DNA of 64,000 nt from Nemertoderma westbladi (GCA_032718475.1 JAUCBJ010005560.1:2861-66860), one strand, 5' to 3'. Counted from the first letter of the stretch, positions 1-64,000 are shown. The notes: generated by a model from the sequence alone, not told the origin. Translations and numbers: made by a program.

Positions 1-284
1 ATTACTCGGTAATTGCATATTTACTGTACATACACTAAGTGACCACCAACAAGACGTATTATTGTATACTACAGGCAGAAGATAGATATATTTACTGTAC
101 CATATTCAGGGCTTTTCGTTTGCTGCTTACTTGCTGTATGTTTTACTTTCAGTTTCTAATGAGACAAGCTGAAACTGGGAACCCCACTACTAGGCCAAAA
201 CTGCAACTGGAAATTATTTCTAGTAGGCCTACCATGGCCTACGGCCTACAGTACTATACCAAAACACACTATTTTGAATTTGTA

Positions 285-545
285 AATCAGTCAATGGACG
301 CCGGGCTTCTAATCATGAGGCCCTTGTTCGATCCCAAGATAGGGCAGCACTGTTTGGCCACAGTGCTTTTAATGCTGCAGCCTAGACCAACCCTGCTTTT
401 CATCTTAGACTGGTCCTGGTCGATAAATGGGACCTAAGGCAACTTGAGTGGAAGGTTTTACTGTTGAAGATCACCCATGGTGGTGATGGTGAACAGGCAT
501 TCCTTGGCTTATTGAGCTTAAAGATTCTCCCATTCAATAATAATT
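285..545 (+). mobile_element. Probable tRNA-derived SINE (degenerate)
   Basis: B-box-like GTTCGATCCC near 327, Nin/Deu-like 'ttttcatc...ggtcgataaatggg', (aat)n tail; boundaries approximate. Confidence 0.5.
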
Positions 546-559
546 GTTTTATATTACAG

Positions 560-742
560 ATGAGAGATGTTGCGTTCCATACACTTAGCGCAGCCGAGCT
601 ATCTAGCGAACTATCCTTTGATGGATCACAGGATCAGAGCGAACTATTAAAGACGAAACTCAGCCAAAAGGATGACTTCATAAAGAAACTCCAGGAAGAA
701 TTAATTGAGTCGCAAAATCAGATTAAAATTACCTTGCAAAAG
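560..742 (+). CDS. Host exon 1 (183 nt): MRDVAFHTLS...KITLQK
   Basis: ttacag| acceptor, AAG|gtaaat donor. It begins with ATG but follows an acceptor, so it is probably an internal exon. Confidence 0.8.
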
Positions 743-1369
743 GTAAATTAGTTACATTAGACTATTCCACCGATATACTAGTTCTTAGTAATGATAATTG
801 ATTGCTATTTAATTTTAGAAATTAGACGAATTAAAAATTTTTGTGGTTTTTAATTAAATTATGCTAGAAGTTTGTTTGTATAAAAGATCAATAGGCATAT
901 TATGCTATCAGTATTCCAATTATTATATTCATATACTGTATATTATTATATTTATAATTTTCATTCGACGTGCAATATCGTACTCGTTAATTTATTAAAT
1001 ATTTCACACAAATTACATTAGTATTCCTTAGTAGTGCTCCTATTATTGATTGTAAAGTACTTTACAATAATTGTTACTTATTACCAAAACCCAGCACCAC
1101 AATGCAGACACGACCAATGAGTCTTACCTGTCACTGCTATTGTGAAAAACTGATATTGTTCAATGGCAGTCGGGTTGTGATAGGTAACGCGATGGGTAGC
1201 CATTACTTCTGAAAACTCTTCTAAATGCCCTCGGTCGTGATAAACCGATGAATCGGGGATTTACATTGGTGATAGCGGCCTGTGGAGGTGTTGCGTTGGA
1301 GGGTGGCCGGTATGTAATGTACTTTACACACAAGGTGGTTTATACTTTATTTGTTTATATCTACCCAAG

Positions 1370-1528
1370 GGCCACGAAAAGGAGGCTGAACTCAACCAAT
1401 ATCTAACGAGGTTGTCTACCGGACAATCTACAGACTCCTCGGGAATTACCAGTAAAGATATGACGATTCTCAACCTTAAAACAGAGTTGAGAAAATCCGA
1501 GGAGATCAGACAAACTGCGGAAAGGAAA
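1370..1528 (+). CDS. Host exon 2 (159 nt): GHEKEAELNQ...QTAERK
   Basis: cccaag| acceptor after a T-rich tract, AAA|gtgagt donor, in frame. Confidence 0.8.
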
Positions 1529-1842
1529 GTGAGTTTATTTTACAGACTATTCGTTGTGTTAAGGTTGTGTGTTTGTTTATTTGTTTGTTTATTTGTTGGT
1601 TTTCTTTGTTTCGTTTATTTATCATTGTATTGGCAATGGTACTCTCCTTCACTTCACTTAGGGATATAATACGATACTACGGAAAAAGTATAAAAACAAA
1701 GGTTTACCAAATTAATTAAAAAATATTAATAATATTTTTGTTTTAACAAAAAGTAATTTTTTGTATTATATCGAAAAACGTCAGACCTAGCTTTATTTGC
1801 TATATTATCTTTATTCGCTTTTTTTTACAATATTTTTTTCAG

Positions 1843-1989
1843 TCCCGTGAACGTTCTTTGGAAGTAGAACGTATCTATGGTGAACTCAGTCAATCGAATA
1901 CGACCTTAGCAACAGCCGACTCAGAACGTCAGCGGTTGCTGCTTAGCGTGGAACAATCGGAACAAAGAAACAGGGAACGAAGTTCCGAG
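1843..1989 (+). CDS. Host exon 3 (147 nt): SRERSLEVER...RERSSE
   Basis: tttttttcag| acceptor, GAG|gttagt donor, in frame. Confidence 0.85.
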
Positions 1990-2057
1990 GTTAGTATAAA
2001 ATAAATGGAATGGACAGGGAACGAAGTTCCGAGGTTAGTATAAAATAAATGGAACGG
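1970..2057 (+). repeat. 44-bp tandem duplication of exon 3 end plus donor
   Basis: acagggaacgaagttccgag|gttagtataaaataaatggaa occurs twice. Confidence 0.9.
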
Positions 2058-2362
2058 GACGGGAGGTTATATTAAACAAAAGTTCCATCTGGGTCCATCC
2101 TACAAAATATAATATAATTAAAATAAAATAATATAACATAATAATGACTGCATAATAAGGTGATTGCACTAAAAGGTAACTTAAATCTTCGAGTTTCATT
2201 ATAAATCGAGTAGAATAAGTAATATTTAATTTGAATATAGAATCGGATTAATTCCTTCCCTCCAGTACAGTTTAACCTACGTAGGGGTGGGTTCTTTGCA
2301 TAATATTTAATATACTCAGTATTTGTTACGCAATTGACTGATTTAAGTAAATATAATTATAC

Positions 2363-3241
2363 TTATTGGATAGCAACTGCTTCTTGTTTGTTCCCGTTAA
2401 CGGAACCATTAAACATCCCGTCCACTGAATCAGGTTCTCCGCTACTCTTCCCCCGTCCGTCCGACTGTCCGGAACCATTCTCCCGTCCGTCCGACTGTCC
2501 GAAACGCTTCTCCCGCCCGTCCGACTGTCCGGAACCCTTCTCCCGTCCGTCCGACTGCCCGGAACCCTTCTCCCGTCCGTCCGACTGTCCGGAACCATCC
2601 TCCGACTCATCCACCCACAGCCGACTGATGTGTTCCGAGGTGGCGACTCTCTCAACAGCGCCACACGATATCGCCGTTATCTCCTCGTGTAGGGCAGCTA
2701 CCGAGCGAGTCGCGTCCAACACGACCCACTCGGAGTCCCGGAGCTGCTCGTAAACCCGAGCGACCTCGCGTTGCAACTCCGACGTTTCGTATCGTTCCTT
2801 ACCGAAGTCGGCGCGACTCGCTGCCTCTACCGGGTCTATCCGCAGGTAGAAGAGAAGGTCGGGTCTAGGTAACCCCCGGTCTGGAGCCTTGCACCACTCA
2901 AGATCCATCGTTATATTACGTTTAGCCGCGGTGTAAACAACCCCGGAATACGCGTAACGATCGACCACCAATGTTATCCCCGCGGACAGTTTCCTCCGCA
3001 TTTCGGCGTCCAACTCCCAGCGATTAGCCGAAAACATTAAATGAATAGCGTGGTCGTCTATATCTGCATTTTGCTTGAGATAGTTACTTATGGTTTTCCC
3101 GATGGGAGTTTGACGAGCTGGGAAGTATAGTTTCTCCGTGGGATATCCGCGCTCTTTAAGTGCCTCCACCAGGATGTTGCTCTGGGTTGTCTTGCCGCTA
3201 CGGTCGCAGCCCTCAAATACGATGAGCGCGCCGCGTCCCAT
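2363..3241 (-). CDS. DTYMK: Thymidylate kinase (dTMP kinase), intronless CDS, with repetitive C-terminal extension; nested in host intron 3
   Basis: RGALIVFEGCDRSGKTTQ P-loop, HLMFSANRWE, VVDRYAYSGV, GLPRPDL and FGKERYE motifs of eukaryotic TMPK. Confidence 0.95.
   Translation of the reverse strand: MGRGALIVFEGCDRSGKTTQSNILVEALKERGYPTEKLYFPARQTPIGKTISNYLKQNADIDDHAIHLMFSANRWELDAEMRRKLSAGITLVVDRYAYSGVVYTAAKRNITMDLEWCKAPDRGLPRPDLLFYLRIDPVEAASRADFGKERYETSELQREVARVYEQLRDSEWVVLDATRSVAALHEEITAISCGAVERVATSEHISRLWVDESEDGSGQSDGREKGSGQSDGREKGSGQSDGREKRFGQSDGRENGSGQSDGRGKSSGEPDSVDGMFNGSVNGNKQEAVAIQ
2451..2600 (-). repeat. 30-bp coding minisatellite in DTYMK tail (GSGQSDGREK, about 5 copies)
   Basis: Repeated ccgtccgtccgactgtccggaa...ttctc units. 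Confidence 0.9.
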
Positions 3242-3832
3242 CGGGTTGTGGTGACGACGGAGGAATTTACGGAGGAATGCTGGACGGAATAGCGAACTGC
3301 TGTAGGAAGCAATGCTGAAAGTTTAGGGGTGCTAAATAAAATTACTCGTCGGAAACTAGGCTGGGCCTGGGCCTATCCAGCTATCAGCCTATACAACAAA
3401 GCTATAACTCAGTAACTTAACTATCATTAAATACAATTTTGGTTGTACTACAAATGTAAATGTGCGTCTACAGGTCTAATGTACATAATTACCAGTACAG
3501 TACAACCTGTTTGGCTTCTGAATTCTGCTACATAATACCATTCATTGTATTGTTCAGGACTATTGAAGGACTTCAGTAGTCCTTGCCTGAAACGTAAGAA
3601 ATAGAAAGCCATGATTGTAATTATAACTTTATAACTTTTTGATAACCAATAATAAATGATAGTAATGTTTGATAGCCCATAACATAAATGTAATCGTTGG
3701 TGAACAAACAATAATAATACTATTCAATTAAAATATTACATATTACATAGGGTATGCAAAAAGGCTTGCCTTTCGTTTTCAGGGCTATAATTTTCACCAA
3801 TGTTTTTGCTGTGGAGCTGTATAATAATACTA

Positions 3833-5638
3833 CACTGCCGTCTTAAGGCAGATAATGCCCTATCTCAAAATTTTTGAAATAATTTTTATTGTACACAGCG
3901 GCCTAATTTAAGGCACGCTTTCAAATGAAACCAAGAAATACCATGGTTTATATGCAAGAAAGTCATATTTTGCGAGTTTAAAACACCCTATGCTTTGCTT
4001 GATCCTCAGCCCTGTCATTTAAAGGCAAAACACCCTACATCTAAAATATGGTACATTGGGTATTTTGCCTTAGCAACACTTTTATTTAGTTTACCTTACA
4101 TTTAAAGGCAGGGTGTTTTTCCTTAGAAAAGCTTATAATATAATAGTGTTATTTCCTATTACTTATGCGTAGATATTGGCGGGAATTTCAGTTTGTTCGC
4201 ATTTACATGTGGGTAAAATACCATAGGAAAGATTTTGTACTTTATATTGTCTCTATAGAATCTCAATTCAGTCGATTAGGAATATACAAAGCCAATGGAA
4301 CAGGAAGACACGTTTTACGGCTTCAACTTGGATGAGGATATCGGTGTTGGTATTTTAGCTCAGGTGATGGCGGACTGTGGGAAGGATATGTGGCAGTGTG
4401 GGGAGGATATGTGGCTGTGTGGGGAGGATATGTGGCTGTGTGGGAGGATATGTAGCTGTGTGGAGAGGATATGTGGCTATGTGGGGAAGATATGTGACTG
4501 TGTGGGGAGGATATGTGGATGTGTGGGGAGGATATGTGGCTGTCTGAGACAGGGGGGGGGGGGGGGGAACTCGACGCAAAACCCGCCTTGGCGTTTGGCG
4601 AATTAATATCCCGCCTCAATGTTAAATTCTTAACTTAGGTAAAGGAGCAGATTACAGTGGCACGTTATTTTAACCAAAACAATAAACTAAATACAATAGA
4701 ACAGGTTACAGTTTTATTTTTGAGAGTAATCAGCTGTTATTTGCGTCGAATTTCCCCTGGGGATTAATTTTATTGCGTCCAGTCCCCCCCCCCCCCCCCC
4801 CCTATCTGGGCTGTCTAGGGAGGATGTGTGGCTGTGGGGAGGCGGGGGGATATGTGGCTGTTGGGAGGATATGTGACTGTGTGGATGATATGTGGCTGTG
4901 TAGGGAGGATATGTGGCTGTGTGGGGAGGATATGTGGCTGTGTGGGGAGGATATGTGGCTGTGTGGGAAGGATATGTTGTTGTGTGGGGAGGATATGTGG
5001 CTGTGTGGGGAGGATATGTGGCTGTCTAGGGAGGATATGTGGCTGTGCGGAAGCGGGAGGATATGCGGCTGTGTGGGGAGGATATGTGACTGTGTAGGGA
5101 GGATCTGTGGCTGTGTGGGGAGGATATGTGGCAGTGTGGGGATGATATGTGGCTGTGTGGGGAGGATATGTGGCTGTGTGGGGAGGATATGTGGCTGTGG
5201 GAAGGATATGTAACTTTGGGGAGGCTATGTGCTTGTGGGGAGGATATGTTGCTGTGGGGAGAATAAATAATTTGCATTATTTATCAAAACCCAACCCTTA
5301 ACCTCAAAATTCCAAGTATAATTTCCACCCTGCAGTATTATTATTTGAAGATATTAAACTATTTGATACCAAATCTTGATTGACAAACACCCTATTTGTT
5401 GCCAACATTTTCGAGGCAAAACACCCTATAAAATCTTTTCAGCATTTTTTAAGCTCCCAAGTTACAAAAGTTGTGTATCTCGCATTTGAAATTCTAAGTT
5501 AGTATATTTGGGTGACTTGCAGTTCAAATTCTGGTATCCAGGTACCTGTATAATATTCTTGTAGAAGAAAACGCGTTTCGTTAAATTACTCAAAACACGA
5601 TTTTTGGAAATAGGGTATTTTGCCTCAAGACGGCAGTA
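3833..5638. mobile_element. Non-autonomous DNA transposon (about 1.8 kb) with terminal inverted repeats
   Basis: Left end actgccgtcttaaggcagataatgccctat; right end atagggtattttgcctcaagacggcagt; no ORF and no clear TSD. Confidence 0.7.
4376..5260. repeat. 21-bp G-rich minisatellite (ggaggatatgtggctgtgtgg), interrupted at about 4552-4802 by an insertion with polyG/polyC ends
   Basis: Direct tandem units. The insertion has imperfect inverted ends, G-run-aactcgacgcaa and ttgcgtccagt-C-run. Confidence 0.85.
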
Positions 5639-5759
5639 CAGCGCTCTACATACATATTTACTTTTCTATTCTTTCATTCTTTAGCTGCCTTACTGTATAT
5701 TTGTTAATTATTGCTAAATTCTTCGTGTCGATTTCAACAACGATTATTTTTTATCTTAG

Positions 5760-5927
5760 GTGGCTAACTTGGAGGTGTTATTAGACAAACTTAAAGGAGA
5801 AAACTCGAATTTGAAGGAACGGAATCGGCAACTTAAATATGAGAACCAACGAAGTGAACGCCAAGTACGAAGTTTAGAATCAGATCTAGAAGCTAATAAA
5901 GTTCAATGCAAACAAACAACCGATGAG
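5760..5927 (+). CDS. Host exon 4 (168 nt): VANLEVLLDK...KQTTDE
   Basis: ttttttatcttag| acceptor, GAG|gttagc donor. Its 3' end is the first unit of the 53-bp array. Confidence 0.85.
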
Positions 5928-8900
5928 GTTAGCGTCCAAAACAGTGAAATAAAGTTCAATGCAAACAAACAACCGATGAGGTTAGAGTCCAAAACAGTGA
6001 AATAAAGTTCAATGCAAACAAACAACCGATGAGGTTAGAGTCCAAAACAGTGAAATAAAGTACAATGTAAACAAACAACTGATGAGGTTAGAGTCCAAAA
6101 CAGTGAAATAAAGTTCAATGCAAACAAACAACTGATGAGGTTAGAGTCCAAAACAGTGAAATAAAGTTCAATGCAAACAAACAACTGATGAGGTTAGAGT
6201 CCAAAACAGTGAAATAAAGTTCAATGCAAACAAACAACTGATGAGGTTAGAGTCCAAAACAGTGAAATAAAGTTCAATGCAAACAAACAACCGATGAGGT
6301 TAGAGTCCAAAACAGTGAAATAAAGTTAAATGTAAACAAACAACCGATGAGGTTAGAGTCCAAAACAGTGAAATAAAGTTCAATGGAAACAAACAACCGA
6401 TGAGGTTAGAGTCCAAAACAGTGAAATAAAGTTCAATGCAAACAAACAACCGATGAGGTTAGAGTCCAAAACAGTGAAATAAAGTACAATGTAAACAAAC
6501 AACTGATGAGGTTAGAGTCCAAAACAGTGAAATAAAGTTCAATGCAAACAAACAACTGATGAGGTTAGAGTCCAAAACAGTGAAATAAAGTTCAATGCAA
6601 ACAAACAACTGATGAGGTTAGAGTCCAAAACAGTGAAATAAAGTTCAATGCAAACAAACAACTGATGAGGTTAGAGTCCAAAACAGTGAAATAAAGTTCA
6701 ATGCAAACAAACAACTGATGAGGTTAGAGTCCAAAACAGTGAAATAAAGTTCAATGCAAACAAACAACCGATGAGGTTAGAGTCCAAAACAGTGAAATAA
6801 AGTTAAATGTAAACAAACAACCGATGAGGTTAGAGTCCAAAACAGTGAAATAAAGTTCAATGGAAACAAACAACCGATGAGGTTAGAGTCCAAAACAGTG
6901 AAATAAAGTTCAATGCAAACAAACAACCGATGAGGTTAGAGTCCAAAACAGTGAAATAAAGTACAATGTAAACAAACAACTGATGAGGTTAGAGTCCAAA
7001 ACAGTGAAATAAAGTTCAATGCAAACAAACAACTGATGAGGTTAGAGTCCAAAACAGTGAAATAAAGTTCAATGCAAACAAACAACTGATGAGGTTAGAG
7101 TCCAAAACAGTGAAATAAAGTTCAATGCAAACAAACAACTGATGAGGTTAGAGTCCAAAACAGTGAAATAAAGTTCAATGCAAACAAACAACCGATGAGG
7201 TTAGAGTCCAAAACAGTGAAATAAAGTTAAATGTAAACAAACAACCGATGAGGTTAGAGTCCAAAACAGTGAAATAAAGTTCAATGGAAACAAACAACCG
7301 ATGAGGTTAGAGTCCAAAACAGTGAAATAAAGTTCAATGCAAACAAACAACCGATGAGGTTAGAGTCCAAAACAGTGAAATAAAGTTCAATGCAAACAAA
7401 CAACCGATGAGGTTAGAGTCCAAAACAGTGAAATAAAGTACAATGTAAACAAACAACTGATGAGGTTAGAGTCCAAAACAGTGAAATAAAGTTCAATGCA
7501 AACAAACAACTGATGAGGTTAGAGTCCAAAACAGTGAAATAAAGTTCAATGCAAACAAACAACTGATGAGGTTAGAGTCCAAAACAGTGAAATAAAGTTC
7601 AATGCAAACAAACAACTGATGAGGTTAGAGTCCAAAACAGTGAAATAAAGTTCAATGCAAACAAACAACCGATGAGGTTAGAGTCCAAAACAGTGAAATA
7701 AAGTTCAATGTAAACAAACAACCGATGAGGTTAGAGTCCAAAACAGTGAAATAAAGTTCAATGGAAACAAACAACCGATGAGGTTAGAGTCCAAAACAGT
7801 GAAATAAAGTTCAATGCAAACAAACAACCGATGAGGTTAGAGTCCAAAACAGTGAAATAAAGTACAATGTAAACAAACAACCGATGAGGTTAGAGTCCAA
7901 AACAGTGAAATAAAGTTCAATGTAAACAAACAACCGATGAGGTTAGAGTCCAAAACAGTGAAATAAAGTTCAATGCAAACAAACAACTGATGAGGTTAGA
8001 GTCCAAAACAGTGAAATAAAGTTCAATGCAAACAAACAACTGATGAGGTTAGAGTCCAAAACAGTGAAATAAAGTTCAATGCAAACAAACAACCGATGAG
8101 GTTAGAGTCCAAAACAGTGAAATAAAGTTCAATGTAAACAAACAACTGATGAGGTTAGAGTCCAAAACAGTGAAATAAAGTTCAATGGAAACAAACAACC
8201 GATGAGGTTAGAGTCCAAAACAGTGAAATAAAGTTCAATGGAAACAAACAACCGATGAGGTTAGAGTCCAAAACAGTGAAATAAAGTTCAATGCAAACAA
8301 ACAACCGATGAGGTTAGAGTCCAAAACAGTGAAATAAAGTACAATGTAAACAAACAACTGATGAGGTTAGAGTCCAAAACAGTGAAATAAAGTTCAATGC
8401 AAACAAACAACTGATGAGGTTAGAGTCCAAAACAGTGAAATAAAGTTCAATGCAAACAAACAACTGATGAGGTTAGAGTCCAAAACAGTGAAATAAAGTT
8501 CAATGCAAACAAACAACTGATGAGGTTAGAGTCCAAAACAGTGAAATAAAGTTCAATGCAAACAAACAACTGATGAGGTTAGAGTCCAAAACAGTGAAAT
8601 AAAGTTCAATGCAAACAAACAACCGATGAGGTTAGAGTCCAAAACAGTGAAATAAAGTTAAATGTAAACAAACAACCGATGAGGTTAGAGTCCAAAACAG
8701 TGAAATAAAGTTCAATGGAAACAAACAACCGATGAGGTTAGAGTCCAAAACAGTGAAATAAAGTTCAATGCAAACAAACAACCGATGAGGTTAGAGTCCA
8801 AAACAGTGAAATAAAGTACAATGTAAACAAACAACCGATGAGGTTAGAGTCCAAAACAGTGAAATAAAGTTAAATGTAAACAAACAACCGATGAGGTTAG

Positions 8901-11900
8901 AGTCCAAAACAGTGAAATAAAGTTCAATGGAAACAAACAACCGATGAGGTTAGAGTCCAAAACAGTGAAATAAAGTACAATGTAAACAAACAACCGATGA
9001 GGTTAGAGTCCAAAACAGTGAAATAAAGTTAAATGTAAACAAACAACTGATGAGGTTAGAGTCCAAAACAGTGAAATAAAGTTCAATGCAAACAAACAAC
9101 TGATGAGGTTAGAGTCCAAAACAGTGAAATAAAGTTCAATGCAAACAAACAACCGATGAGGTTAGAGTCCAAAACAGTGAAATAAAGTTCAATGCAAACA
9201 AACAACCGATGAGGTTAGAGTCCAAAACAGTGAAATAAAGTACAATGTAAACAAACAACTGATGAGGTTAGAGTCCAAAACAGTGAAATAAAGTTCAATG
9301 CAAACAAACAACTGATGAGGTTAGAGTCCAAAACAGTGAAATAAAGTTCAATGCAAACAAACAACTGATGAGGTTAGAGTCCAAAACAGTGAAATAAAGT
9401 TCAATGCAAACAAACAACTGATGAGGTTAGAGTCCAAAACAGTGAAATAAAGTTCAATGCAAACAAACAACCGATGAGGTTAGAGTCCAAAACAGTGAAA
9501 TAAAGTACAATGTAAACAAACAACTGATGAGGTTAGAGTCCAAAACAGTGAAATAAAGTTCAATGCAAACAAACAACTGATGAGGTTAGAGTCCAAAACA
9601 GTGAAATAAAGTTCAATGCAAACAAACAACTGATGAGGTTAGAGTCCAAAACAGTGAAATAAAGTTCAATGCAAACAAACAACTGATGAGGTTAGAGTCC
9701 AAAACAGTGAAATAAAGTTCAATGCAAACAAACAACCGATGAGGTTAGAGTCCAAAACAGTGAAATAAAGTTAAATGTAAACAAACAACCGATGAGGTTA
9801 GAGTCCAAAACAGTGAAATAAAGTTCAATGGAAACAAACAACCGATGAGGTTAGAGTCCAAAACAGTGAAATAAAGTTCAATGGAAACAAACAACCGATG
9901 AGGTTAGAGTCCAAAACAGTGAAATAAAGTTCAATGCAAACAAACAACCGATGAGGTTAGAGTCCAAAACAGTGAAATAAAGTACAATGTAAACAAACAA
10001 CTGATGAGGTTAGAGTCCAAAACAGTGAAATAAAGTTCAATGCAAACAAACAACTGATGAGGTTAGAGTCCAAAACAGTGAAATAAAGTTCAATGCAAAC
10101 AAACAACTGATGAGGTTAGAGTCCAAAACAGTGAAATAAAGTTCAATGCAAACAAACAACTGATGAGGTTAGAGTCCAAAACAGTGAAATAAAGTTCAAT
10201 GCAAACAAACAACTGATGAGGTTAGAGTCCAAAACAGTGAAATAAAGTTCAATGCAAACAAACAACCGATGAGGTTAGAGTCCAAAACAGTGAAATAAAG
10301 TTAAATGTAAACAAACAACCGATGAGGTTAGAGTCCAAAACAGTGAAATAAAGTTCAATGGAAACAAACAACCGATGAGGTTAGAGTCCAAAACAGTGAA
10401 ATAAAGTTCAATGCAAACAAACAACCGATGAGGTTAGAGTCCAAAACAGTGAAATAAAGTACAATGTAAACAAACAACTGATGAGGTTAGAGTCCAAAAC
10501 AGTGAAATAAAGTTCAATGCAAACAAACAACTGATGAGGTTAGAGTCCAAAACAGTGAAATAAAGTTCAATGCAAACAAACAACTGATGAGGTTAGAGTC
10601 CAAAACAGTGAAATAAAGTTCAATGCAAACAAACAACTGATGAGGTTAGAGTCCAAAACAGTGAAATAAAGTTCAATGCAAACAAACAACCGATGAGGTT
10701 AGAGTCCAAAACAGTGAAATAAAGTTAAATGTAAACAAACAACCGATGAGGTTAGAGTCCAAAACAGTGAAATAAAGTTCAATGGAAACAAACAACCGAT
10801 GAGGTTAGAGTCCAAAACAGTGAAATAAAGTTCAATGCAAACAAACAACCGATGAGGTTAGAGTCCAAAACAGTGAAATAAAGTTCAATGCAAACAAACA
10901 ACCGATGAGGTTAGAGTCCAAAACAGTGAAATAAAGTACAATGTAAACAAACAACTGATGAGGTTAGAGTCCAAAACAGTGAAATAAAGTTCAATGCAAA
11001 CAAACAACTGATGAGGTTAGAGTCCAAAACAGTGAAATAAAGTTCAATGCAAACAAACAACTGATGAGGTTAGAGTCCAAAACAGTGAAATAAAGTTCAA
11101 TGCAAACAAACAACTGATGAGGTTAGAGTCCAAAACAGTGAAATAAAGTTCAATGCAAACAAACAACCGATGAGGTTAGAGTCCAAAACAGTGAAATAAA
11201 GTTAAATGTAAACAAACAACCGATGAGGTTAGAGTCCAAAACAGTGAAATAAAGTTCAATGGAAACAAACAACCGATGAGGTTAGAGTCCAAAACAGTGA
11301 AATAAAGTTCAATGCAAACAAACAACCGATGAGGTTAGAGTCCAAAACAGTGAAATAAAGTACAATGTAAACAAACAACCGATGAGGTTAGAGTCCAAAA
11401 CAGTGAAATAAAGTTAAATGTAAACAAACAACCGATGAGGTTAGAGTCCAAAACAGTGAAATAAAGTTCAATGGAAACAAACAACCGATGAGGTTAGAGT
11501 CCAAAACAGTGAAATAAAGTACAATGTAAACAAACAACCGATGAGGTTAGAGTCCAAAACAGTGAAATAAAGTTAAATGTAAACAAACAACTGATGAGGT
11601 TAGAGTCCAAAACAGTGAAATAAAGTTCAATGCAAACAAACAACTGATGAGGTTAGAGTCCAAAACAGTGAAATAAAGTTCAATGCAAACAAACAACTGA
11701 TGAGGTTAGAGTCCAAAACAGTGAAATAAAGTTCAATGCAAACAAACAACCGATGAGGTTAGAGTCCAAAACAGTGAAATAAAGTTAAATGTAAACAAAC
11801 AACCGATGAGGTTAGAGTCCAAAACAGTGAAATAAAGTTCAATGGAAACAAACAACCGATGAGGTTAGAGTCCAAAACAGTGAAATAAAGTTCAATGCAA

Positions 11901-14680
11901 ACAAACAACCGATGAGGTTAGAGTCCAAAACAGTGAAATAAAGTACAATGTAAACAAACAACTGATGAGGTTAGAGTCCAAAACAGTGAAATAAAGTTCA
12001 ATGCAAACAAACAACTGATGAGGTTAGAGTCCAAAACAGTGAAATAAAGTTCAATGCAAACAAACAACTGATGAGGTTAGAGTCCAAAACAGTGAAATAA
12101 AGTTCAATGCAAACAAACAACTGATGAGGTTAGAGTCCAAAACAGTGAAATAAAGTTCAATGCAAACAAACAACTGATGAGGTTAGAGTCCAAAACAGTG
12201 AAATAAAGTTCAATGCAAACAAACAACCGATGAGGTTAGAGTCCAAAACAGTGAAATAAAGTTAAATGTAAACAAACAACCGATGAGGTTAGAGTCCAAA
12301 ACAGTGAAATAAAGTTCAATGGAAACAAACAACCGATGAGGTTAGAGTCCAAAACAGTGAAATAAAGTTCAATGCAAACAAACAACCGATGAGGTTAGAG
12401 TCCAAAACAGTGAAATAAAGTACAATGTAAACAAACAACTGATGAGGTTAGAGTCCAAAACAGTGAAATAAAGTTCAATGCAAACAAACAACTGATGAGG
12501 TTAGAGTCCAAAACAGTGAAATAAAGTTCAATGCAAACAAACAACTGATGAGGTTAGAGTCCAAAACAGTGAAATAAAGTTCAATGCAAACAAACAACTG
12601 ATGAGGTTAGAGTCCAAAACAGTGAAATAAAGTTCAATGCAAACAAACAACCGATGAGGTTAGAGTCCAAAACAGTGAAATAAAGTTAAATGTAAACAAA
12701 CAACCGATGAGGTTAGAGTCCAAAACAGTGAAATAAAGTTCAATGGAAACAAACAACCGATGAGGTTAGAGTCCAAAACAGTGAAATAAAGTTCAATGCA
12801 AACAAACAACCGATGAGGTTAGAGTCCAAAACAGTGAAATAAAGTTCAATGCAAACAAACAACCGATGAGGTTAGAGTCCAAAACAGTGAAATAAAGTAC
12901 AATGTAAACAAACAACTGATGAGGTTAGAGTCCAAAACAGTGAAATAAAGTTCAATGCAAACAAACAACTGATGAGGTTAGAGTCCAAAACAGTGAAATA
13001 AAGTTCAATGCAAACAAACAACTGATGAGGTTAGAGTCCAAAACAGTGAAATAAAGTTCAATGCAAACAAACAACTGATGAGGTTAGAGTCCAAAACAGT
13101 GAAATAAAGTTCAATGCAAACAAACAACCGATGAGGTTAGAGTCCAAAACAGTGAAATAAAGTTAAATGTAAACAAACAACCGATGAGGTTAGAGTCCAA
13201 AACAGTGAAATAAAGTTCAATGGAAACAAACAACCGATGAGGTTAGAGTCCAAAACAGTGAAATAAAGTTCAATGCAAACAAACAACCGATGAGGTTAGA
13301 GTCCAAAACAGTGAAATAAAGTACAATGTAAACAAACAACCGATGAGGTTAGAGTCCAAAACAGTGAAATAAAGTTAAATGTAAACAAACAACCGATGAG
13401 GTTAGAGTCCAAAACAGTGAAATAAAGTTCAATGGAAACAAACAACCGATGAGGTTAGAGTCCAAAACAGTGAAATAAAGTACAATGTAAACAAACAACC
13501 GATGAGGTTAGAGTCCAAAACAGTGAAATAAAGTTAAATGTAAACAAACAACTGATGAGGTTAGAGTCCAAAACAGTGAAATAAAGTTCAATGCAAACAA
13601 ACAACTGATGAGGTTAGAGTCCAAAACAGTGAAATAAAGTTCAATGCAAACAAACAACCGATGAGGTTAGAGTCCAAAACAGTGAAATAAAGTACAATGT
13701 AAACAAACAACCGATGAGGTTAGAGTCCAAAACAGTGAAATAAAGTTAAATGTAAACAAACAACTGATGAGGTTAGAGTCCAAAACAGTGAAATAAAGTT
13801 CAATGCAAACAAACAACCGATGAGGTTAGAGTCCAAAACAGTGAAATAAAGTACAATGTAAACAAACAACCGATGAGGTTAGAGTCCAAAACAGTGAAAT
13901 AAAGTTAAATGTAAACAAACAACCGATGAGGTTAGAGTCCAAAACAGTGAAATAAAGTTCAATAGAAACAAACAACCGATGAGGTTAGAGTCCAAAACAG
14001 TGAAATAAAGTTCAATGCAAACAAACAACCGATGAGGTTAGTGTCCAAAACAGTGAAATAAAGTACAATGTAAACAAACAACCGATGAGGTTAGAGTCCA
14101 AAACAGTGAAATAAAGTTCAATGTAAACAAACAACCGATGAGGTTAGAGTCCAAAACAGTGAAATAAAGTACAATGTAAACAAACAACCGATGAGGTTAG
14201 AGTCCAAAACAGTGAAATAAAGTTCAATGTAAACAAACAACCGATGAGGTTAGAGTCCAAAACAGTGAAATAAAGTACAATGTAAACAAACAACCGATGA
14301 GGTTAGAGTCCAAAACAGTGAAATAAAGTACAATGTAAACAAACAACCGATAAGGTTAGAGTCCAAAACAGTGAAATAAAGTTCAATGTAAACAAACAAC
14401 CGATGAGGTTAGAGTCCAAAACAGTGAAATAAAGTACAATGTAAACAAACAACCGATGAGGTTAGAGTCCAAAACAGTGAAATAAAGTACAATGTAAACA
14501 AACAACCGATGAGGTTAGAGTCCAAAACAGTGAAATAAAGTTCAATGTAAACAAACAACCGATGAGGTTAGAGTCCAAAACAGTGAAATAAAGTACAATG
14601 TAAACCAACAACCGATGAGGTTAGAGTCCAAAACAGTGAAATAAAGTACAATGTAAACAAACAACCGATGAGGTTAGAGT
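5895..14680 (+). repeat. 53-bp tandem satellite, about 166 copies, with higher-order structure
   Basis: Unit aataaagttcaatgcaaacaaacaaccgatgaggttagagtccaaaacagtga; period measured from gatgag at 5922 and 5975. Confidence 0.98.
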
Positions 14681-15607
14681 AGTAATAAGGCATCAGAATG
14701 CGCAGTGGAGCGTTGGACTAGGAATTTCCGGTTAATTTTTTTGTGAGTAAGATTGATAGTAAACCATTCAAGGAGACAATTTATGCGTTAGTAGACGCGG
14801 ACCTTTGTGCGATTTGTGCTTGTTAATTTATCATTCTGACATACTACTATTAATTAAATATAATTGAACTGCAAAACCCAATGTTTTAATAAATTGATGA
14901 CACTGAACCAACCGTCAACCTACTATACGACAATCACTCCAACTGTTGTGTTGCTGCCACGAAGGACGACTGCACCCCATTTTCTACCCCTACTATCTTT
15001 AAAAATTTTGGAATACTCAAACGCTATGCTTAACATTATTTTCATATTTTCTGTATTTCTGAAAAATTGTTGAAGCAGGTTAGTTCTCATCGCTTTTAGA
15101 TTGTTAAATACTATTATCAAAGCTTGGAAGTTGTTTAAAACTGTTGCCATAATGCCTTGTGTTTTCGGTTTTCGAGATTATCATACCGCTTACGCTTAAC
15201 ATTAGTTTATTTATTCAAAATAATAATTAACAATTAGTACGAATAATGTCAAGTTTATTAACAGTTACTGTGAGTTTAATGTTCATTATCATGTGGTGGG
15301 TGGGGCGAGCCACGTAAGCCCAGGTGAGCCTTGTCTTAGCGCAGGGGTTATAATTAGTGGACCCGTCTCTCATCGTCGTTGTCGAAAATGTTTGAACGCT
15401 AATAAGTTTGTTAATCGTTGATTAAATGGAACCAAACTTGGTACACAGTCATGTAGTTTATAAAAAGTTTATGAATTATACAAACAGACAGACTTCTATA
15501 TAGTTCATTTGTTGACATCTAGGGTGCGAATGACTAAGTCCTCTAATTGTACCACCTAGGCAACGCTCACCTTGACTTAATTGTGCGCGAAGGCCCCACG
15601 AACGTGT

Positions 15608-16273
15608 TCATTCATGAATACAACTAGAAGTCTTATCCATTCTGGTTACATTAAACAGATTCACGGGTTTCTGACCAGCAATTCCATTGTCCTCGCCCCA
15701 ACCTTGCTTCAGACTCCTAATGGAAATATCCTCTGGGTCCTTCCCATTGGATATCTCCACCATAAAGCTGATATATATAATAGCCAATCGCAACGTTTCT
15801 ATCCGACTCAAGCGCTTCTCGTAGGTTAGTATGGGAACTTTCTTACGGAGTTCGTCGAACGCCTCGTTCAGACTGTACATTCTCCGCCGTTCTCGAATGT
15901 TGGCGGCTCTTCGTTGCGCGAACGTTGTCACTCGTTTTCGACCTTTGGGGAGTCTCATTGCCGCGGTCCCGACTACCGCGTTCGGGACACCTTGGTGTCG
16001 CATCCCGTCTCGCTCGACCAATGAGGGACCCCCGTACATAAGAGGCGCGGTTCGGATCATGTTGTAAGAACCGGCGCGATGTCGTGATTGGTTGCCGGGT
16101 GTTAACCACTTGCGGTCGATTGGTAGATGATAGTCGCCTACCATTGGTTGGTATTGGTAGCCATGGTGAAACGGTTGACCACGGGGGACGGTCATATATT
16201 CTCGATTGCGGTCGGATGAATTAGATGGATATAACGGATAATTTAAATTGCCTCCATAACCATGGCCATGCAT
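15608..16273 (-). CDS. FERD3L: bHLH transcription factor of the Fer3/Nato3 (PTF1-related) family; nested in host intron 4
   Basis: [36 protein letters not shown]...[21 protein letters not shown] closely matches the Fer3/FERD3L bHLH domain. Confidence 0.88.
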
Positions 16274-17319
16274 ATTAATTCTAACTACTTTACGTATTTG
16301 TGAATGAAAATTAAAAAAAAAACTAAAAATTTAAATAGCAGCAATGCTTTTTATGTCTTAGTTGTATTCTTATAATAATATTTTGGTAACATTCAACAAA
16401 ATATTTTGTTTATCGCGGAGGTAAAGTGATTGTTTTACGAAGTTCGAGACATTAAAATACTTGAGAGACTTCCCGACGCTAAGCGATTCGTTTACGTAGG
16501 AAGTAATTAGCGGTCGTTAAATCCCTTCCTGTTGATAGCGTTGTGTTCGTTAATAAATACCACTGCTGTTACCGATAAGGTCTGGCGGTATTATTACTCC
16601 TTCTATCATGCCGCTTCCATCGCTACAAATTATTTTAATGGTAACACGTGCGAGAAATCTGAGAGGCTAACGCTTTTATCCAATAGTATTTACCGAGAGA
16701 GCTATCTTATCTGCCACTTTAATTCATTGTTGACTAACTTTCCGCCTGGGAGGAGGCCAATTGTTAATGTTAAGAGAGGCCTGAACTTTACACTCCCCGT
16801 TCCCTACAGAGGGCCCCTTTGATGCACACATTGTGAAACAGATACATGTATTTATTGCTCAGTGGACGAGACTGGCCATCTTCCAATGCAAAGCTGAATG
16901 AAGGAAGAGTCGATTAAACATGGAAATAATAATATGCTTCTTATGATGCGAGTTTGTTCCATTTGAGTTATTTAAATACCCCCCCCCCCCCCCCCCCCCC
17001 ACAACTCCTGAGATTTATTAGGTTTCTTTACTTAAATTTTCAACCAAATTGAACTAATAATTTAATTTTCTAACAATCATAGCATCCCATCTGCCTGTCT
17101 ATATTAGTATCATTAATTATTAAAATTCTTAACTTATGTTTGTATTACTTTCTCTAAGGCAATCTTCGTGTTTATTAGCTCAGCGTAGCAGCATTTCTGG
17201 CAGTGTATTTATTGGTGAACTATTAATAATGGAACAACAACAATTATAATCTAAAATATTCCCCTTAATATTAATTAACTTACCTTTATATTTCCGAATT
17301 TATATTGTCATTACCGCAG

Positions 17320-17478
17320 ATATCGCAGTTACAAACCAGTTTGGCATCGTGGAAAGGCGGCGATAGCGACTATGTGGAGATGTTGAAATGTGAGATTAAA
17401 AAGAGAGACGATCAAGTTCAAAAGTATAAATGGGATATGATATCGGCACAGGATAAGAGAGACCAAGCACTGGCTGAG
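17320..17478 (+). CDS. Host exon 5 (159 nt): ISQLQTSLAS...DQALAE
   Basis: ttaccgcag| acceptor (an in-frame alternative AG lies 9 nt downstream), GAG|gtaagt donor. Confidence 0.85.
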
Positions 17479-18087
17479 GTAAGTAAGACTTAATATTTAC
17501 ATACCGACAACCTGCTTTTCATATTGACTGTAAAGAAAATCCCATTTCCATCACAACACGGAGATCAGTAAATCAAATATTATTTAAGTGGCCCAAAATT
17601 ACCATTACTAAATTATTATAAATATCGGTATTTACTAATATTATTATTTGGTTATGTTCCATTTGTAAGCATGCTAAGACCAATGTTATAGAAAAATGTA
17701 CTTTCCTGTTATGCAATAGGAAATTAAAATATCTCAGGTGAATTAATAATTGTACGGTTTAGACTTAGATCCAAAGCAACACATAAATAACAATGCGATT
17801 TAAAACCCTTCAACTGGTGAATAACCCTAAAATCCTATCAAATATTCGTTTTGTTTCGTTTTTTATCAATCTTTGAAATTTTCGTTTCATACATTTTAAA
17901 TTAGTTTTTCTTTTCGTTTCGTTTTCTGCTAGAAATTTTGATTTTATAAAATAAAAGTTTTAAGTAGAACAGCCCCCCCCCCCCCCCCCCCACCATACTA
18001 ACACCCCAAGGAGGAATAGCAATAAAATAGTCTCTCTACTAAGTTTAGACGATGTGTGTCTTACATGTGTTTTCACGATGTCAACTA

Positions 18088-18321
18088 GCAAAAAGCAAGC
18101 AAACAGTCGGCCGAAGCCGGAGGCGACCCGAAGGCTCCTCTTTCGATAGTTGCTACCCGAGGGTAGGGGTGGGCGCTACTCCTATCCCAAGATTTGCTCC
18201 CAGTTATTTAACTGGTGCTCATTTTATCGACCCCAGTGGATGAAAGGCTGAGTGGACCCTGGCGGGGCTGAACCTACAACCAATAGATTGCAGGCCCGGC
18301 GCTCAACCAACTGAGCTACCC
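18088..18321 (-). mobile_element. tRNA-derived SINE with Nin/Deu-type core, 10-bp TSD
   Basis: Minus strand has A-box tagctcagttgg, degenerate B-box ggttcagccc and core ctcagcctttcatcc...ggggtcgataaaatgagcacc. TSD atgtcaacta at 18078-18087 and 18322-18331. Confidence 0.85.
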
Positions 18322-18938
18322 ATGTCAACTACTCCCTTACAAAGAACAACCAAACGGGAACAGACTTTGTGAGAACTCATCTGAGTTTATACAAGTCAGA
18401 CACATTAAAAAAATACCAAATACAAAATAATAAGGTCATGGGAGCCTGCCATAGTTCATGAGTTTTTACCAGTTTAGGACCTAATATCTGAGAAATGATG
18501 CTACCTTGTTGTTTATTTGGATCTCCCGTTCTTGTTTCATACAATGCAAGTCCTGAAAGAAACCAGAACCACCAACGATATATTAGTACAAAAATGGAAC
18601 TATTCTGTTTATCAGTTAAGTCTTGTTTCGGTCGCAAAGCCTCAGTTTATGGAATAGTTATCCATGGATGGCGTTACAATTTATCAAGCAGAAGATTTTG
18701 GCCTTTTACAAAAGTAAATTTAGCATTTCTCAAAGGAAATAATTTGATAAATTATTATTAAAAGTCATACCTGAAATGTTGTACTACTGTATGGCATACT
18801 ACGTTGCTGTAAACCCAATATATGTGGCTGTGTCAACCGCTCTTCTTTAATTCATATAAGCGAATATCATATTCCCGGCAACAAATAGTTTGGTCATAAA
18901 CATAAAAATATCATCACAATAAAATAGTAATTATATTA

Positions 18939-19724
18939 TTACCGGTATTTGACTCTTTGTTTACTACTCCCACAAGGCTCAGTTTCATATTCCATTTCCA
19001 AATGTCTCCTTTTGGAAGGTTTATTAACAGTCTTGGAAACCTCTTCAATCTCCTCATCCGATTCCTCAAAGTCCTCCACATACTCCACCACACCATCTTC
19101 TTCCTCTTCCACTTCCTCTTCAGCTTCGCTCTCAGACTCATCCTCAACTTCTTCGTCGATAACTTTATCGAAAGTTTTTTCAGGGAAATTATATATATCA
19201 CCATAAGTTCCCTTCTTCAATCTCTCGAGTAACTCTTTCTCTATGGACGTCTCGAGTCTAGCCGCCATTAAGGCCTTATCTTCCCTGCGGCGCTCTCGTC
19301 TCTCCAACTTCTTGGCTACCGGCACCAACGTCCTCCTAGACTTTAACGTTAGCTTCCGCATCCGTATCAGGTACTGGTAGATCTTGGTGTAGCGTTGCTT
19401 ACATTTATGAATAACGAAACGAGGCCAGTAGATGAGCTGCGTGTCTATCTGGAGTAAAGCCTGCTCGTAGTTTTTGGATAATTTCACTTTTTCCCACAGT
19501 TGTTTAGGAAACGCGGCTCTCTCGATGGACTTTTGGTACAAGTAGCAGACTCCCTTCTCTTCCCGCACCGTCGCGTATTGACTGTTGGAGAGCGGGCAGG
19601 AACTCCGGTTGCATAAACCCGTGAGATTGTAAGGATTTCTACAAAATGTCTCCGTTTTCGTTTTGGCCATGTAGGAGCAGTGGGTCGACTTGAGAATACT
19701 CCATATCACGTCGTCGTGCTGCAT
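18939..19724 (-). CDS. MAK16: Protein MAK16 (60S ribosome biogenesis), intronless CDS; nested in host intron 5
   Basis: MQHDDVIWS..., [49 protein letters not shown], acidic tail, LEMEYE. Confidence 0.97.
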
Positions 19725-20013
19725 GGTTAGATATGTGGTGTAGCGTGGAGATAGATCGCCTGTCTAACAATCTGTCACACTGACTAAGTTATAGGAATTC
19801 AGGGGAAATGGAAATTGTACCGGTAGATAGGATGTAGGAGTACGATACCGGTACGGTGCGGTAGGCCTAGTGCTGTAGTGCTGTTTATGTGTAGTTACTA
19901 CAACAGTCTGAGAGTGCTGGACAGAATGATGATACCCGAAGCGTGTTATGTGCTTTGCTTGATATTGCAGGGTCGTTCTCACAAAAAGTGGCCAAACTTT
20001 GATGTCAAAATTA

Positions 20014-20614
20014 CGGTGGCTCATAACTGTCACAGTATATAAAAAGGAACGGCAGAAATTAAAAAGCCACGGCAGAAATTAAAGAAGCTACGGCAGAAAT
20101 TAAAAAGCCACGGCAGAAATTAAAAAGCCACGGCAGAAATTAAAAAGCCACGGCAGAAATTAAAAAGCCACGGCAGAAATTAAAAAGCCACGGCAGAAAT
20201 TAAAAAGTAACTGCTATTGCTAGATTATATGAGTATGAGTGCCGACTGCAAGCTATTGCTATCGGCCAGTAAAAAAATAGGTAAAAAAAATAATAAAAAA
20301 AATAGGTAAAAAAAAGTAGAAAAAATAGGTGAAATGTAAAGGTAAGGTAAAAATAGGTAGGAAAAAATATTTGCTATAATGTATTGTAATAATCATGGCT
20401 TTTTAATTTCTGCCGTGGCTTTTTAATTTCTGCCGTAGCTTCTTTAATTTCTGCCGTGGCTTTTCAATTTCTGCCGTGGCTTTTTAATTTCTGCCGTAGC
20501 TTCTTTAATTTCTGCCGTGGCTTTTTAATTTCTGCCGTGGCTTTTTAATTTCTGCCGTAGCTTCTTTAATTTCTGCCGTTCCTTTTTATATCCTGTGACA
20601 GTTATGGGCCACCG
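20014..20614. mobile_element. TA-flanked foldback MITE with 20/21-bp subterminal repeats
   Basis: TA|cggtggctcataactgtcac ... gtgacagttatgggccaccg|TA. The arms carry (cacggcagaaattaaaaagc)n and its reverse complement. Confidence 0.88.
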
Positions 20615-21340
20615 TACAAAATGGCCATGCATTCGCACGTTTATATTTCCAAACGACACAGATTTAACCCCATGAACCTATATACCAATCGGAAGAGCGG
20701 AAATCTGCTCATATTTCAGCAAATTTTCAACAGATTCCATTCACAACCTAGAAAATGACACCATTTCAAATATCGATAATGCATGTTTTTTGAAATGTCA
20801 CATTGAATTATTTTGAAATATTTGGCTGCTGAACTAAAGCAATGAAAGCAAAGGTTCCACATACCATACATCAAAATATGCAAATTTAATGCTCTTTCAC
20901 ATACTATTGGTGGTTTTCAACCGAAGCGACTCACATTTTATATATTTATTTTGTCCACCATGTAACGCTCGTTTTCATGACATGGTTTTTTTTTATTTAT
21001 TCACAACATCTCCAAGTGAGATATTTCTAAACGGCGATTTATTTAGCTATCAGCAGGTAAACGAATTATACGAATTCGTTCATTAGAACTCGAGCATTGT
21101 GCGAAAACGTAAATCTACAAAAAATACCGTCATTAGGAATGTCCTCAATGTAACGCTACTTTGAATAGCGATAACTTTTGCCTTAGTAATCATATCGACA
21201 CCATTGGGGGCTCATATGAAAGAGCAATCGCAGATCTATCGAATCACATATATGATTTTAATATAGTTTCAAAACAGACTATGGCCAATGCATGCTAATG
21301 AAAAATGTCTTCTATGTCCATCATGGAACGCATGCAACGC

Positions 21341-21621
21341 TAAAGTAAAGTAAAAGTAAATTTTCTTCAGCTGTTAGGCGAGGGATTACGCACAAAGTCT
21401 GACGACTTATTTCCAGTGCGGTCCCCCCATAACTTTACTCCCCAGAGGAAACTCCAGTACTCATTTAGCTACCACTTAAGGATGCAAGGCAGAGATGCGC
21501 CCTGGCTGGTCCCTTTAAAGCATTCGTGCCGAAACGAAAACTGCCCTGGCCCATATGAGGATCGAACCCACGACCTACGGGAGATGTGAATTCAATGCAA
21601 CCACTACACCAAGGTGGAACC
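21341..21621 (-). mobile_element. tRNA-derived SINE monomer with Nin/Deu-type core
   Basis: Minus strand has A-box tggtgtagtgg, B-box ggttcgatcc, core tctgccttgcatcc...taaatgagtact and a (tttac)n tail. Confidence 0.85.
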
Positions 21622-21997
21622 TTGGTGCGCTGAACGCTGTCACAATCAATAGCGTTACACTTGACACATGTCCTCCATGTAACGCAGTCGGGTCTGAAAA
21701 TACCTAGTTAGTGCGAGTGGCATTTATTTTTACAAATCAGGCAGTCAGAGTCAAATTAACAATAGTCGATGGTTTCTGTGTATTTCAGTATTTAGTATAA
21801 ACTACTGTAGTAGTAATATTGTATCTGTCTGTAGTCTGTATTACCTAGTACTAACTACCTAAAGGGTTTAGGAAAAGCTCATGATTTGTTTACCTTTCTT
21901 TATTTCGGTTCTAAAACAGTACTTCTTAATCGTCATGCAATTACAATTGTCAAACGGAATTAAGCGTGTTGTGTCCGGTAAGAACTTCTCGATTGAA

Positions 21998-22420
21998 GTT
22001 AGTGATGGCGTTACACGTGAAGGACTTAGAGATTAAGTTAGTGATGGTGTTACACTTGAAGGACTTAGAGATTACGTTAGTGATGGGATGGCGTTACACG
22101 TGAAGGACTTAGAGATTAAGTTAGTGATGGCGTTACACGTGAAGGACTTAGAGATTAAGTTAGTGATGGTGTTACACTTGAAGGACTTAGAGATTACGTT
22201 AGTGATGGGATGGCGTTACACGTGAAGGACTTAGAGATTAAGTTAGTGATGGCGTTACACGTGAAGGACTTAGAGATTAAGTTAGTTATGGCGTTACACG
22301 TCAAGGACTTAGAGATTAAGTTAGTGATGGTGTTACGCGTGAAGGACTTAGAGATTAAGTTAGTGATGGCTATACACGTGAAGGACGTAGAGATTAAGTT
22401 AAGATTAGTGATGGTTTTAA
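21998..22420. repeat. 39-bp minisatellite, about 11 copies; many units contain CACGTG
   Basis: Unit aagttagtgatggcgttacacgtgaaggacttagagatt. Confidence 0.92.
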
Positions 22421-24158
22421 GGATTCCGTTAACTATTTTGTACAATTATTGTTACACTTACAATAATATGAATATTGATATTGTATGTATACAATAATAC
22501 AAACTAAATAATTTGCTGATTTGAAAAATATTATTTTTGCCATTTGGTCGATAAATCCTTAGTTTACGGTTAATAATGGGGCGTTACATGACATACAGAT
22601 ACAAGTGACTGTTGAATTTCTGGTATATATTTTAAATGTCAATTCCTGGATAATGATTGGCTAACAAGTAGCGTTACATTAGATACAACAAGTTAGATTG
22701 TGGGTGTTCTGTGAAATGAAGGCTTCTGATTGGCTAACAAGTAGCATTACACCAGGGACAAAATGTTACATTGTGGACATTAGTTTTTCACGAATAAAAC
22801 CTTACGACCATACTAAACAAACGGCCCACCAGTGTATTCGAAATCGCCCCATCGAGAGCTCTCGAAATATGTATATATTTAATAATTTATATAGTTTTGA
22901 CAAAAAAAAATTGAATTTTTTCTCTAAATCTTGGCCACTTTTTGTGAGAACAACCCTGCAGTTGTTTTACAGTAGTTAACCATTTTAGGCGCATTTTCTT
23001 TCAGCTTGTATTATTGTGGCAATTTATAAAGTAAATAATAATGATATTAAAAAATATTAACAGACTTACCGTAATGAATGAATACCGCTACACATTATAT
23101 TTTTAGTCCCTAAAACAATTGCTTTTCCCACTAAAGTAAATGACAGAATGGTGTTTTTATTCACAAAATTTTTGTCATTAATATTTCATTTGTCCCATGT
23201 AGAATGACGTAATTATGAATAGAAAAAGATGTTGAAGAAGAAACAAACGCTTTGCTATTCAAAAAAATTTGTGCCTTCAATGTCTTCTGTAGGACTACTT
23301 CTTGGAGAAATTAACTTTAATTGTTCTCCACAATTAGTCAAACACGTAACGCGACGCTACAGGTGAAACTTCATGAAGTTATCTTCATCAAAAATTTATT
23401 TTAAATTCAAATTGTTTAATGAAAACCCATGAGAAATTACATGAGATTTATAATAAAATAAAACAGCATTGGAGAAATGCGGTGTGTAACTAATGTATCC
23501 TTAACCATGACCTACTACAACAGTAGGCAGAATGCAGCCTTCATGTCGTATCTTTAGTAGGCCATGCCGTAACAAATACTAAACCTCCCGGGCTTTTTTA
23601 TTTCAATCAAATATAAACCGTTTAGCCAGAAACATAAACTGTTTACTGTGTGCGGTGAGTCAGGAGTAAGAAGGGGTGAGGTGACCCTTTACCGAAGCGG
23701 GGTGACCCTTTACCGAAGCGGTCTATGAGAGGTAATGTTGAATGAAGCCTTCGCACAACACGTGAGCGCTTCGCGAAGCACGTGAGCGAACCTGAATGCG
23801 GTTCGCGCAGCACGAGTTAACGCGTTTCATGATGCGCGAATATAAATTACACAAACAAAATTACGTCAAGAATTACTAACGTTATAATATTATTGTTTTA
23901 CGCAATATTTAGATATACATACAGTAAAAATGTTAAATTCTACAACAAACTGTATACAAACACAAACAATGGGTCACTTTAGTTTTGGTAAGTAAGCAAG
24001 ATTCACTTAGTTATTGCGTTCTCGAATTGAATAAGTTTTTATATTAATTATATACCTTTAAAAGTCCATCATCAAATCCTACATACATTGCTCGGATAAT
24101 TAATAGATAGATATAATACTGTATTGATCGAATAATGAGCTAATAACCCGCACTTCTT

Positions 24159-24710
24159 TCATGTATAGTAACCATCAGTATCTCCCTCGCCAAATGTTTC
24201 CCCTGGGTTTCTCGAGTTATTCTTTACGGAATAAATAAAGTAGGTTAGAACGTCGCGTTCGTTCACTTGTATCGTTGCGAAGTGTCGAATAACGGCATCG
24301 GCTAGCAGTTGTTTGCTGTTTCCCGGCCGAGTGTGCAACTTATAGTGCCGTTTATACCGCCGCAACGTGTTCACCTGTAGTTGATACAGATCGACATCGG
24401 GGCTCGACGATTCATCGTCGTCCGATTGGTCCTCGCGATCTTTGATTTTACCCAAACGGATGTTCCTCACTATGTTGTTGTGTAACTCACATATCCCCAG
24501 GTGGTTGGAATCGGGGTCCACCCGGATCGGGATTTTGGATTGTTCCAGGGATTTTCGCATCCGTTGGTTGCAGGAGTAGGAGCTGGAAGGTCTCCGACAT
24601 CGGGTGCCTTCCTCGAGCAGACAGCAGATAGCGGAATCCCGGTCCACTACTGGGAGGATGATACGGTTCCTTTGGGAGCCGTTCATTCGGTCGGAAGATG
24701 TGAAATCCAT
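24159..24710 (-). CDS. SAP30L: Sin3/HDAC complex subunit SAP30/SAP30L, intronless CDS; nested in host intron 5
   Basis: CCLLEEGTRC...ICELH C3H zinc finger and VDLYQLQVNTLRRYKRHYKL...YFIYSVK Sin3-binding domain. First ATG is at 24710; the ORF track starts at an upstream TTG. Confidence 0.93.
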   Translation of the reverse strand: MDFTSSDRMNGSQRNRIILPVVDRDSAICCLLEEGTRCRRPSSSYSCNQRMRKSLEQSKIPIRVDPDSNHLGICELHNNIVRNIRLGKIKDREDQSDDDESSSPDVDLYQLQVNTLRRYKRHYKLHTRPGNSKQLLADAVIRHFATIQVNERDVLTYFIYSVKNNSRNPGETFGEGDTDGYYT

Positions 24711-25038
24711 CGGGTAGGTATCGTTCAATAATAATTATACTGCACAAGTGGATCTGTTAGACACTACTGAGTCACGGCAGGACGGAAGGGTTATAAAGGG
24801 AGGCCTAAGTAATTTGAATAGCTATAAATGCTGAAATGAGTAGGCTACCTTGGCTCCTATAACTTCAACAGAAAATAAGATTATCTTTGTACTTTATTTC
24901 TGTATTTACGCAGGCTGTAAGCGTGTGCGTAAGTGTCACAAGGGTAACACTCCGTCTACCCGTCCAGTCGTCTGTGTGTAACTCTCACAAAAATAAATAC
25001 AGAAATAGTCAGACACTCAGACAGTTTGCAGTTTTAGC

Positions 25039-25467
25039 TTACAAAAAGTATGGCGGTTTCTTTAGCGTAACTCCGTATTCGTTTAGCGCTAATGCCAAGT
25101 CGTCGGTAGTCAATAAACTCTGTCGTTTGTCTCGCGATATTTTCTTGGTTACCAACTGCTGGTTTCCTCGCATCTTACTGTGTTGCATGGCATCGACGAC
25201 CACGTCCGATACGAACTTCTGAGCGGCCAAAGCGACCACTCGCACGACTCGAGGGTCGCTGCAGTTGAACCCCGATTTGTTGAGGTAGTGACAGCAGACA
25301 GCGTCGGGGATTGTAGGCGTGTAGTCGCTGAGTTGGAGCATAAGATCTGTGAGCTGTTCGCCCGGTTGGTATGTAGAGTCTTCCGGGTCCGATTGTGTTT
25401 CTTCTGGTTCCTCTTTTATTTGGGATATATCGGTAATTTCAATATTATTTTCAATGCTATCAGACAT
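25039..25467 (-). CDS. TAF10: TFIID subunit TAF10, intronless CDS; nested in host intron 5
   Basis: LSDYTPTIPDAV..YLNKSGF..SDPRVVRVVALAAQKFVSDV...LTTDDLALALNEYGVTLKKPPYF. First ATG is at 25467. Minus-strand AATAAA at 24893-24898. Confidence 0.96.
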   Translation of the reverse strand: MSDSIENNIEITDISQIKEEPEETQSDPEDSTYQPGEQLTDLMLQLSDYTPTIPDAVCCHYLNKSGFNCSDPRVVRVVALAAQKFVSDVVVDAMQHSKMRGNQQLVTKKISRDKRQSLLTTDDLALALNEYGVTLKKPPYFL

Positions 25468-26023
25468 ACCAGCTTTCCGCAGAACCGACAATAAAGTGGT
25501 AATAAAGCTACTAGGCCTAATTGGTAGACCTACTGCAGTACTGCAGTACTGACAACTGGACAATATGCAGATATGAGTGCTAATACTGTAATATGAGGAC
25601 CTCCTCCTCTATGCAGCTATGTCTGTACGTTACTCTACTGGTATGGTGTGGTGGCCCAGAAGGGACAACTTAAAAAAATATTTCATTTCGAGTACGGTAA
25701 AAAAAAAAACGACAAAAACAAATTATTCATGAAATTCTTGTTTTTGTCGTTTTTTTTTATTTCACCACAAATAAAAAAAACGACAAAAACGAAATTTGGT
25801 TTCAAGTAAGGAAGGTTTTGAGAGGGAGATTTAAAACAGAATTTAGGCCTACATGCTTGTTTTGGTAAATCCAAAAATGGATATCTTAATTCCGGCGTAT
25901 TATTACCTACGTTTTACTGTTAGAGATACAAGGGTGCTATTGAAGGGTGCTGTGTGGGCTGCAGCCCACGGCCCAAGCGACTGAATCAGCCCTTTCAAAA
26001 ACTTACTACCGGAAGCCGGAAGT

Positions 26024-26674
26024 CCCCATGAAGCCGGAATTTTCGATTTCGCCTTTAAATTTTTTTAATAAGCGTTTTAAAAAAGTGTCTTTTTCGAAAT
26101 CACACCCTCCATATCGTGGCCATTCTTCACATTAGTCGTAATTTTTTCATATCATTGGAAAGCTTGCGTTACAAGGATTCCAAATATGTAACAATATCTG
26201 AATTTCGTTGAGAAACAGCTGAGAAATAGGCGTTTAAAGATTGCAAGAATTATTGTTCGCTGCAGGCCATTTATTATATTTAATAAATACACAATGTTCT
26301 GGAACATTTTGTTTAAATATGAATAGCTACGCAATAGATATACTGGATAGGAATACCGCTGTTGCCAATGCCAACTAACTCATAAAATAAATAAGACGTT
26401 CTAGAATTTTGTGTATTTATTAGAGAATAAATGGCCTACAGCCAATGATCGTTCTTGCAATCTTTGAACGCCTATCTCAGCTGTTTCTCAAAGAAATTCA
26501 AACATTGTTACATATTTGGAATCCTTGTAACACAAGCTTTTTAATAATATGAAAAAATTACGACAAATGTGAAGAATGGCCACGATATTGAGGGTGCGAT
26601 TTCGCAAAAGACACTTTTTTAAAACGCTTATAAAAAAAATTAAAGGGAAAATCGAAAATTCCGGCTTCACGGGG
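26024..26674. mobile_element. Long inverted-repeat element (arms about 300 bp), piggyBac-like MITE
   Basis: ccccatgaagccggaattttcgattt... mirrored by ...aaatcgaaaattccggcttcacgggg|ttaa; TTAA is present only on the right side. Confidence 0.7.
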
Positions 26675-27284
26675 TTAACGATGGTGAGTTGAACTAGTTC
26701 TGTTTCAAATTTCAAGCAATATGATAAAGATTTGTAGAAAAAACTGGGGGGGGGGGGGGGGGTCCGTGTCATCAGAAAATAACACTACAGTATATTACGG
26801 GACATGGTGTAGTACAGTTGTAGTACTACTGTAAATAGTAATACAATAATAATACCTGTCAGCCTGTGTAGGACCTGATGTCTGTTGCACTGTGGTAAAG
26901 CAAGGAACAAAAACCTTAACGGCAATCGATTTAAGACCTCACAAAAACTCTGTCTGAGCCCTGAGGTCTAGAATAGGGCCTATACTGTATGTGCCAGGTA
27001 TCAATCAGCAAGAAAGGGTTTATAAACAATAATACGAAATGGTTGAAGGTTTTCATTTCAGGCATCTCTAAAATGTTTTTATTTCAGCCAGCTAGCGGTA
27101 GAATGAAGTACCGCTGAGGGATTACCGTTCCAACAAATGGATGGTCTGGAGTACAATAACTAGACATTTTTAAAGTCAGTCACCCTTTTCAAACGGACAT
27201 TTCAAGTTATATAGTTTTACTCAGTATGGTAAGGCTTTCTGTTGAATTAGTTACATTTCGTAACTTTATTTTGTGATTCTATAG

Positions 27285-27431
27285 ATGGAGGATGCCGTTC
27301 GAAACCTGAAGACATTAGAAAGCAATTGGCGAACTGTTGAAGTCGAGAAGGGAAGGTTGTCTGGCCAAGTGAATCATCTGGAGACTGAGGTTGACAAACA
27401 CATGGCGATGTACAGGGAGTCCGAGCTAAAG
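27285..27431 (+). CDS. Host exon 6 (147 nt): MEDAVRNLKT...RESELK
   Basis: ttctatag| acceptor, AAG|gtgaga donor. Confidence 0.85.
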
Positions 27432-28170
27432 GTGAGAGAATCTCTTCTTTTGATAATTATTTTTACTGTATAAAGCAATTACAAACTAATATGAGATAAG
27501 GGCTCGTGTCGCGTTTTTCCATATCCCTTGCCTGGCTCCCTACATCTTACCTTTTTTTAATCCAAAAACGTTTTATTGGAATTAATTATGGTGGCTTAAG
27601 ATCTTGATGAATTATTGTAGCATGGCGGCGTCGTTCTACTGTACGTACTGTACAATACCACCCGACTAATTCTCAGCCGATCAACGTCTTGTAAGTTAAA
27701 TAAAATGTTTGTCTTACAAAGGTTTCTTCTCCACCCTATCTAAACGTTTATTTTCATTTGATTTATAAAGTACAGTACTAGAACTATAGTAATAAACGTT
27801 TACAAATATTGACGCAATGAGGGACTTATTCTTGACTGATATGGTAATAATGCCGGAAGCGATAGTTATTGACAATGCTAACATCGTGTTAATTGGTTCT
27901 TTGTGGACTTTATTTGTTCGCGGCGCGGTAAATCTTTATTATATAAATCGGCGGATACAATTTAGTGTAGATTACATCATCAATGGAAAACATTATACGC
28001 GATGGGAAGTACATCAAATTTAATTAAACTAAGATTCGTAACGCTATTACCAAGAAGGTATTAATTATTTGTAATATTTTATTCAATCTCACCAATTATT
28101 GTACTTGTTCTACTATTCGTTTAATTATCACCTTAATAAAACGAATTATCAACATATCGTATAAACAAAA

Positions 28171-29328
28171 ATGCTTTTACTAGCAATGGCATTGATATTC
28201 CCAGTTTTTTCGCATACTGCAAATATTGACGTTGCTGACAAACTTAAAGAGAAAGCCGAAAACGCGAGTTACAACCTGTTTTCTCGGCCGCTATCCGTAG
28301 ACGGGGGTCCTCTGGTGGTGGAAGTAGGTGTCGGTATCTACGCGATGGGCGAAATCGACGATTACGGTATGTCCTTCAGTACCGACTTCTTCTTACGGAT
28401 GTGGTGGCGCGATCCCCGACTCGCTTTCGATGACGCGATTTTCTGCGACGATGCCAATTTAGTGCGCGACGATTACGTGAGCGTGGGCTCCGGGATATCC
28501 GATCTGATCTGGAGACCCGATCTTTTCTTGGCCAACACCTTGAAGTTAACGATCTTCAATGAGCCAATGCCAAATCGAAAAGTAGCTTTTTACCCCGACG
28601 GAAGCATCATGCTCTCTCAGCGATTGAGCGCCCAAACGAAATGTCACTTTGACTTTACATTCTACCCGATGGATACACAGTATTGCGATCTTACCATGGA
28701 GAGTTACACCTACGATGTAAAAGAAGTGGTTTACAAATTCAGACAAAAACATGCTGTGGAGATCTCAGAAGTTATCCAGTTCGCTGAACACGAAAACATC
28801 AGCATGAATAACGACCAGATAAGATGGTCCGAAGTTACCCGTAGCAGTTCTCTGGGTGATTATTCCTCTCTAACAATCTCCTTTACTTTCACTAGACTCA
28901 CCGGCTCCTCCTTCGTCAGCATCTACTTCCCGGTCAACCTCGCCGTGACCATGTCGTGGATCGGTTTCTGGGTGGATCGTAAAGCCACACCAGCACGTTC
29001 AGCTCTCGTTATTACCACCATCCTCACCCTCACAACCATCGTTCTACAGACCTACTCCCGACTCCCCAATGTCGCCTACGTTACCGCTTTGGATGTCGCC
29101 TTTGTTGTCGCTCTCTTGTTTGCTTTTGGTGCCCTTGTCGAGTTCGCTATCGTATCAAATTGCGGGAAAAAGTTCGATGATACCATGGAGAAATACAAAT
29201 TCGTACTTGTACTGACTCCAGGGGACGATATGGCCTCGAAAATTGATAATGTCTGTAAAATTATCTTTCCTCTATCCTATGGAACTTTTCTTATTGCTTA
29301 TTTTTCTTCTTATTTTTTAACGAGATAA
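28171..29328 (+). CDS. Cys-loop ligand-gated ion channel subunit, anion-selective GABA-A/glycine-receptor-like, intronless CDS; nested in host intron 6 (same strand as host)
   Basis: Signal peptide, WRDPRL, IWRPDLF, Cys-loop CHFDFTFYPMDTQYC, four TM segments, ATPAR motif before M2; AATAAA near 29457. Confidence 0.92.
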   Translation: MLLLAMALIFPVFSHTANIDVADKLKEKAENASYNLFSRPLSVDGGPLVVEVGVGIYAMGEIDDYGMSFSTDFFLRMWWRDPRLAFDDAIFCDDANLVRDDYVSVGSGISDLIWRPDLFLANTLKLTIFNEPMPNRKVAFYPDGSIMLSQRLSAQTKCHFDFTFYPMDTQYCDLTMESYTYDVKEVVYKFRQKHAVEISEVIQFAEHENISMNNDQIRWSEVTRSSSLGDYSSLTISFTFTRLTGSSFVSIYFPVNLAVTMSWIGFWVDRKATPARSALVITTILTLTTIVLQTYSRLPNVAYVTALDVAFVVALLFAFGALVEFAIVSNCGKKFDDTMEKYKFVLVLTPGDDMASKIDNVCKIIFPLSYGTFLIAYFSSYFLTR

Positions 29329-30690
29329 ACATAACAATTTATCTTTAAGGATTGGGTTCGGGTTTAATATAGTTTCAATGTTTCATTGCTTCTTTTGCAA
29401 TAATTATTCACAAGAATTAATAATGAACATACTGTATAGCTAGCCGTTAAAGGCTAAATAAAGCTACAGTAGTCTATCTACTGTATTATATATTTATTGG
29501 TCTCAATGTCATGCTGGCGTGATATTTTGTCCCATAAATAATATTCTGTACCTACTTTATAGTGTGTTTCTTAAAACGTGTAATAATGTGGTAAATTATT
29601 CAGTATAATTCGTATCATAAATATACTTATTAATATTAATTGTTTACATCTAAATTTGTTTTTTTTTATTGACACAAATTCCGCCAAAAAAATGACCATA
29701 AAAATCAGAATTTTTGGTAAAATTATCCCCATTTTATGTGCGTGTCCTAATATTATACATCAACATAAATAGGAAATGTTGAACGTTCTCTGGAGACTGG
29801 GATATTTGTTATACGAACTGGGATATTATGGACATTGTCCATAGGCCTACTGTTGGACGCACCTAACTTCAGTACCGCCACGGGTTGTATTTTACGGGAA
29901 GAGACAGACGGTGAGACGGCTATGCGCCTTTCGCGCCAAATCTAAGCCCCGAGCAATCTTTTCCGGATAATAACTTAACTAAGTGACTGTCTAAGTGTCT
30001 GGCTGATTATGAAGATCATGAAACTGTAACCTTCGCTAAGACTACCGTTTATTGTTTCGGTTGGAATCATTGGTAATTATTCCGAGAAAATCCGAGGATA
30101 CAAAATATGATGCGGCCAGAGGAAAGGAGCATATGTATAGAAATTTATCATGCAATGTAACACCGTAACTATTAATTGGCGGCTCGTTGATGTAATGTAA
30201 TGGACTTACCGGTGCCGGAAATGGCAAACATTACAATTAAAATAGCTTTTGTCAATGCGTTTTTCAAAATTTAAGTTCAACCCTTTTCCGCTTTCAGATT
30301 CTATAGATTCATATTACGAAATTTTAGAAATTCTACCAAGAAGATCATATTGTTTTTAATTGTTTCATATAATATGCGGTTTGTCATATCGTACGTTTTG
30401 CAATAAACGTCAAAGTTTATCTTCCAAAGTTTATTCAAGGTGATTGTGTGCTATATTAAAGTAAGAAGCAATAAATTGTGCTTAATTGACGCCGTTTGTT
30501 AAAAATACATTATACAGTACGATATTGTACCTGAAATGAAGTATATCAGTAGGGCTACACCTTTTGGCCTCGCCTCACAACTAATTCGCTAATCGGTCGT
30601 TGAGTGACCGTTTCGTAACGGGTTTAACAAACTCGTCGTTTCTAGTTATGCGAACTTCATCACCGGTAATTTATTATTTATCAATTCCAG

Positions 30691-30849
30691 AACAAAAATT
30701 TAGAGAGAAAGGCAATACTTATAGATGATGAGTTAACCGCCGTTAAATCAGATTGCACAGATGCCCAAATAGAAGCTGATAAGGCGAAGGCTTGTTTAGA
30801 AGAACTCAAGAGGTCCAATTACTTGTCTCAGTCTACGTTAACATCTGAG
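30691..30849 (+). CDS. Host exon 7 (159 nt): NKNLERKAIL...STLTSE
   Basis: attccag| acceptor, GAG|gttgga donor, open frame. Confidence 0.8.
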
Positions 30850-30950
30850 GTTGGAATTTAATCAATGTTATTAAAGTTATTTATTTATTTATTCCCACAA
30901 TGGTGTAGTGGTTTTTTCCGTGGCCTTGAATTCCCATATCTGATTTCAAA

Positions 30951-33900
30951 GATCGGGAGTTCGAAAACCAAAATAGAACCAGGGTAGTTTCCCAGAGATC
31001 GTGGATTCGAGAACCAAATAGAACCAGTGTAGTTTCCCAGAGATCGTGAGTTCGAGATCCAATAGAACCAGGGTAGTTTCCCATAGATCGTGGGTTCGAG
31101 AACCAATAGAACCAGTGTAGTTTCCCAGAGATCGTGGGTTCGAGAACCAAATAGAACCAGGGTAGTTTTCCAGAGATCGTGGGTTCGAGAACCAAATAGA
31201 ACCAGGGTAGTTTTCCAGAAATCGTGAGTTCGAGATCCAATAGAACCAGTGTAGTTTCCCAGAGATCGTAAGTTCGAGATCCAATAGAACAAGGGTAGTT
31301 TCCCAGAGATCGTGGGTTCGAGATCCAATAGAACCAGGGTAGTTTCCCAGAGATCGTGAGTTCGAGATCCAATAGAACCAGTGTAGTTTCCCAGAGATCG
31401 TGAGTTCGAGATCCAATAGAACCAGGGTAGTTTCCCAGAGATCGTGGGTTCGAGATCCAATAGAACCAGGGTAGTTTCCCAGAGATCGTGAGTTCGAGAT
31501 CCAATAGAACCAGGGTAGTTTCCCAGAGATCGTGAGTTCGAGATCCAATAGAACCAGGGTAGTTTCCCAGAGATCGTGGGTTCGAGAACCAAATAGAACC
31601 AGGGTAGTTTCCCAGAGATCGTGGGTTCGAGAACCAAATAGAACCAGTGTAGTTTCCCAGAGATCGTGGGTTCGAGAACCAAATAGAACCAGTGTAGTTT
31701 CCCAGAGATCGTGGGTTCGAGAACCAAATAGAACCAGGGTAGTTTCCCAGAGATCGTGGGTTCGAGAACCAAATAGAACCAGTGTAGTTTCCCAGAGATC
31801 GTGGGTTCGAGATCCAAATAGAACCAGTGTAGTTTCCCAGAGATCGTGGGTTCGAGATCCAATAGAACCAGGGTAGTTTCCCAGAGATCGTGGGTTCGAG
31901 AACCAAATAGAACCAGGGTAGTTTCCCAGAGATCGTGGGTACGACAACCAAATAGAACCAGGGTAGTTTCCCAGAGATCGTGGGTTCGAAAACCAAATAG
32001 AACCAGTGTAGTTTCCCAGAGATCGTGGGTTCGAGAACCAAATAGAACCAGGGTAGTTTCCCAGAGATCGTGTGTTCGAGAACCAAATAGAACCAGTGTA
32101 GTTTCCCAGAGATCGTGGGTTCGAGAACCAAATAGAACCAGTGTAGTTTCCCAGAGATCGTGGGTTCGAAAACCAAATAGAACCAGTGTAGTTTCCCAGA
32201 GATCGTGGGTTCGAGAACCAAATAGAACCAGGGTAGTTTCCCAGAGATCGTGGGTTCGAGAACCAAATAGAACCAGTGTAGTTTCCCAGAGATCGTGGGT
32301 TCGAGAACCAAATAGAACCAGTGTAGTTTCCCAGAGATCGTGGGTTCGAAAACCAAATAGAACCAGTGTAGTTTCCCAGAGATCGTGGGTTCGAGATCCA
32401 ATAGAACCAGGGTAGTTTCCCAGAGATCGTGGGTACGAGAACCAAATAGAACCAGTGTAGTTTCCCAGAGATCGTGGGTTCGAGAACCAAATAGAACCAG
32501 GGTAGTTTTCCAGAGATCGTGAGTTCGAGATCCAATAGAACCAGTGTAGTTTCCCAGAGATCGTAAGTTCGAGATCCAATAGAACCAGGGTAGTTTCCCA
32601 GAGATCGTGGGTTCGAGATCCAATAGAACCAGGGTAGTTTCCCAGAGATCGTGAGTTCGAGATCCAATAGAACCAGTGTAGTTTCCCAGAGATCGTGAGT
32701 TCGAGATCCAATAGAACCAGGGTAGTTTCCCAGAGATCGTGGGTTCGAGATCCAATAGAACCAGGGTAGTTTCCCAGAGATCGTGAGTTCGAGATCCAAT
32801 AGAACCAGGGTAGTTTCCCAGAGATCGTGAGTTCGAGATCCAATAGAACCAGGGTAGTTTCCCAGAGATCGTGGGTTCGAGAACCAAATAGAACCAGGGT
32901 AGTTTCCCAGAGATCGTGGGTTCGAGAACCAAATAGAACCAGTGTAGTTTCCCAGAGATCGTGGGTTCGAGAACCAAATAGAACCAGTGTAGTTTCCCAG
33001 AGATCGTGGGTTCGAGAACCAAATAGAACCAGGGTAGTTTCCCAGAGATCGTGGGTTCGAGAACCAAATAGAACCAGTGTAGTTTCCCAGAGATCGTGGG
33101 TTCGAGATCCAAATAGAACCAGTGTAGTTTCCCAGAGATCGTGGGTTCGAGATCCAATAGAACCAGGGTAGTTTCCCAGAGATCGTGGGTTCGAGAACCA
33201 AATAGAACCAGGGTAGTTTCCCAGAGATCGTGGGTTCGACAACCAAATAGAACCAGGGTAGTTTCCCAGAGATCGTGGGTTCGAAAACCAAATAGAACCA
33301 GTGTAGTTTCCCAGAGATCGTGGGTTCGAGAACCAAATAGAACCAGGGTAGTTTCCCAGAGATCGTGTGTTCGAGAACCAAATAGAACCAGTGTAGTTTC
33401 CCAGAGATCGTGGGTTCGAGAACCAAATAGAACCAGTGTAGTTTCCCAGAGATCGTGGGTTCGAAAACCAAATAGAACCAGTGTAGTTTCCCAGAGATCG
33501 TGGGTTCGAGAACCAAATAGAACCAGGGTAGTTTCCCAGAGATCGTGGGTTCGAGAACCAAATAGAACCAGTGTAGTTTCCCAGAGATCGTGGGTTCGAG
33601 AACCAAATAGAACCAGTGTAGTTTCCCAGAGATCGTGGGTTCGAAAACCAAATAGAACCAGTGTAGTTTCCCAGAGATCGTGGGTTCGAGAACCAAATAG
33701 AACCAGGGTAGTTTCCCAGAGATCGTGTGTTCGAGAACCAAATAGAACCAGGGTAGTTTCCCAGAGATCGTGGGTTCGAAAACCAAATAGAACCAGTGTA
33801 GTTTCCCAGAGATCGTGGGTTCGAGAACCAAATAGAACCAGGGTAGTTTCCCAGAGATCGTGTGTTCGAGAACCAAATAGAACCAGTGTAGTTTCCCAGA

Positions 33901-36900
33901 GATCGTGGGTTCGAGAACCAAATAGAACCAGTGTAGTTTCCCAGAGATCGTGGGTTCGAGAACCAATAGAACCAGTGTAGTTTCCCAGAGATCGTGGGTT
34001 CGAGAACCAAATAGAACCAGTGTAGTTTCCCAGAGATCGTGGGTTCGATATCCAATAGAACCAGTGTAGTTTCCCAGAGATCGTGGGTTCGAGAACCAAA
34101 TAGAACCAGGGTAGTTTCCCAGAGATCGTGTGTTCGAGAACCAAATAGAACCAGTGTAGTTTCCCAGAGATCGTGGGTTCGAGATCCAATAGAACCAGGG
34201 TAGTTTCCCAGATATCGTGGGTTCGAGATCCAATAGAACCAGGGTAGTTTCCCATAGAGCGTGGGTTCGAGATCCAATAGAACCAGGGTAGTTTCCCAGA
34301 GATCGTGGGTACGAGAACCAAATAGAACCAGTGTAGTTTCCCAGAGATCGTGGGTTCGAGAACCAAATAGAACCAGGGTAGTTTCCCAAAGATCGTGGGT
34401 TCGAGAACCAATAGAACCAGTGTAGTTTCCCAGAGATCGTGGGTTCGAGAACCAAATAGAACCAGTGTAGTTTCCCAGAGATCGTGGGTTCGAGAACCAA
34501 ATAGAACCAGTGTAGTTTCCCAGAGATCGTGGGTTCGAGAACCAAATAGAACCAGTGTAGTTTCCCAGAGATCGTAGGTTCGAGAACCAAATAGAACCAG
34601 GGTAGTTTCCCCGAGATCGTGGGTTCGAGAACCAAATAGAACCAGTGTAGTTTCCCAGAGATCGTGGGTTCGAGAACCAAATAGAACCAGTGTAGTTTCC
34701 CCGAGATCGTGGGTTCGAGAACCAAATAGAACCAGTGTAGTTTCCCAGAGATCGTGGGTTCGAGAACCAAATAGAACCAGTGTAGTTTCCCAGAGATCGT
34801 AGGTTCGAGAACCAAATAGAACCAGTGTAGTTTCCCAGAGATCGTGGGTTCGAGAACCAAATAGAACCAGTGTAGTTTCCCAGAGATCGTAGGTTCGAGA
34901 ACCAAATAGAACCAGTGTAGTTTCCCAGAGATCGTGGGTTCGAGAACCAAATAGAACCAGGGTAGTTTCCCAGAGATCGTGGGTTCGAGAACCAAATAGA
35001 ACCAGGGTAGTTTCCCAGAGATCGTGGGTTCGAGATCCAATAGAACCAGGGTAGTTTCCCAGAGATCGTGGGTTCGACAACCAAATAGAACCAGGGTAGT
35101 TTCCCAGAGATCGTGGGTTCGAGAACCAAATAGAACCAGGGTAGTTTCCCAGAGATCATGGGTTCGAGAACCAAATAGAACCAGGGTAGTTTCCCAGAGA
35201 TCGTGGGTTCGAGAACCAAATAGAACCAGGGTAGTTTCCCAGAGATCATGGGTTCGAGAACCAATAGAACCAGTGTAGTTTCCCAGAGATCGTGGGTTCG
35301 AGAACCAAATAGAACCAGTGTAGTTTCCCAGAGATCGTGGGTTCGAGATCCAATAGAACCAGGGTAGTTTCCCAGAGATCGTGGGTTCGAGAACCAAATA
35401 GAACCAGGGTAGTTTCCCAGAGATCGTGGGTTCGACAACCAAATAGAACCAGGGTAGTTTCCCAGAGATCGTGGGTTCGAGAACCAAATAGAACCAGGGT
35501 AGTTTCCCAGAGATCATGGGTTCGAGAACCAAATAGAACCAGGGTAGTTTCCCAGAGATCGTGGGTTCGAGAACCAAATAGAACCAGGGTAGTTTCCCAG
35601 AGATCATGGGTTCGAGAACCAAATAGAACCAGGGTAGTTTCCCCGAGATCGTGGGTTCGAGAACCAAATAGAACCAGTGTAGTTTCCCAGAGATCGTGGG
35701 TTCGAGATCCAATAGAACCAGGGTAGTTTCCCAGAGATCGTGTGTTCGAGAACCAAATAGAACCAGGGTAGTTTCCCAGAGATCGTGGGTTCGAGAACCA
35801 AATAGAACCAGTGTAGTTTCCCAGAGATCGTGGGTTCGAGAACCAAATAGAACCAGTGTAGTTTCCCAGAGATCGTGGGTTCGAGAACCAAATAGAACCA
35901 GGGTAGTTTCCCAGAGATCGTGGGTTCGACAACCAAATAGAACCAGGGTAGTTTCCCAGAGATCGTGGGTTCGAGAACCAAATAGAACCAGGGTAGTTTC
36001 CCAGAGATCATGGGTTCGAGAACCAAATAGAACCAGGGTAGTTTCCCAGAGATCGTGGGTTCGAGAACCAAATAGAACCAGGGTAGTTTCCCAGAGATCA
36101 TGGGTTCGAGAACCAAATAGAACCAGGGTAGTTTCCCCGAGATCGTGGGTTCGAGAACCAAATAGAACCAGTGTAGTTTCCCAGAGATCGTGGGTTCGAG
36201 ATCCAATAGAACCAGGGTAGTTTCCCAGAGATCGTGTGTTCGAGAACCAAATAGAACCAGGGTAGTTTCCCAGAGATCGTGGGTTCGAGAACCAAATAGA
36301 ACCAGTGTAGTTTCCCAGAGATCGTGGGTTCGAGATCCAATAGAACCAGGGTAGTTTCCCAGAGATCGTGTGTTCGAGAACCAAATAGAACCAGGGTAGT
36401 TTCCCAGAGATCGTGGGTTCGAGAACCAAATAGAACCAGGGTAGTTTCCCAGAGATCGTGGGTTCGACAACCAAATAGAACCAGGGTAGTTTCCCAGAGA
36501 TCGTGGGTTCGAGAACCAAATAGAACCAGGGTAGTTTCCCAGAGATCATGGGTTCGAGAACCAAATAGAACCAGGGTAGTTTCCCAGAGATCGTGGGTTC
36601 GAGAACCAATAGAACCAGGGTAGTTTCCCAGAGATCGTGGGTTCGAGAACCAAATAGAACCAGTGTAGTTTCCCAGAGATCGTGGGTTCGAGAACCAATA
36701 GAACCAGGGTAGTTTTCCAGAGATCGTGGGTTCGAGAACCAATAGAACCAGGGTAGTTTTCCAGAGATCGTGGGTTCGAGAACCAAATAGAACCAGTGTA
36801 GTTTCCCAGAGATCGTGGGTTCGAGAACCAATAGAACCAGGGTAGTTTCCCAGAGATCGTGGGTTCGAGAACCAAATAGAACCAGGGTAGTTTCCCAGAG

Positions 36901-39900
36901 ATCATGGGTTCGAGAACCAAATAGAACCAGGGTAGTTTCCCAGAGATCGTGGGTTCGAGAACCAATAGAACCAGGGTAGTTTCCCAGAGATCGTGGGTTC
37001 GAGAACCAAATAGAACCAGTGTAGTTTCCCAGAGATCGTGGGTTCGAGAACCAATAGAACCAGGGTAGTTTTCCAGAGATCGTGGGTTCGAGAACCAATA
37101 GAACCAGGGTAGTTTTCCAGAGATCGTGGGTTCGAGAACCAAATAGAACCAGTGTAGTTTCCCAGAGATCGTGGGTTCGAGAACCAATAGAACCAGGGTA
37201 GTTTTCCAGAGATCGTGGGTTCGAGAACCAATAGAACCAGGGTAGTTTTCCAGAGATCGTGGGTTCGAGATCCAATAGAACCAGGGTAGTTTCCCAGAGA
37301 TCGTGGGTTCGAGATCCAATAGAACCAGGGTAGTTTCCCAGAGATCGTGGGTTCGAGAACCAAATAGAACCGGGTTAGTTTCCCATAGATCGTGGGTTCG
37401 AGATCCAATAGAACCAGGGTAGTTTTCCAGAGATCGTGGGTTCGAGAACCAATAGAACCAGGGTAGTTTTCCAGAGATCGTGGGTTCGAGAACCAAATAG
37501 AACCAGGGTAGTTTCCCAGAGATCGTGGGTTCGAGAACCAAATAGAACCAGGGTAGTTTCCCAGAGATCGTGGGTTCGAGAACCAAATAGAACCAGTGTA
37601 GTTTCCCAGAGATCGTGGGTTCGAGAACCAAATAGAACCAGTGTAGTTTCCCAGAGATCGTGGGTTCGAGAACCAAATAGAACCAGGGTAGTTTCCCAGA
37701 GATCGTGGGTTCGAGAACCAAATAGAACCAGGGTAGTTTCCCAGAGATCGTGGGTACGAGAACCAATAGAACCAGTGTAGTTTCCCAGAGATCGTGGGTT
37801 CGAGAACCAATAGAACCAGTGTAGTTTCCCAGAGATCGTGGGTTCGAGAACCAATAGAACCAGTGTAGTTTCCCAGAGATCGTGGGTTCGAGAACCAAAT
37901 AGAACCAGTGTAGTTTCCCAGAGATCGTGGGTTCGAGAACCAAATAGAACCAGGGTAGTTTCCCAGAGATCGTGGGTTCGAGAACCAAATAGAACCAGGG
38001 TAGTTTCCCAGAGATCGTGGGTACGAGAACCAATAGAACCAGTGTAGTTTCCCAGAGATCGTGGGTTCGAGAACCAATAGAACCAGTGTAGTAGTTTCCC
38101 ATAGATCGTGGGTTCGAGAACCAAATAGAACCAGTGTAGTTTCCCAGAGATCGTGGGTTCGAGATCCAATAGAACCAGGGTAGTTTCCCATAGATCGTGG
38201 GTTCGAGAACCAATAGAACCAGTGTAGTTTCCCAGAGATCGTGGGTTCGAGAACCAATAGAACCAGTGTAGTAGTTTCCCATAGATCGTGGGTTCGAGAA
38301 CCAAATAGAACCAGTGTAGTTTCCCAGAGATCGTGGGTTCGAGATCCAATAGAACCAGGGTAGTTTCCCATAGATCGTGGGTTCGAGAACCAAATAGAAC
38401 CAGGGTAGTTTCCCAGAGATCGTGGGTTCGAGATCCAAATAGAACCAGGGTAGTTTCCCATAGATCGTGGGTTCGAGAACCAAATAGAACCAGTGTAGTT
38501 TCCCAGAGATCGTGGGTTCGAGAACCAATAGAACCAGTGTAGTTTCCCAGAGATCGTGGGTTCGAGAACCAAATAGAACCAGTGTAGTTTCCCAGAGATC
38601 GTGGGTTCGAGAACCAATAGAACCAGTGTAGTTTCCCAGAGATCGTGGGTTCGAGAACCAAATAGAACCAGGGTAGTTTCCCATAGATCGTGGGTTCGAG
38701 AACCAAATAGAACCAGTGTAGTTTCCCAGAGATCGTGGGTTCGAGAACCAAATAGAACCAGTGTAGTTTCCCAGAGATCGTGTGTTCGAGAACCAAATAG
38801 AACCAGTGTAGTTTCCCAGAGATCGTGGGTTCGAGAACCAATAGAACCAGTGTAGTTTCCCAGAGATCGTGGGTTCGAGATCCAATAGAACCAGTGTAGT
38901 TTCCCAGAGATCGTGGGTTCGAGAACCAAATAGAACCAGTGTAGTTTCCCAGAGATCGTGGGTTCGAGAACCAAATAGAACCAGTGTAGTTTCCCATAGA
39001 TCGTGGGTTCGAGAACCTAATAGAACCAGGGTAGTTTCCCAGAGATCGTGGGTTCGAAAACCAAATAGAACCAGTGTAGTTTCCCAGAGATCGTGGGTAC
39101 GAGAACCAAATAGAACCAGTGTAGTTTCCCAGATATCGTGGGTTCGAGAACCAATAGAACCAGTGTAGTTTCCCATAGATCGTGGGTTCGAGATCCAATA
39201 GAACCAGGGTAGTTTCCCATAGATCGTGGGTTCGAGAACCAAATAGAACCAGTGTAGTTTCCCATAGATCGTGGGTTCGAGATCCAATAGAACCAGGGTA
39301 GTTTCCCATAGATCGTGGGTTCGAGAACCAAATAGAACCAGTGTAGTTTCCCAGAGATCGTGGGTTCGAAAATCAAATAGAACCAGGGTAGTTTCCCAGA
39401 GATCGTGGGTTCGAGAAGCAAATAGAACCAGAGTAGTTTCCCAGAGATCGTGGGTTCGAGAACCAATAGAACCAGGGTAGTTTCCCAGAGATCGTGGGTT
39501 CGAGAACCAATAGAACCAGTGTAGTTTCCCAGAGATCGTGGGTTCGAAAACCAAATAGAACCAGTGTAGTTTCCCAGAGATCGTGGGTTCGAAAACCAAA
39601 TAGAACCAGTGTAGTTTCCCAGAGATCGTGGGTACGAGAACCAAATAGAACCAGTGTAGTTTCCCAGATATCGTGGGTTCGAGAACCAATAGAACCAGTG
39701 TAGTTTCCCAGAGATCGTGGGTTCGAAAACCAAATAGAACCAGTGTAGTTTCCCAGAGATCGTGGGTACGAGAACCAAATAGAACCAGTGTAGTTTCCCA
39801 GAGATCGTGGGTTCGAAAATCAAATAGAACCAGGGTAGTTTCCCAGAGATCGTGGGTTCGAGAAGCAATAGAACCAGTGTAGTTTCCCAGAGATCGTGGG

Positions 39901-41798
39901 TTCGAGAACCAATAGAACCAGGGTAGTTTCCCAGAGATCGTGGGTTCGAGAACCAAATAGAACCAGGGTAGTTTCCCAGAGATCGTGGGTTCGAGAACCA
40001 AATAGAACCAGGGTAGTTTCCCAGAGATCGTGGGTTCGAGAACCAAATAGAACCAGTGTAGTTTCCCAGAGATCGTGGGTTCGAGAACCAATAGAACCAG
40101 GGTAGTTTTCCAGAGATCGTGGGTTCGAGAACCAATAGAACCAGGGTAGTTTTCCAGAGATCGTGGGTTCGAGAACCAAATAGAACCAGGGTAGTTTCCC
40201 AGAGATCGTGGGTTCGAGAACCAAATAGAACCAGGGTAGTTTCCCAGAGATCGTGGGTTCGAGAACCAAATAGAACCAGGGTAGTTTCCCAGAGATCGTG
40301 GGTTCGAGAACCAAATAGAACCAGGGTAGTTTCCCAGAGATCGTGGGTTCGAGAACCAAATAGAACCAGTGTAGTTTCCCAGAGATCGTGGGTTCGAGAA
40401 CCAATAGAACCAGGGTAGTTTTCCAGAGATCGTGGGTTCGAGAACCAATAGAACCAGGGTAGTTTTCCAGAGATCGTGGGTTCGAGATCCAATAGAACCA
40501 GGGTAGTTTCCCAGAGATCGTGGGTTCGAGATCCAATAGAACCAGGGTAGTTTCCCAGAGATCGTGGGTTCGAGAACCAAATAGAACCGGGTTAGTTTCC
40601 CATAGATCGTGGGTTCGAGAACCAAATAGAACCAGTGTAGTTTCCCAGAGATCGTGGGTACGAGAACCAAATAGAACCAGTGTAGTTTCCCAGAGATCGT
40701 GGGTTCGAGAACCAATAGAACCAGGGTAGTTTCCCAGAGATCGTGGGTTCGAGAACCAAATAGAACCAGGGTAGTTTCCCAGAGATCGTGGGTTCGAGAA
40801 CCAAATAGAACCAGTGTAGTTTCCCAGAGATCGTGGGTACGAGAACCAAATAGAACCAGTGTAGTTTCCCATAGATCGTGGGTTCGAGAACCAAATAGAA
40901 CCAGTTTAGTTTCCCAGAGATCGTGGGTACGAGATCCAATAGAACCAGGGTAGTTTCCCAGAGATCGTGGGTTCGAGAACCAAATAGAACCAGGGTAGTT
41001 TCCCATAGATCGTGGGTTCGAGATCCAATAGAACCAGGGTAGTTTCCCATAGATCGTGGGTTCGAGAACCAAATAGAACCAGGGTAGTTTCCCAGAGATC
41101 GTGGGTTCGATATCCAATAGAACCAGGGTAGTTTCCCAGAGATCGTGGGTTCGAGATCCAATAGAACCAGGGTAGTTTTCCAGAGATCGTGGGTTCGAGA
41201 ACCAATAGAACCAGGGTAGTTTCCCATAGATCGTGGGTTCGAGATCCAATAGAACCAGGGTAGTTTTCCAGAGATCGTGGGTTCGAGATCCAATAGAACC
41301 AGGGTAGTTTCCCAGAGATCGTGTGTTCGAGAACCAAATAGAACCAGTGTAGTTTCCCAGAGATCGTGGGTTCGAGAACCAAATAGAACCAGTGTAGTTT
41401 CCCAGAGATCGTGGGTTCGAGAACCAAATAGAACCAGTGTAGTTTCCCAGAGATCGTGGGTTCGAGAACCAAATAGAACCAGTGTAGTTTCCCAGAGATC
41501 GTGGGTTCGAGAACCAAATAGAACCAGTGAGTTTCCCAGAGATCGTGGGTTCGAGAACCAATAGAACCAGGGTAGTTTCCCAGAGATCGTGGGTTCGAGA
41601 ACCAAATAGAACCAGGGTAGTTTCCCAGAGATCGTGGGTTCGAGAACCAAATAGAACCAGTGTAGTTTCCCAGAGATCGTGGGTTCGAGATCCAATAGAA
41701 CCAGGGTAGTTTCCCAGAGATCGTGGGTTCGAGAACCAATAGAACCAGGGTAGTTTCCCAGAGATCGTGGGTTCGAGATCATATAGAACCAGTGTAGT
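30951..41798 (+). repeat. 44/45-bp tandem satellite, roughly 240 copies, SINE-derived
   Basis: Unit aatagaaccag(g/t)gtagtttcccagagatcgtgggttcgaga(a/t)cc(a). It includes larger block duplications, for example a 1295-bp offset between 31532 and 32827. Confidence 0.98.
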
Positions 41799-41810
41799 TG
41801 TCGTTTCGGA

Positions 41811-42833
41811 CCGTACTCTACTAACTTATATCGTATATAATCTACACCGTACTCTACTTATATCGTATATAATCTACACCGTACTCTACTTATATCGTAT
41901 ATAATCTACACCGTACTCTACTTATATCGTATATAATCTACACCGTACTCTACTTATATCGTATATAATCTACACCGTACTCTACTTATATCGTATATAA
42001 TCTACACCGTACTCTACTTATATCGTATATAATCTACACCGTACTCTACTTATATCGTATATAATCTACACCGTACTCTACTTATATCGTATATAATCTA
42101 CACCGTACTCTACTTATATCGTATATAATCTACACCGTACTCTACTTATATCGTATATAATCTACACCGTACTCTACTAACTTATATCGTATATAATCTA
42201 CACCGTACTCTACTTATATCGTATATAATCTACACCGTACTCTACTTATATCGTATATAATCTACACCGTACTCTACTTATATCGTATATAATCTACACC
42301 GTACTCTACTAACTTATATCGTATATAATCTACACCGTACTCTACTTATATCGTATATAATCTACACCGTACTCTACTTATATCGTATATAATCTACATA
42401 TATATGTATATCGTATATAATCTACACCGTACTCTACTTATATCGTATATAATCTACACCGTACTCTACTTATATCGTATATAATCTACACCGTACTCTA
42501 CTTATATCGTATATAATCTACACCGTACTCTACTTATATCGTATATAATCTACACCGTACTCTATACTTATATCGTATATAATCTACACCGTACTCTACT
42601 TATATCGTATATAATCTACACCGTACTCTACTTATATCGTATATAATCTACACCGTACTCTACTTATATCGTATATAATCTACACCGTACTCTACTTATA
42701 TCGTATATAATCTACACCGTACTCTACTTATATCGTATATAATCTACACCGTACTCTACTTATATCGTATATAATCTACACCGTACTCTACTTATATCGT
42801 ATATAATCTACACCGTACTCTATAACTTATATC
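41811..42833. repeat. 32-bp minisatellite, about 32 copies
   Basis: Unit ccgtactctacttatatcgtatataatctaca. Confidence 0.95.
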
Positions 42834-42891
42834 CGCTCTGCAATTTACTTTTTCTGCAGTTCACTATTTTTTTTCCGATTTATTATTGTAG

Positions 42892-43038
42892 GTATCAGAG
42901 AAACAAGGTAACTTATCAAAATTACAGTGTCGATTCAATGAATTAGAATCAAAGAATAATGGGATGAACGTGATACTCCAGAGAAGAGAAAGTGAAAACT
43001 GCGAACTACGGAAACGTACAACAGAACTAATTGAACAG
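42892..43038 (+). CDS. Host exon 8 (147 nt): VSEKQGNLSK...TELIEQ
   Basis: ttattgtag| acceptor, CAG|gttact donor, open frame. Confidence 0.8.
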
Positions 43039-44163
43039 GTTACTATAATTATTAGTCGTGACCATAGAACCAGAACAACACATTTTACATTTTACGATTT
43101 TACAAAATGATGAAAGATGGCGTTAACATCCTAAAGCCGCATATTGGTCTATTTAGAAGATATTGAAGGTTAAAGAAGAACTAGAACAACAACAAACAAC
43201 GTTAAAGTTGTAAAATGTCCGAGGTAAAAACAACCGACACCGCACACACTCAAATCATGGAAATGGGGTTGTTATACTTCTGTGACTAAATTCCGGAGGC
43301 AAAACAACCAACACAGCTAATGAATAGTAAATGTTAATTTTTATATCTGTTGTTTTGCCTCTCCGAATTAATGTTAACCAAAATAACCAGTTTTAATCTT
43401 TGAAAAGTTATATTCTGATAGCAAGCAAAAAATTAGGAGACTAATGATACGAAACTATTCTAACAAATCGAGGTTTCTTAATTCTTTTTGCAAAAAATTA
43501 GGAGACGGTATCCACAATTAGGCAGTTTGCGTTTTAATCGAAACGATACTTTTTGGTATGTGTTGTTATGGCTATATGTTCACGAGATTGTTATAAGTTA
43601 TATTAGAAATACCGAGGCCAAACCTTTGAGTGTTTGATATTTACTCTATTTAATGTTGTGCCGGTATCCTAAAAAAGGAATAACATCAAAACTACACTAC
43701 AACAATTAATTATTGTATTTGAAATCGTAAGTTTTCTTGTCTTGTTTCAATTTATCCATGAATGTTGGCCAACCAACTGGTTTCACCGCAGTTGTATTAT
43801 TTTTTGAAATTGAAATTGAAACCGTAAATCTGAAATCGTTCAAGAATTACCCTATATAAATTTTGTTAATATAATTTAAAACTGATGTTTTATTAACTTT
43901 AGTAAATTGCCATCGTTTCCTTATGTCATAAAATACTTTTGTTTAATTGGTTGTATATATATAGATATTATTATTGTATAGCATCACCCCTCCTTCCACC
44001 ACATATTTTCTACCATCTAAAAAGATTTTCATGTTTTCAGAGTGAAAAGTGGCACTTATACTGTACAATGCACGTGTACATTTTTTTTATTACAATAAGT
44101 ACCAGTACCAGTACCAACTCCTTTCGTTTTAACATAAAATATCATTCGTATGAGATTTCGTGA

Positions 44164-45240
44164 TTATTCTTGCTTTTCTCCAGGAGTTTGTTTTGGCGAA
44201 CAAATATCCTTTGTTAATTTCCGTATGTTGTCTGGCAGACTATCCAACAAGCTGGACTCATCCTCTATGGTGATTGTCGATAGAAACGACGGCGATATTG
44301 TCTTCCTAACGGAACAAAATTGTACTGGAGGCGACGGCCTTGGATTGCGAGACAGAAGATTGGCGCATCTGTTGGTTGTCCGAGGACTAATGTCATCGCC
44401 GGTGGTTGTCAAGTATATTTCGCCGGGAGTAACTGCCGCATTGCATTGCTTGTTGGGACTACATCGAACACCCAGAGACTTATTCTTTGAATAAGCTGTC
44501 GATGTACGGGAATTTTGTTTCTCTAATTGTTTACGTTGCCGTTCGGGAGTTGTTGATCCTTCATGAGCGAATAGATGCGACAGAGAAATCCAACTCAACC
44601 AACCTTTTTTCCCAGACGCATTGCAGTCAGCAGGTTCGTCGTATGATTTTGGAGAGTCTTGACTTTTGTAAACCTCTAGAGAAGAAACTCTCTGACACAG
44701 TTTATCTTCCTGTCTCGGTGTGAATGGTTTATTACAATGATATTCCGGTGTTTTAATTCGTTTATTAACGGTGGCGTGGGCGTCACCATGTGGTGAACCG
44801 GCTGATGTTTTCCGTTTTAGTGGCGATTCCGTCTTGGCTTTCCTAATCCTATCCTCCTGCGGTAAATGGGGCGGCTTTGAGGATGCGAAAACATATTTTC
44901 GCTTGGACTTTCCCAATGATTCTTTTATGACAGCCTTGACTTTTGATGATTGTTGATAACCGTGTTGTCGAACCAAATCTAGGGACCCAATATTAGCTTC
45001 GTCAGCGTTCGTTGGGACGTTGATGTACTTGCTGCTTTCGCTACTGAAGGTCGGTTCCCAACCATCTTCATTTGATTTTGCTAAATTAACCTCATTTTCA
45101 TATTTCCGGGATCTGTGCGTGTCAGGTATTTCTCTCACCTCTGGCATTAACATCTTCGAGATTTCGTCGCGGTCATTCTGTATTTTTAACGTCGGAAGAT
45201 GCTTTTGATGTATCGGCCAAGTCTTTCGACCAGGTTCCAT
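44164..45240 (-). CDS. Unknown 358-aa S/P/K-rich, probably disordered protein, single ORF; nested in host intron 8
   Basis: 1077-nt non-repetitive ORF with an A-rich ATG context, GC-richer than its flanks; no recognisable domain. Confidence 0.6.
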   Translation of the reverse strand: MEPGRKTWPIHQKHLPTLKIQNDRDEISKMLMPEVREIPDTHRSRKYENEVNLAKSNEDGWEPTFSSESSKYINVPTNADEANIGSLDLVRQHGYQQSSKVKAVIKESLGKSKRKYVFASSKPPHLPQEDRIRKAKTESPLKRKTSAGSPHGDAHATVNKRIKTPEYHCNKPFTPRQEDKLCQRVSSLEVYKSQDSPKSYDEPADCNASGKKGWLSWISLSHLFAHEGSTTPERQRKQLEKQNSRTSTAYSKNKSLGVRCSPNKQCNAAVTPGEIYLTTTGDDISPRTTNRCANLLSRNPRPSPPVQFCSVRKTISPSFLSTITIEDESSLLDSLPDNIRKLTKDICSPKQTPGEKQE

Positions 45241-45867
45241 TTTTTATTGTTTTTATTACTTACGTACTTACCACATAACTAACTACAATAATACACAGTT
45301 TATTCTAGAATACAGTTCACATTGGACGTTTCTACAACGACCAAAATAATCACAGACGCGGGTACTTTTCGCAACACAGGAACCATATCAAAGATATTAT
45401 AGGATTGTTGCTTATAATTAAATTTCCCCAATAAGGGCTGAATCAGTTGTAGCTGTATTAATGAAAATGAAAGTAAATGTATTCAATTCACGTGCTGGAT
45501 CCAACTTGTGTCTTACAATTACAATTCTTTACAACAAATATTATCGCATGCGATTGGAATTTATCTGGCATCAGTATTTTGTATGTTGTGATTATTATTT
45601 TTGCCTTCAGTTGTTTTATTCGAGATTTTGGTTTTTGAAATCCGCGATGGCATTGGCAGTATAATGCACATGCGATGACTTTGTGACACCAATTGTCATA
45701 AATCTAAACAATGAATGGTTAGGTACAAATTTGGAATACAAATGTACGTAATTGCAATTAAATAGAGCTAATGCTCTCTAACCTTATGACAGGCATTACT
45801 GTTCACCATTATTAATTTTTACTATAAGCGGCTCAATATTAACAATTAATACGCTATGTTATTATAG

Positions 45868-46020
45868 GTGGAGCTGTTAAGTAAAAGTTTGAAGGAAAGC
45901 AAAGATGACGCTAGTAATGAGATGGCTATTATATTTGGGGAGACGGAGGTTAAAGAAAAAGAAATACTGGGACTAAAAGAAACAGTTGCCGAACTAAATA
46001 ACAAGTATAAAACTGTCCAG
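45868..46020 (+). CDS. Host exon 9 (153 nt): VELLSKSLKE...KYKTVQ
   Basis: ttattatag| acceptor, CAG|gtgagt donor. Confidence 0.85.
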
Positions 46021-46686
46021 GTGAGTCATCCTGTTAGATAGCTCAACATTGTGCATTACATAATTTAATTAAAAAATTAAAGCATACCGTTGTCGTTATA
46101 TGGCGGATTTGAAACGATTTGTCGGCAAAATTCGCGAAAATTATGATCCAACAGTTTGTATTACTTAAGATATTTGTGAACAATTCTGTACTAAAGACAG
46201 TTAACCGATTTAACTACAAAATAATAATCATTGAACTTTTATTCCATTGAACAGGAACAATTGGTTTCGAGAGAAGAATCTTTGCATCGAATTCATTTGA
46301 GGGAATTAGAGGCCGAAGATGATGTGGCAAGACGGGAGAAAGCGATACAGGAATTGGAATTGCGATTACTTGGAACACAGGTAAACTAATTAACTCCATT
46401 TTGGTATGTTATTATTTTTACTATACGGTAGAAATCTCGAGACGTGCTGTATAGAGCACCTTCCGCCCCAATAAGTATAATAATGTTTTATTGAGTTAGT
46501 CTTAATTGAGATAATCTTATGATATTGTCATGGATCGTTAGATTTAGTTACATTATTCATACGGTCCTTCAATGTCCTTCTTTAGTTTGGGATATTGGGA
46601 ACTCATTTGGTATTGGTCCTATTTGCCCGAAGTTATGCAGTGAGGAATAAATAATCAAATAATATCATATATCTTATTGGGTTTAG

Positions 46687-46857
46687 GAAGAACATAGGCT
46701 TGCCAGGGATTCAGCAATGCGTAGGGAAGGAACCGTGCAACAACTAGAGGAAGACCTTCTAAACGCCAAGAGGAAACATCACGAGACATTGGAGGAGTTA
46801 AATCGATTCCAGTGTGAATTACAAACTGTTACCATGACTAGTCAAGCTCAATATCAG
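46687..46857 (+). CDS. Host exon 10 (171 nt): EEHRLARDSA...SQAQYQ
   Basis: gtttag| acceptor, CAG|gtaggc donor. Confidence 0.8.
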
Positions 46858-47178
46858 GTAGGCGCTAAACAGCATTTATGTATAAAATCTATAATGTTTT
46901 GTACTAATTTGCCAGCGTGCAACACGACTGACACCCACATAGTGGGTGTCGCAGTAGGTTTGTAATGGCTAAAGGACTGACTTATCTGTGCCAGGTTAAT
47001 CTTGTATAGTTGGTGAACCTTACATATCCACCAGGTTTGGGGTGGCGACTCTTCATACTCCTCACCCAACTTACAATTACAATTAGTTGTAGAAAAGTTT
47101 AACTGTTTAGCTATATTCTCACACCTAACATCCCCGTTGATTCTAAAAGCTTTATGGAAATAATATTTTTAAATTCAG

Positions 47179-47277
47179 ATCCTTCAAAAAGATAATTCCG
47201 CTAAAGAGGACCAAATATCTTCTCTGGAGACCGAATTGAGGGTACTTAAAGATGAAAGTAGTGCATTCCAATCCAAG
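47179..47277 (+). CDS. Host exon 11 (99 nt): ILQKDNSAKE...SAFQSK
   Basis: tttttaaattcag| acceptor, AAG|gttagc donor. Confidence 0.8.
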
Positions 47278-47399
47278 GTTAGCTCAATGAATAATTTATA
47301 GAAATTATTGGGCAAATACACTTATAATTATAGTTTAACTACACCTTTAATCAAGGTAATATAGTTTAGAGCACAATAATTATGAATAAACTATTATAA

Positions 47400-48893
47400 T
47401 TAATAATACAAACCGCCACCAGAATATTAAATTTAAATTTAAAGGAGCGTAGTGCAAAGTAAAGGTTCCGAGTTTTATTTAGAGGCTAGTTCGGTCAGAG
47501 TCGGTGCAGATGCACAGTGCAAAGCGTGGTAGCGATCACAACAGTTGCCATGGCAATAGAGGCAGATACAGTCTGTTGAAAGTGAGTGGAAAGGCCGGTT
47601 TGTTTGGCAAATTTTGTGGTGAAAACCGTGAGATGTAAATCTTGTTAATACGTGACGATTGCGCTGTTTAGATAGTTTCCAGGTAGAAGAAGCAAAAGCA
47701 GGGCCATTTGAGTAATTTTCTTGGATAAAGTTGAGTTCACGGTTGTGGCGGTAATGATTGTATTGCGTAATAACTTCATTGTTAAATATCAGAGGTGTTT
47801 TCGTAATTATGTCTTCGATAAAAGATTGTTCATCAACGAGATGATAAGCTAGAGTCGATGAAGCCGTGATATGAAGGCCGAGCAACCGTTTAATGTAAGT
47901 TGATTTGATGCGGTCCAGATCTTTCAGGTTTGCTAGGGTTAGGAAGCGGGCGAAGACAGGAAGGGCATAGAGAGCCATAGGGGCAATTTTCATCCTGAAA
48001 AGTTTTAATCCAGTGTCAACAGATAAAAGCCTGAGGTTGTTAAGAGAGCCCGTAATACTATACGATTTTTTCTTTTTTGAGGTAATATGTTTCGTGAAAC
48101 TTAGCGAGGACTGTAGTGTAACACCCAGGTAGTCGTATTCATTACATATTGTTATGTCGTTGCCGCCATATATAAATTTGTCTGCAGCGGCCAAACGTCC
48201 TGCCTTTCTAAATTTTACAATTTTAGTTTTCACTAAGTTGACGTCCATTCCATTTTTGAGACACCATGATTGAAGTACGTCCAAGCCATTTTGAATAGTC
48301 TGTCTGTCCGGGGCGTATAGTACGAGGTCGTCGGCGTAAAACAGGAACTTTAGGAAAGATACCGTCTGTCGGAAAGCCCACGCCAAGTCGGATATAAATA
48401 CAATAAAACATAGCGGGGAAAAACAGTCTCCCTGTAAAACTCCACGGAACTGCGCAATAATATCTGAGAGATTTAGACCGTCGAATATTCTAATATTGTT
48501 TTGGAGTAGATTTTTAATTAAATCGAATAATTTTCCCTTTATTCCAAATTTGTACAACTTTGATAAAAGAATTGCACGGTTCACTTTATCGAAGGCTTTC
48601 TGAAAATCTACAAATGCTGCATACATTTTTCGATCTGATTTATTTGCCGATTGTAAGGCAGAGTAAATGTCGTTTATCAGTATACGTAGGGCATCGGCCG
48701 TAGACTTATTAGGCATAAAACCATATTGTTCCGACGGAATTTTGTGTGCTATGTACCATCGAACACGAGTGTTTATTATAGATGTGAGAGTTTTAATAAA
48801 TACAGATAACAATGCAATTCCCCTGTAGTTATCTGGTTTTGTAATTAGTCCTTTGCCTTTGTATAGGAGAAGGATTATGCATTCCTTCCAGCA
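47400..48893 (-). mobile_element. 5'-truncated non-LTR retrotransposon (LINE), RT plus C-terminal Cys/His region; ORF 47475-48812 still open
   Basis: KGKG..PDNYRGIAL, QYGF, FVDFQKAFD, GVLQGDCFSP, FYADD, YLGV, CLYC...HALHC; no endonuclease domain present. Confidence 0.9.
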
Positions 48894-50706
48894 TAAACTT
48901 AATAATCATAACAATCGTAACATCGTTAACACTTAATAATCATATTTATTTTTCATATATTACTTCACCGTGGATAATTTATTGGATCTGTACTGGTTAA
49001 TCACTGTGACCATATTAGTAGTGTTTTTTTGTCAAAGGCTGGTTGAATAGTTCTCATTAATTTGATGTCTTAAAGACAAGGTACGGTACCACCAATTATT
49101 TAAATACTTATATCTGCCCTGCGTTTACGCAAATCAGTATTATTATTGTTATAAAACTGGTGACATAACTTCGGGCGCTTAACAATAAGCAGTAAACGTA
49201 ATATCTAACTCAATAATAACTAATTCCATTAGCTATCTCATTCTTAACTCAATCGTAGTAAAATTATAATAATTAGCGCGAATGAAAATAATGCCATAAT
49301 TAATTAAGCGGAACGTTTCTATTTATTACATTAAACCATCATCAGCCAAATACTACAGTAAGACACATAAAGTTTAAATTACATTCTAAATTATTAATAT
49401 TACTGCAAAATATGTGAAAACATTACAATACGAGAAGATATAAGAGCCTAACTACTTGCATACGTAATACTACATTCTTAACTCTTTTTGGCCCGTGAAT
49501 TCATCTGTGGTTACTTTGGCTCGCACCCAAGCTTCTTTTTTTATTATTCATGTTTTTAAGCGGTGTAAAGTACTTGGCTGTGTAAAGTGCTGGCAAAGCA
49601 TGATGCAGCCTCACATCTCACACTGCACTCCTTAGTCCTAACCCACAACCCACCCGCCCCCACAACACACACATTTATCTCAGAGATTATTTAATTCGAG
49701 CAGTCTGGACTTTTTAGTTTTTATTAAATTAGTTATTTTGTTTCGCTGACACCCAATCATGCTAAATGTTCTAATCATTATAAACCCAGAGGATACATTG
49801 CGCAGCTGTTGGTCGCGTAGTGTTAAAATCCTCAAAATGGCCAATTTGTGTTTCACAACATTTTGGATTATTAGTTACAATAAGTTGATGTTAAGCCGCG
49901 AGCAGTACCACCAAAACCGATAGACTGGTCTGGACCCGAGTACAATGACCTTAGCAACCAACCAGCGATACCAATCAAACAAACACCATGTCTTTAATAA
50001 TTGCGACCAGGGCAATCATAAGATGTTATCTGCCAGTCTGCCGGCTAAGCTGAAAGTGCTGCTTCCTTTAATCTTTTAAGCGCATGTGTGGCCTGTCCGG
50101 CAGGTTCTTGTTAAAATTCCTGCGGTCATTACAGACCACCGTGTGGGTTACTGTCTGTTGAATGGCTTTGGTTATTATACTTCTACCTAGTCTACTTGCC
50201 TCTTACATGTATGGAGCCGCCATAATGTCGCGCCTGTATCAGCTAATTCTCTTTATATGTCACCTCCAACTATTTTTTTTCACAGTTTCTCAGTTTTAAG
50301 ATCTAATCATTTCTGATTTGAATAATAAATTACTAATTGGCTAATTAATTATTATATTATTATTATTAGTTTATTACCTTAACATATGACATAACATATG
50401 TATGATAGTTATGTAATTTAGCACCCATAAAAGCATAAGCAGGAAACAGCGGTTGTCCTTTAGTGTAAGTTTAGTTAGACTATATTTTTCCTAGGTATCG
50501 GTAGCATAATTATATCTGTCTATTTTTAACCTTTCCGGACGTCTCAAAATGCATTATTTAGACTTCACGGTTTTTATTATTGGTAATGTGGGTGAATTAG
50601 TGCGATTTCATATTATAATTTTCTACCTTTCACTGGATAAAGACGCAATCCAAATTCATCCCTCTCCTCTCCAGGGGGAAATCGAAGCAAATAACAGCGC
50701 TGAGTG

Positions 50707-51538
50707 CCGTTGTAACAGATAATTTTCACTCCCCATGCAAAACCACCCCCGGTCCCGGTTAAAATTCCCTAGTTCTCACTCCCGGTGTATCAGCACGTAA
50801 ATTACGTACCGTAATAAATATATAGACATTGTAGCGGTAGAACCCTTCTAGCAGCACGTAAAGTTACATGTGGTAACTGTAGACACTGTATATCCCTTCG
50901 CGCTCACTGTAGACACTGTATATCCCTTCGCGCAGCGCGTGAGTTGCATGGAATAAATATACTGTATATTGGCCCTTCGCGCAGCATCGAGATACACATA
51001 GTAAATAGACACACCGATGAGACTTAGATCACCACGTGAATTACGCAATAAATAGTTAGAGACATTTTAGAACCCGTCCAGCAGCACGTGAGTAATACCG
51101 GTATGCAGAACGCCTAAATATAGATACTTTTGGCGGGCCCATCGCGCAGCATGTTAGTTAGACGTGGGTGTCTTCGAGTGTTTTTCTCGCTGAAGTGATA
51201 ACATGTTTCAACTCACAACTGCACCAGCACCAATCGAGCTCACAATCGGTGATAGAAAGCAGATTAAATATTAAATTTATTTATTCTCGAATCTCTGCAG
51301 CCTCCATGTACAATTCAGTTAGATAGTAGCAGACTAGAGAGTAACTCAGTAACTGTAGGCTTATATCGTATTTAAATTAATATAGAAAATTAGAATATCA
51401 TGGGGGTAAGAATACACAGAGAGGGGTTAAATTTCACAAAAAAATCATCCGGAGTAGTTTCACGCCCGGTTAAAATGCCGTAGTGAATTCTAACCGGGAT
51501 GTGAATTTTTAGGGGGGTGAAATTTCCTGCTACATCGG
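50707..51538. mobile_element. MITE-like element with imperfect TIRs and internal CAGCACGT-type repeats
   Basis: Left end ccgttgtaacag..aattttcactcccc..tcccggttaaaattc versus right end gaattctaaccggga..ggggggtgaaatttcctgctacatcgg. Confidence 0.6.
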
Positions 51539-52360
51539 TAGGCCCTACTCCTAAAAATAAAACTAAATGTTATATTGATTTACGTTTGTTGTTTATTTAC
51601 GTGCCAAATGCCAAAGTTACTGTAACCTTACCTTTCATTTACCTTATTGCGAATTTAAGATTGAGACGATATATTTATACTCTGAAACATGTCTCTCTAT
51701 GTCTCATGTTTAGATTACAAATCCGCAAAAATATTGCAATCCATACTGGCATACCCGTAGTTGGTAATTATCTAAGTAAATCTAAGTTATCTAAGTAGGC
51801 CTATGTATCTGTGTATATACAGTTTACTGTTTAGGTCCATACTGATACTGTACTACTACTCGGTCGAGCGTCGAGCGAACTCGGACAAAGTCGGATTAGG
51901 TCCATATCTGCAATTAATCTATATTAAATGTATTGTATTGTATTGTATTGTAGTGTATTCTAAATAAATAATAAAAAATTCTTAATAATAAAAAATAATT
52001 CAGTTAACTCCTGCTTGTTGTAGTCATACGTCATAATACCGGTAACCATAAACAAACTTTAGCATTTAGTTCTCTGTATTATCAGTGTATTATGTATTAG
52101 GCTAGTCTGTAGGCCTATGTATATTGGTAGGACAGTAGGAGGCCTTCAGTAACACTCGTAGATTATCCATTATATTTGTACAAAATATTATATTGCCGTT
52201 CCCGGTCACCGGTGTTCATATCAGCATATCTTTATATAGGCCTACTGATATAGAGACTGAGAGTGGCAGAGAGGTAGTCAGGTAGTGGCGTAGTGCCAGA
52301 GTGCTGTGCTGCTATCGGCTGTGAATAAATTCATGATGTATTTATGGCGCCGTTGTAGAA

Positions 52361-55300
52361 ATGGCCTATTTTAAAGCCATAGAAGATGGAAATATTATGA
52401 AAGTAAAAGCTGCTATCAGCAACATTCCCAATGTATTCGACCCCAACCTCAAGAACAAGAACGGGGAGGCGGGTCTCCACATGGCGGCTGGGTACGGACA
52501 TATCGAAGTAATCGAGTACCTCCACTCCCTCGGTGCGAATCTCAACGTGCGAGACAACCACGGGGACAACGCAGTGTACTGGGCGGCCCGGCACGGCCAT
52601 GTCGAGGTAATCCGATACCTGATAGACAACGGCGCGGAGCTAAACCATCAGGATAAGGAGGGCGAGTCTGCGCTGCACGTAGCCGGTCGCTACGGAAACG
52701 CTGAGGTTATCCGTTTCTGCGCGGCGCATTCCGGGACGCAACTCGATCTGCAGGACGTCGACGGAGATTCCCCGCTGCACTGCGCGGCATGGCACGGCTA
52801 CGCGACCGTGGCCACGGCCTTGTGCGACTCGGGGGCCCAACTCAACGCGAAGAATAGAGACGGAGAATCCGCGTTAGCGATCGCGGCGGCCAGGGGATTC
52901 CTCGAGATCGTCGGGATTCTCGAGCAGTCCGGATGTAAGTTAGACCTGCAGGACCGGACCGGTTCCACCGCGGTCCATCTAGCGGCGCGTCGACGCCACG
53001 CCGAGATCGTCGAGTATCTGTCAGCGGCCGGTGCGGATCTATCCGTGGCGGACCGTAACGGCGACACGGCGTTGCACACGGCGACCCGACTGGGGGACCT
53101 AGACGCCACCGAGTCGCTACTCCGAAACGGGGCCGATCCGAATCGCGCCAACCGTCACGGCGACCTCCCATTGCACCTCGGCGCGCGCGCCGGACACGCG
53201 GACCTCGCGCGCACCTTGGCGGTGGCCGGATCCGAGTTGGGACGGAAGAACTCGGCTGGATTGTCCGCGGAAGTCGTCGCCATGTCGGAGGGACACGACG
53301 AGATCGGGGAGCTCATCCAGAGCCTCCGACTGGAGGGGAACCTCGGGTTCTACGCCTCGCAACTCCTCCCGAGTATCTCCTCGATCCCGCGGGTTAAACT
53401 CGTCGTCCTCGGGGACTCCGGGAGCGGCAAGTCGACGCTGATCGAGTCGCTCCGCTCCGGGGTGCTGCGTTCCCTTCTCCGAGTCCCTTGGGCCGCTCTG
53501 AGTCGCTCCTTCGACGCGACGGCCTATAAACCCGGGTTGGACTCCGTGGCGACGCGCGGTATCGATATCCGCTCCGTCTCGCTCCCAGGAGCCGGCGACT
53601 TCTCCGTCTGGGAGTTCCCCGGCTCCCCCTCCTACTCCTCAGTCTTCCATCACTTCCTCCTCGATCCCGTCGCTCTCTACCTCGTTCTTTTCCCGTTGAC
53701 TCTGAAACCCGGGCAGCAACTGGCCGCCGTTCTCTATTGGCTGGGTTTATTGGTCGCTAAGCAACGCCGTGGACGCGTCATGTTGGTCGCAACGCACGGC
53801 GACGCCGCCGGTTGCCGTAGAGACGAGGAAACCGGGGAACTGGTCAGTGATACTGCGGAGGCGGTGCTGCGGATGGCGAAGCGACGCCTCCTAGCTGCGG
53901 GTGTGGAGCAGCGCCCTCTAGCGGTGGGTGAGGGAGAGCGCCCTCTAGCGGCGGGTGTGGAGCAACGCCCCCTAGCGGTGGGTGAGGGACAGCGCCCTCT
54001 AGTGGGCGCAGACGAACAGCGCCCGGTGGCCTCGCAACCGTTCCGGGAGGGACTGGAGTTGGAGGACGAGGTGGCGGTGGTCGACGGCCGGGGTTCCCAA
54101 AGCCGCGAGTTACGTCGACTCCGTTCCCGTCTGCGCACCCTCCGTTGCGACCTCCTCAACCGCCAGCCGCCGCCCACACTCCTCGTTTCCGTTATCTCAA
54201 CGTCGTTGCCGCAGTGGCGGCGCGTTCTCGCCGCCTTCCCGGTTATAACGTGGCGGCAGTTTGTGGCGGCGGTCCGCGCGAATATCAACCCGGTGGCGTG
54301 CGAGGGCCACCTCCGCGCGGCTGCCGCGGCATTGCGCGCCGCCGGGGAGATCATCACCTTTCCCGGGGTCGAACTGCTGGACGACTTGGTGGTTCTGGAG
54401 CCGCGATGGCTGTGCACCTCGGTTATCGGACGGCTGCTGGCCCCGGACACCGAGTGTCTGGACGATGGGGTTCTCAGCGTCGACGAGTTGGCTCGGCTGT
54501 TCGAGGAGGGCGCCCCCGCTAGAGGCGTCGACGTCTGGGAGCTCGCCCAACTGCTCGTCTCGTTGGACCTGTGCAACCCGACGGAAGGGGGCCGTCTCTA
54601 CGAGTTCCCGTGTCTCAATCGGCTCCCCGCGGCCTACGGCGGCACTCTGTGGGAGTCCCAGCCCGGGCTGGTCTACGGGGGACTCAGACTCACCGTGTTC
54701 GGGGGCCCGTCGACCGCCCTCCCTCGTGGGGTCTTTCCTAAGGTCCAGGTCTACCTACAGCAGTTCGTGGACTCCCGTAGCAGTTCCGACGACGCCTCCA
54801 TCTACATCTGGGCGAACGGCAGTAAACTAACAATCGGACAACTCGAATCCTTGCTCTACATCGTCACTTACAACCACAACGCCCATATCGATATCGTAGT
54901 CCGCGGTCTACCCAACGAGTCTCATTCCTGTCTTATATTCCTGTTCGATATGGTATCCTTGGTGGACCAACTCATACTGGACAGCTACCCCGGATTGACT
55001 CTCATCCGATCGATCCTCTCAGCCAATCAGCTCGCCGAACACGCCCCCGTGGTCTACTCCTACCCCCCGGCGATGGTCCATCGCACCCTCCTTAGGGACG
55101 ACTCTTTGTTCCTCAACGAGATCAACGACTACGTCGAACAGCTCCACGAACTCGTCGGGTTCGGCTCGCGAGCCACCGCGGCTCATCTGATGCCCGGGAT
55201 GCGACTCCCGGCCAATCAGATGCCGTCGCGGTGTCTCACCGAGGTCTGTCGTCTACTGGACGCGCGGGACGCGCTGGGGAGGGACTGGTGTCTGTTAGCC

Positions 55301-55549
55301 GTCACTCTGCGGTTGACCAACGTGGTCCCCCGACTCATAGAGAGCGAGTTGGGCGAGTCACCCAGCGAGTTGGTGCTACGGGACTGGGCCCAGGACGACA
55401 GTCACACCATTGGGGAGCTCGTGTGTCGACTGCTCGAACTGGGGAGGGAGGACGTGGCCTTGGTCTTAATGTCGTTGACTCCATTGTTTAAGTATCACCG
55501 TGGAAACTGGTCGCCCAATAGGATTCGATTGAATGGCGGTCACAGCTGA
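52361..55549 (+). CDS. DAPK1: DAPK1-like Roco protein (ankyrin repeats-ROC-COR-death domain) without kinase domain, intronless CDS; nested in host intron 11 (same strand as host)
   Basis: NAVYWAARHGH and PLHCAAWHGY ankyrins; GDSGSGKSTL P-loop; GDFSVWEF; LVATH; PRWLCT; GVFPKVQV; GRDWCLLA...LLELGREDVA death domain. All are collinear with DAPK1. Confidence 0.92.
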   Translation: MAYFKAIEDGNIMKVKAAISNIPNVFDPNLKNKNGEAGLHMAAGYGHIEVIEYLHSLGANLNVRDNHGDNAVYWAARHGHVEVIRYLIDNGAELNHQDKEGESALHVAGRYGNAEVIRFCAAHSGTQLDLQDVDGDSPLHCAAWHGYATVATALCDSGAQLNAKNRDGESALAIAAARGFLEIVGILEQSGCKLDLQDRTGSTAVHLAARRRHAEIVEYLSAAGADLSVADRNGDTALHTATRLGDLDATESLLRNGADPNRANRHGDLPLHLGARAGHADLARTLAVAGSELGRKNSAGLSAEVVAMSEGHDEIGELIQSLRLEGNLGFYASQLLPSISSIPRVKLVVLGDSGSGKSTLIESLRSGVLRSLLRVPWAALSRSFDATAYKPGLDSVATRGIDIRSVSLPGAGDFSVWEFPGSPSYSSVFHHFLLDPVALYLVLFPLTLKPGQQLAAVLYWLGLLVAKQRRGRVMLVATHGDAAGCRRDEETGELVSDTAEAVLRMAKRRLLAAGVEQRPLAVGEGERPLAAGVEQRPLAVGEGQRPLVGADEQRPVASQPFREGLELEDEVAVVDGRGSQSRELRRLRSRLRTLRCDLLNRQPPPTLLVSVISTSLPQWRRVLAAFPVITWRQFVAAVRANINPVACEGHLRAAAAALRAAGEIITFPGVELLDDLVVLEPRWLCTSVIGRLLAPDTECLDDGVLSVDELARLFEEGAPARGVDVWELAQLLVSLDLCNPTEGGRLYEFPCLNRLPAAYGGTLWESQPGLVYGGLRLTVFGGPSTALPRGVFPKVQVYLQQFVDSRSSSDDASIYIWANGSKLTIGQLESLLYIVTYNHNAHIDIVVRGLPNESHSCLIFLFDMVSLVDQLILDSYPGLTLIRSILSANQLAEHAPVVYSYPPAMVHRTLLRDDSLFLNEINDYVEQLHELVGFGSRATAAHLMPGMRLPANQMPSRCLTEVCRLLDARDALGRDWCLLAVTLRLTNVVPRLIESELGESPSELVLRDWAQDDSHTIGELVCRLLELGREDVALVLMSLTPLFKYHRGNWSPNRIRLNGGHS
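53891..54030 (+). repeat. 27-bp coding repeat (about 5 x 9 aa, AAGVEQRPL/AVGEGERPL) inserted in the ROC domain
   Basis: gcgccctctagcggtgggtgagggaga-type units. Confidence 0.85.
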
Positions 55550-55559
55550 TAGGCGCATC

Positions 55560-55707
55560 TGATGTCAGCAGACATCAGCTGATGTCTGTCACAGCAGACA
55601 TTCGTGTGAATGTCTGTCACAGCAGACATTCGTGTGAATGTCTGTCACAGCAGACATTCGTGTGAATGTCTGTCACAGCAGACATTCGTGTGAATGTCTG
55701 TCACAGC
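55560..55707 (+). repeat. 28-bp self-complementary tandem repeat just 3' of the DAPK-like stop
   Basis: Unit atgtctgtcacagcagacattcgtgtga, about 4.5 copies. Confidence 0.9.
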
Positions 55708-56999
55708 CGATATCCAATTCGGTTGAATCGCATAGCATATTGTGATGTGCAGTCTTTAGTACTTTATCTTGTCTTGGTCAAGTAATGTCAATAATACCAT
55801 AGATAATATTCGGCCCTTTTTTACGTATTTTTATTTATATTGTATGTTTTGGATTATCTGGTGTTTTTGATAGTTTTTACTTTTATCACGGTATGTTTTG
55901 ATCGTTTTTTTCCTACAGGCCTAGTACATATAATTGTATAGTAATTTGTGATATTTTTAAATAATTGTAACAAGTTGAGACAATCGGTCGTTTATTGTGT
56001 ATAAATTGGTGGTTTATTTCATAGCTTATTTCATAAATATATATTTAGGTTTTTTTGTATAAACTATGTATTCTTTAATATTTATAGTGTGTATGGTTGT
56101 ACTTGTACTTGTATTAGTATTATATTGTTTCTTTATTTAACAGTGATGATATTCTCATACTTAATTTTGCCTTAAGTTCGTATATTACGTTAAAATTAGA
56201 TTCGAAATAACGCAATAATAAATTGTAGAGGTCTCTAATGACAATAAGGTATTAAGGTTATTAACATTTTGTTGAAGTTTCAAAGATTTGAAATCGACTT
56301 CACTACAGAAATCATATTGTTTTGTTACTGTATATGTACTTTATAGTTACTTTATTTACTGCTTTATTGATGTTCACTTCAGGTTACACGAATGCTACTT
56401 ATGCAGTTAAAGATAAAAATGTCATCATTCAAAGTCAAACAACATTCATTATTATCATTGCATGCTATTAAGATCAGTTAACAGCATTACGTTACGAGCC
56501 TCGGTTTCGTTATTGCACTCGCCCCGCTCGTAATGATGTCCATAGTAGGGCCTGAAGCGGTTAATTTTTCCGTCAACCGGTTAACCATTTCCAATTCACC
56601 GGTTAAAAAGTAGAAATGTTTGTTTTATGTTGAAAAAGAAGTATGAATTAGGCCCACCTAGACCTACAACCTATGGTGCAGTGGTGCAACATACATACTA
56701 CGGTACATACTATGAAACTGAAAGTTATATCGCTGACAGTGCCGAAACTTAAGCTACAGTACCGGTATGTATATTTATTCCGTCTCTACTTGCTGCAATA
56801 CTATTAAGTGCCTCTATAGCTCCATTGTGATAGAGCCACCAGTACTATAGTGTATTGTATGTATACTGTACTATTATTATTATGGATTATTATGTACTGT
56901 AGTTCTACAGCTGCATACACTACAAAATGAATTTCTGAAACATCGCAATGGGAAATACACATAAAAAAGTTAATTAAGTTTGAAAGTTAATTAATCTGT

Positions 57000-58150
57000 A
57001 AACGACGGTACGATTTGTATATCTCGGATTGAACCAAACAGTTGTTGTCACGGACTGCACAAATAACAGCATTTGTCGATGCAGAAACTACTAAATAGTT
57101 TAGTAGTTTACTTAATAGTTAGTTAGTTTACTAAATAGTATGTAAGGGAAGTCTATGTAAATGCACCACAGAACGGATACCTAAACTGACGTGCATCTCG
57201 CTAGCACTACAGTTTAGCTACTGAAACCAAACAGCCGTGTAACTGAATTTGTTAAGGCAACTTTAAGACTGTTAAATATCCATTGACTGCAATAGACATC
57301 GGCCCAAAGTGCATTACAATAAATATTACAACAGTAGCTATTGAAAAGTCGAAGTTTAACTAGTTTACTGCAGTTACTGAATTTACGAATAATAATATTA
57401 GCACGGGAATACATTAATCTAGTCTGGGCTTTAATATCTACGTCATCAGAAAAGTCTGGGGTGACGTAATGCCCTAAGTATTTAAACTTGTTGACGACTT
57501 CTAATATATTACCATCCAATGTGAAGTTCGTATGGGTTCTAGAGATATAGTATATATTGAAGAATCTCGGAGACAGGATACGGTTTCGATAGTGCTCCGT
57601 CCCATCTGACATAAATTACCTGATTTTTGTACCAGAATAAAATAATTATAAGTAAAAATAATGGAATGCCCCGCTCATAGAGGCGGGTAAAAAGAATAGA
57701 TAAATCAACAGTATCAAATGATTTAGTAGCGTCCAAGAACGCTGCATGGACATTGGAACCATTAAGCAGGTAGTCATTAATAACCTCTTTAAGAGAGTAA
57801 GTGCGCATTTCGATACCAAGTTTACGTTTAAAGCCAAATTGATAATCGGTTGTAAATAAATACAATTCAATTCTAAATTGAATAATTATTTCATACAGTT
57901 TACTAATAATGCTCGATAAGGAGACCGGCCTGTAATTGTTATTATCAGACTTATCTCCTGTCTTATCTTTTTTTAATTTGAACAACAATTGTGGAAATCA
58001 TCCATTTTGGTAAAAAAAAACCATGTACATTAAAAGAACTAAAAAGCAATGATAAAAATATAAAAAATATAACCAGAATTTTAGGACCATTTACAATATG
58101 TTCGGCATAGATACCATCCTCGCCAGAAGACTTAATGCTCCTTCAAATAC
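57000..58150 (-). pseudogene. Degraded LINE reverse transcriptase remnant
   Basis: NYRPVSL, QFGFK, FLDATKSFD and KFKYLGH in different frames; the QG/YADD core is missing. Confidence 0.8.
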
Positions 58151-58299
58151 CGTATTGCAGTTTCCGTTTCGTCAATATTAAAAATCATGTCATTATTAAA
58201 AACTAAGTTACTAAAACGTCTATTAAAATCATAAAACTCATGCTCATTTATGAAATTAGTCATAAATGTCATTTTAAAAAAGTCAGCTATAAATAACTA

Positions 58300-58636
58300 T
58301 ATACGTCATTGTTCATATTATAGCACATTATAGCGTTACGGCACGAGTGATTTTGTTTCGCGAGCGACAGCGAGGGAAATAATAGAACGAGGGCCGTAAA
58401 AGCTTTAATGTGCAAATTATGAACAATGGCGAATCTAATTTTATTTATTTGTGTGGAATTATTTGTAGTTATGCACTTAAACTTTCTAGAACAACCTAAT
58501 AATGACGCGGTGACATACTGGATATAGGGGACCTACTGGAAATACAGTAAAATGTGTGGCGTAGGGACATTCTGAGAAATAATGTCGCACTGGCGATTTG
58601 GTAGTGCGAAATTAATTCCACAAAAATAAATAAAAT
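58300..58636. mobile_element. Small palindromic MITE-like element
   Basis: cattgttcata..gcacatta..ttacggc is mirrored by gccgtaa..taatgtgc..tatgaacaatg; a second inverted-repeat pair lies at about 58438 and 58636. Confidence 0.5.
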
Positions 58637-59895
58637 AATTTACTGTACCGAGGTAATAAATGCTTTTTAATGGACCTCAATGTCAATATGTCCCCCTCCA
58701 AATGACTGAACTTTGAATTACCTGATAGACTGTTCGTGAGCTATAAATATAAATTATCCCCTCTATTTTTCCTATTAATAGCTGACCTCGACCTCCTTCT
58801 GGTTATTCTGTGTGTTTACGGAAATGTCGTCGGTTGACCTGCTTGATTTGCAAGTGTTTTATTTTATGTAGTGGCTTTACTTATCCCAAGGGCTCGTCTG
58901 ACCTGTCTCCCACAAGTAGCACCCCACCCCACCCCCCCCCCCCCCCCCCCCCCCCTCTCCCTCTCACAGATTTCGGTTAGCTACTTGTTTTAGTTAAGAA
59001 ATGTACATAAATAATTGCAACAACTAATAGTTGCTCGTGAAGGGAGCTGAAACTAGATCCTGAAACAGTTACTGCCTGAAAAATAACATGGTTATTGTTT
59101 AATTGCCTCTCTGGAATCAGTTTAAACATAATTTTGCTTTCCCCCCAGTTTTTCAGATGGGAATTATAATTTACAATGCCATCTGATTAGGCCTCTGTAA
59201 TGAATTGAATTTCAAAGGGAAGTAAAATGGTAATATATTAATTCACATCTGCCCATCATATTTTGTTGATGGAAACATGTCTGGTGATCTGAGACGTATC
59301 ACAATCACATTCGATTTAATTTGAATATTTATTTTCTTTATATGGTATAGCTTTATGTCTTTTATATTGATTATGGGCTGAGTATTTTTTTTAACAATCA
59401 AGTTAAATTAACTAACTCTAAACAAATTTGATCCTTTTCTTCGGGGTGACATAAAAGTGCATATAGTAGATTTAGTTTGAATAAAAACGCCGAGTAAAAA
59501 TATGTAGCCTTCTATAGCTTATGCTTTAACCTAAACCTTTAACATTGATGATATTTCTCGACACACAGATCTTATTATAGCTAATTTCATAACTACCTGG
59601 CATTCCTGATTCACAGTTTTAAAACCTCAAACATAAGTCATAATCTATGATCCGGATTTAAACGAACTATCGTCTTTCACTCTACTATGCGCCAACACTG
59701 GCCTGGTATACCTGATTGACTGATTCCCATTCTGCCCTTTATCCTGTCACTTTTCTCCTACACACTTTTGCCCTGCCCCCCTTTCTCCTACCTCCACATG
59801 CCCCCTTCTCCTACATTCCTCGTGCCCTTCTCACATCACTTACCACCCCCCCCCCCCCCGCCCTTGTCACTAATCTCAATTCAATTCGTCTTTAG

Positions 59896-60067
59896 GTTAT
59901 CAGTTTGGAAAGAGAAGTTGATGAAGTTCGGAATACCGTACGAACTACCGAGTTGCAACTTAATTCTAAAGAAGACACCTTGGGAAGTTTCAAACGACAA
60001 TTAGAAGACACACAGTACAATCTAACGTCGGTTGAAATGGAGTTGAAAAGATCTGAAGAAACTGTCG
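59896..60067 (+). CDS. Host exon 12 (172 nt, ends phase 1): VISLEREVDE...SEETV
   Basis: gtctttag| acceptor, G|gttagt donor. Confidence 0.85.
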
Positions 60068-60561
60068 GTTAGTTACTAGAATATTAAATTACATAAACAT
60101 AAATTACCGAATTATTCTGACAATATATCCTCAGTACTGTAATGCACTTTTAGTTTATATTATAACAAGGGTATATAAGAGTACATCCGTACCTTCTTAG
60201 ATATTAATAATAATACTATGTTGGGCATTATTGAAAAACCATTATACGTTACGCACGGAATTTGACAGTTGCAGGCTCAAAGAATTTTGATATAAACAAG
60301 TAAATTTGTTTCACATTGCATACCTTTAGTGCTAAATTAGGACATCGACATCAGTAAGGTGATCAACAAAAAACTGGATCACTATCTGATTAGATTCAAG
60401 ATTTTTACCAAGGAAAATTTCGTTATGCACGGACTGAGGAAAATATATAATTTCTTAAACAATCTTTTGTTGGGTCATATCGGTCGGGTTTATCTAGGTA
60501 TAGAGAGATAATTTTATACCTGTGTAATTTGCAACACAAAATTTAAATTTTAAAATTGCAG

Positions 60562-60779
60562 GTAAACTGACCAGTGAAGTGGCAGCGCGAAAAGTCCGTG
60601 AGGAAACTTTACAGGAGTCAATAACCTCAAAGGAGTCCACAATAAAGGACATGAAGACGGAATGTGATGACATCAGAAATGATTTGAACGACACTTTACA
60701 CAAGTTGTCTCAAAGAGACGAAACTCTAAAGAAAGTTCATAATGAAATGAACAAATTTAAACAACATTTTAAAGAAAAG
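60562..60779 (+). CDS. Host exon 13 (218 nt): GKLTSEVAAR...QHFKEK
   Basis: aattgcag| acceptor whose phase completes exon 12, AAG|gtaaga donor. Confidence 0.85.
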
Positions 60780-61211
60780 GTAAGATTTAACCCAAACCCA
60801 GTATAGCCGTAAAAGTATATACATTAATACATAATGAAAATAACCTAAGTGGTCCTTTTCTTATTAGGCCTACTATCTGTCGGATATTTATTTATTGGAA
60901 GGACGAGCATTTCAAATGAATTATTTAGTTTAATTTAATTTGTCATTATCTATATATGCAATGTTTGTGGGGTCACAGAAACTACCTTAGATCAATATCA
61001 CGTTGCAGGTCTGCACAGTAGTTTTATTAAACAGTTAATCATCAAGAGCTCAATGTCTGTTAGTCCGGCAGCAAAATGCAGAGATTTTGGTGAACCGTGA
61101 TTTTTATTCCCATAAAATGTTTCATCGGTTTAGTACTTATTAGTTAGACCCTACTAGACAATATTTAGGAGGGTGTCGCCACTACAACCTTGAGCATTTC
61201 TCATAAATCGT

Positions 61212-63610
61212 GTTACCATGGTTGCCCGGGGGGGGGGGGGGGGGGGGGGGTTATCTGCAGCTGCAATGTTTTAAACACACATTGGTTACCACGTGTTACC
61301 ATGGTTACACACAATGGTTACAGGATTTACGCCAAACTTGATTAAACCAATGATTGCGAATTCGATGAGCTCATTCTCATATCACTGTTACCCTGACAAC
61401 CGTTGCTAGGGGCAGTGATCTTCTGTTCACGCCTTAGCAACACCAACTTATGCATTATACGATCTCAGTCAATGTATATTCCCTCAGTATATCGCGCATT
61501 GAACTTGAATTCGAGTCACAGTTATTATGACAACCGTTTGCTAAGGGAACTACTGTAGTATATCATTGCAACCAGCGACCTAAGGGGCTCATTATATGAC
61601 TATATGATGGTACTGTTTCAACATACCCCCGATGTATCGTACATAGTGTGTTCATTGAACTTGTTTCCAGTCACACCGGGACAACCGTTGATACAGTAGA
61701 TAGATATATAGATATTAATTGACAGCAGATTTGATTTAGCTAATGTTAGCATTACAAGCTTAATATATTATTATTTTGTGTCTAATTGTGTTTGCTTATT
61801 TATGAAGTACAATATTATGTGATATTGTCTCAGTTATGAATGGAACAATCAACATTTGATTTCACCCTATCAATACGCGTACAATACCACAATAATTATA
61901 ATATTATAAAGTAATACTACACTACTAATATATAAATTATTATGTGATATATATATTATGATTATTAAATTTCTAATTATATATAATATAATATATTGAA
62001 GTGAACACTTTTGATAAGGCGGCATACATAAAGGACGTCCGAGGTCAGGGGGGGGGGGGGGGGGGGGGGGGCTAAACTCGGACGTCCGATTTTTTTATTT
62101 TTGTGTAATATTGTTTCACTCTATTTATTTCAGTGTTATTATTATTATTATATATATTATTATTAATATTATTTATTTGTGTCACTCTTTTTATTTTTAT
62201 TTTATTTTTTTGTTGTATGAGACCACGCAACCTTCGCACAAACAGATCGGTTGCCCGACCTCAGTACCCAAACCTACAGATAATGGGCCTGGCATCGTCA
62301 GCAGTTGCAGGATCCACCGGGTGAATCACCTCTAGGGGAACAACAGCTGGTACCCCGTCCTCACGACTACTGCTCGGACGCCCCCTCCTAGCGGCTTGAA
62401 CATCAATGAGCTTGCGTTGGATCATCGCATCATTATGTTCTTATATGATCCTGGTATCTGATCTCTCCTGGTATCTGATCTCTCCTGGTATCTGATCTCT
62501 CCTGGTATCTGATCTCTCCTGGTATCTGATCTCTCCTGGTATATGATCTCTCCTGGTATCTGATCTCTCCTGGTATCTGATCTCTCCTGGTATCTGATCT
62601 CTCCTGGTATCTGATCTCTCCTGGTATCTGATCTCTCCTGGTATCTGATCTCTCCTGGTATCTGATCTCTCCTGGTATCTGATCTCTCCTGGTATCTGAT
62701 CTCTCCTGGTATCTGATCTCTCCTGGTATCTGATCTCTCCTGGTATCTGATCTCTCCTGGTATCTGATCTCTCCTGGTATATGATCTCTCCTGGTATCTG
62801 ATCTCTCCTGGTATCTGATCTCTCCTGGTATATGATCTCTCCTGGTATCTGATCTCTCCTGGTATCTGATCTCTCCTGGTATCTGATCTCTCCTGGTATC
62901 TGATCTCTCCTGGTATCTGATCTCTCCTGGTATCTGATCTCTCCTGGTATCTGATCTCTCCTGGTATCTGATCTCTCCTGGTATCTGATCTCTCCTGGTA
63001 TCTGATCTCTCCTGGTATCTGATCTCTCCTGGTATCTGATCTCTCCTGGTATCTGATCTCTCCTGGTATCTGATCTCTCCTGGTATCTGATCTCTCCTGG
63101 TATCTGATCTCTCCTGGTATCTGATCTCTCCTGGTATCTGATCTCTCCTGGTATCTGATCTCTCCTGGTATCTGATCTCTCCTGGTATATGATCTCTCCT
63201 GGTATCTGATCTCTCCTGGTATATGATCTCTCCTGGTATCTGATCTCTCCTGGTATCTGATCTCTCCTGGTATCTGATCTCTCCTGGTATCTGATCTCTC
63301 CTGGTATCTGATCTCTCCTGGTATCTGATCTCTCCTGGTATCTGATCTCTCCTGGTATCTGATCTCTCCTGGTATCTGATCTCTCCTGGTATATGATCTC
63401 TTATGAGTCCTATAATGCTTAAATTGATGTTAGTTATGGCGTTGACTGACGATTACTCCCCTTAACAACGGTTGCTATGACAACAATGGTTCGGGACCGG
63501 GTTCATTGGATTGACAATCATCGATAGAAACTAATTTGGTGTAAAATTTATAGATATTGAGTGTTTATAATAGCGGTTGCTAGGGTCTCATTCGCTGTTG
63601 ACATGGAAAC
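61212..63610. promoter_or_regulatory. Cluster of RFX X-box-like motifs
   Basis: GTTACCATGGTTAC 61295, GTTACCCTGACAAC 61387, GTTATTATGACAAC 61521, GTTGCTATGACAAC 63471, GTTGACATGGAAAC 63597. Confidence 0.45.
62450..63401. repeat. 17-bp minisatellite, about 56 copies
   Basis: Unit cctggtatctgatctct. Confidence 0.95.
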
Positions 63611-64000
63611 ACGTTTTATTCAAATTGCTCAAGGCTGAGAGAGCGACACCCTCCCTAATATCGATTAGTATGGTATTGTGTGAGAGAGCGACACCCCCAT
63701 ATCGATCAGTATGGTATTGTGGTTACGAAACTGATGAAACATTTTATGGGTAGAAAATCGCAGGTTCACTCTGCTGCCGGACTATGTCTACATTATATCT
63801 CTATTGACAATGCAGTTAAAATTGTTGTTTTCTGTTGTAATTTGGAGTTGCGATTTGCTATAAGAACACTCTGTCGCCAGGCTTCACAGCTATGCTTGAG
63901 AAAATGTATTTGGGTAATCGAAAAAAGGCATAGAGAAGCCTCAGTTTAGTAAAATACCAATTTTACCGACATTCAGAGTATTTTTTTGTTGGATGGAAAG

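What the first reader, a model, noticed from the sequence alone, without database searches (positions are those of the whole stretch)
560..60779. One coiled-coil host gene carries eight intact intronless genes in six of its introns
Seen: a 13-exon host frame. Intron 3 holds DTYMK; intron 4 FERD3L; intron 5 MAK16, SAP30L and TAF10; intron 6 a Cys-loop receptor; intron 8 an orphan ORF; intron 11 the DAPK-like gene. Every nested CDS is uninterrupted and free of frameshifts. Known: DTYMK, MAK16, SAP30, TAF10, DAPK1 and Cys-loop receptor genes normally have several introns in animals; FERD3L is often single-exon, so it is not informative. Nested genes usually occur one or a few per host, often as paralogue clusters, not as a set of unrelated essential genes. 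Inference: a two-class genome architecture in which core genes were relocated as retrocopies, or lost their introns via RT, and sit in the introns of an intron-rich, probably tissue-restricted gene. From memory, retrogene recruitment linked to SL trans-splicing has been reported in chaetognaths; whether that applies here is untested.
Basis: partly seen in the sequence, partly recalled or inferred. Interest (0 to 1): 0.88.

Follow-up and report, generated by a model that had tools for sequence, protein, structure and literature searches.

The report
Intron-free core genes inside one host
In an unidentified animal, eight reading frames with no introns, seven of them matching conserved genes such as MAK16, TAF10 and thymidylate kinase, lie inside six introns of what is predicted to be one long coiled-coil gene; they are likely working genes that arrived as reverse-transcribed mRNA copies, the reverse of the usual pattern in which nested genes are the young, fast-evolving partners.

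Summary
The host has 14 exons, not 13. They give 736 codons without a stop, all introns are GT-AG, and the frame is open at both ends. Its coiled-coil register continues across the junctions. Introns 3, 4, 5, 6, 8 and 12 hold eight uninterrupted frames: DTYMK, a bHLH, MAK16, SAP30, TAF10, a Cys-loop channel, an orphan, and a DAPK1-like protein without its kinase domain. The seven gene-free introns hold only 193-627 nt outside tandem arrays, so the genes apparently entered short introns. Two introns of a SAP30 orthologue are cleanly absent here, LINE-type reverse-transcriptase remnants lie in intron 12, and a shared motif sits upstream of five nested genes. Best reading: working, separately promoted genes relocated through mRNA. 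No poly(A) tails or target-site duplications were found, no genome is held, the species is unplaced, and parents, expression and splicing are untested. The chaetognath/spliced-leader link is unsupported. Nesting and retrogenes are known; conserved core genes as guests of a divergent host, at this density, were not found in my literature searches.

The parts
560..742 (+). Host exon 1 in window (61 codons; acceptor AG directly before the ATG, so probably not the first exon)
1370..1528 (+). Host exon 2 (53 codons, phase 0-0)
1843..1989 (+). Host exon 3 (49 codons, phase 0-0); its 3' end plus donor is duplicated (44 bp x1.9)
2363..3241 (-). DTYMK (thymidylate kinase), 292 aa, uninterrupted, intron 3; C-terminal extension from an in-frame 30-bp tandem repeat
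   Evidence: PF02223 E=5e-47; human enzyme aligned over residues 3-209
5760..5927 (+). Host exon 4 (56 codons, phase 0-0)
5895..14680 (+). 53-bp x166 tandem array made from the 3' end and donor site of exon 4
15608..16273 (-). bHLH gene, 221 aa, uninterrupted, intron 4 (Fer3/FERD3L-like by recalled motif only)
   Evidence: PF00010 E=7e-18
17320..17478 (+). Host exon 5 (53 codons, phase 0-0)
18939..19724 (-). MAK16, 261 aa, uninterrupted, intron 5
   Evidence: PF01778 + PF04874; listed homologues 51-75% identical; 115 of 129 conserved columns kept
24159..24710 (-). SAP30/SAP30L, 183 aa, uninterrupted, intron 5
   Evidence: PF13866 + PF13867; orthologue in L001 has two introns absent here
25039..25467 (-). 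TAF10, 142 aa, uninterrupted, intron 5; stop 328 nt upstream of the SAP30 ATG
   Evidence: PF03540 E=3e-38
27285..27431 (+). Host exon 6 (49 codons, phase 0-0; begins with ATG)
28171..29328 (+). Glycine/GABA-A-type Cys-loop channel subunit, 385 aa, uninterrupted, same strand as host, intron 6
   Evidence: PF02931 + PF02932; glycine receptor alpha E=2e-48
30691..30849 (+). Host exon 7 (53 codons, phase 0-0)
30950..42822 (.). 45-bp x243 and 32-bp x31 tandem arrays filling intron 7 (no nested gene)
42892..43038 (+). Host exon 8 (49 codons, phase 0-0)
44164..45240 (-). Orphan ORF, 358 aa, S/K/P-rich, uninterrupted, intron 8
   Evidence: no Pfam family; atlas top score 0.80, a lead only; longer than all 2000 shuffles
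45868..46020 (+). Host exon 9 (51 codons)
46255..46380 (+). Host exon 10 (42 codons)
46687..46857 (+). Host exon 11 (57 codons)
47179..47277 (+). Host exon 12 (33 codons)
47475..48905 (-). Open 476-codon reverse-transcriptase frame in intron 12; no N-terminal endonuclease part, read as a 5'-truncated non-LTR (LINE-type) copy (type inferred from recalled motifs)
   Evidence: PF00078 E=9e-36
52361..55549 (+). DAPK1-like ankyrin-ROC-COR-death protein without kinase domain, 1062 aa, uninterrupted, same strand as host, intron 12
57214..57997 (-). Broken reverse-transcriptase remnant in two frames, intron 12
   Evidence: PF00078 E=1e-8 on one of the two pieces
59896..60067 (+). Host exon 13 (phase 0-1)
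60562..60779 (+). Host exon 14 (phase 1-0; ends at a GT donor, so the gene continues beyond)

Best explanation
Eight uninterrupted reading frames lie in six introns of a predicted single coiled-coil host gene, and the seven conserved ones are likely the working, separately promoted copies of their genes, which likely lost their introns and moved into these once-short introns as reverse-transcribed mRNA, likely replacing intron-bearing parents. Shown: the positions, the open frames, the domain content, the splice signals, the short gene-free introns, and the absence of two introns present in a SAP30 orthologue. Inferred, step by step: (1) the host exons are spliced into one mRNA across the guests; (2) LINE-type reverse transcriptase copied spliced mRNAs and inserted them into host introns of about 200-600 nt; (3) the copies acquired promoters, marked by a TAGGC[CT]/AGGCCT motif before five of them; (4) the parents were lost; (5) a narrowly expressed host and mostly antisense orientation (6 of 8) keep transcriptional interference low.
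For: One host: 14 exons, 736 codons, no stop, all GT-AG. Heptad register continues across the 13 junctions: 0.494 against 0.323 (0 of 5000 shift nulls reach it) and 0.385 (p=0.0004, permuted exon order); for the six gene-bearing introns alone p=0.007-0.016 over three window sizes. Intact guests: Pfam, PDB and alignment results. A Pfam scan of 95 of the 108 other ORFs of 55 aa or more (the 13 left out overlap host exons or had been scanned) found 0 of 95 with a family, so no decayed gene copies were seen beside the intact ones. Insertion into short introns: the 7 gene-free introns have 193-627 nt outside tandem arrays; the gene-bearing ones have 1.75-2.4 kb of extra flank per gene, 7.1 kb in intron 12. 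mRNA intermediate: the SAP30 orthologue in L001 has an acceptor before VDLYQ and a 2033-nt GT-AG intron 33 codons later; the window gene reads through both, without a gap at the second. Two Owenia DAPK1 records differ by a clean 33-residue internal stretch, as an exon skip would give, in a region uninterrupted here. RT remnants lie in intron 12, one open for 476 codons. Own promoters: 6 of 14 AGGCCT sites lie within 300 nt upstream of a nested ATG (1.2 expected, p=7e-4) against 1 of 14 downstream; per gene 4 of 8, p=0.005. GC at fourfold sites is 0.52-0.76 in the seven conserved guests against 0.40 in the host.
Against: No retroposition scars: no A-run of 8 or more is placed like a tail (runs near DTYMK and the orphan only), and 0 of 8 genes have a convincing 12-nt flanking direct repeat (one A-rich match at TAF10). 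About 2 kb of flank per gene fits DNA-level moves of whole genes equally well. 12 of 13 junctions are phase 0, so frame compatibility alone says little, and single junctions are weak: the true partner ranks 12, 5 and 4 of 13 across intron 6, and 5, 8 and 7 of 13 across intron 8. Exon 6 starts with ATG and could open a second gene. A frame in the 39-bp array at 22184-22407 scored third in the exon scan. The host has no identified homologue. MAK16 misses 14 of 129 conserved columns, more than all but two of 120 homologues, which may mean distance or relaxed constraint. The DAPK copy lacks its kinase, as a 5'-truncated retrocopy would. The motif result weakens with a looser pattern (5 of 8, p=0.069), the broader pattern was chosen after looking, and four motifs were tried. 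The bHLH gene is probably single-exon in other animals (recalled), so it says little about intron loss. Parents, expression and selection are untested.
Confidence: 0.45

Rival explanations
1. Introns were lost in place, lineage-wide, by recombination with cDNA. The compact genes then moved into the host introns as DNA (transposon-assisted moves or rearrangements), bringing their promoters. The genes work and are the only copies, but nesting and intron loss are separate events.
For: Each guest comes with about 2 kb of flank and five carry the same upstream motif, as if promoters travelled along. No poly(A) or target-site scars. TAF10 and SAP30 lie 328 nt apart on one strand, like a pre-formed pair. 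In the mite Aculops, 84% of genes are intronless and partly stripped genes argue for loss in place (PMC7738191, passages). Inverted-repeat arms around tandem arrays suggest DNA transposons in the window.
Against: The host kept 13 introns in 2208 nt while 8736 nt of guest coding sequence has none (51 expected at host density), with no partly stripped guest. No guest is flanked by paired inverted repeats in the self-comparison. Nesting is reported to arise often by RNA-mediated duplicates (PMC5174743, passages).
Confidence: 0.27
2. The guests are retrocopies whose intron-bearing parents survive elsewhere: young processed copies or redundant duplicates, with this host as an insertion hotspot.
For: An open RT frame in intron 12 suggests recent activity. 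The DAPK copy starts after the kinase domain. A young copy keeps its parent's frame and codon composition, so intactness alone cannot exclude this. No genome could be searched.
Against: Seven intact conserved frames and 0 of 95 other ORFs with a Pfam family; young copies should keep tails and target-site repeats, and none were found. 8 of 13 DAPK-like homologues scanned also lack the kinase, and one crinoid record starts at the same methionine, though some of these may be split annotations. Both tandem repeats inside guest coding sequence have periods divisible by three (30 and 27 bp), a weak sign of frame selection.
Confidence: 0.15
3. There is no single host: the exons belong to two or more coiled-coil genes, or the assembly is misjoined at a tandem array, so some guests are ordinary intergenic genes. 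They would still be intron-free.
For: Phase-0 junctions join in any order; exon 6 begins with ATG; two arrays of 8.8 and 11.9 kb lie in introns 4 and 7; single-junction support is weak at introns 6 and 8; no homologue confirms the model.
Against: Every exon ends at a GT donor, and read-through into the intron stops within 1-46 residues. Heptad continuity beats random exon pairing across the gene-bearing introns. The 53-bp array is built from exon 4's own end and runs out into unique sequence, so it is specific to this locus. The window holds no N.
Confidence: 0.1

Closest known systems
Nested (intronic) genes of Drosophila (Lee and Chang 2013, PMC3814207; Assis 2016, PMC5174743; passages read)
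   Same: Genes wholly inside host introns, mostly antisense (71% there, 6 of 8 here); same-strand guests tend to be single-exon; several guests per host occur; RNA-mediated origin is common.
   Different: There the guests are young, fast-evolving, narrowly expressed and testis-biased, and hosts are conserved and broadly expressed. Here the guests include conserved core genes and the host has no detectable homologue. Only 37% of antisense guests are single-exon in the fly; here all eight coding sequences are uninterrupted (0.0014 at fly rates; overstated, since fly counts include UTR exons).
Nested intronic genes of the ctenophore Hormiphora californensis (PMC8527503; passages)
   Same: Nesting is abundant (2357 guests in 1654 hosts), with an example of four guests in one host, often beside transposable elements.
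   Different: About 1.4 guests per host against eight here; the passages read do not describe the guests as intron-free core genes, and some have introns of their own (484 doubly nested).
Orphan retrogenes that replaced their parents (Ciomborowska et al., PMC3548309; abstract)
   Same: Intron-free, conserved, broadly expressed genes proposed to have replaced intron-bearing parents.
   Different: 25 candidates in the whole human genome; here up to seven in one host gene. Loss of the parent is untested here.
Massive intron loss in the mite Aculops lycopersici (PMC7738191; passages)
   Same: An animal whose conserved genes are largely intron-free, with reverse transcription as the favoured cause.
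   Different: A 32.5-Mb streamlined genome with few repeats. This window is rich in tandem arrays and RT remnants, keeps an intron-rich host, and nests the stripped genes in it.
Nemertoderma westbladi short-read assembly (PMC10565955; passages, sections 12 and 19, supplement search)
   Same: 76.8% of metazoan BUSCO genes found in an assembly of N50 4 kb averaging 1.5 exons per gene, in a repeat-rich genome; my inference is that many of its core genes may be intron-poor.
   Different: The authors do not claim this, the word 'nested' does not occur in the paper, and nothing ties this window to that lineage.
Spliced-leader-tagged retrogenes of dinoflagellates (PMC12014239; abstract)
   Same: Widespread functional retrogenes tied to core cell activity.
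   Different: They carry relict leader sequences and are not animals; no leader or acceptor signal was found here.

Membership tests
Nested intronic genes | Guest coding sequence lies wholly inside one intron of the host | tested here: met
   8 of 8 ORFs lie between consecutive predicted host exons
Nested intronic genes | Host exons on both sides are spliced into one mRNA | tested here: inconclusive
   Indirect support from heptad continuity; no transcript evidence examined
Nested intronic genes | Guest has its own transcript | tested here: inconclusive
   Upstream motif enrichment; AATAAA/ATTAAA within 330 nt after the stop for 6 of 8, at 556 and 667 nt for SAP30 and DAPK
Retrogenes (processed gene copies) | No introns where orthologues have them | tested here: met
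   Shown for SAP30 against one orthologue (L001), indirectly for DAPK; for DTYMK, MAK16, TAF10 and the channel the multi-exon state in other animals is recalled, not tested
Retrogenes (processed gene copies) | Genomic poly(A) tail remnant | tested here: not met
   No tail-like A-run within 1500 nt downstream; 8-nt runs near 2 of 8 genes only. Old retrogenes lose this (established knowledge)
Retrogenes (processed gene copies) | Target-site duplication | tested here: not met
   0 of 8 convincing 12-nt direct repeats; one A-rich match at TAF10
Orphan retrogenes | Intron-bearing parent absent from the genome | not testable with these tools
   No genome held
SL trans-spliced operon (chaetognath type) | Trans-splice acceptor upstream of each gene | tested here: inconclusive
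   Best acceptor scores at 13th-89th percentile of background, with a model built from 14 host acceptors
SL trans-spliced operon (chaetognath type) | Same-strand genes under 250 bp apart (criterion in PMC12460157) | tested here: not met
   TAF10 stop to SAP30 ATG is 328 nt and holds an AATAAA and its own AGGCCT site; UTRs unknown, so the true gap may be shorter
DAPK1 family | N-terminal Ser/Thr kinase domain | tested here: not met
   No Pkinase hit; no kinase-like stretch in the window
DAPK1 family | Ankyrin repeats, ROC, COR and death domain in that order | tested here: met
   Ank and Death above cut-off; Roc, COR-A, COR-B at E 1e-6 to 9e-4, below cut-off; 27-32% identity to 14 DAPK-like proteins over the C-terminal part
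Glycine/GABA-A-type Cys-loop channels | Ligand-binding domain with Cys-loop plus four-helix membrane region | tested here: met
   PF02931, PF02932; full-length alignment to glycine receptors with the two Cys-loop cysteines
FERD3L / Fer3 subfamily | Groups with Fer3 rather than PTF1A or other class A bHLH proteins | not tested
   HLH domain only; subfamily motif recalled
SAP30L (versus SAP30) | Closer to SAP30L than to SAP30 | tested here: inconclusive
   Zinc finger 52.1 vs 51.3 bits

The most novel reading that the evidence does not exclude
This window samples an undescribed animal genome architecture: most broadly needed genes have been replaced by intron-free retrocopies that now live inside the introns of the remaining intron-rich, narrowly expressed genes, which serve as the genome's intergenic space. 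Gene relocation by reverse transcription would then be the rule in this lineage, with ancestral linkage kept only by the intron-rich hosts.
Probability: 0.33. Interest if true: 0.88.

Novelty: new variant of a known kind. Interest (0 to 1): 0.68.

Why it matters
Gene nesting, parent-replacing retrogenes and wholesale intron loss are each known, but in the studied cases nested genes are the young, dispensable partners and massive intron loss goes with a tiny, streamlined genome. Here the roles look reversed in repeat-rich DNA. If this holds genome-wide, it gives a clean test of an old question: whether introns are lost in place by recombination with cDNA or by retroposition with loss of the parent. 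The two routes predict different synteny for stripped genes and for their hosts. It would also show how an animal transcribes long hosts across active core genes, and it would break gene predictors that do not allow nesting.

Tried and rejected
Whole genome: none held. RNA runs for 52300-55600: none was listed, which is no evidence either way. Host identity: a word search with exon 5 among longer proteins gave nothing; an alignment of 12 separate exons as query gave nothing at E<=1 among 7989 candidates; Pfam on the 14 exons gave only sub-threshold generic coiled-coil hits; the atlas gave unrelated coiled-coil clusters with 112-136 of 256 shared features. Orphan: no Pfam family, atlas top score 0.80. 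Lineage: the MAK16 tree of 121 rows puts the window in no supported group, next to a long branch; 0 of 10 exact look-ups were in the protein collection; the Xenoturbella, Nemertoderma and chaetognath papers gave no link. The DAPK search was swamped by ankyrin-repeat proteins; 14 of 150 hits matched its C-terminal part. Rfam and ARAGORN: 0 matches. MAK16 in viral contigs: no relative. SAP30 in metagenome contigs: 1 locus from 288 pattern matches; of the nine window proteins only SAP30 matched it. Oyster MAK16 isoforms differ inside a glutamate run and were not used as evidence for introns. A repeat origin for the 53/49-codon exon pairs is not supported by the pairwise scores. An in-frame fusion of host exon 12 to the DAPK frame is rejected: the only AG before its ATG needs phase 1, and exon 12 ends in phase 0. 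Trans-splice acceptors are not enriched. Earlier findings: none for this genome, its relatives or MAK16, and three word look-ups were blank. Literature searches aimed at a matching architecture found none; the library lacks most subscription journals. The N. westbladi supplements held no per-gene exon table by word search; its supplementary figures were not seen and may bear on that comparison.

Full report
What was checked. The window is 64,000 nt, 40% GC, with no N. No whole genome is held, so the evidence comes from the window, protein homologues, one metagenome locus and papers.

The host. Fourteen plus-strand exons between 560 and 60779 join to 736 codons without a stop. Every intron is GT-AG; 12 of 13 junctions are phase 0 and the last is phase 1 on both sides. 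The frame has no proline and is rich in E, K, Q, R and L. In a scan of both strands for AG...GT open frames of coiled-coil composition, 14 of the top 18 plus-strand rows overlap the 14 exons; the other four lie in a tandem array (two), in the DAPK frame and opposite DTYMK (the composition table was my own). The gene is open at both ends, and no homologue was found. It can only be called a long coiled-coil protein; that it is tissue-restricted is a guess.

One gene or several? Phase-0 exons join in any order, so I tested whether the hydrophobic heptad register continues across junctions. The mean score over 13 junctions is 0.494, against 0.323 when the downstream exon is shifted at random (0 of 5000 reach it) and 0.385 when exon order is permuted (p=0.0004). 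For the six gene-bearing introns alone, random partners give p=0.007, 0.016 and 0.013 at three window sizes. Single junctions are mixed: introns 6 and 8 rank mid-table or worse. Read-through past each donor stops within 1-46 residues. Exon 6 begins with ATG, so a split there is not excluded. The 53-bp array in intron 4 is built from exon 4's own end, which makes a misjoin there unlikely; the arrays in intron 7 give no such assurance.

The guests. Introns 3, 4, 5, 6, 8 and 12 hold DTYMK, a bHLH gene, MAK16 + SAP30 + TAF10, a glycine/GABA-type Cys-loop subunit, an orphan and a DAPK1-like gene; six are antisense and two sense. The conserved ones align with solved or annotated homologues across their domains without breaks. 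MAK16 keeps 115 of 129 conserved columns, which is fewer than all but two of the 120 homologues. The DAPK-like protein lacks the kinase domain, and none lies in the window. Eight of the 13 DAPK-like homologues I picked from 150 hits also lack it, and one crinoid record starts at the same methionine; some may be split annotations. The orphan ORF is far longer than chance allows but has no family. 'FERD3L' rests on a recalled motif, and SAP30L versus SAP30 is undecided. A scan of 95 of 108 further ORFs found no other gene or decayed copy.

Are introns really missing? 8736 nt of guest coding sequence has no intron, against 13 in 2208 nt of host. For SAP30 this was tested: the orthologue in L001 has an acceptor before VDLYQ and a 2033-nt intron 33 codons later, and the window gene reads through both sites, gaplessly at the second. 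For DAPK, two Owenia records differ by a clean 33-residue stretch inside the ankyrin region, as an exon skip would give. For DTYMK, MAK16, TAF10 and the channel, the multi-exon state in other animals is recalled. Intron-free fractions in most animal species surveyed are 0.03-0.25 (PMC11649378, passages). UTR introns cannot be seen.

How they got there. The seven gene-free introns hold 193-627 nt once tandem arrays are removed; the gene-bearing ones hold the guest plus about 1.75-2.4 kb per gene, and 7.1 kb in intron 12. The simplest reading is insertion into short introns. Six hits in 13 small targets imply a high rate of gene movement (inference). Intron 12 also holds an RT frame open for 476 codons and a broken RT remnant, so the machinery has acted here. 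No poly(A) tail or target-site duplication survives, which argues against young copies but gives no positive proof of retroposition. Reverse transcription is the accepted route of intron loss (PMC3488318, passages), and parent-replacing retrogenes are known (PMC3548309, abstract).

Are they transcribed on their own? The palindrome TAGGCCTA is the most over-represented non-homopolymer 8-mer in the non-coding DNA. Six of 14 AGGCCT sites lie within 300 nt upstream of a guest ATG (1.2 expected), against 1 of 14 downstream. Per gene it is 4 of 8 (p=0.005); with TAGGC[CT] it is 5 of 8 (p=0.015): DTYMK, MAK16, SAP30, TAF10 and DAPK, but not the bHLH, the channel or the orphan; with a looser pattern p=0.069. 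This hints at a promoter element; its likeness to the mammalian ZFX site is recalled and untested. Fourfold-site GC is 0.52-0.76 in the seven conserved guests against 0.40 in the host and 0.42 in the orphan. CpG is not depleted in any coding sequence (o/e 0.96-1.33).

The spliced-leader idea. Acceptor-like sites upstream of the ATGs are ordinary. TAF10 and SAP30 are 328 nt apart, but the gap holds a polyadenylation signal and its own motif. The chaetognath genome paper describes trans-splicing and operons but rules out a retrotransposition burst (PMC12460157, passages and section 10). Leader-tagged retrogenes are described for dinoflagellates (PMC12014239, abstract). The organism is unplaced: the listed MAK16 homologues are 51-75% identical and the tree gives no supported group.

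Comparison with what is known. In Drosophila nested genes are young, fast-evolving and narrowly expressed inside conserved hosts (PMC3814207, PMC5174743, passages); here the roles appear reversed. Hormiphora has about 1.4 guests per host (PMC8527503, passages). Aculops has 84% intron-free genes in a tiny genome (PMC7738191, passages). Ixodes has 21-31% single-exon genes, mostly discussed for expanded families (PMC11752866, passages). Xenoturbella bocki has ordinary gene structure (PMC11521371, passages). Nemertoderma's short-read assembly may hint at intron-poor core genes, which is my inference (PMC10565955, sections 12 and 19). Six searches aimed at this architecture found no matching description in a library that lacks most subscription journals. 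Earlier scan notes show single or paired intron-free guests in other genomes (8 of 12 shown, unchecked), none with this many.

Verdict. The arrangement is real at the DNA level. Most likely the guests are working genes relocated through mRNA (0.45); next, introns lost in place and genes moved as DNA (0.27); copies with surviving parents (0.15); a split or misjoined host (0.10). Under the first two the guests are working sole copies. It is a new variant of known phenomena, seen in one window without RNA or genome support. Interest 0.68; 0.88 if it proves genome-wide (probability 0.33).

Noticed in passing
window:5895-14680 and 1970-2054: Two tandem duplications are anchored on host exon ends: 166 copies of exon 4's 3' end plus donor site, and a double of exon 3's end plus donor. 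For exon 4, read-through past the first donor stops after 25 residues.
   Followed up: partly
window:16777, 19863, 24801, 25513, 25845, 51797-52238; also 225: AGGCCT/TAGGCCTA sites cluster upstream of nested genes; another site lies about 335 nt before host exon 1.
   Followed up: partly
window:47475-48905 and 57214-57997: One open 476-codon and one broken reverse-transcriptase remnant flank the DAPK-like gene in intron 12, both on the minus strand.
   Followed up: partly
window:52361-55549: The DAPK-like gene is 63% GC (GC3 0.76) in 35% GC surroundings and carries an in-frame 27-bp tandem insertion (53891-54002) in the ROC-COR region.
   Followed up: partly
window:61090-61467 and 63404-63769: Diverged inverted arms (70-85% identical) enclose a 17-bp x56 tandem array, like an old DNA transposon; shorter inverted pairs flank the arrays at 19966-22960.
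   Followed up: no
window:44164-45240: The orphan protein has 13 S/T-P sites, three in full CDK consensus, and looks disordered; its fourfold-site GC matches the host, not the other guests.
   Followed up: partly
window, all coding sequences: No CpG depletion in core genes (o/e 0.98-1.33) or non-coding DNA (0.93), which would fit little gene-body methylation.
   Followed up: no
window:28171-29328: The Cys-loop subunit has a very short loop between its third and fourth membrane helices, comparable to the shortened constructs it aligns with.
   Followed up: no
window:21991-22405: A 39-bp tandem array reads as an open, leucine-rich frame between AG and GT and scored high in the exon scan; its phase does not fit host exon 5.
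   Followed up: partly
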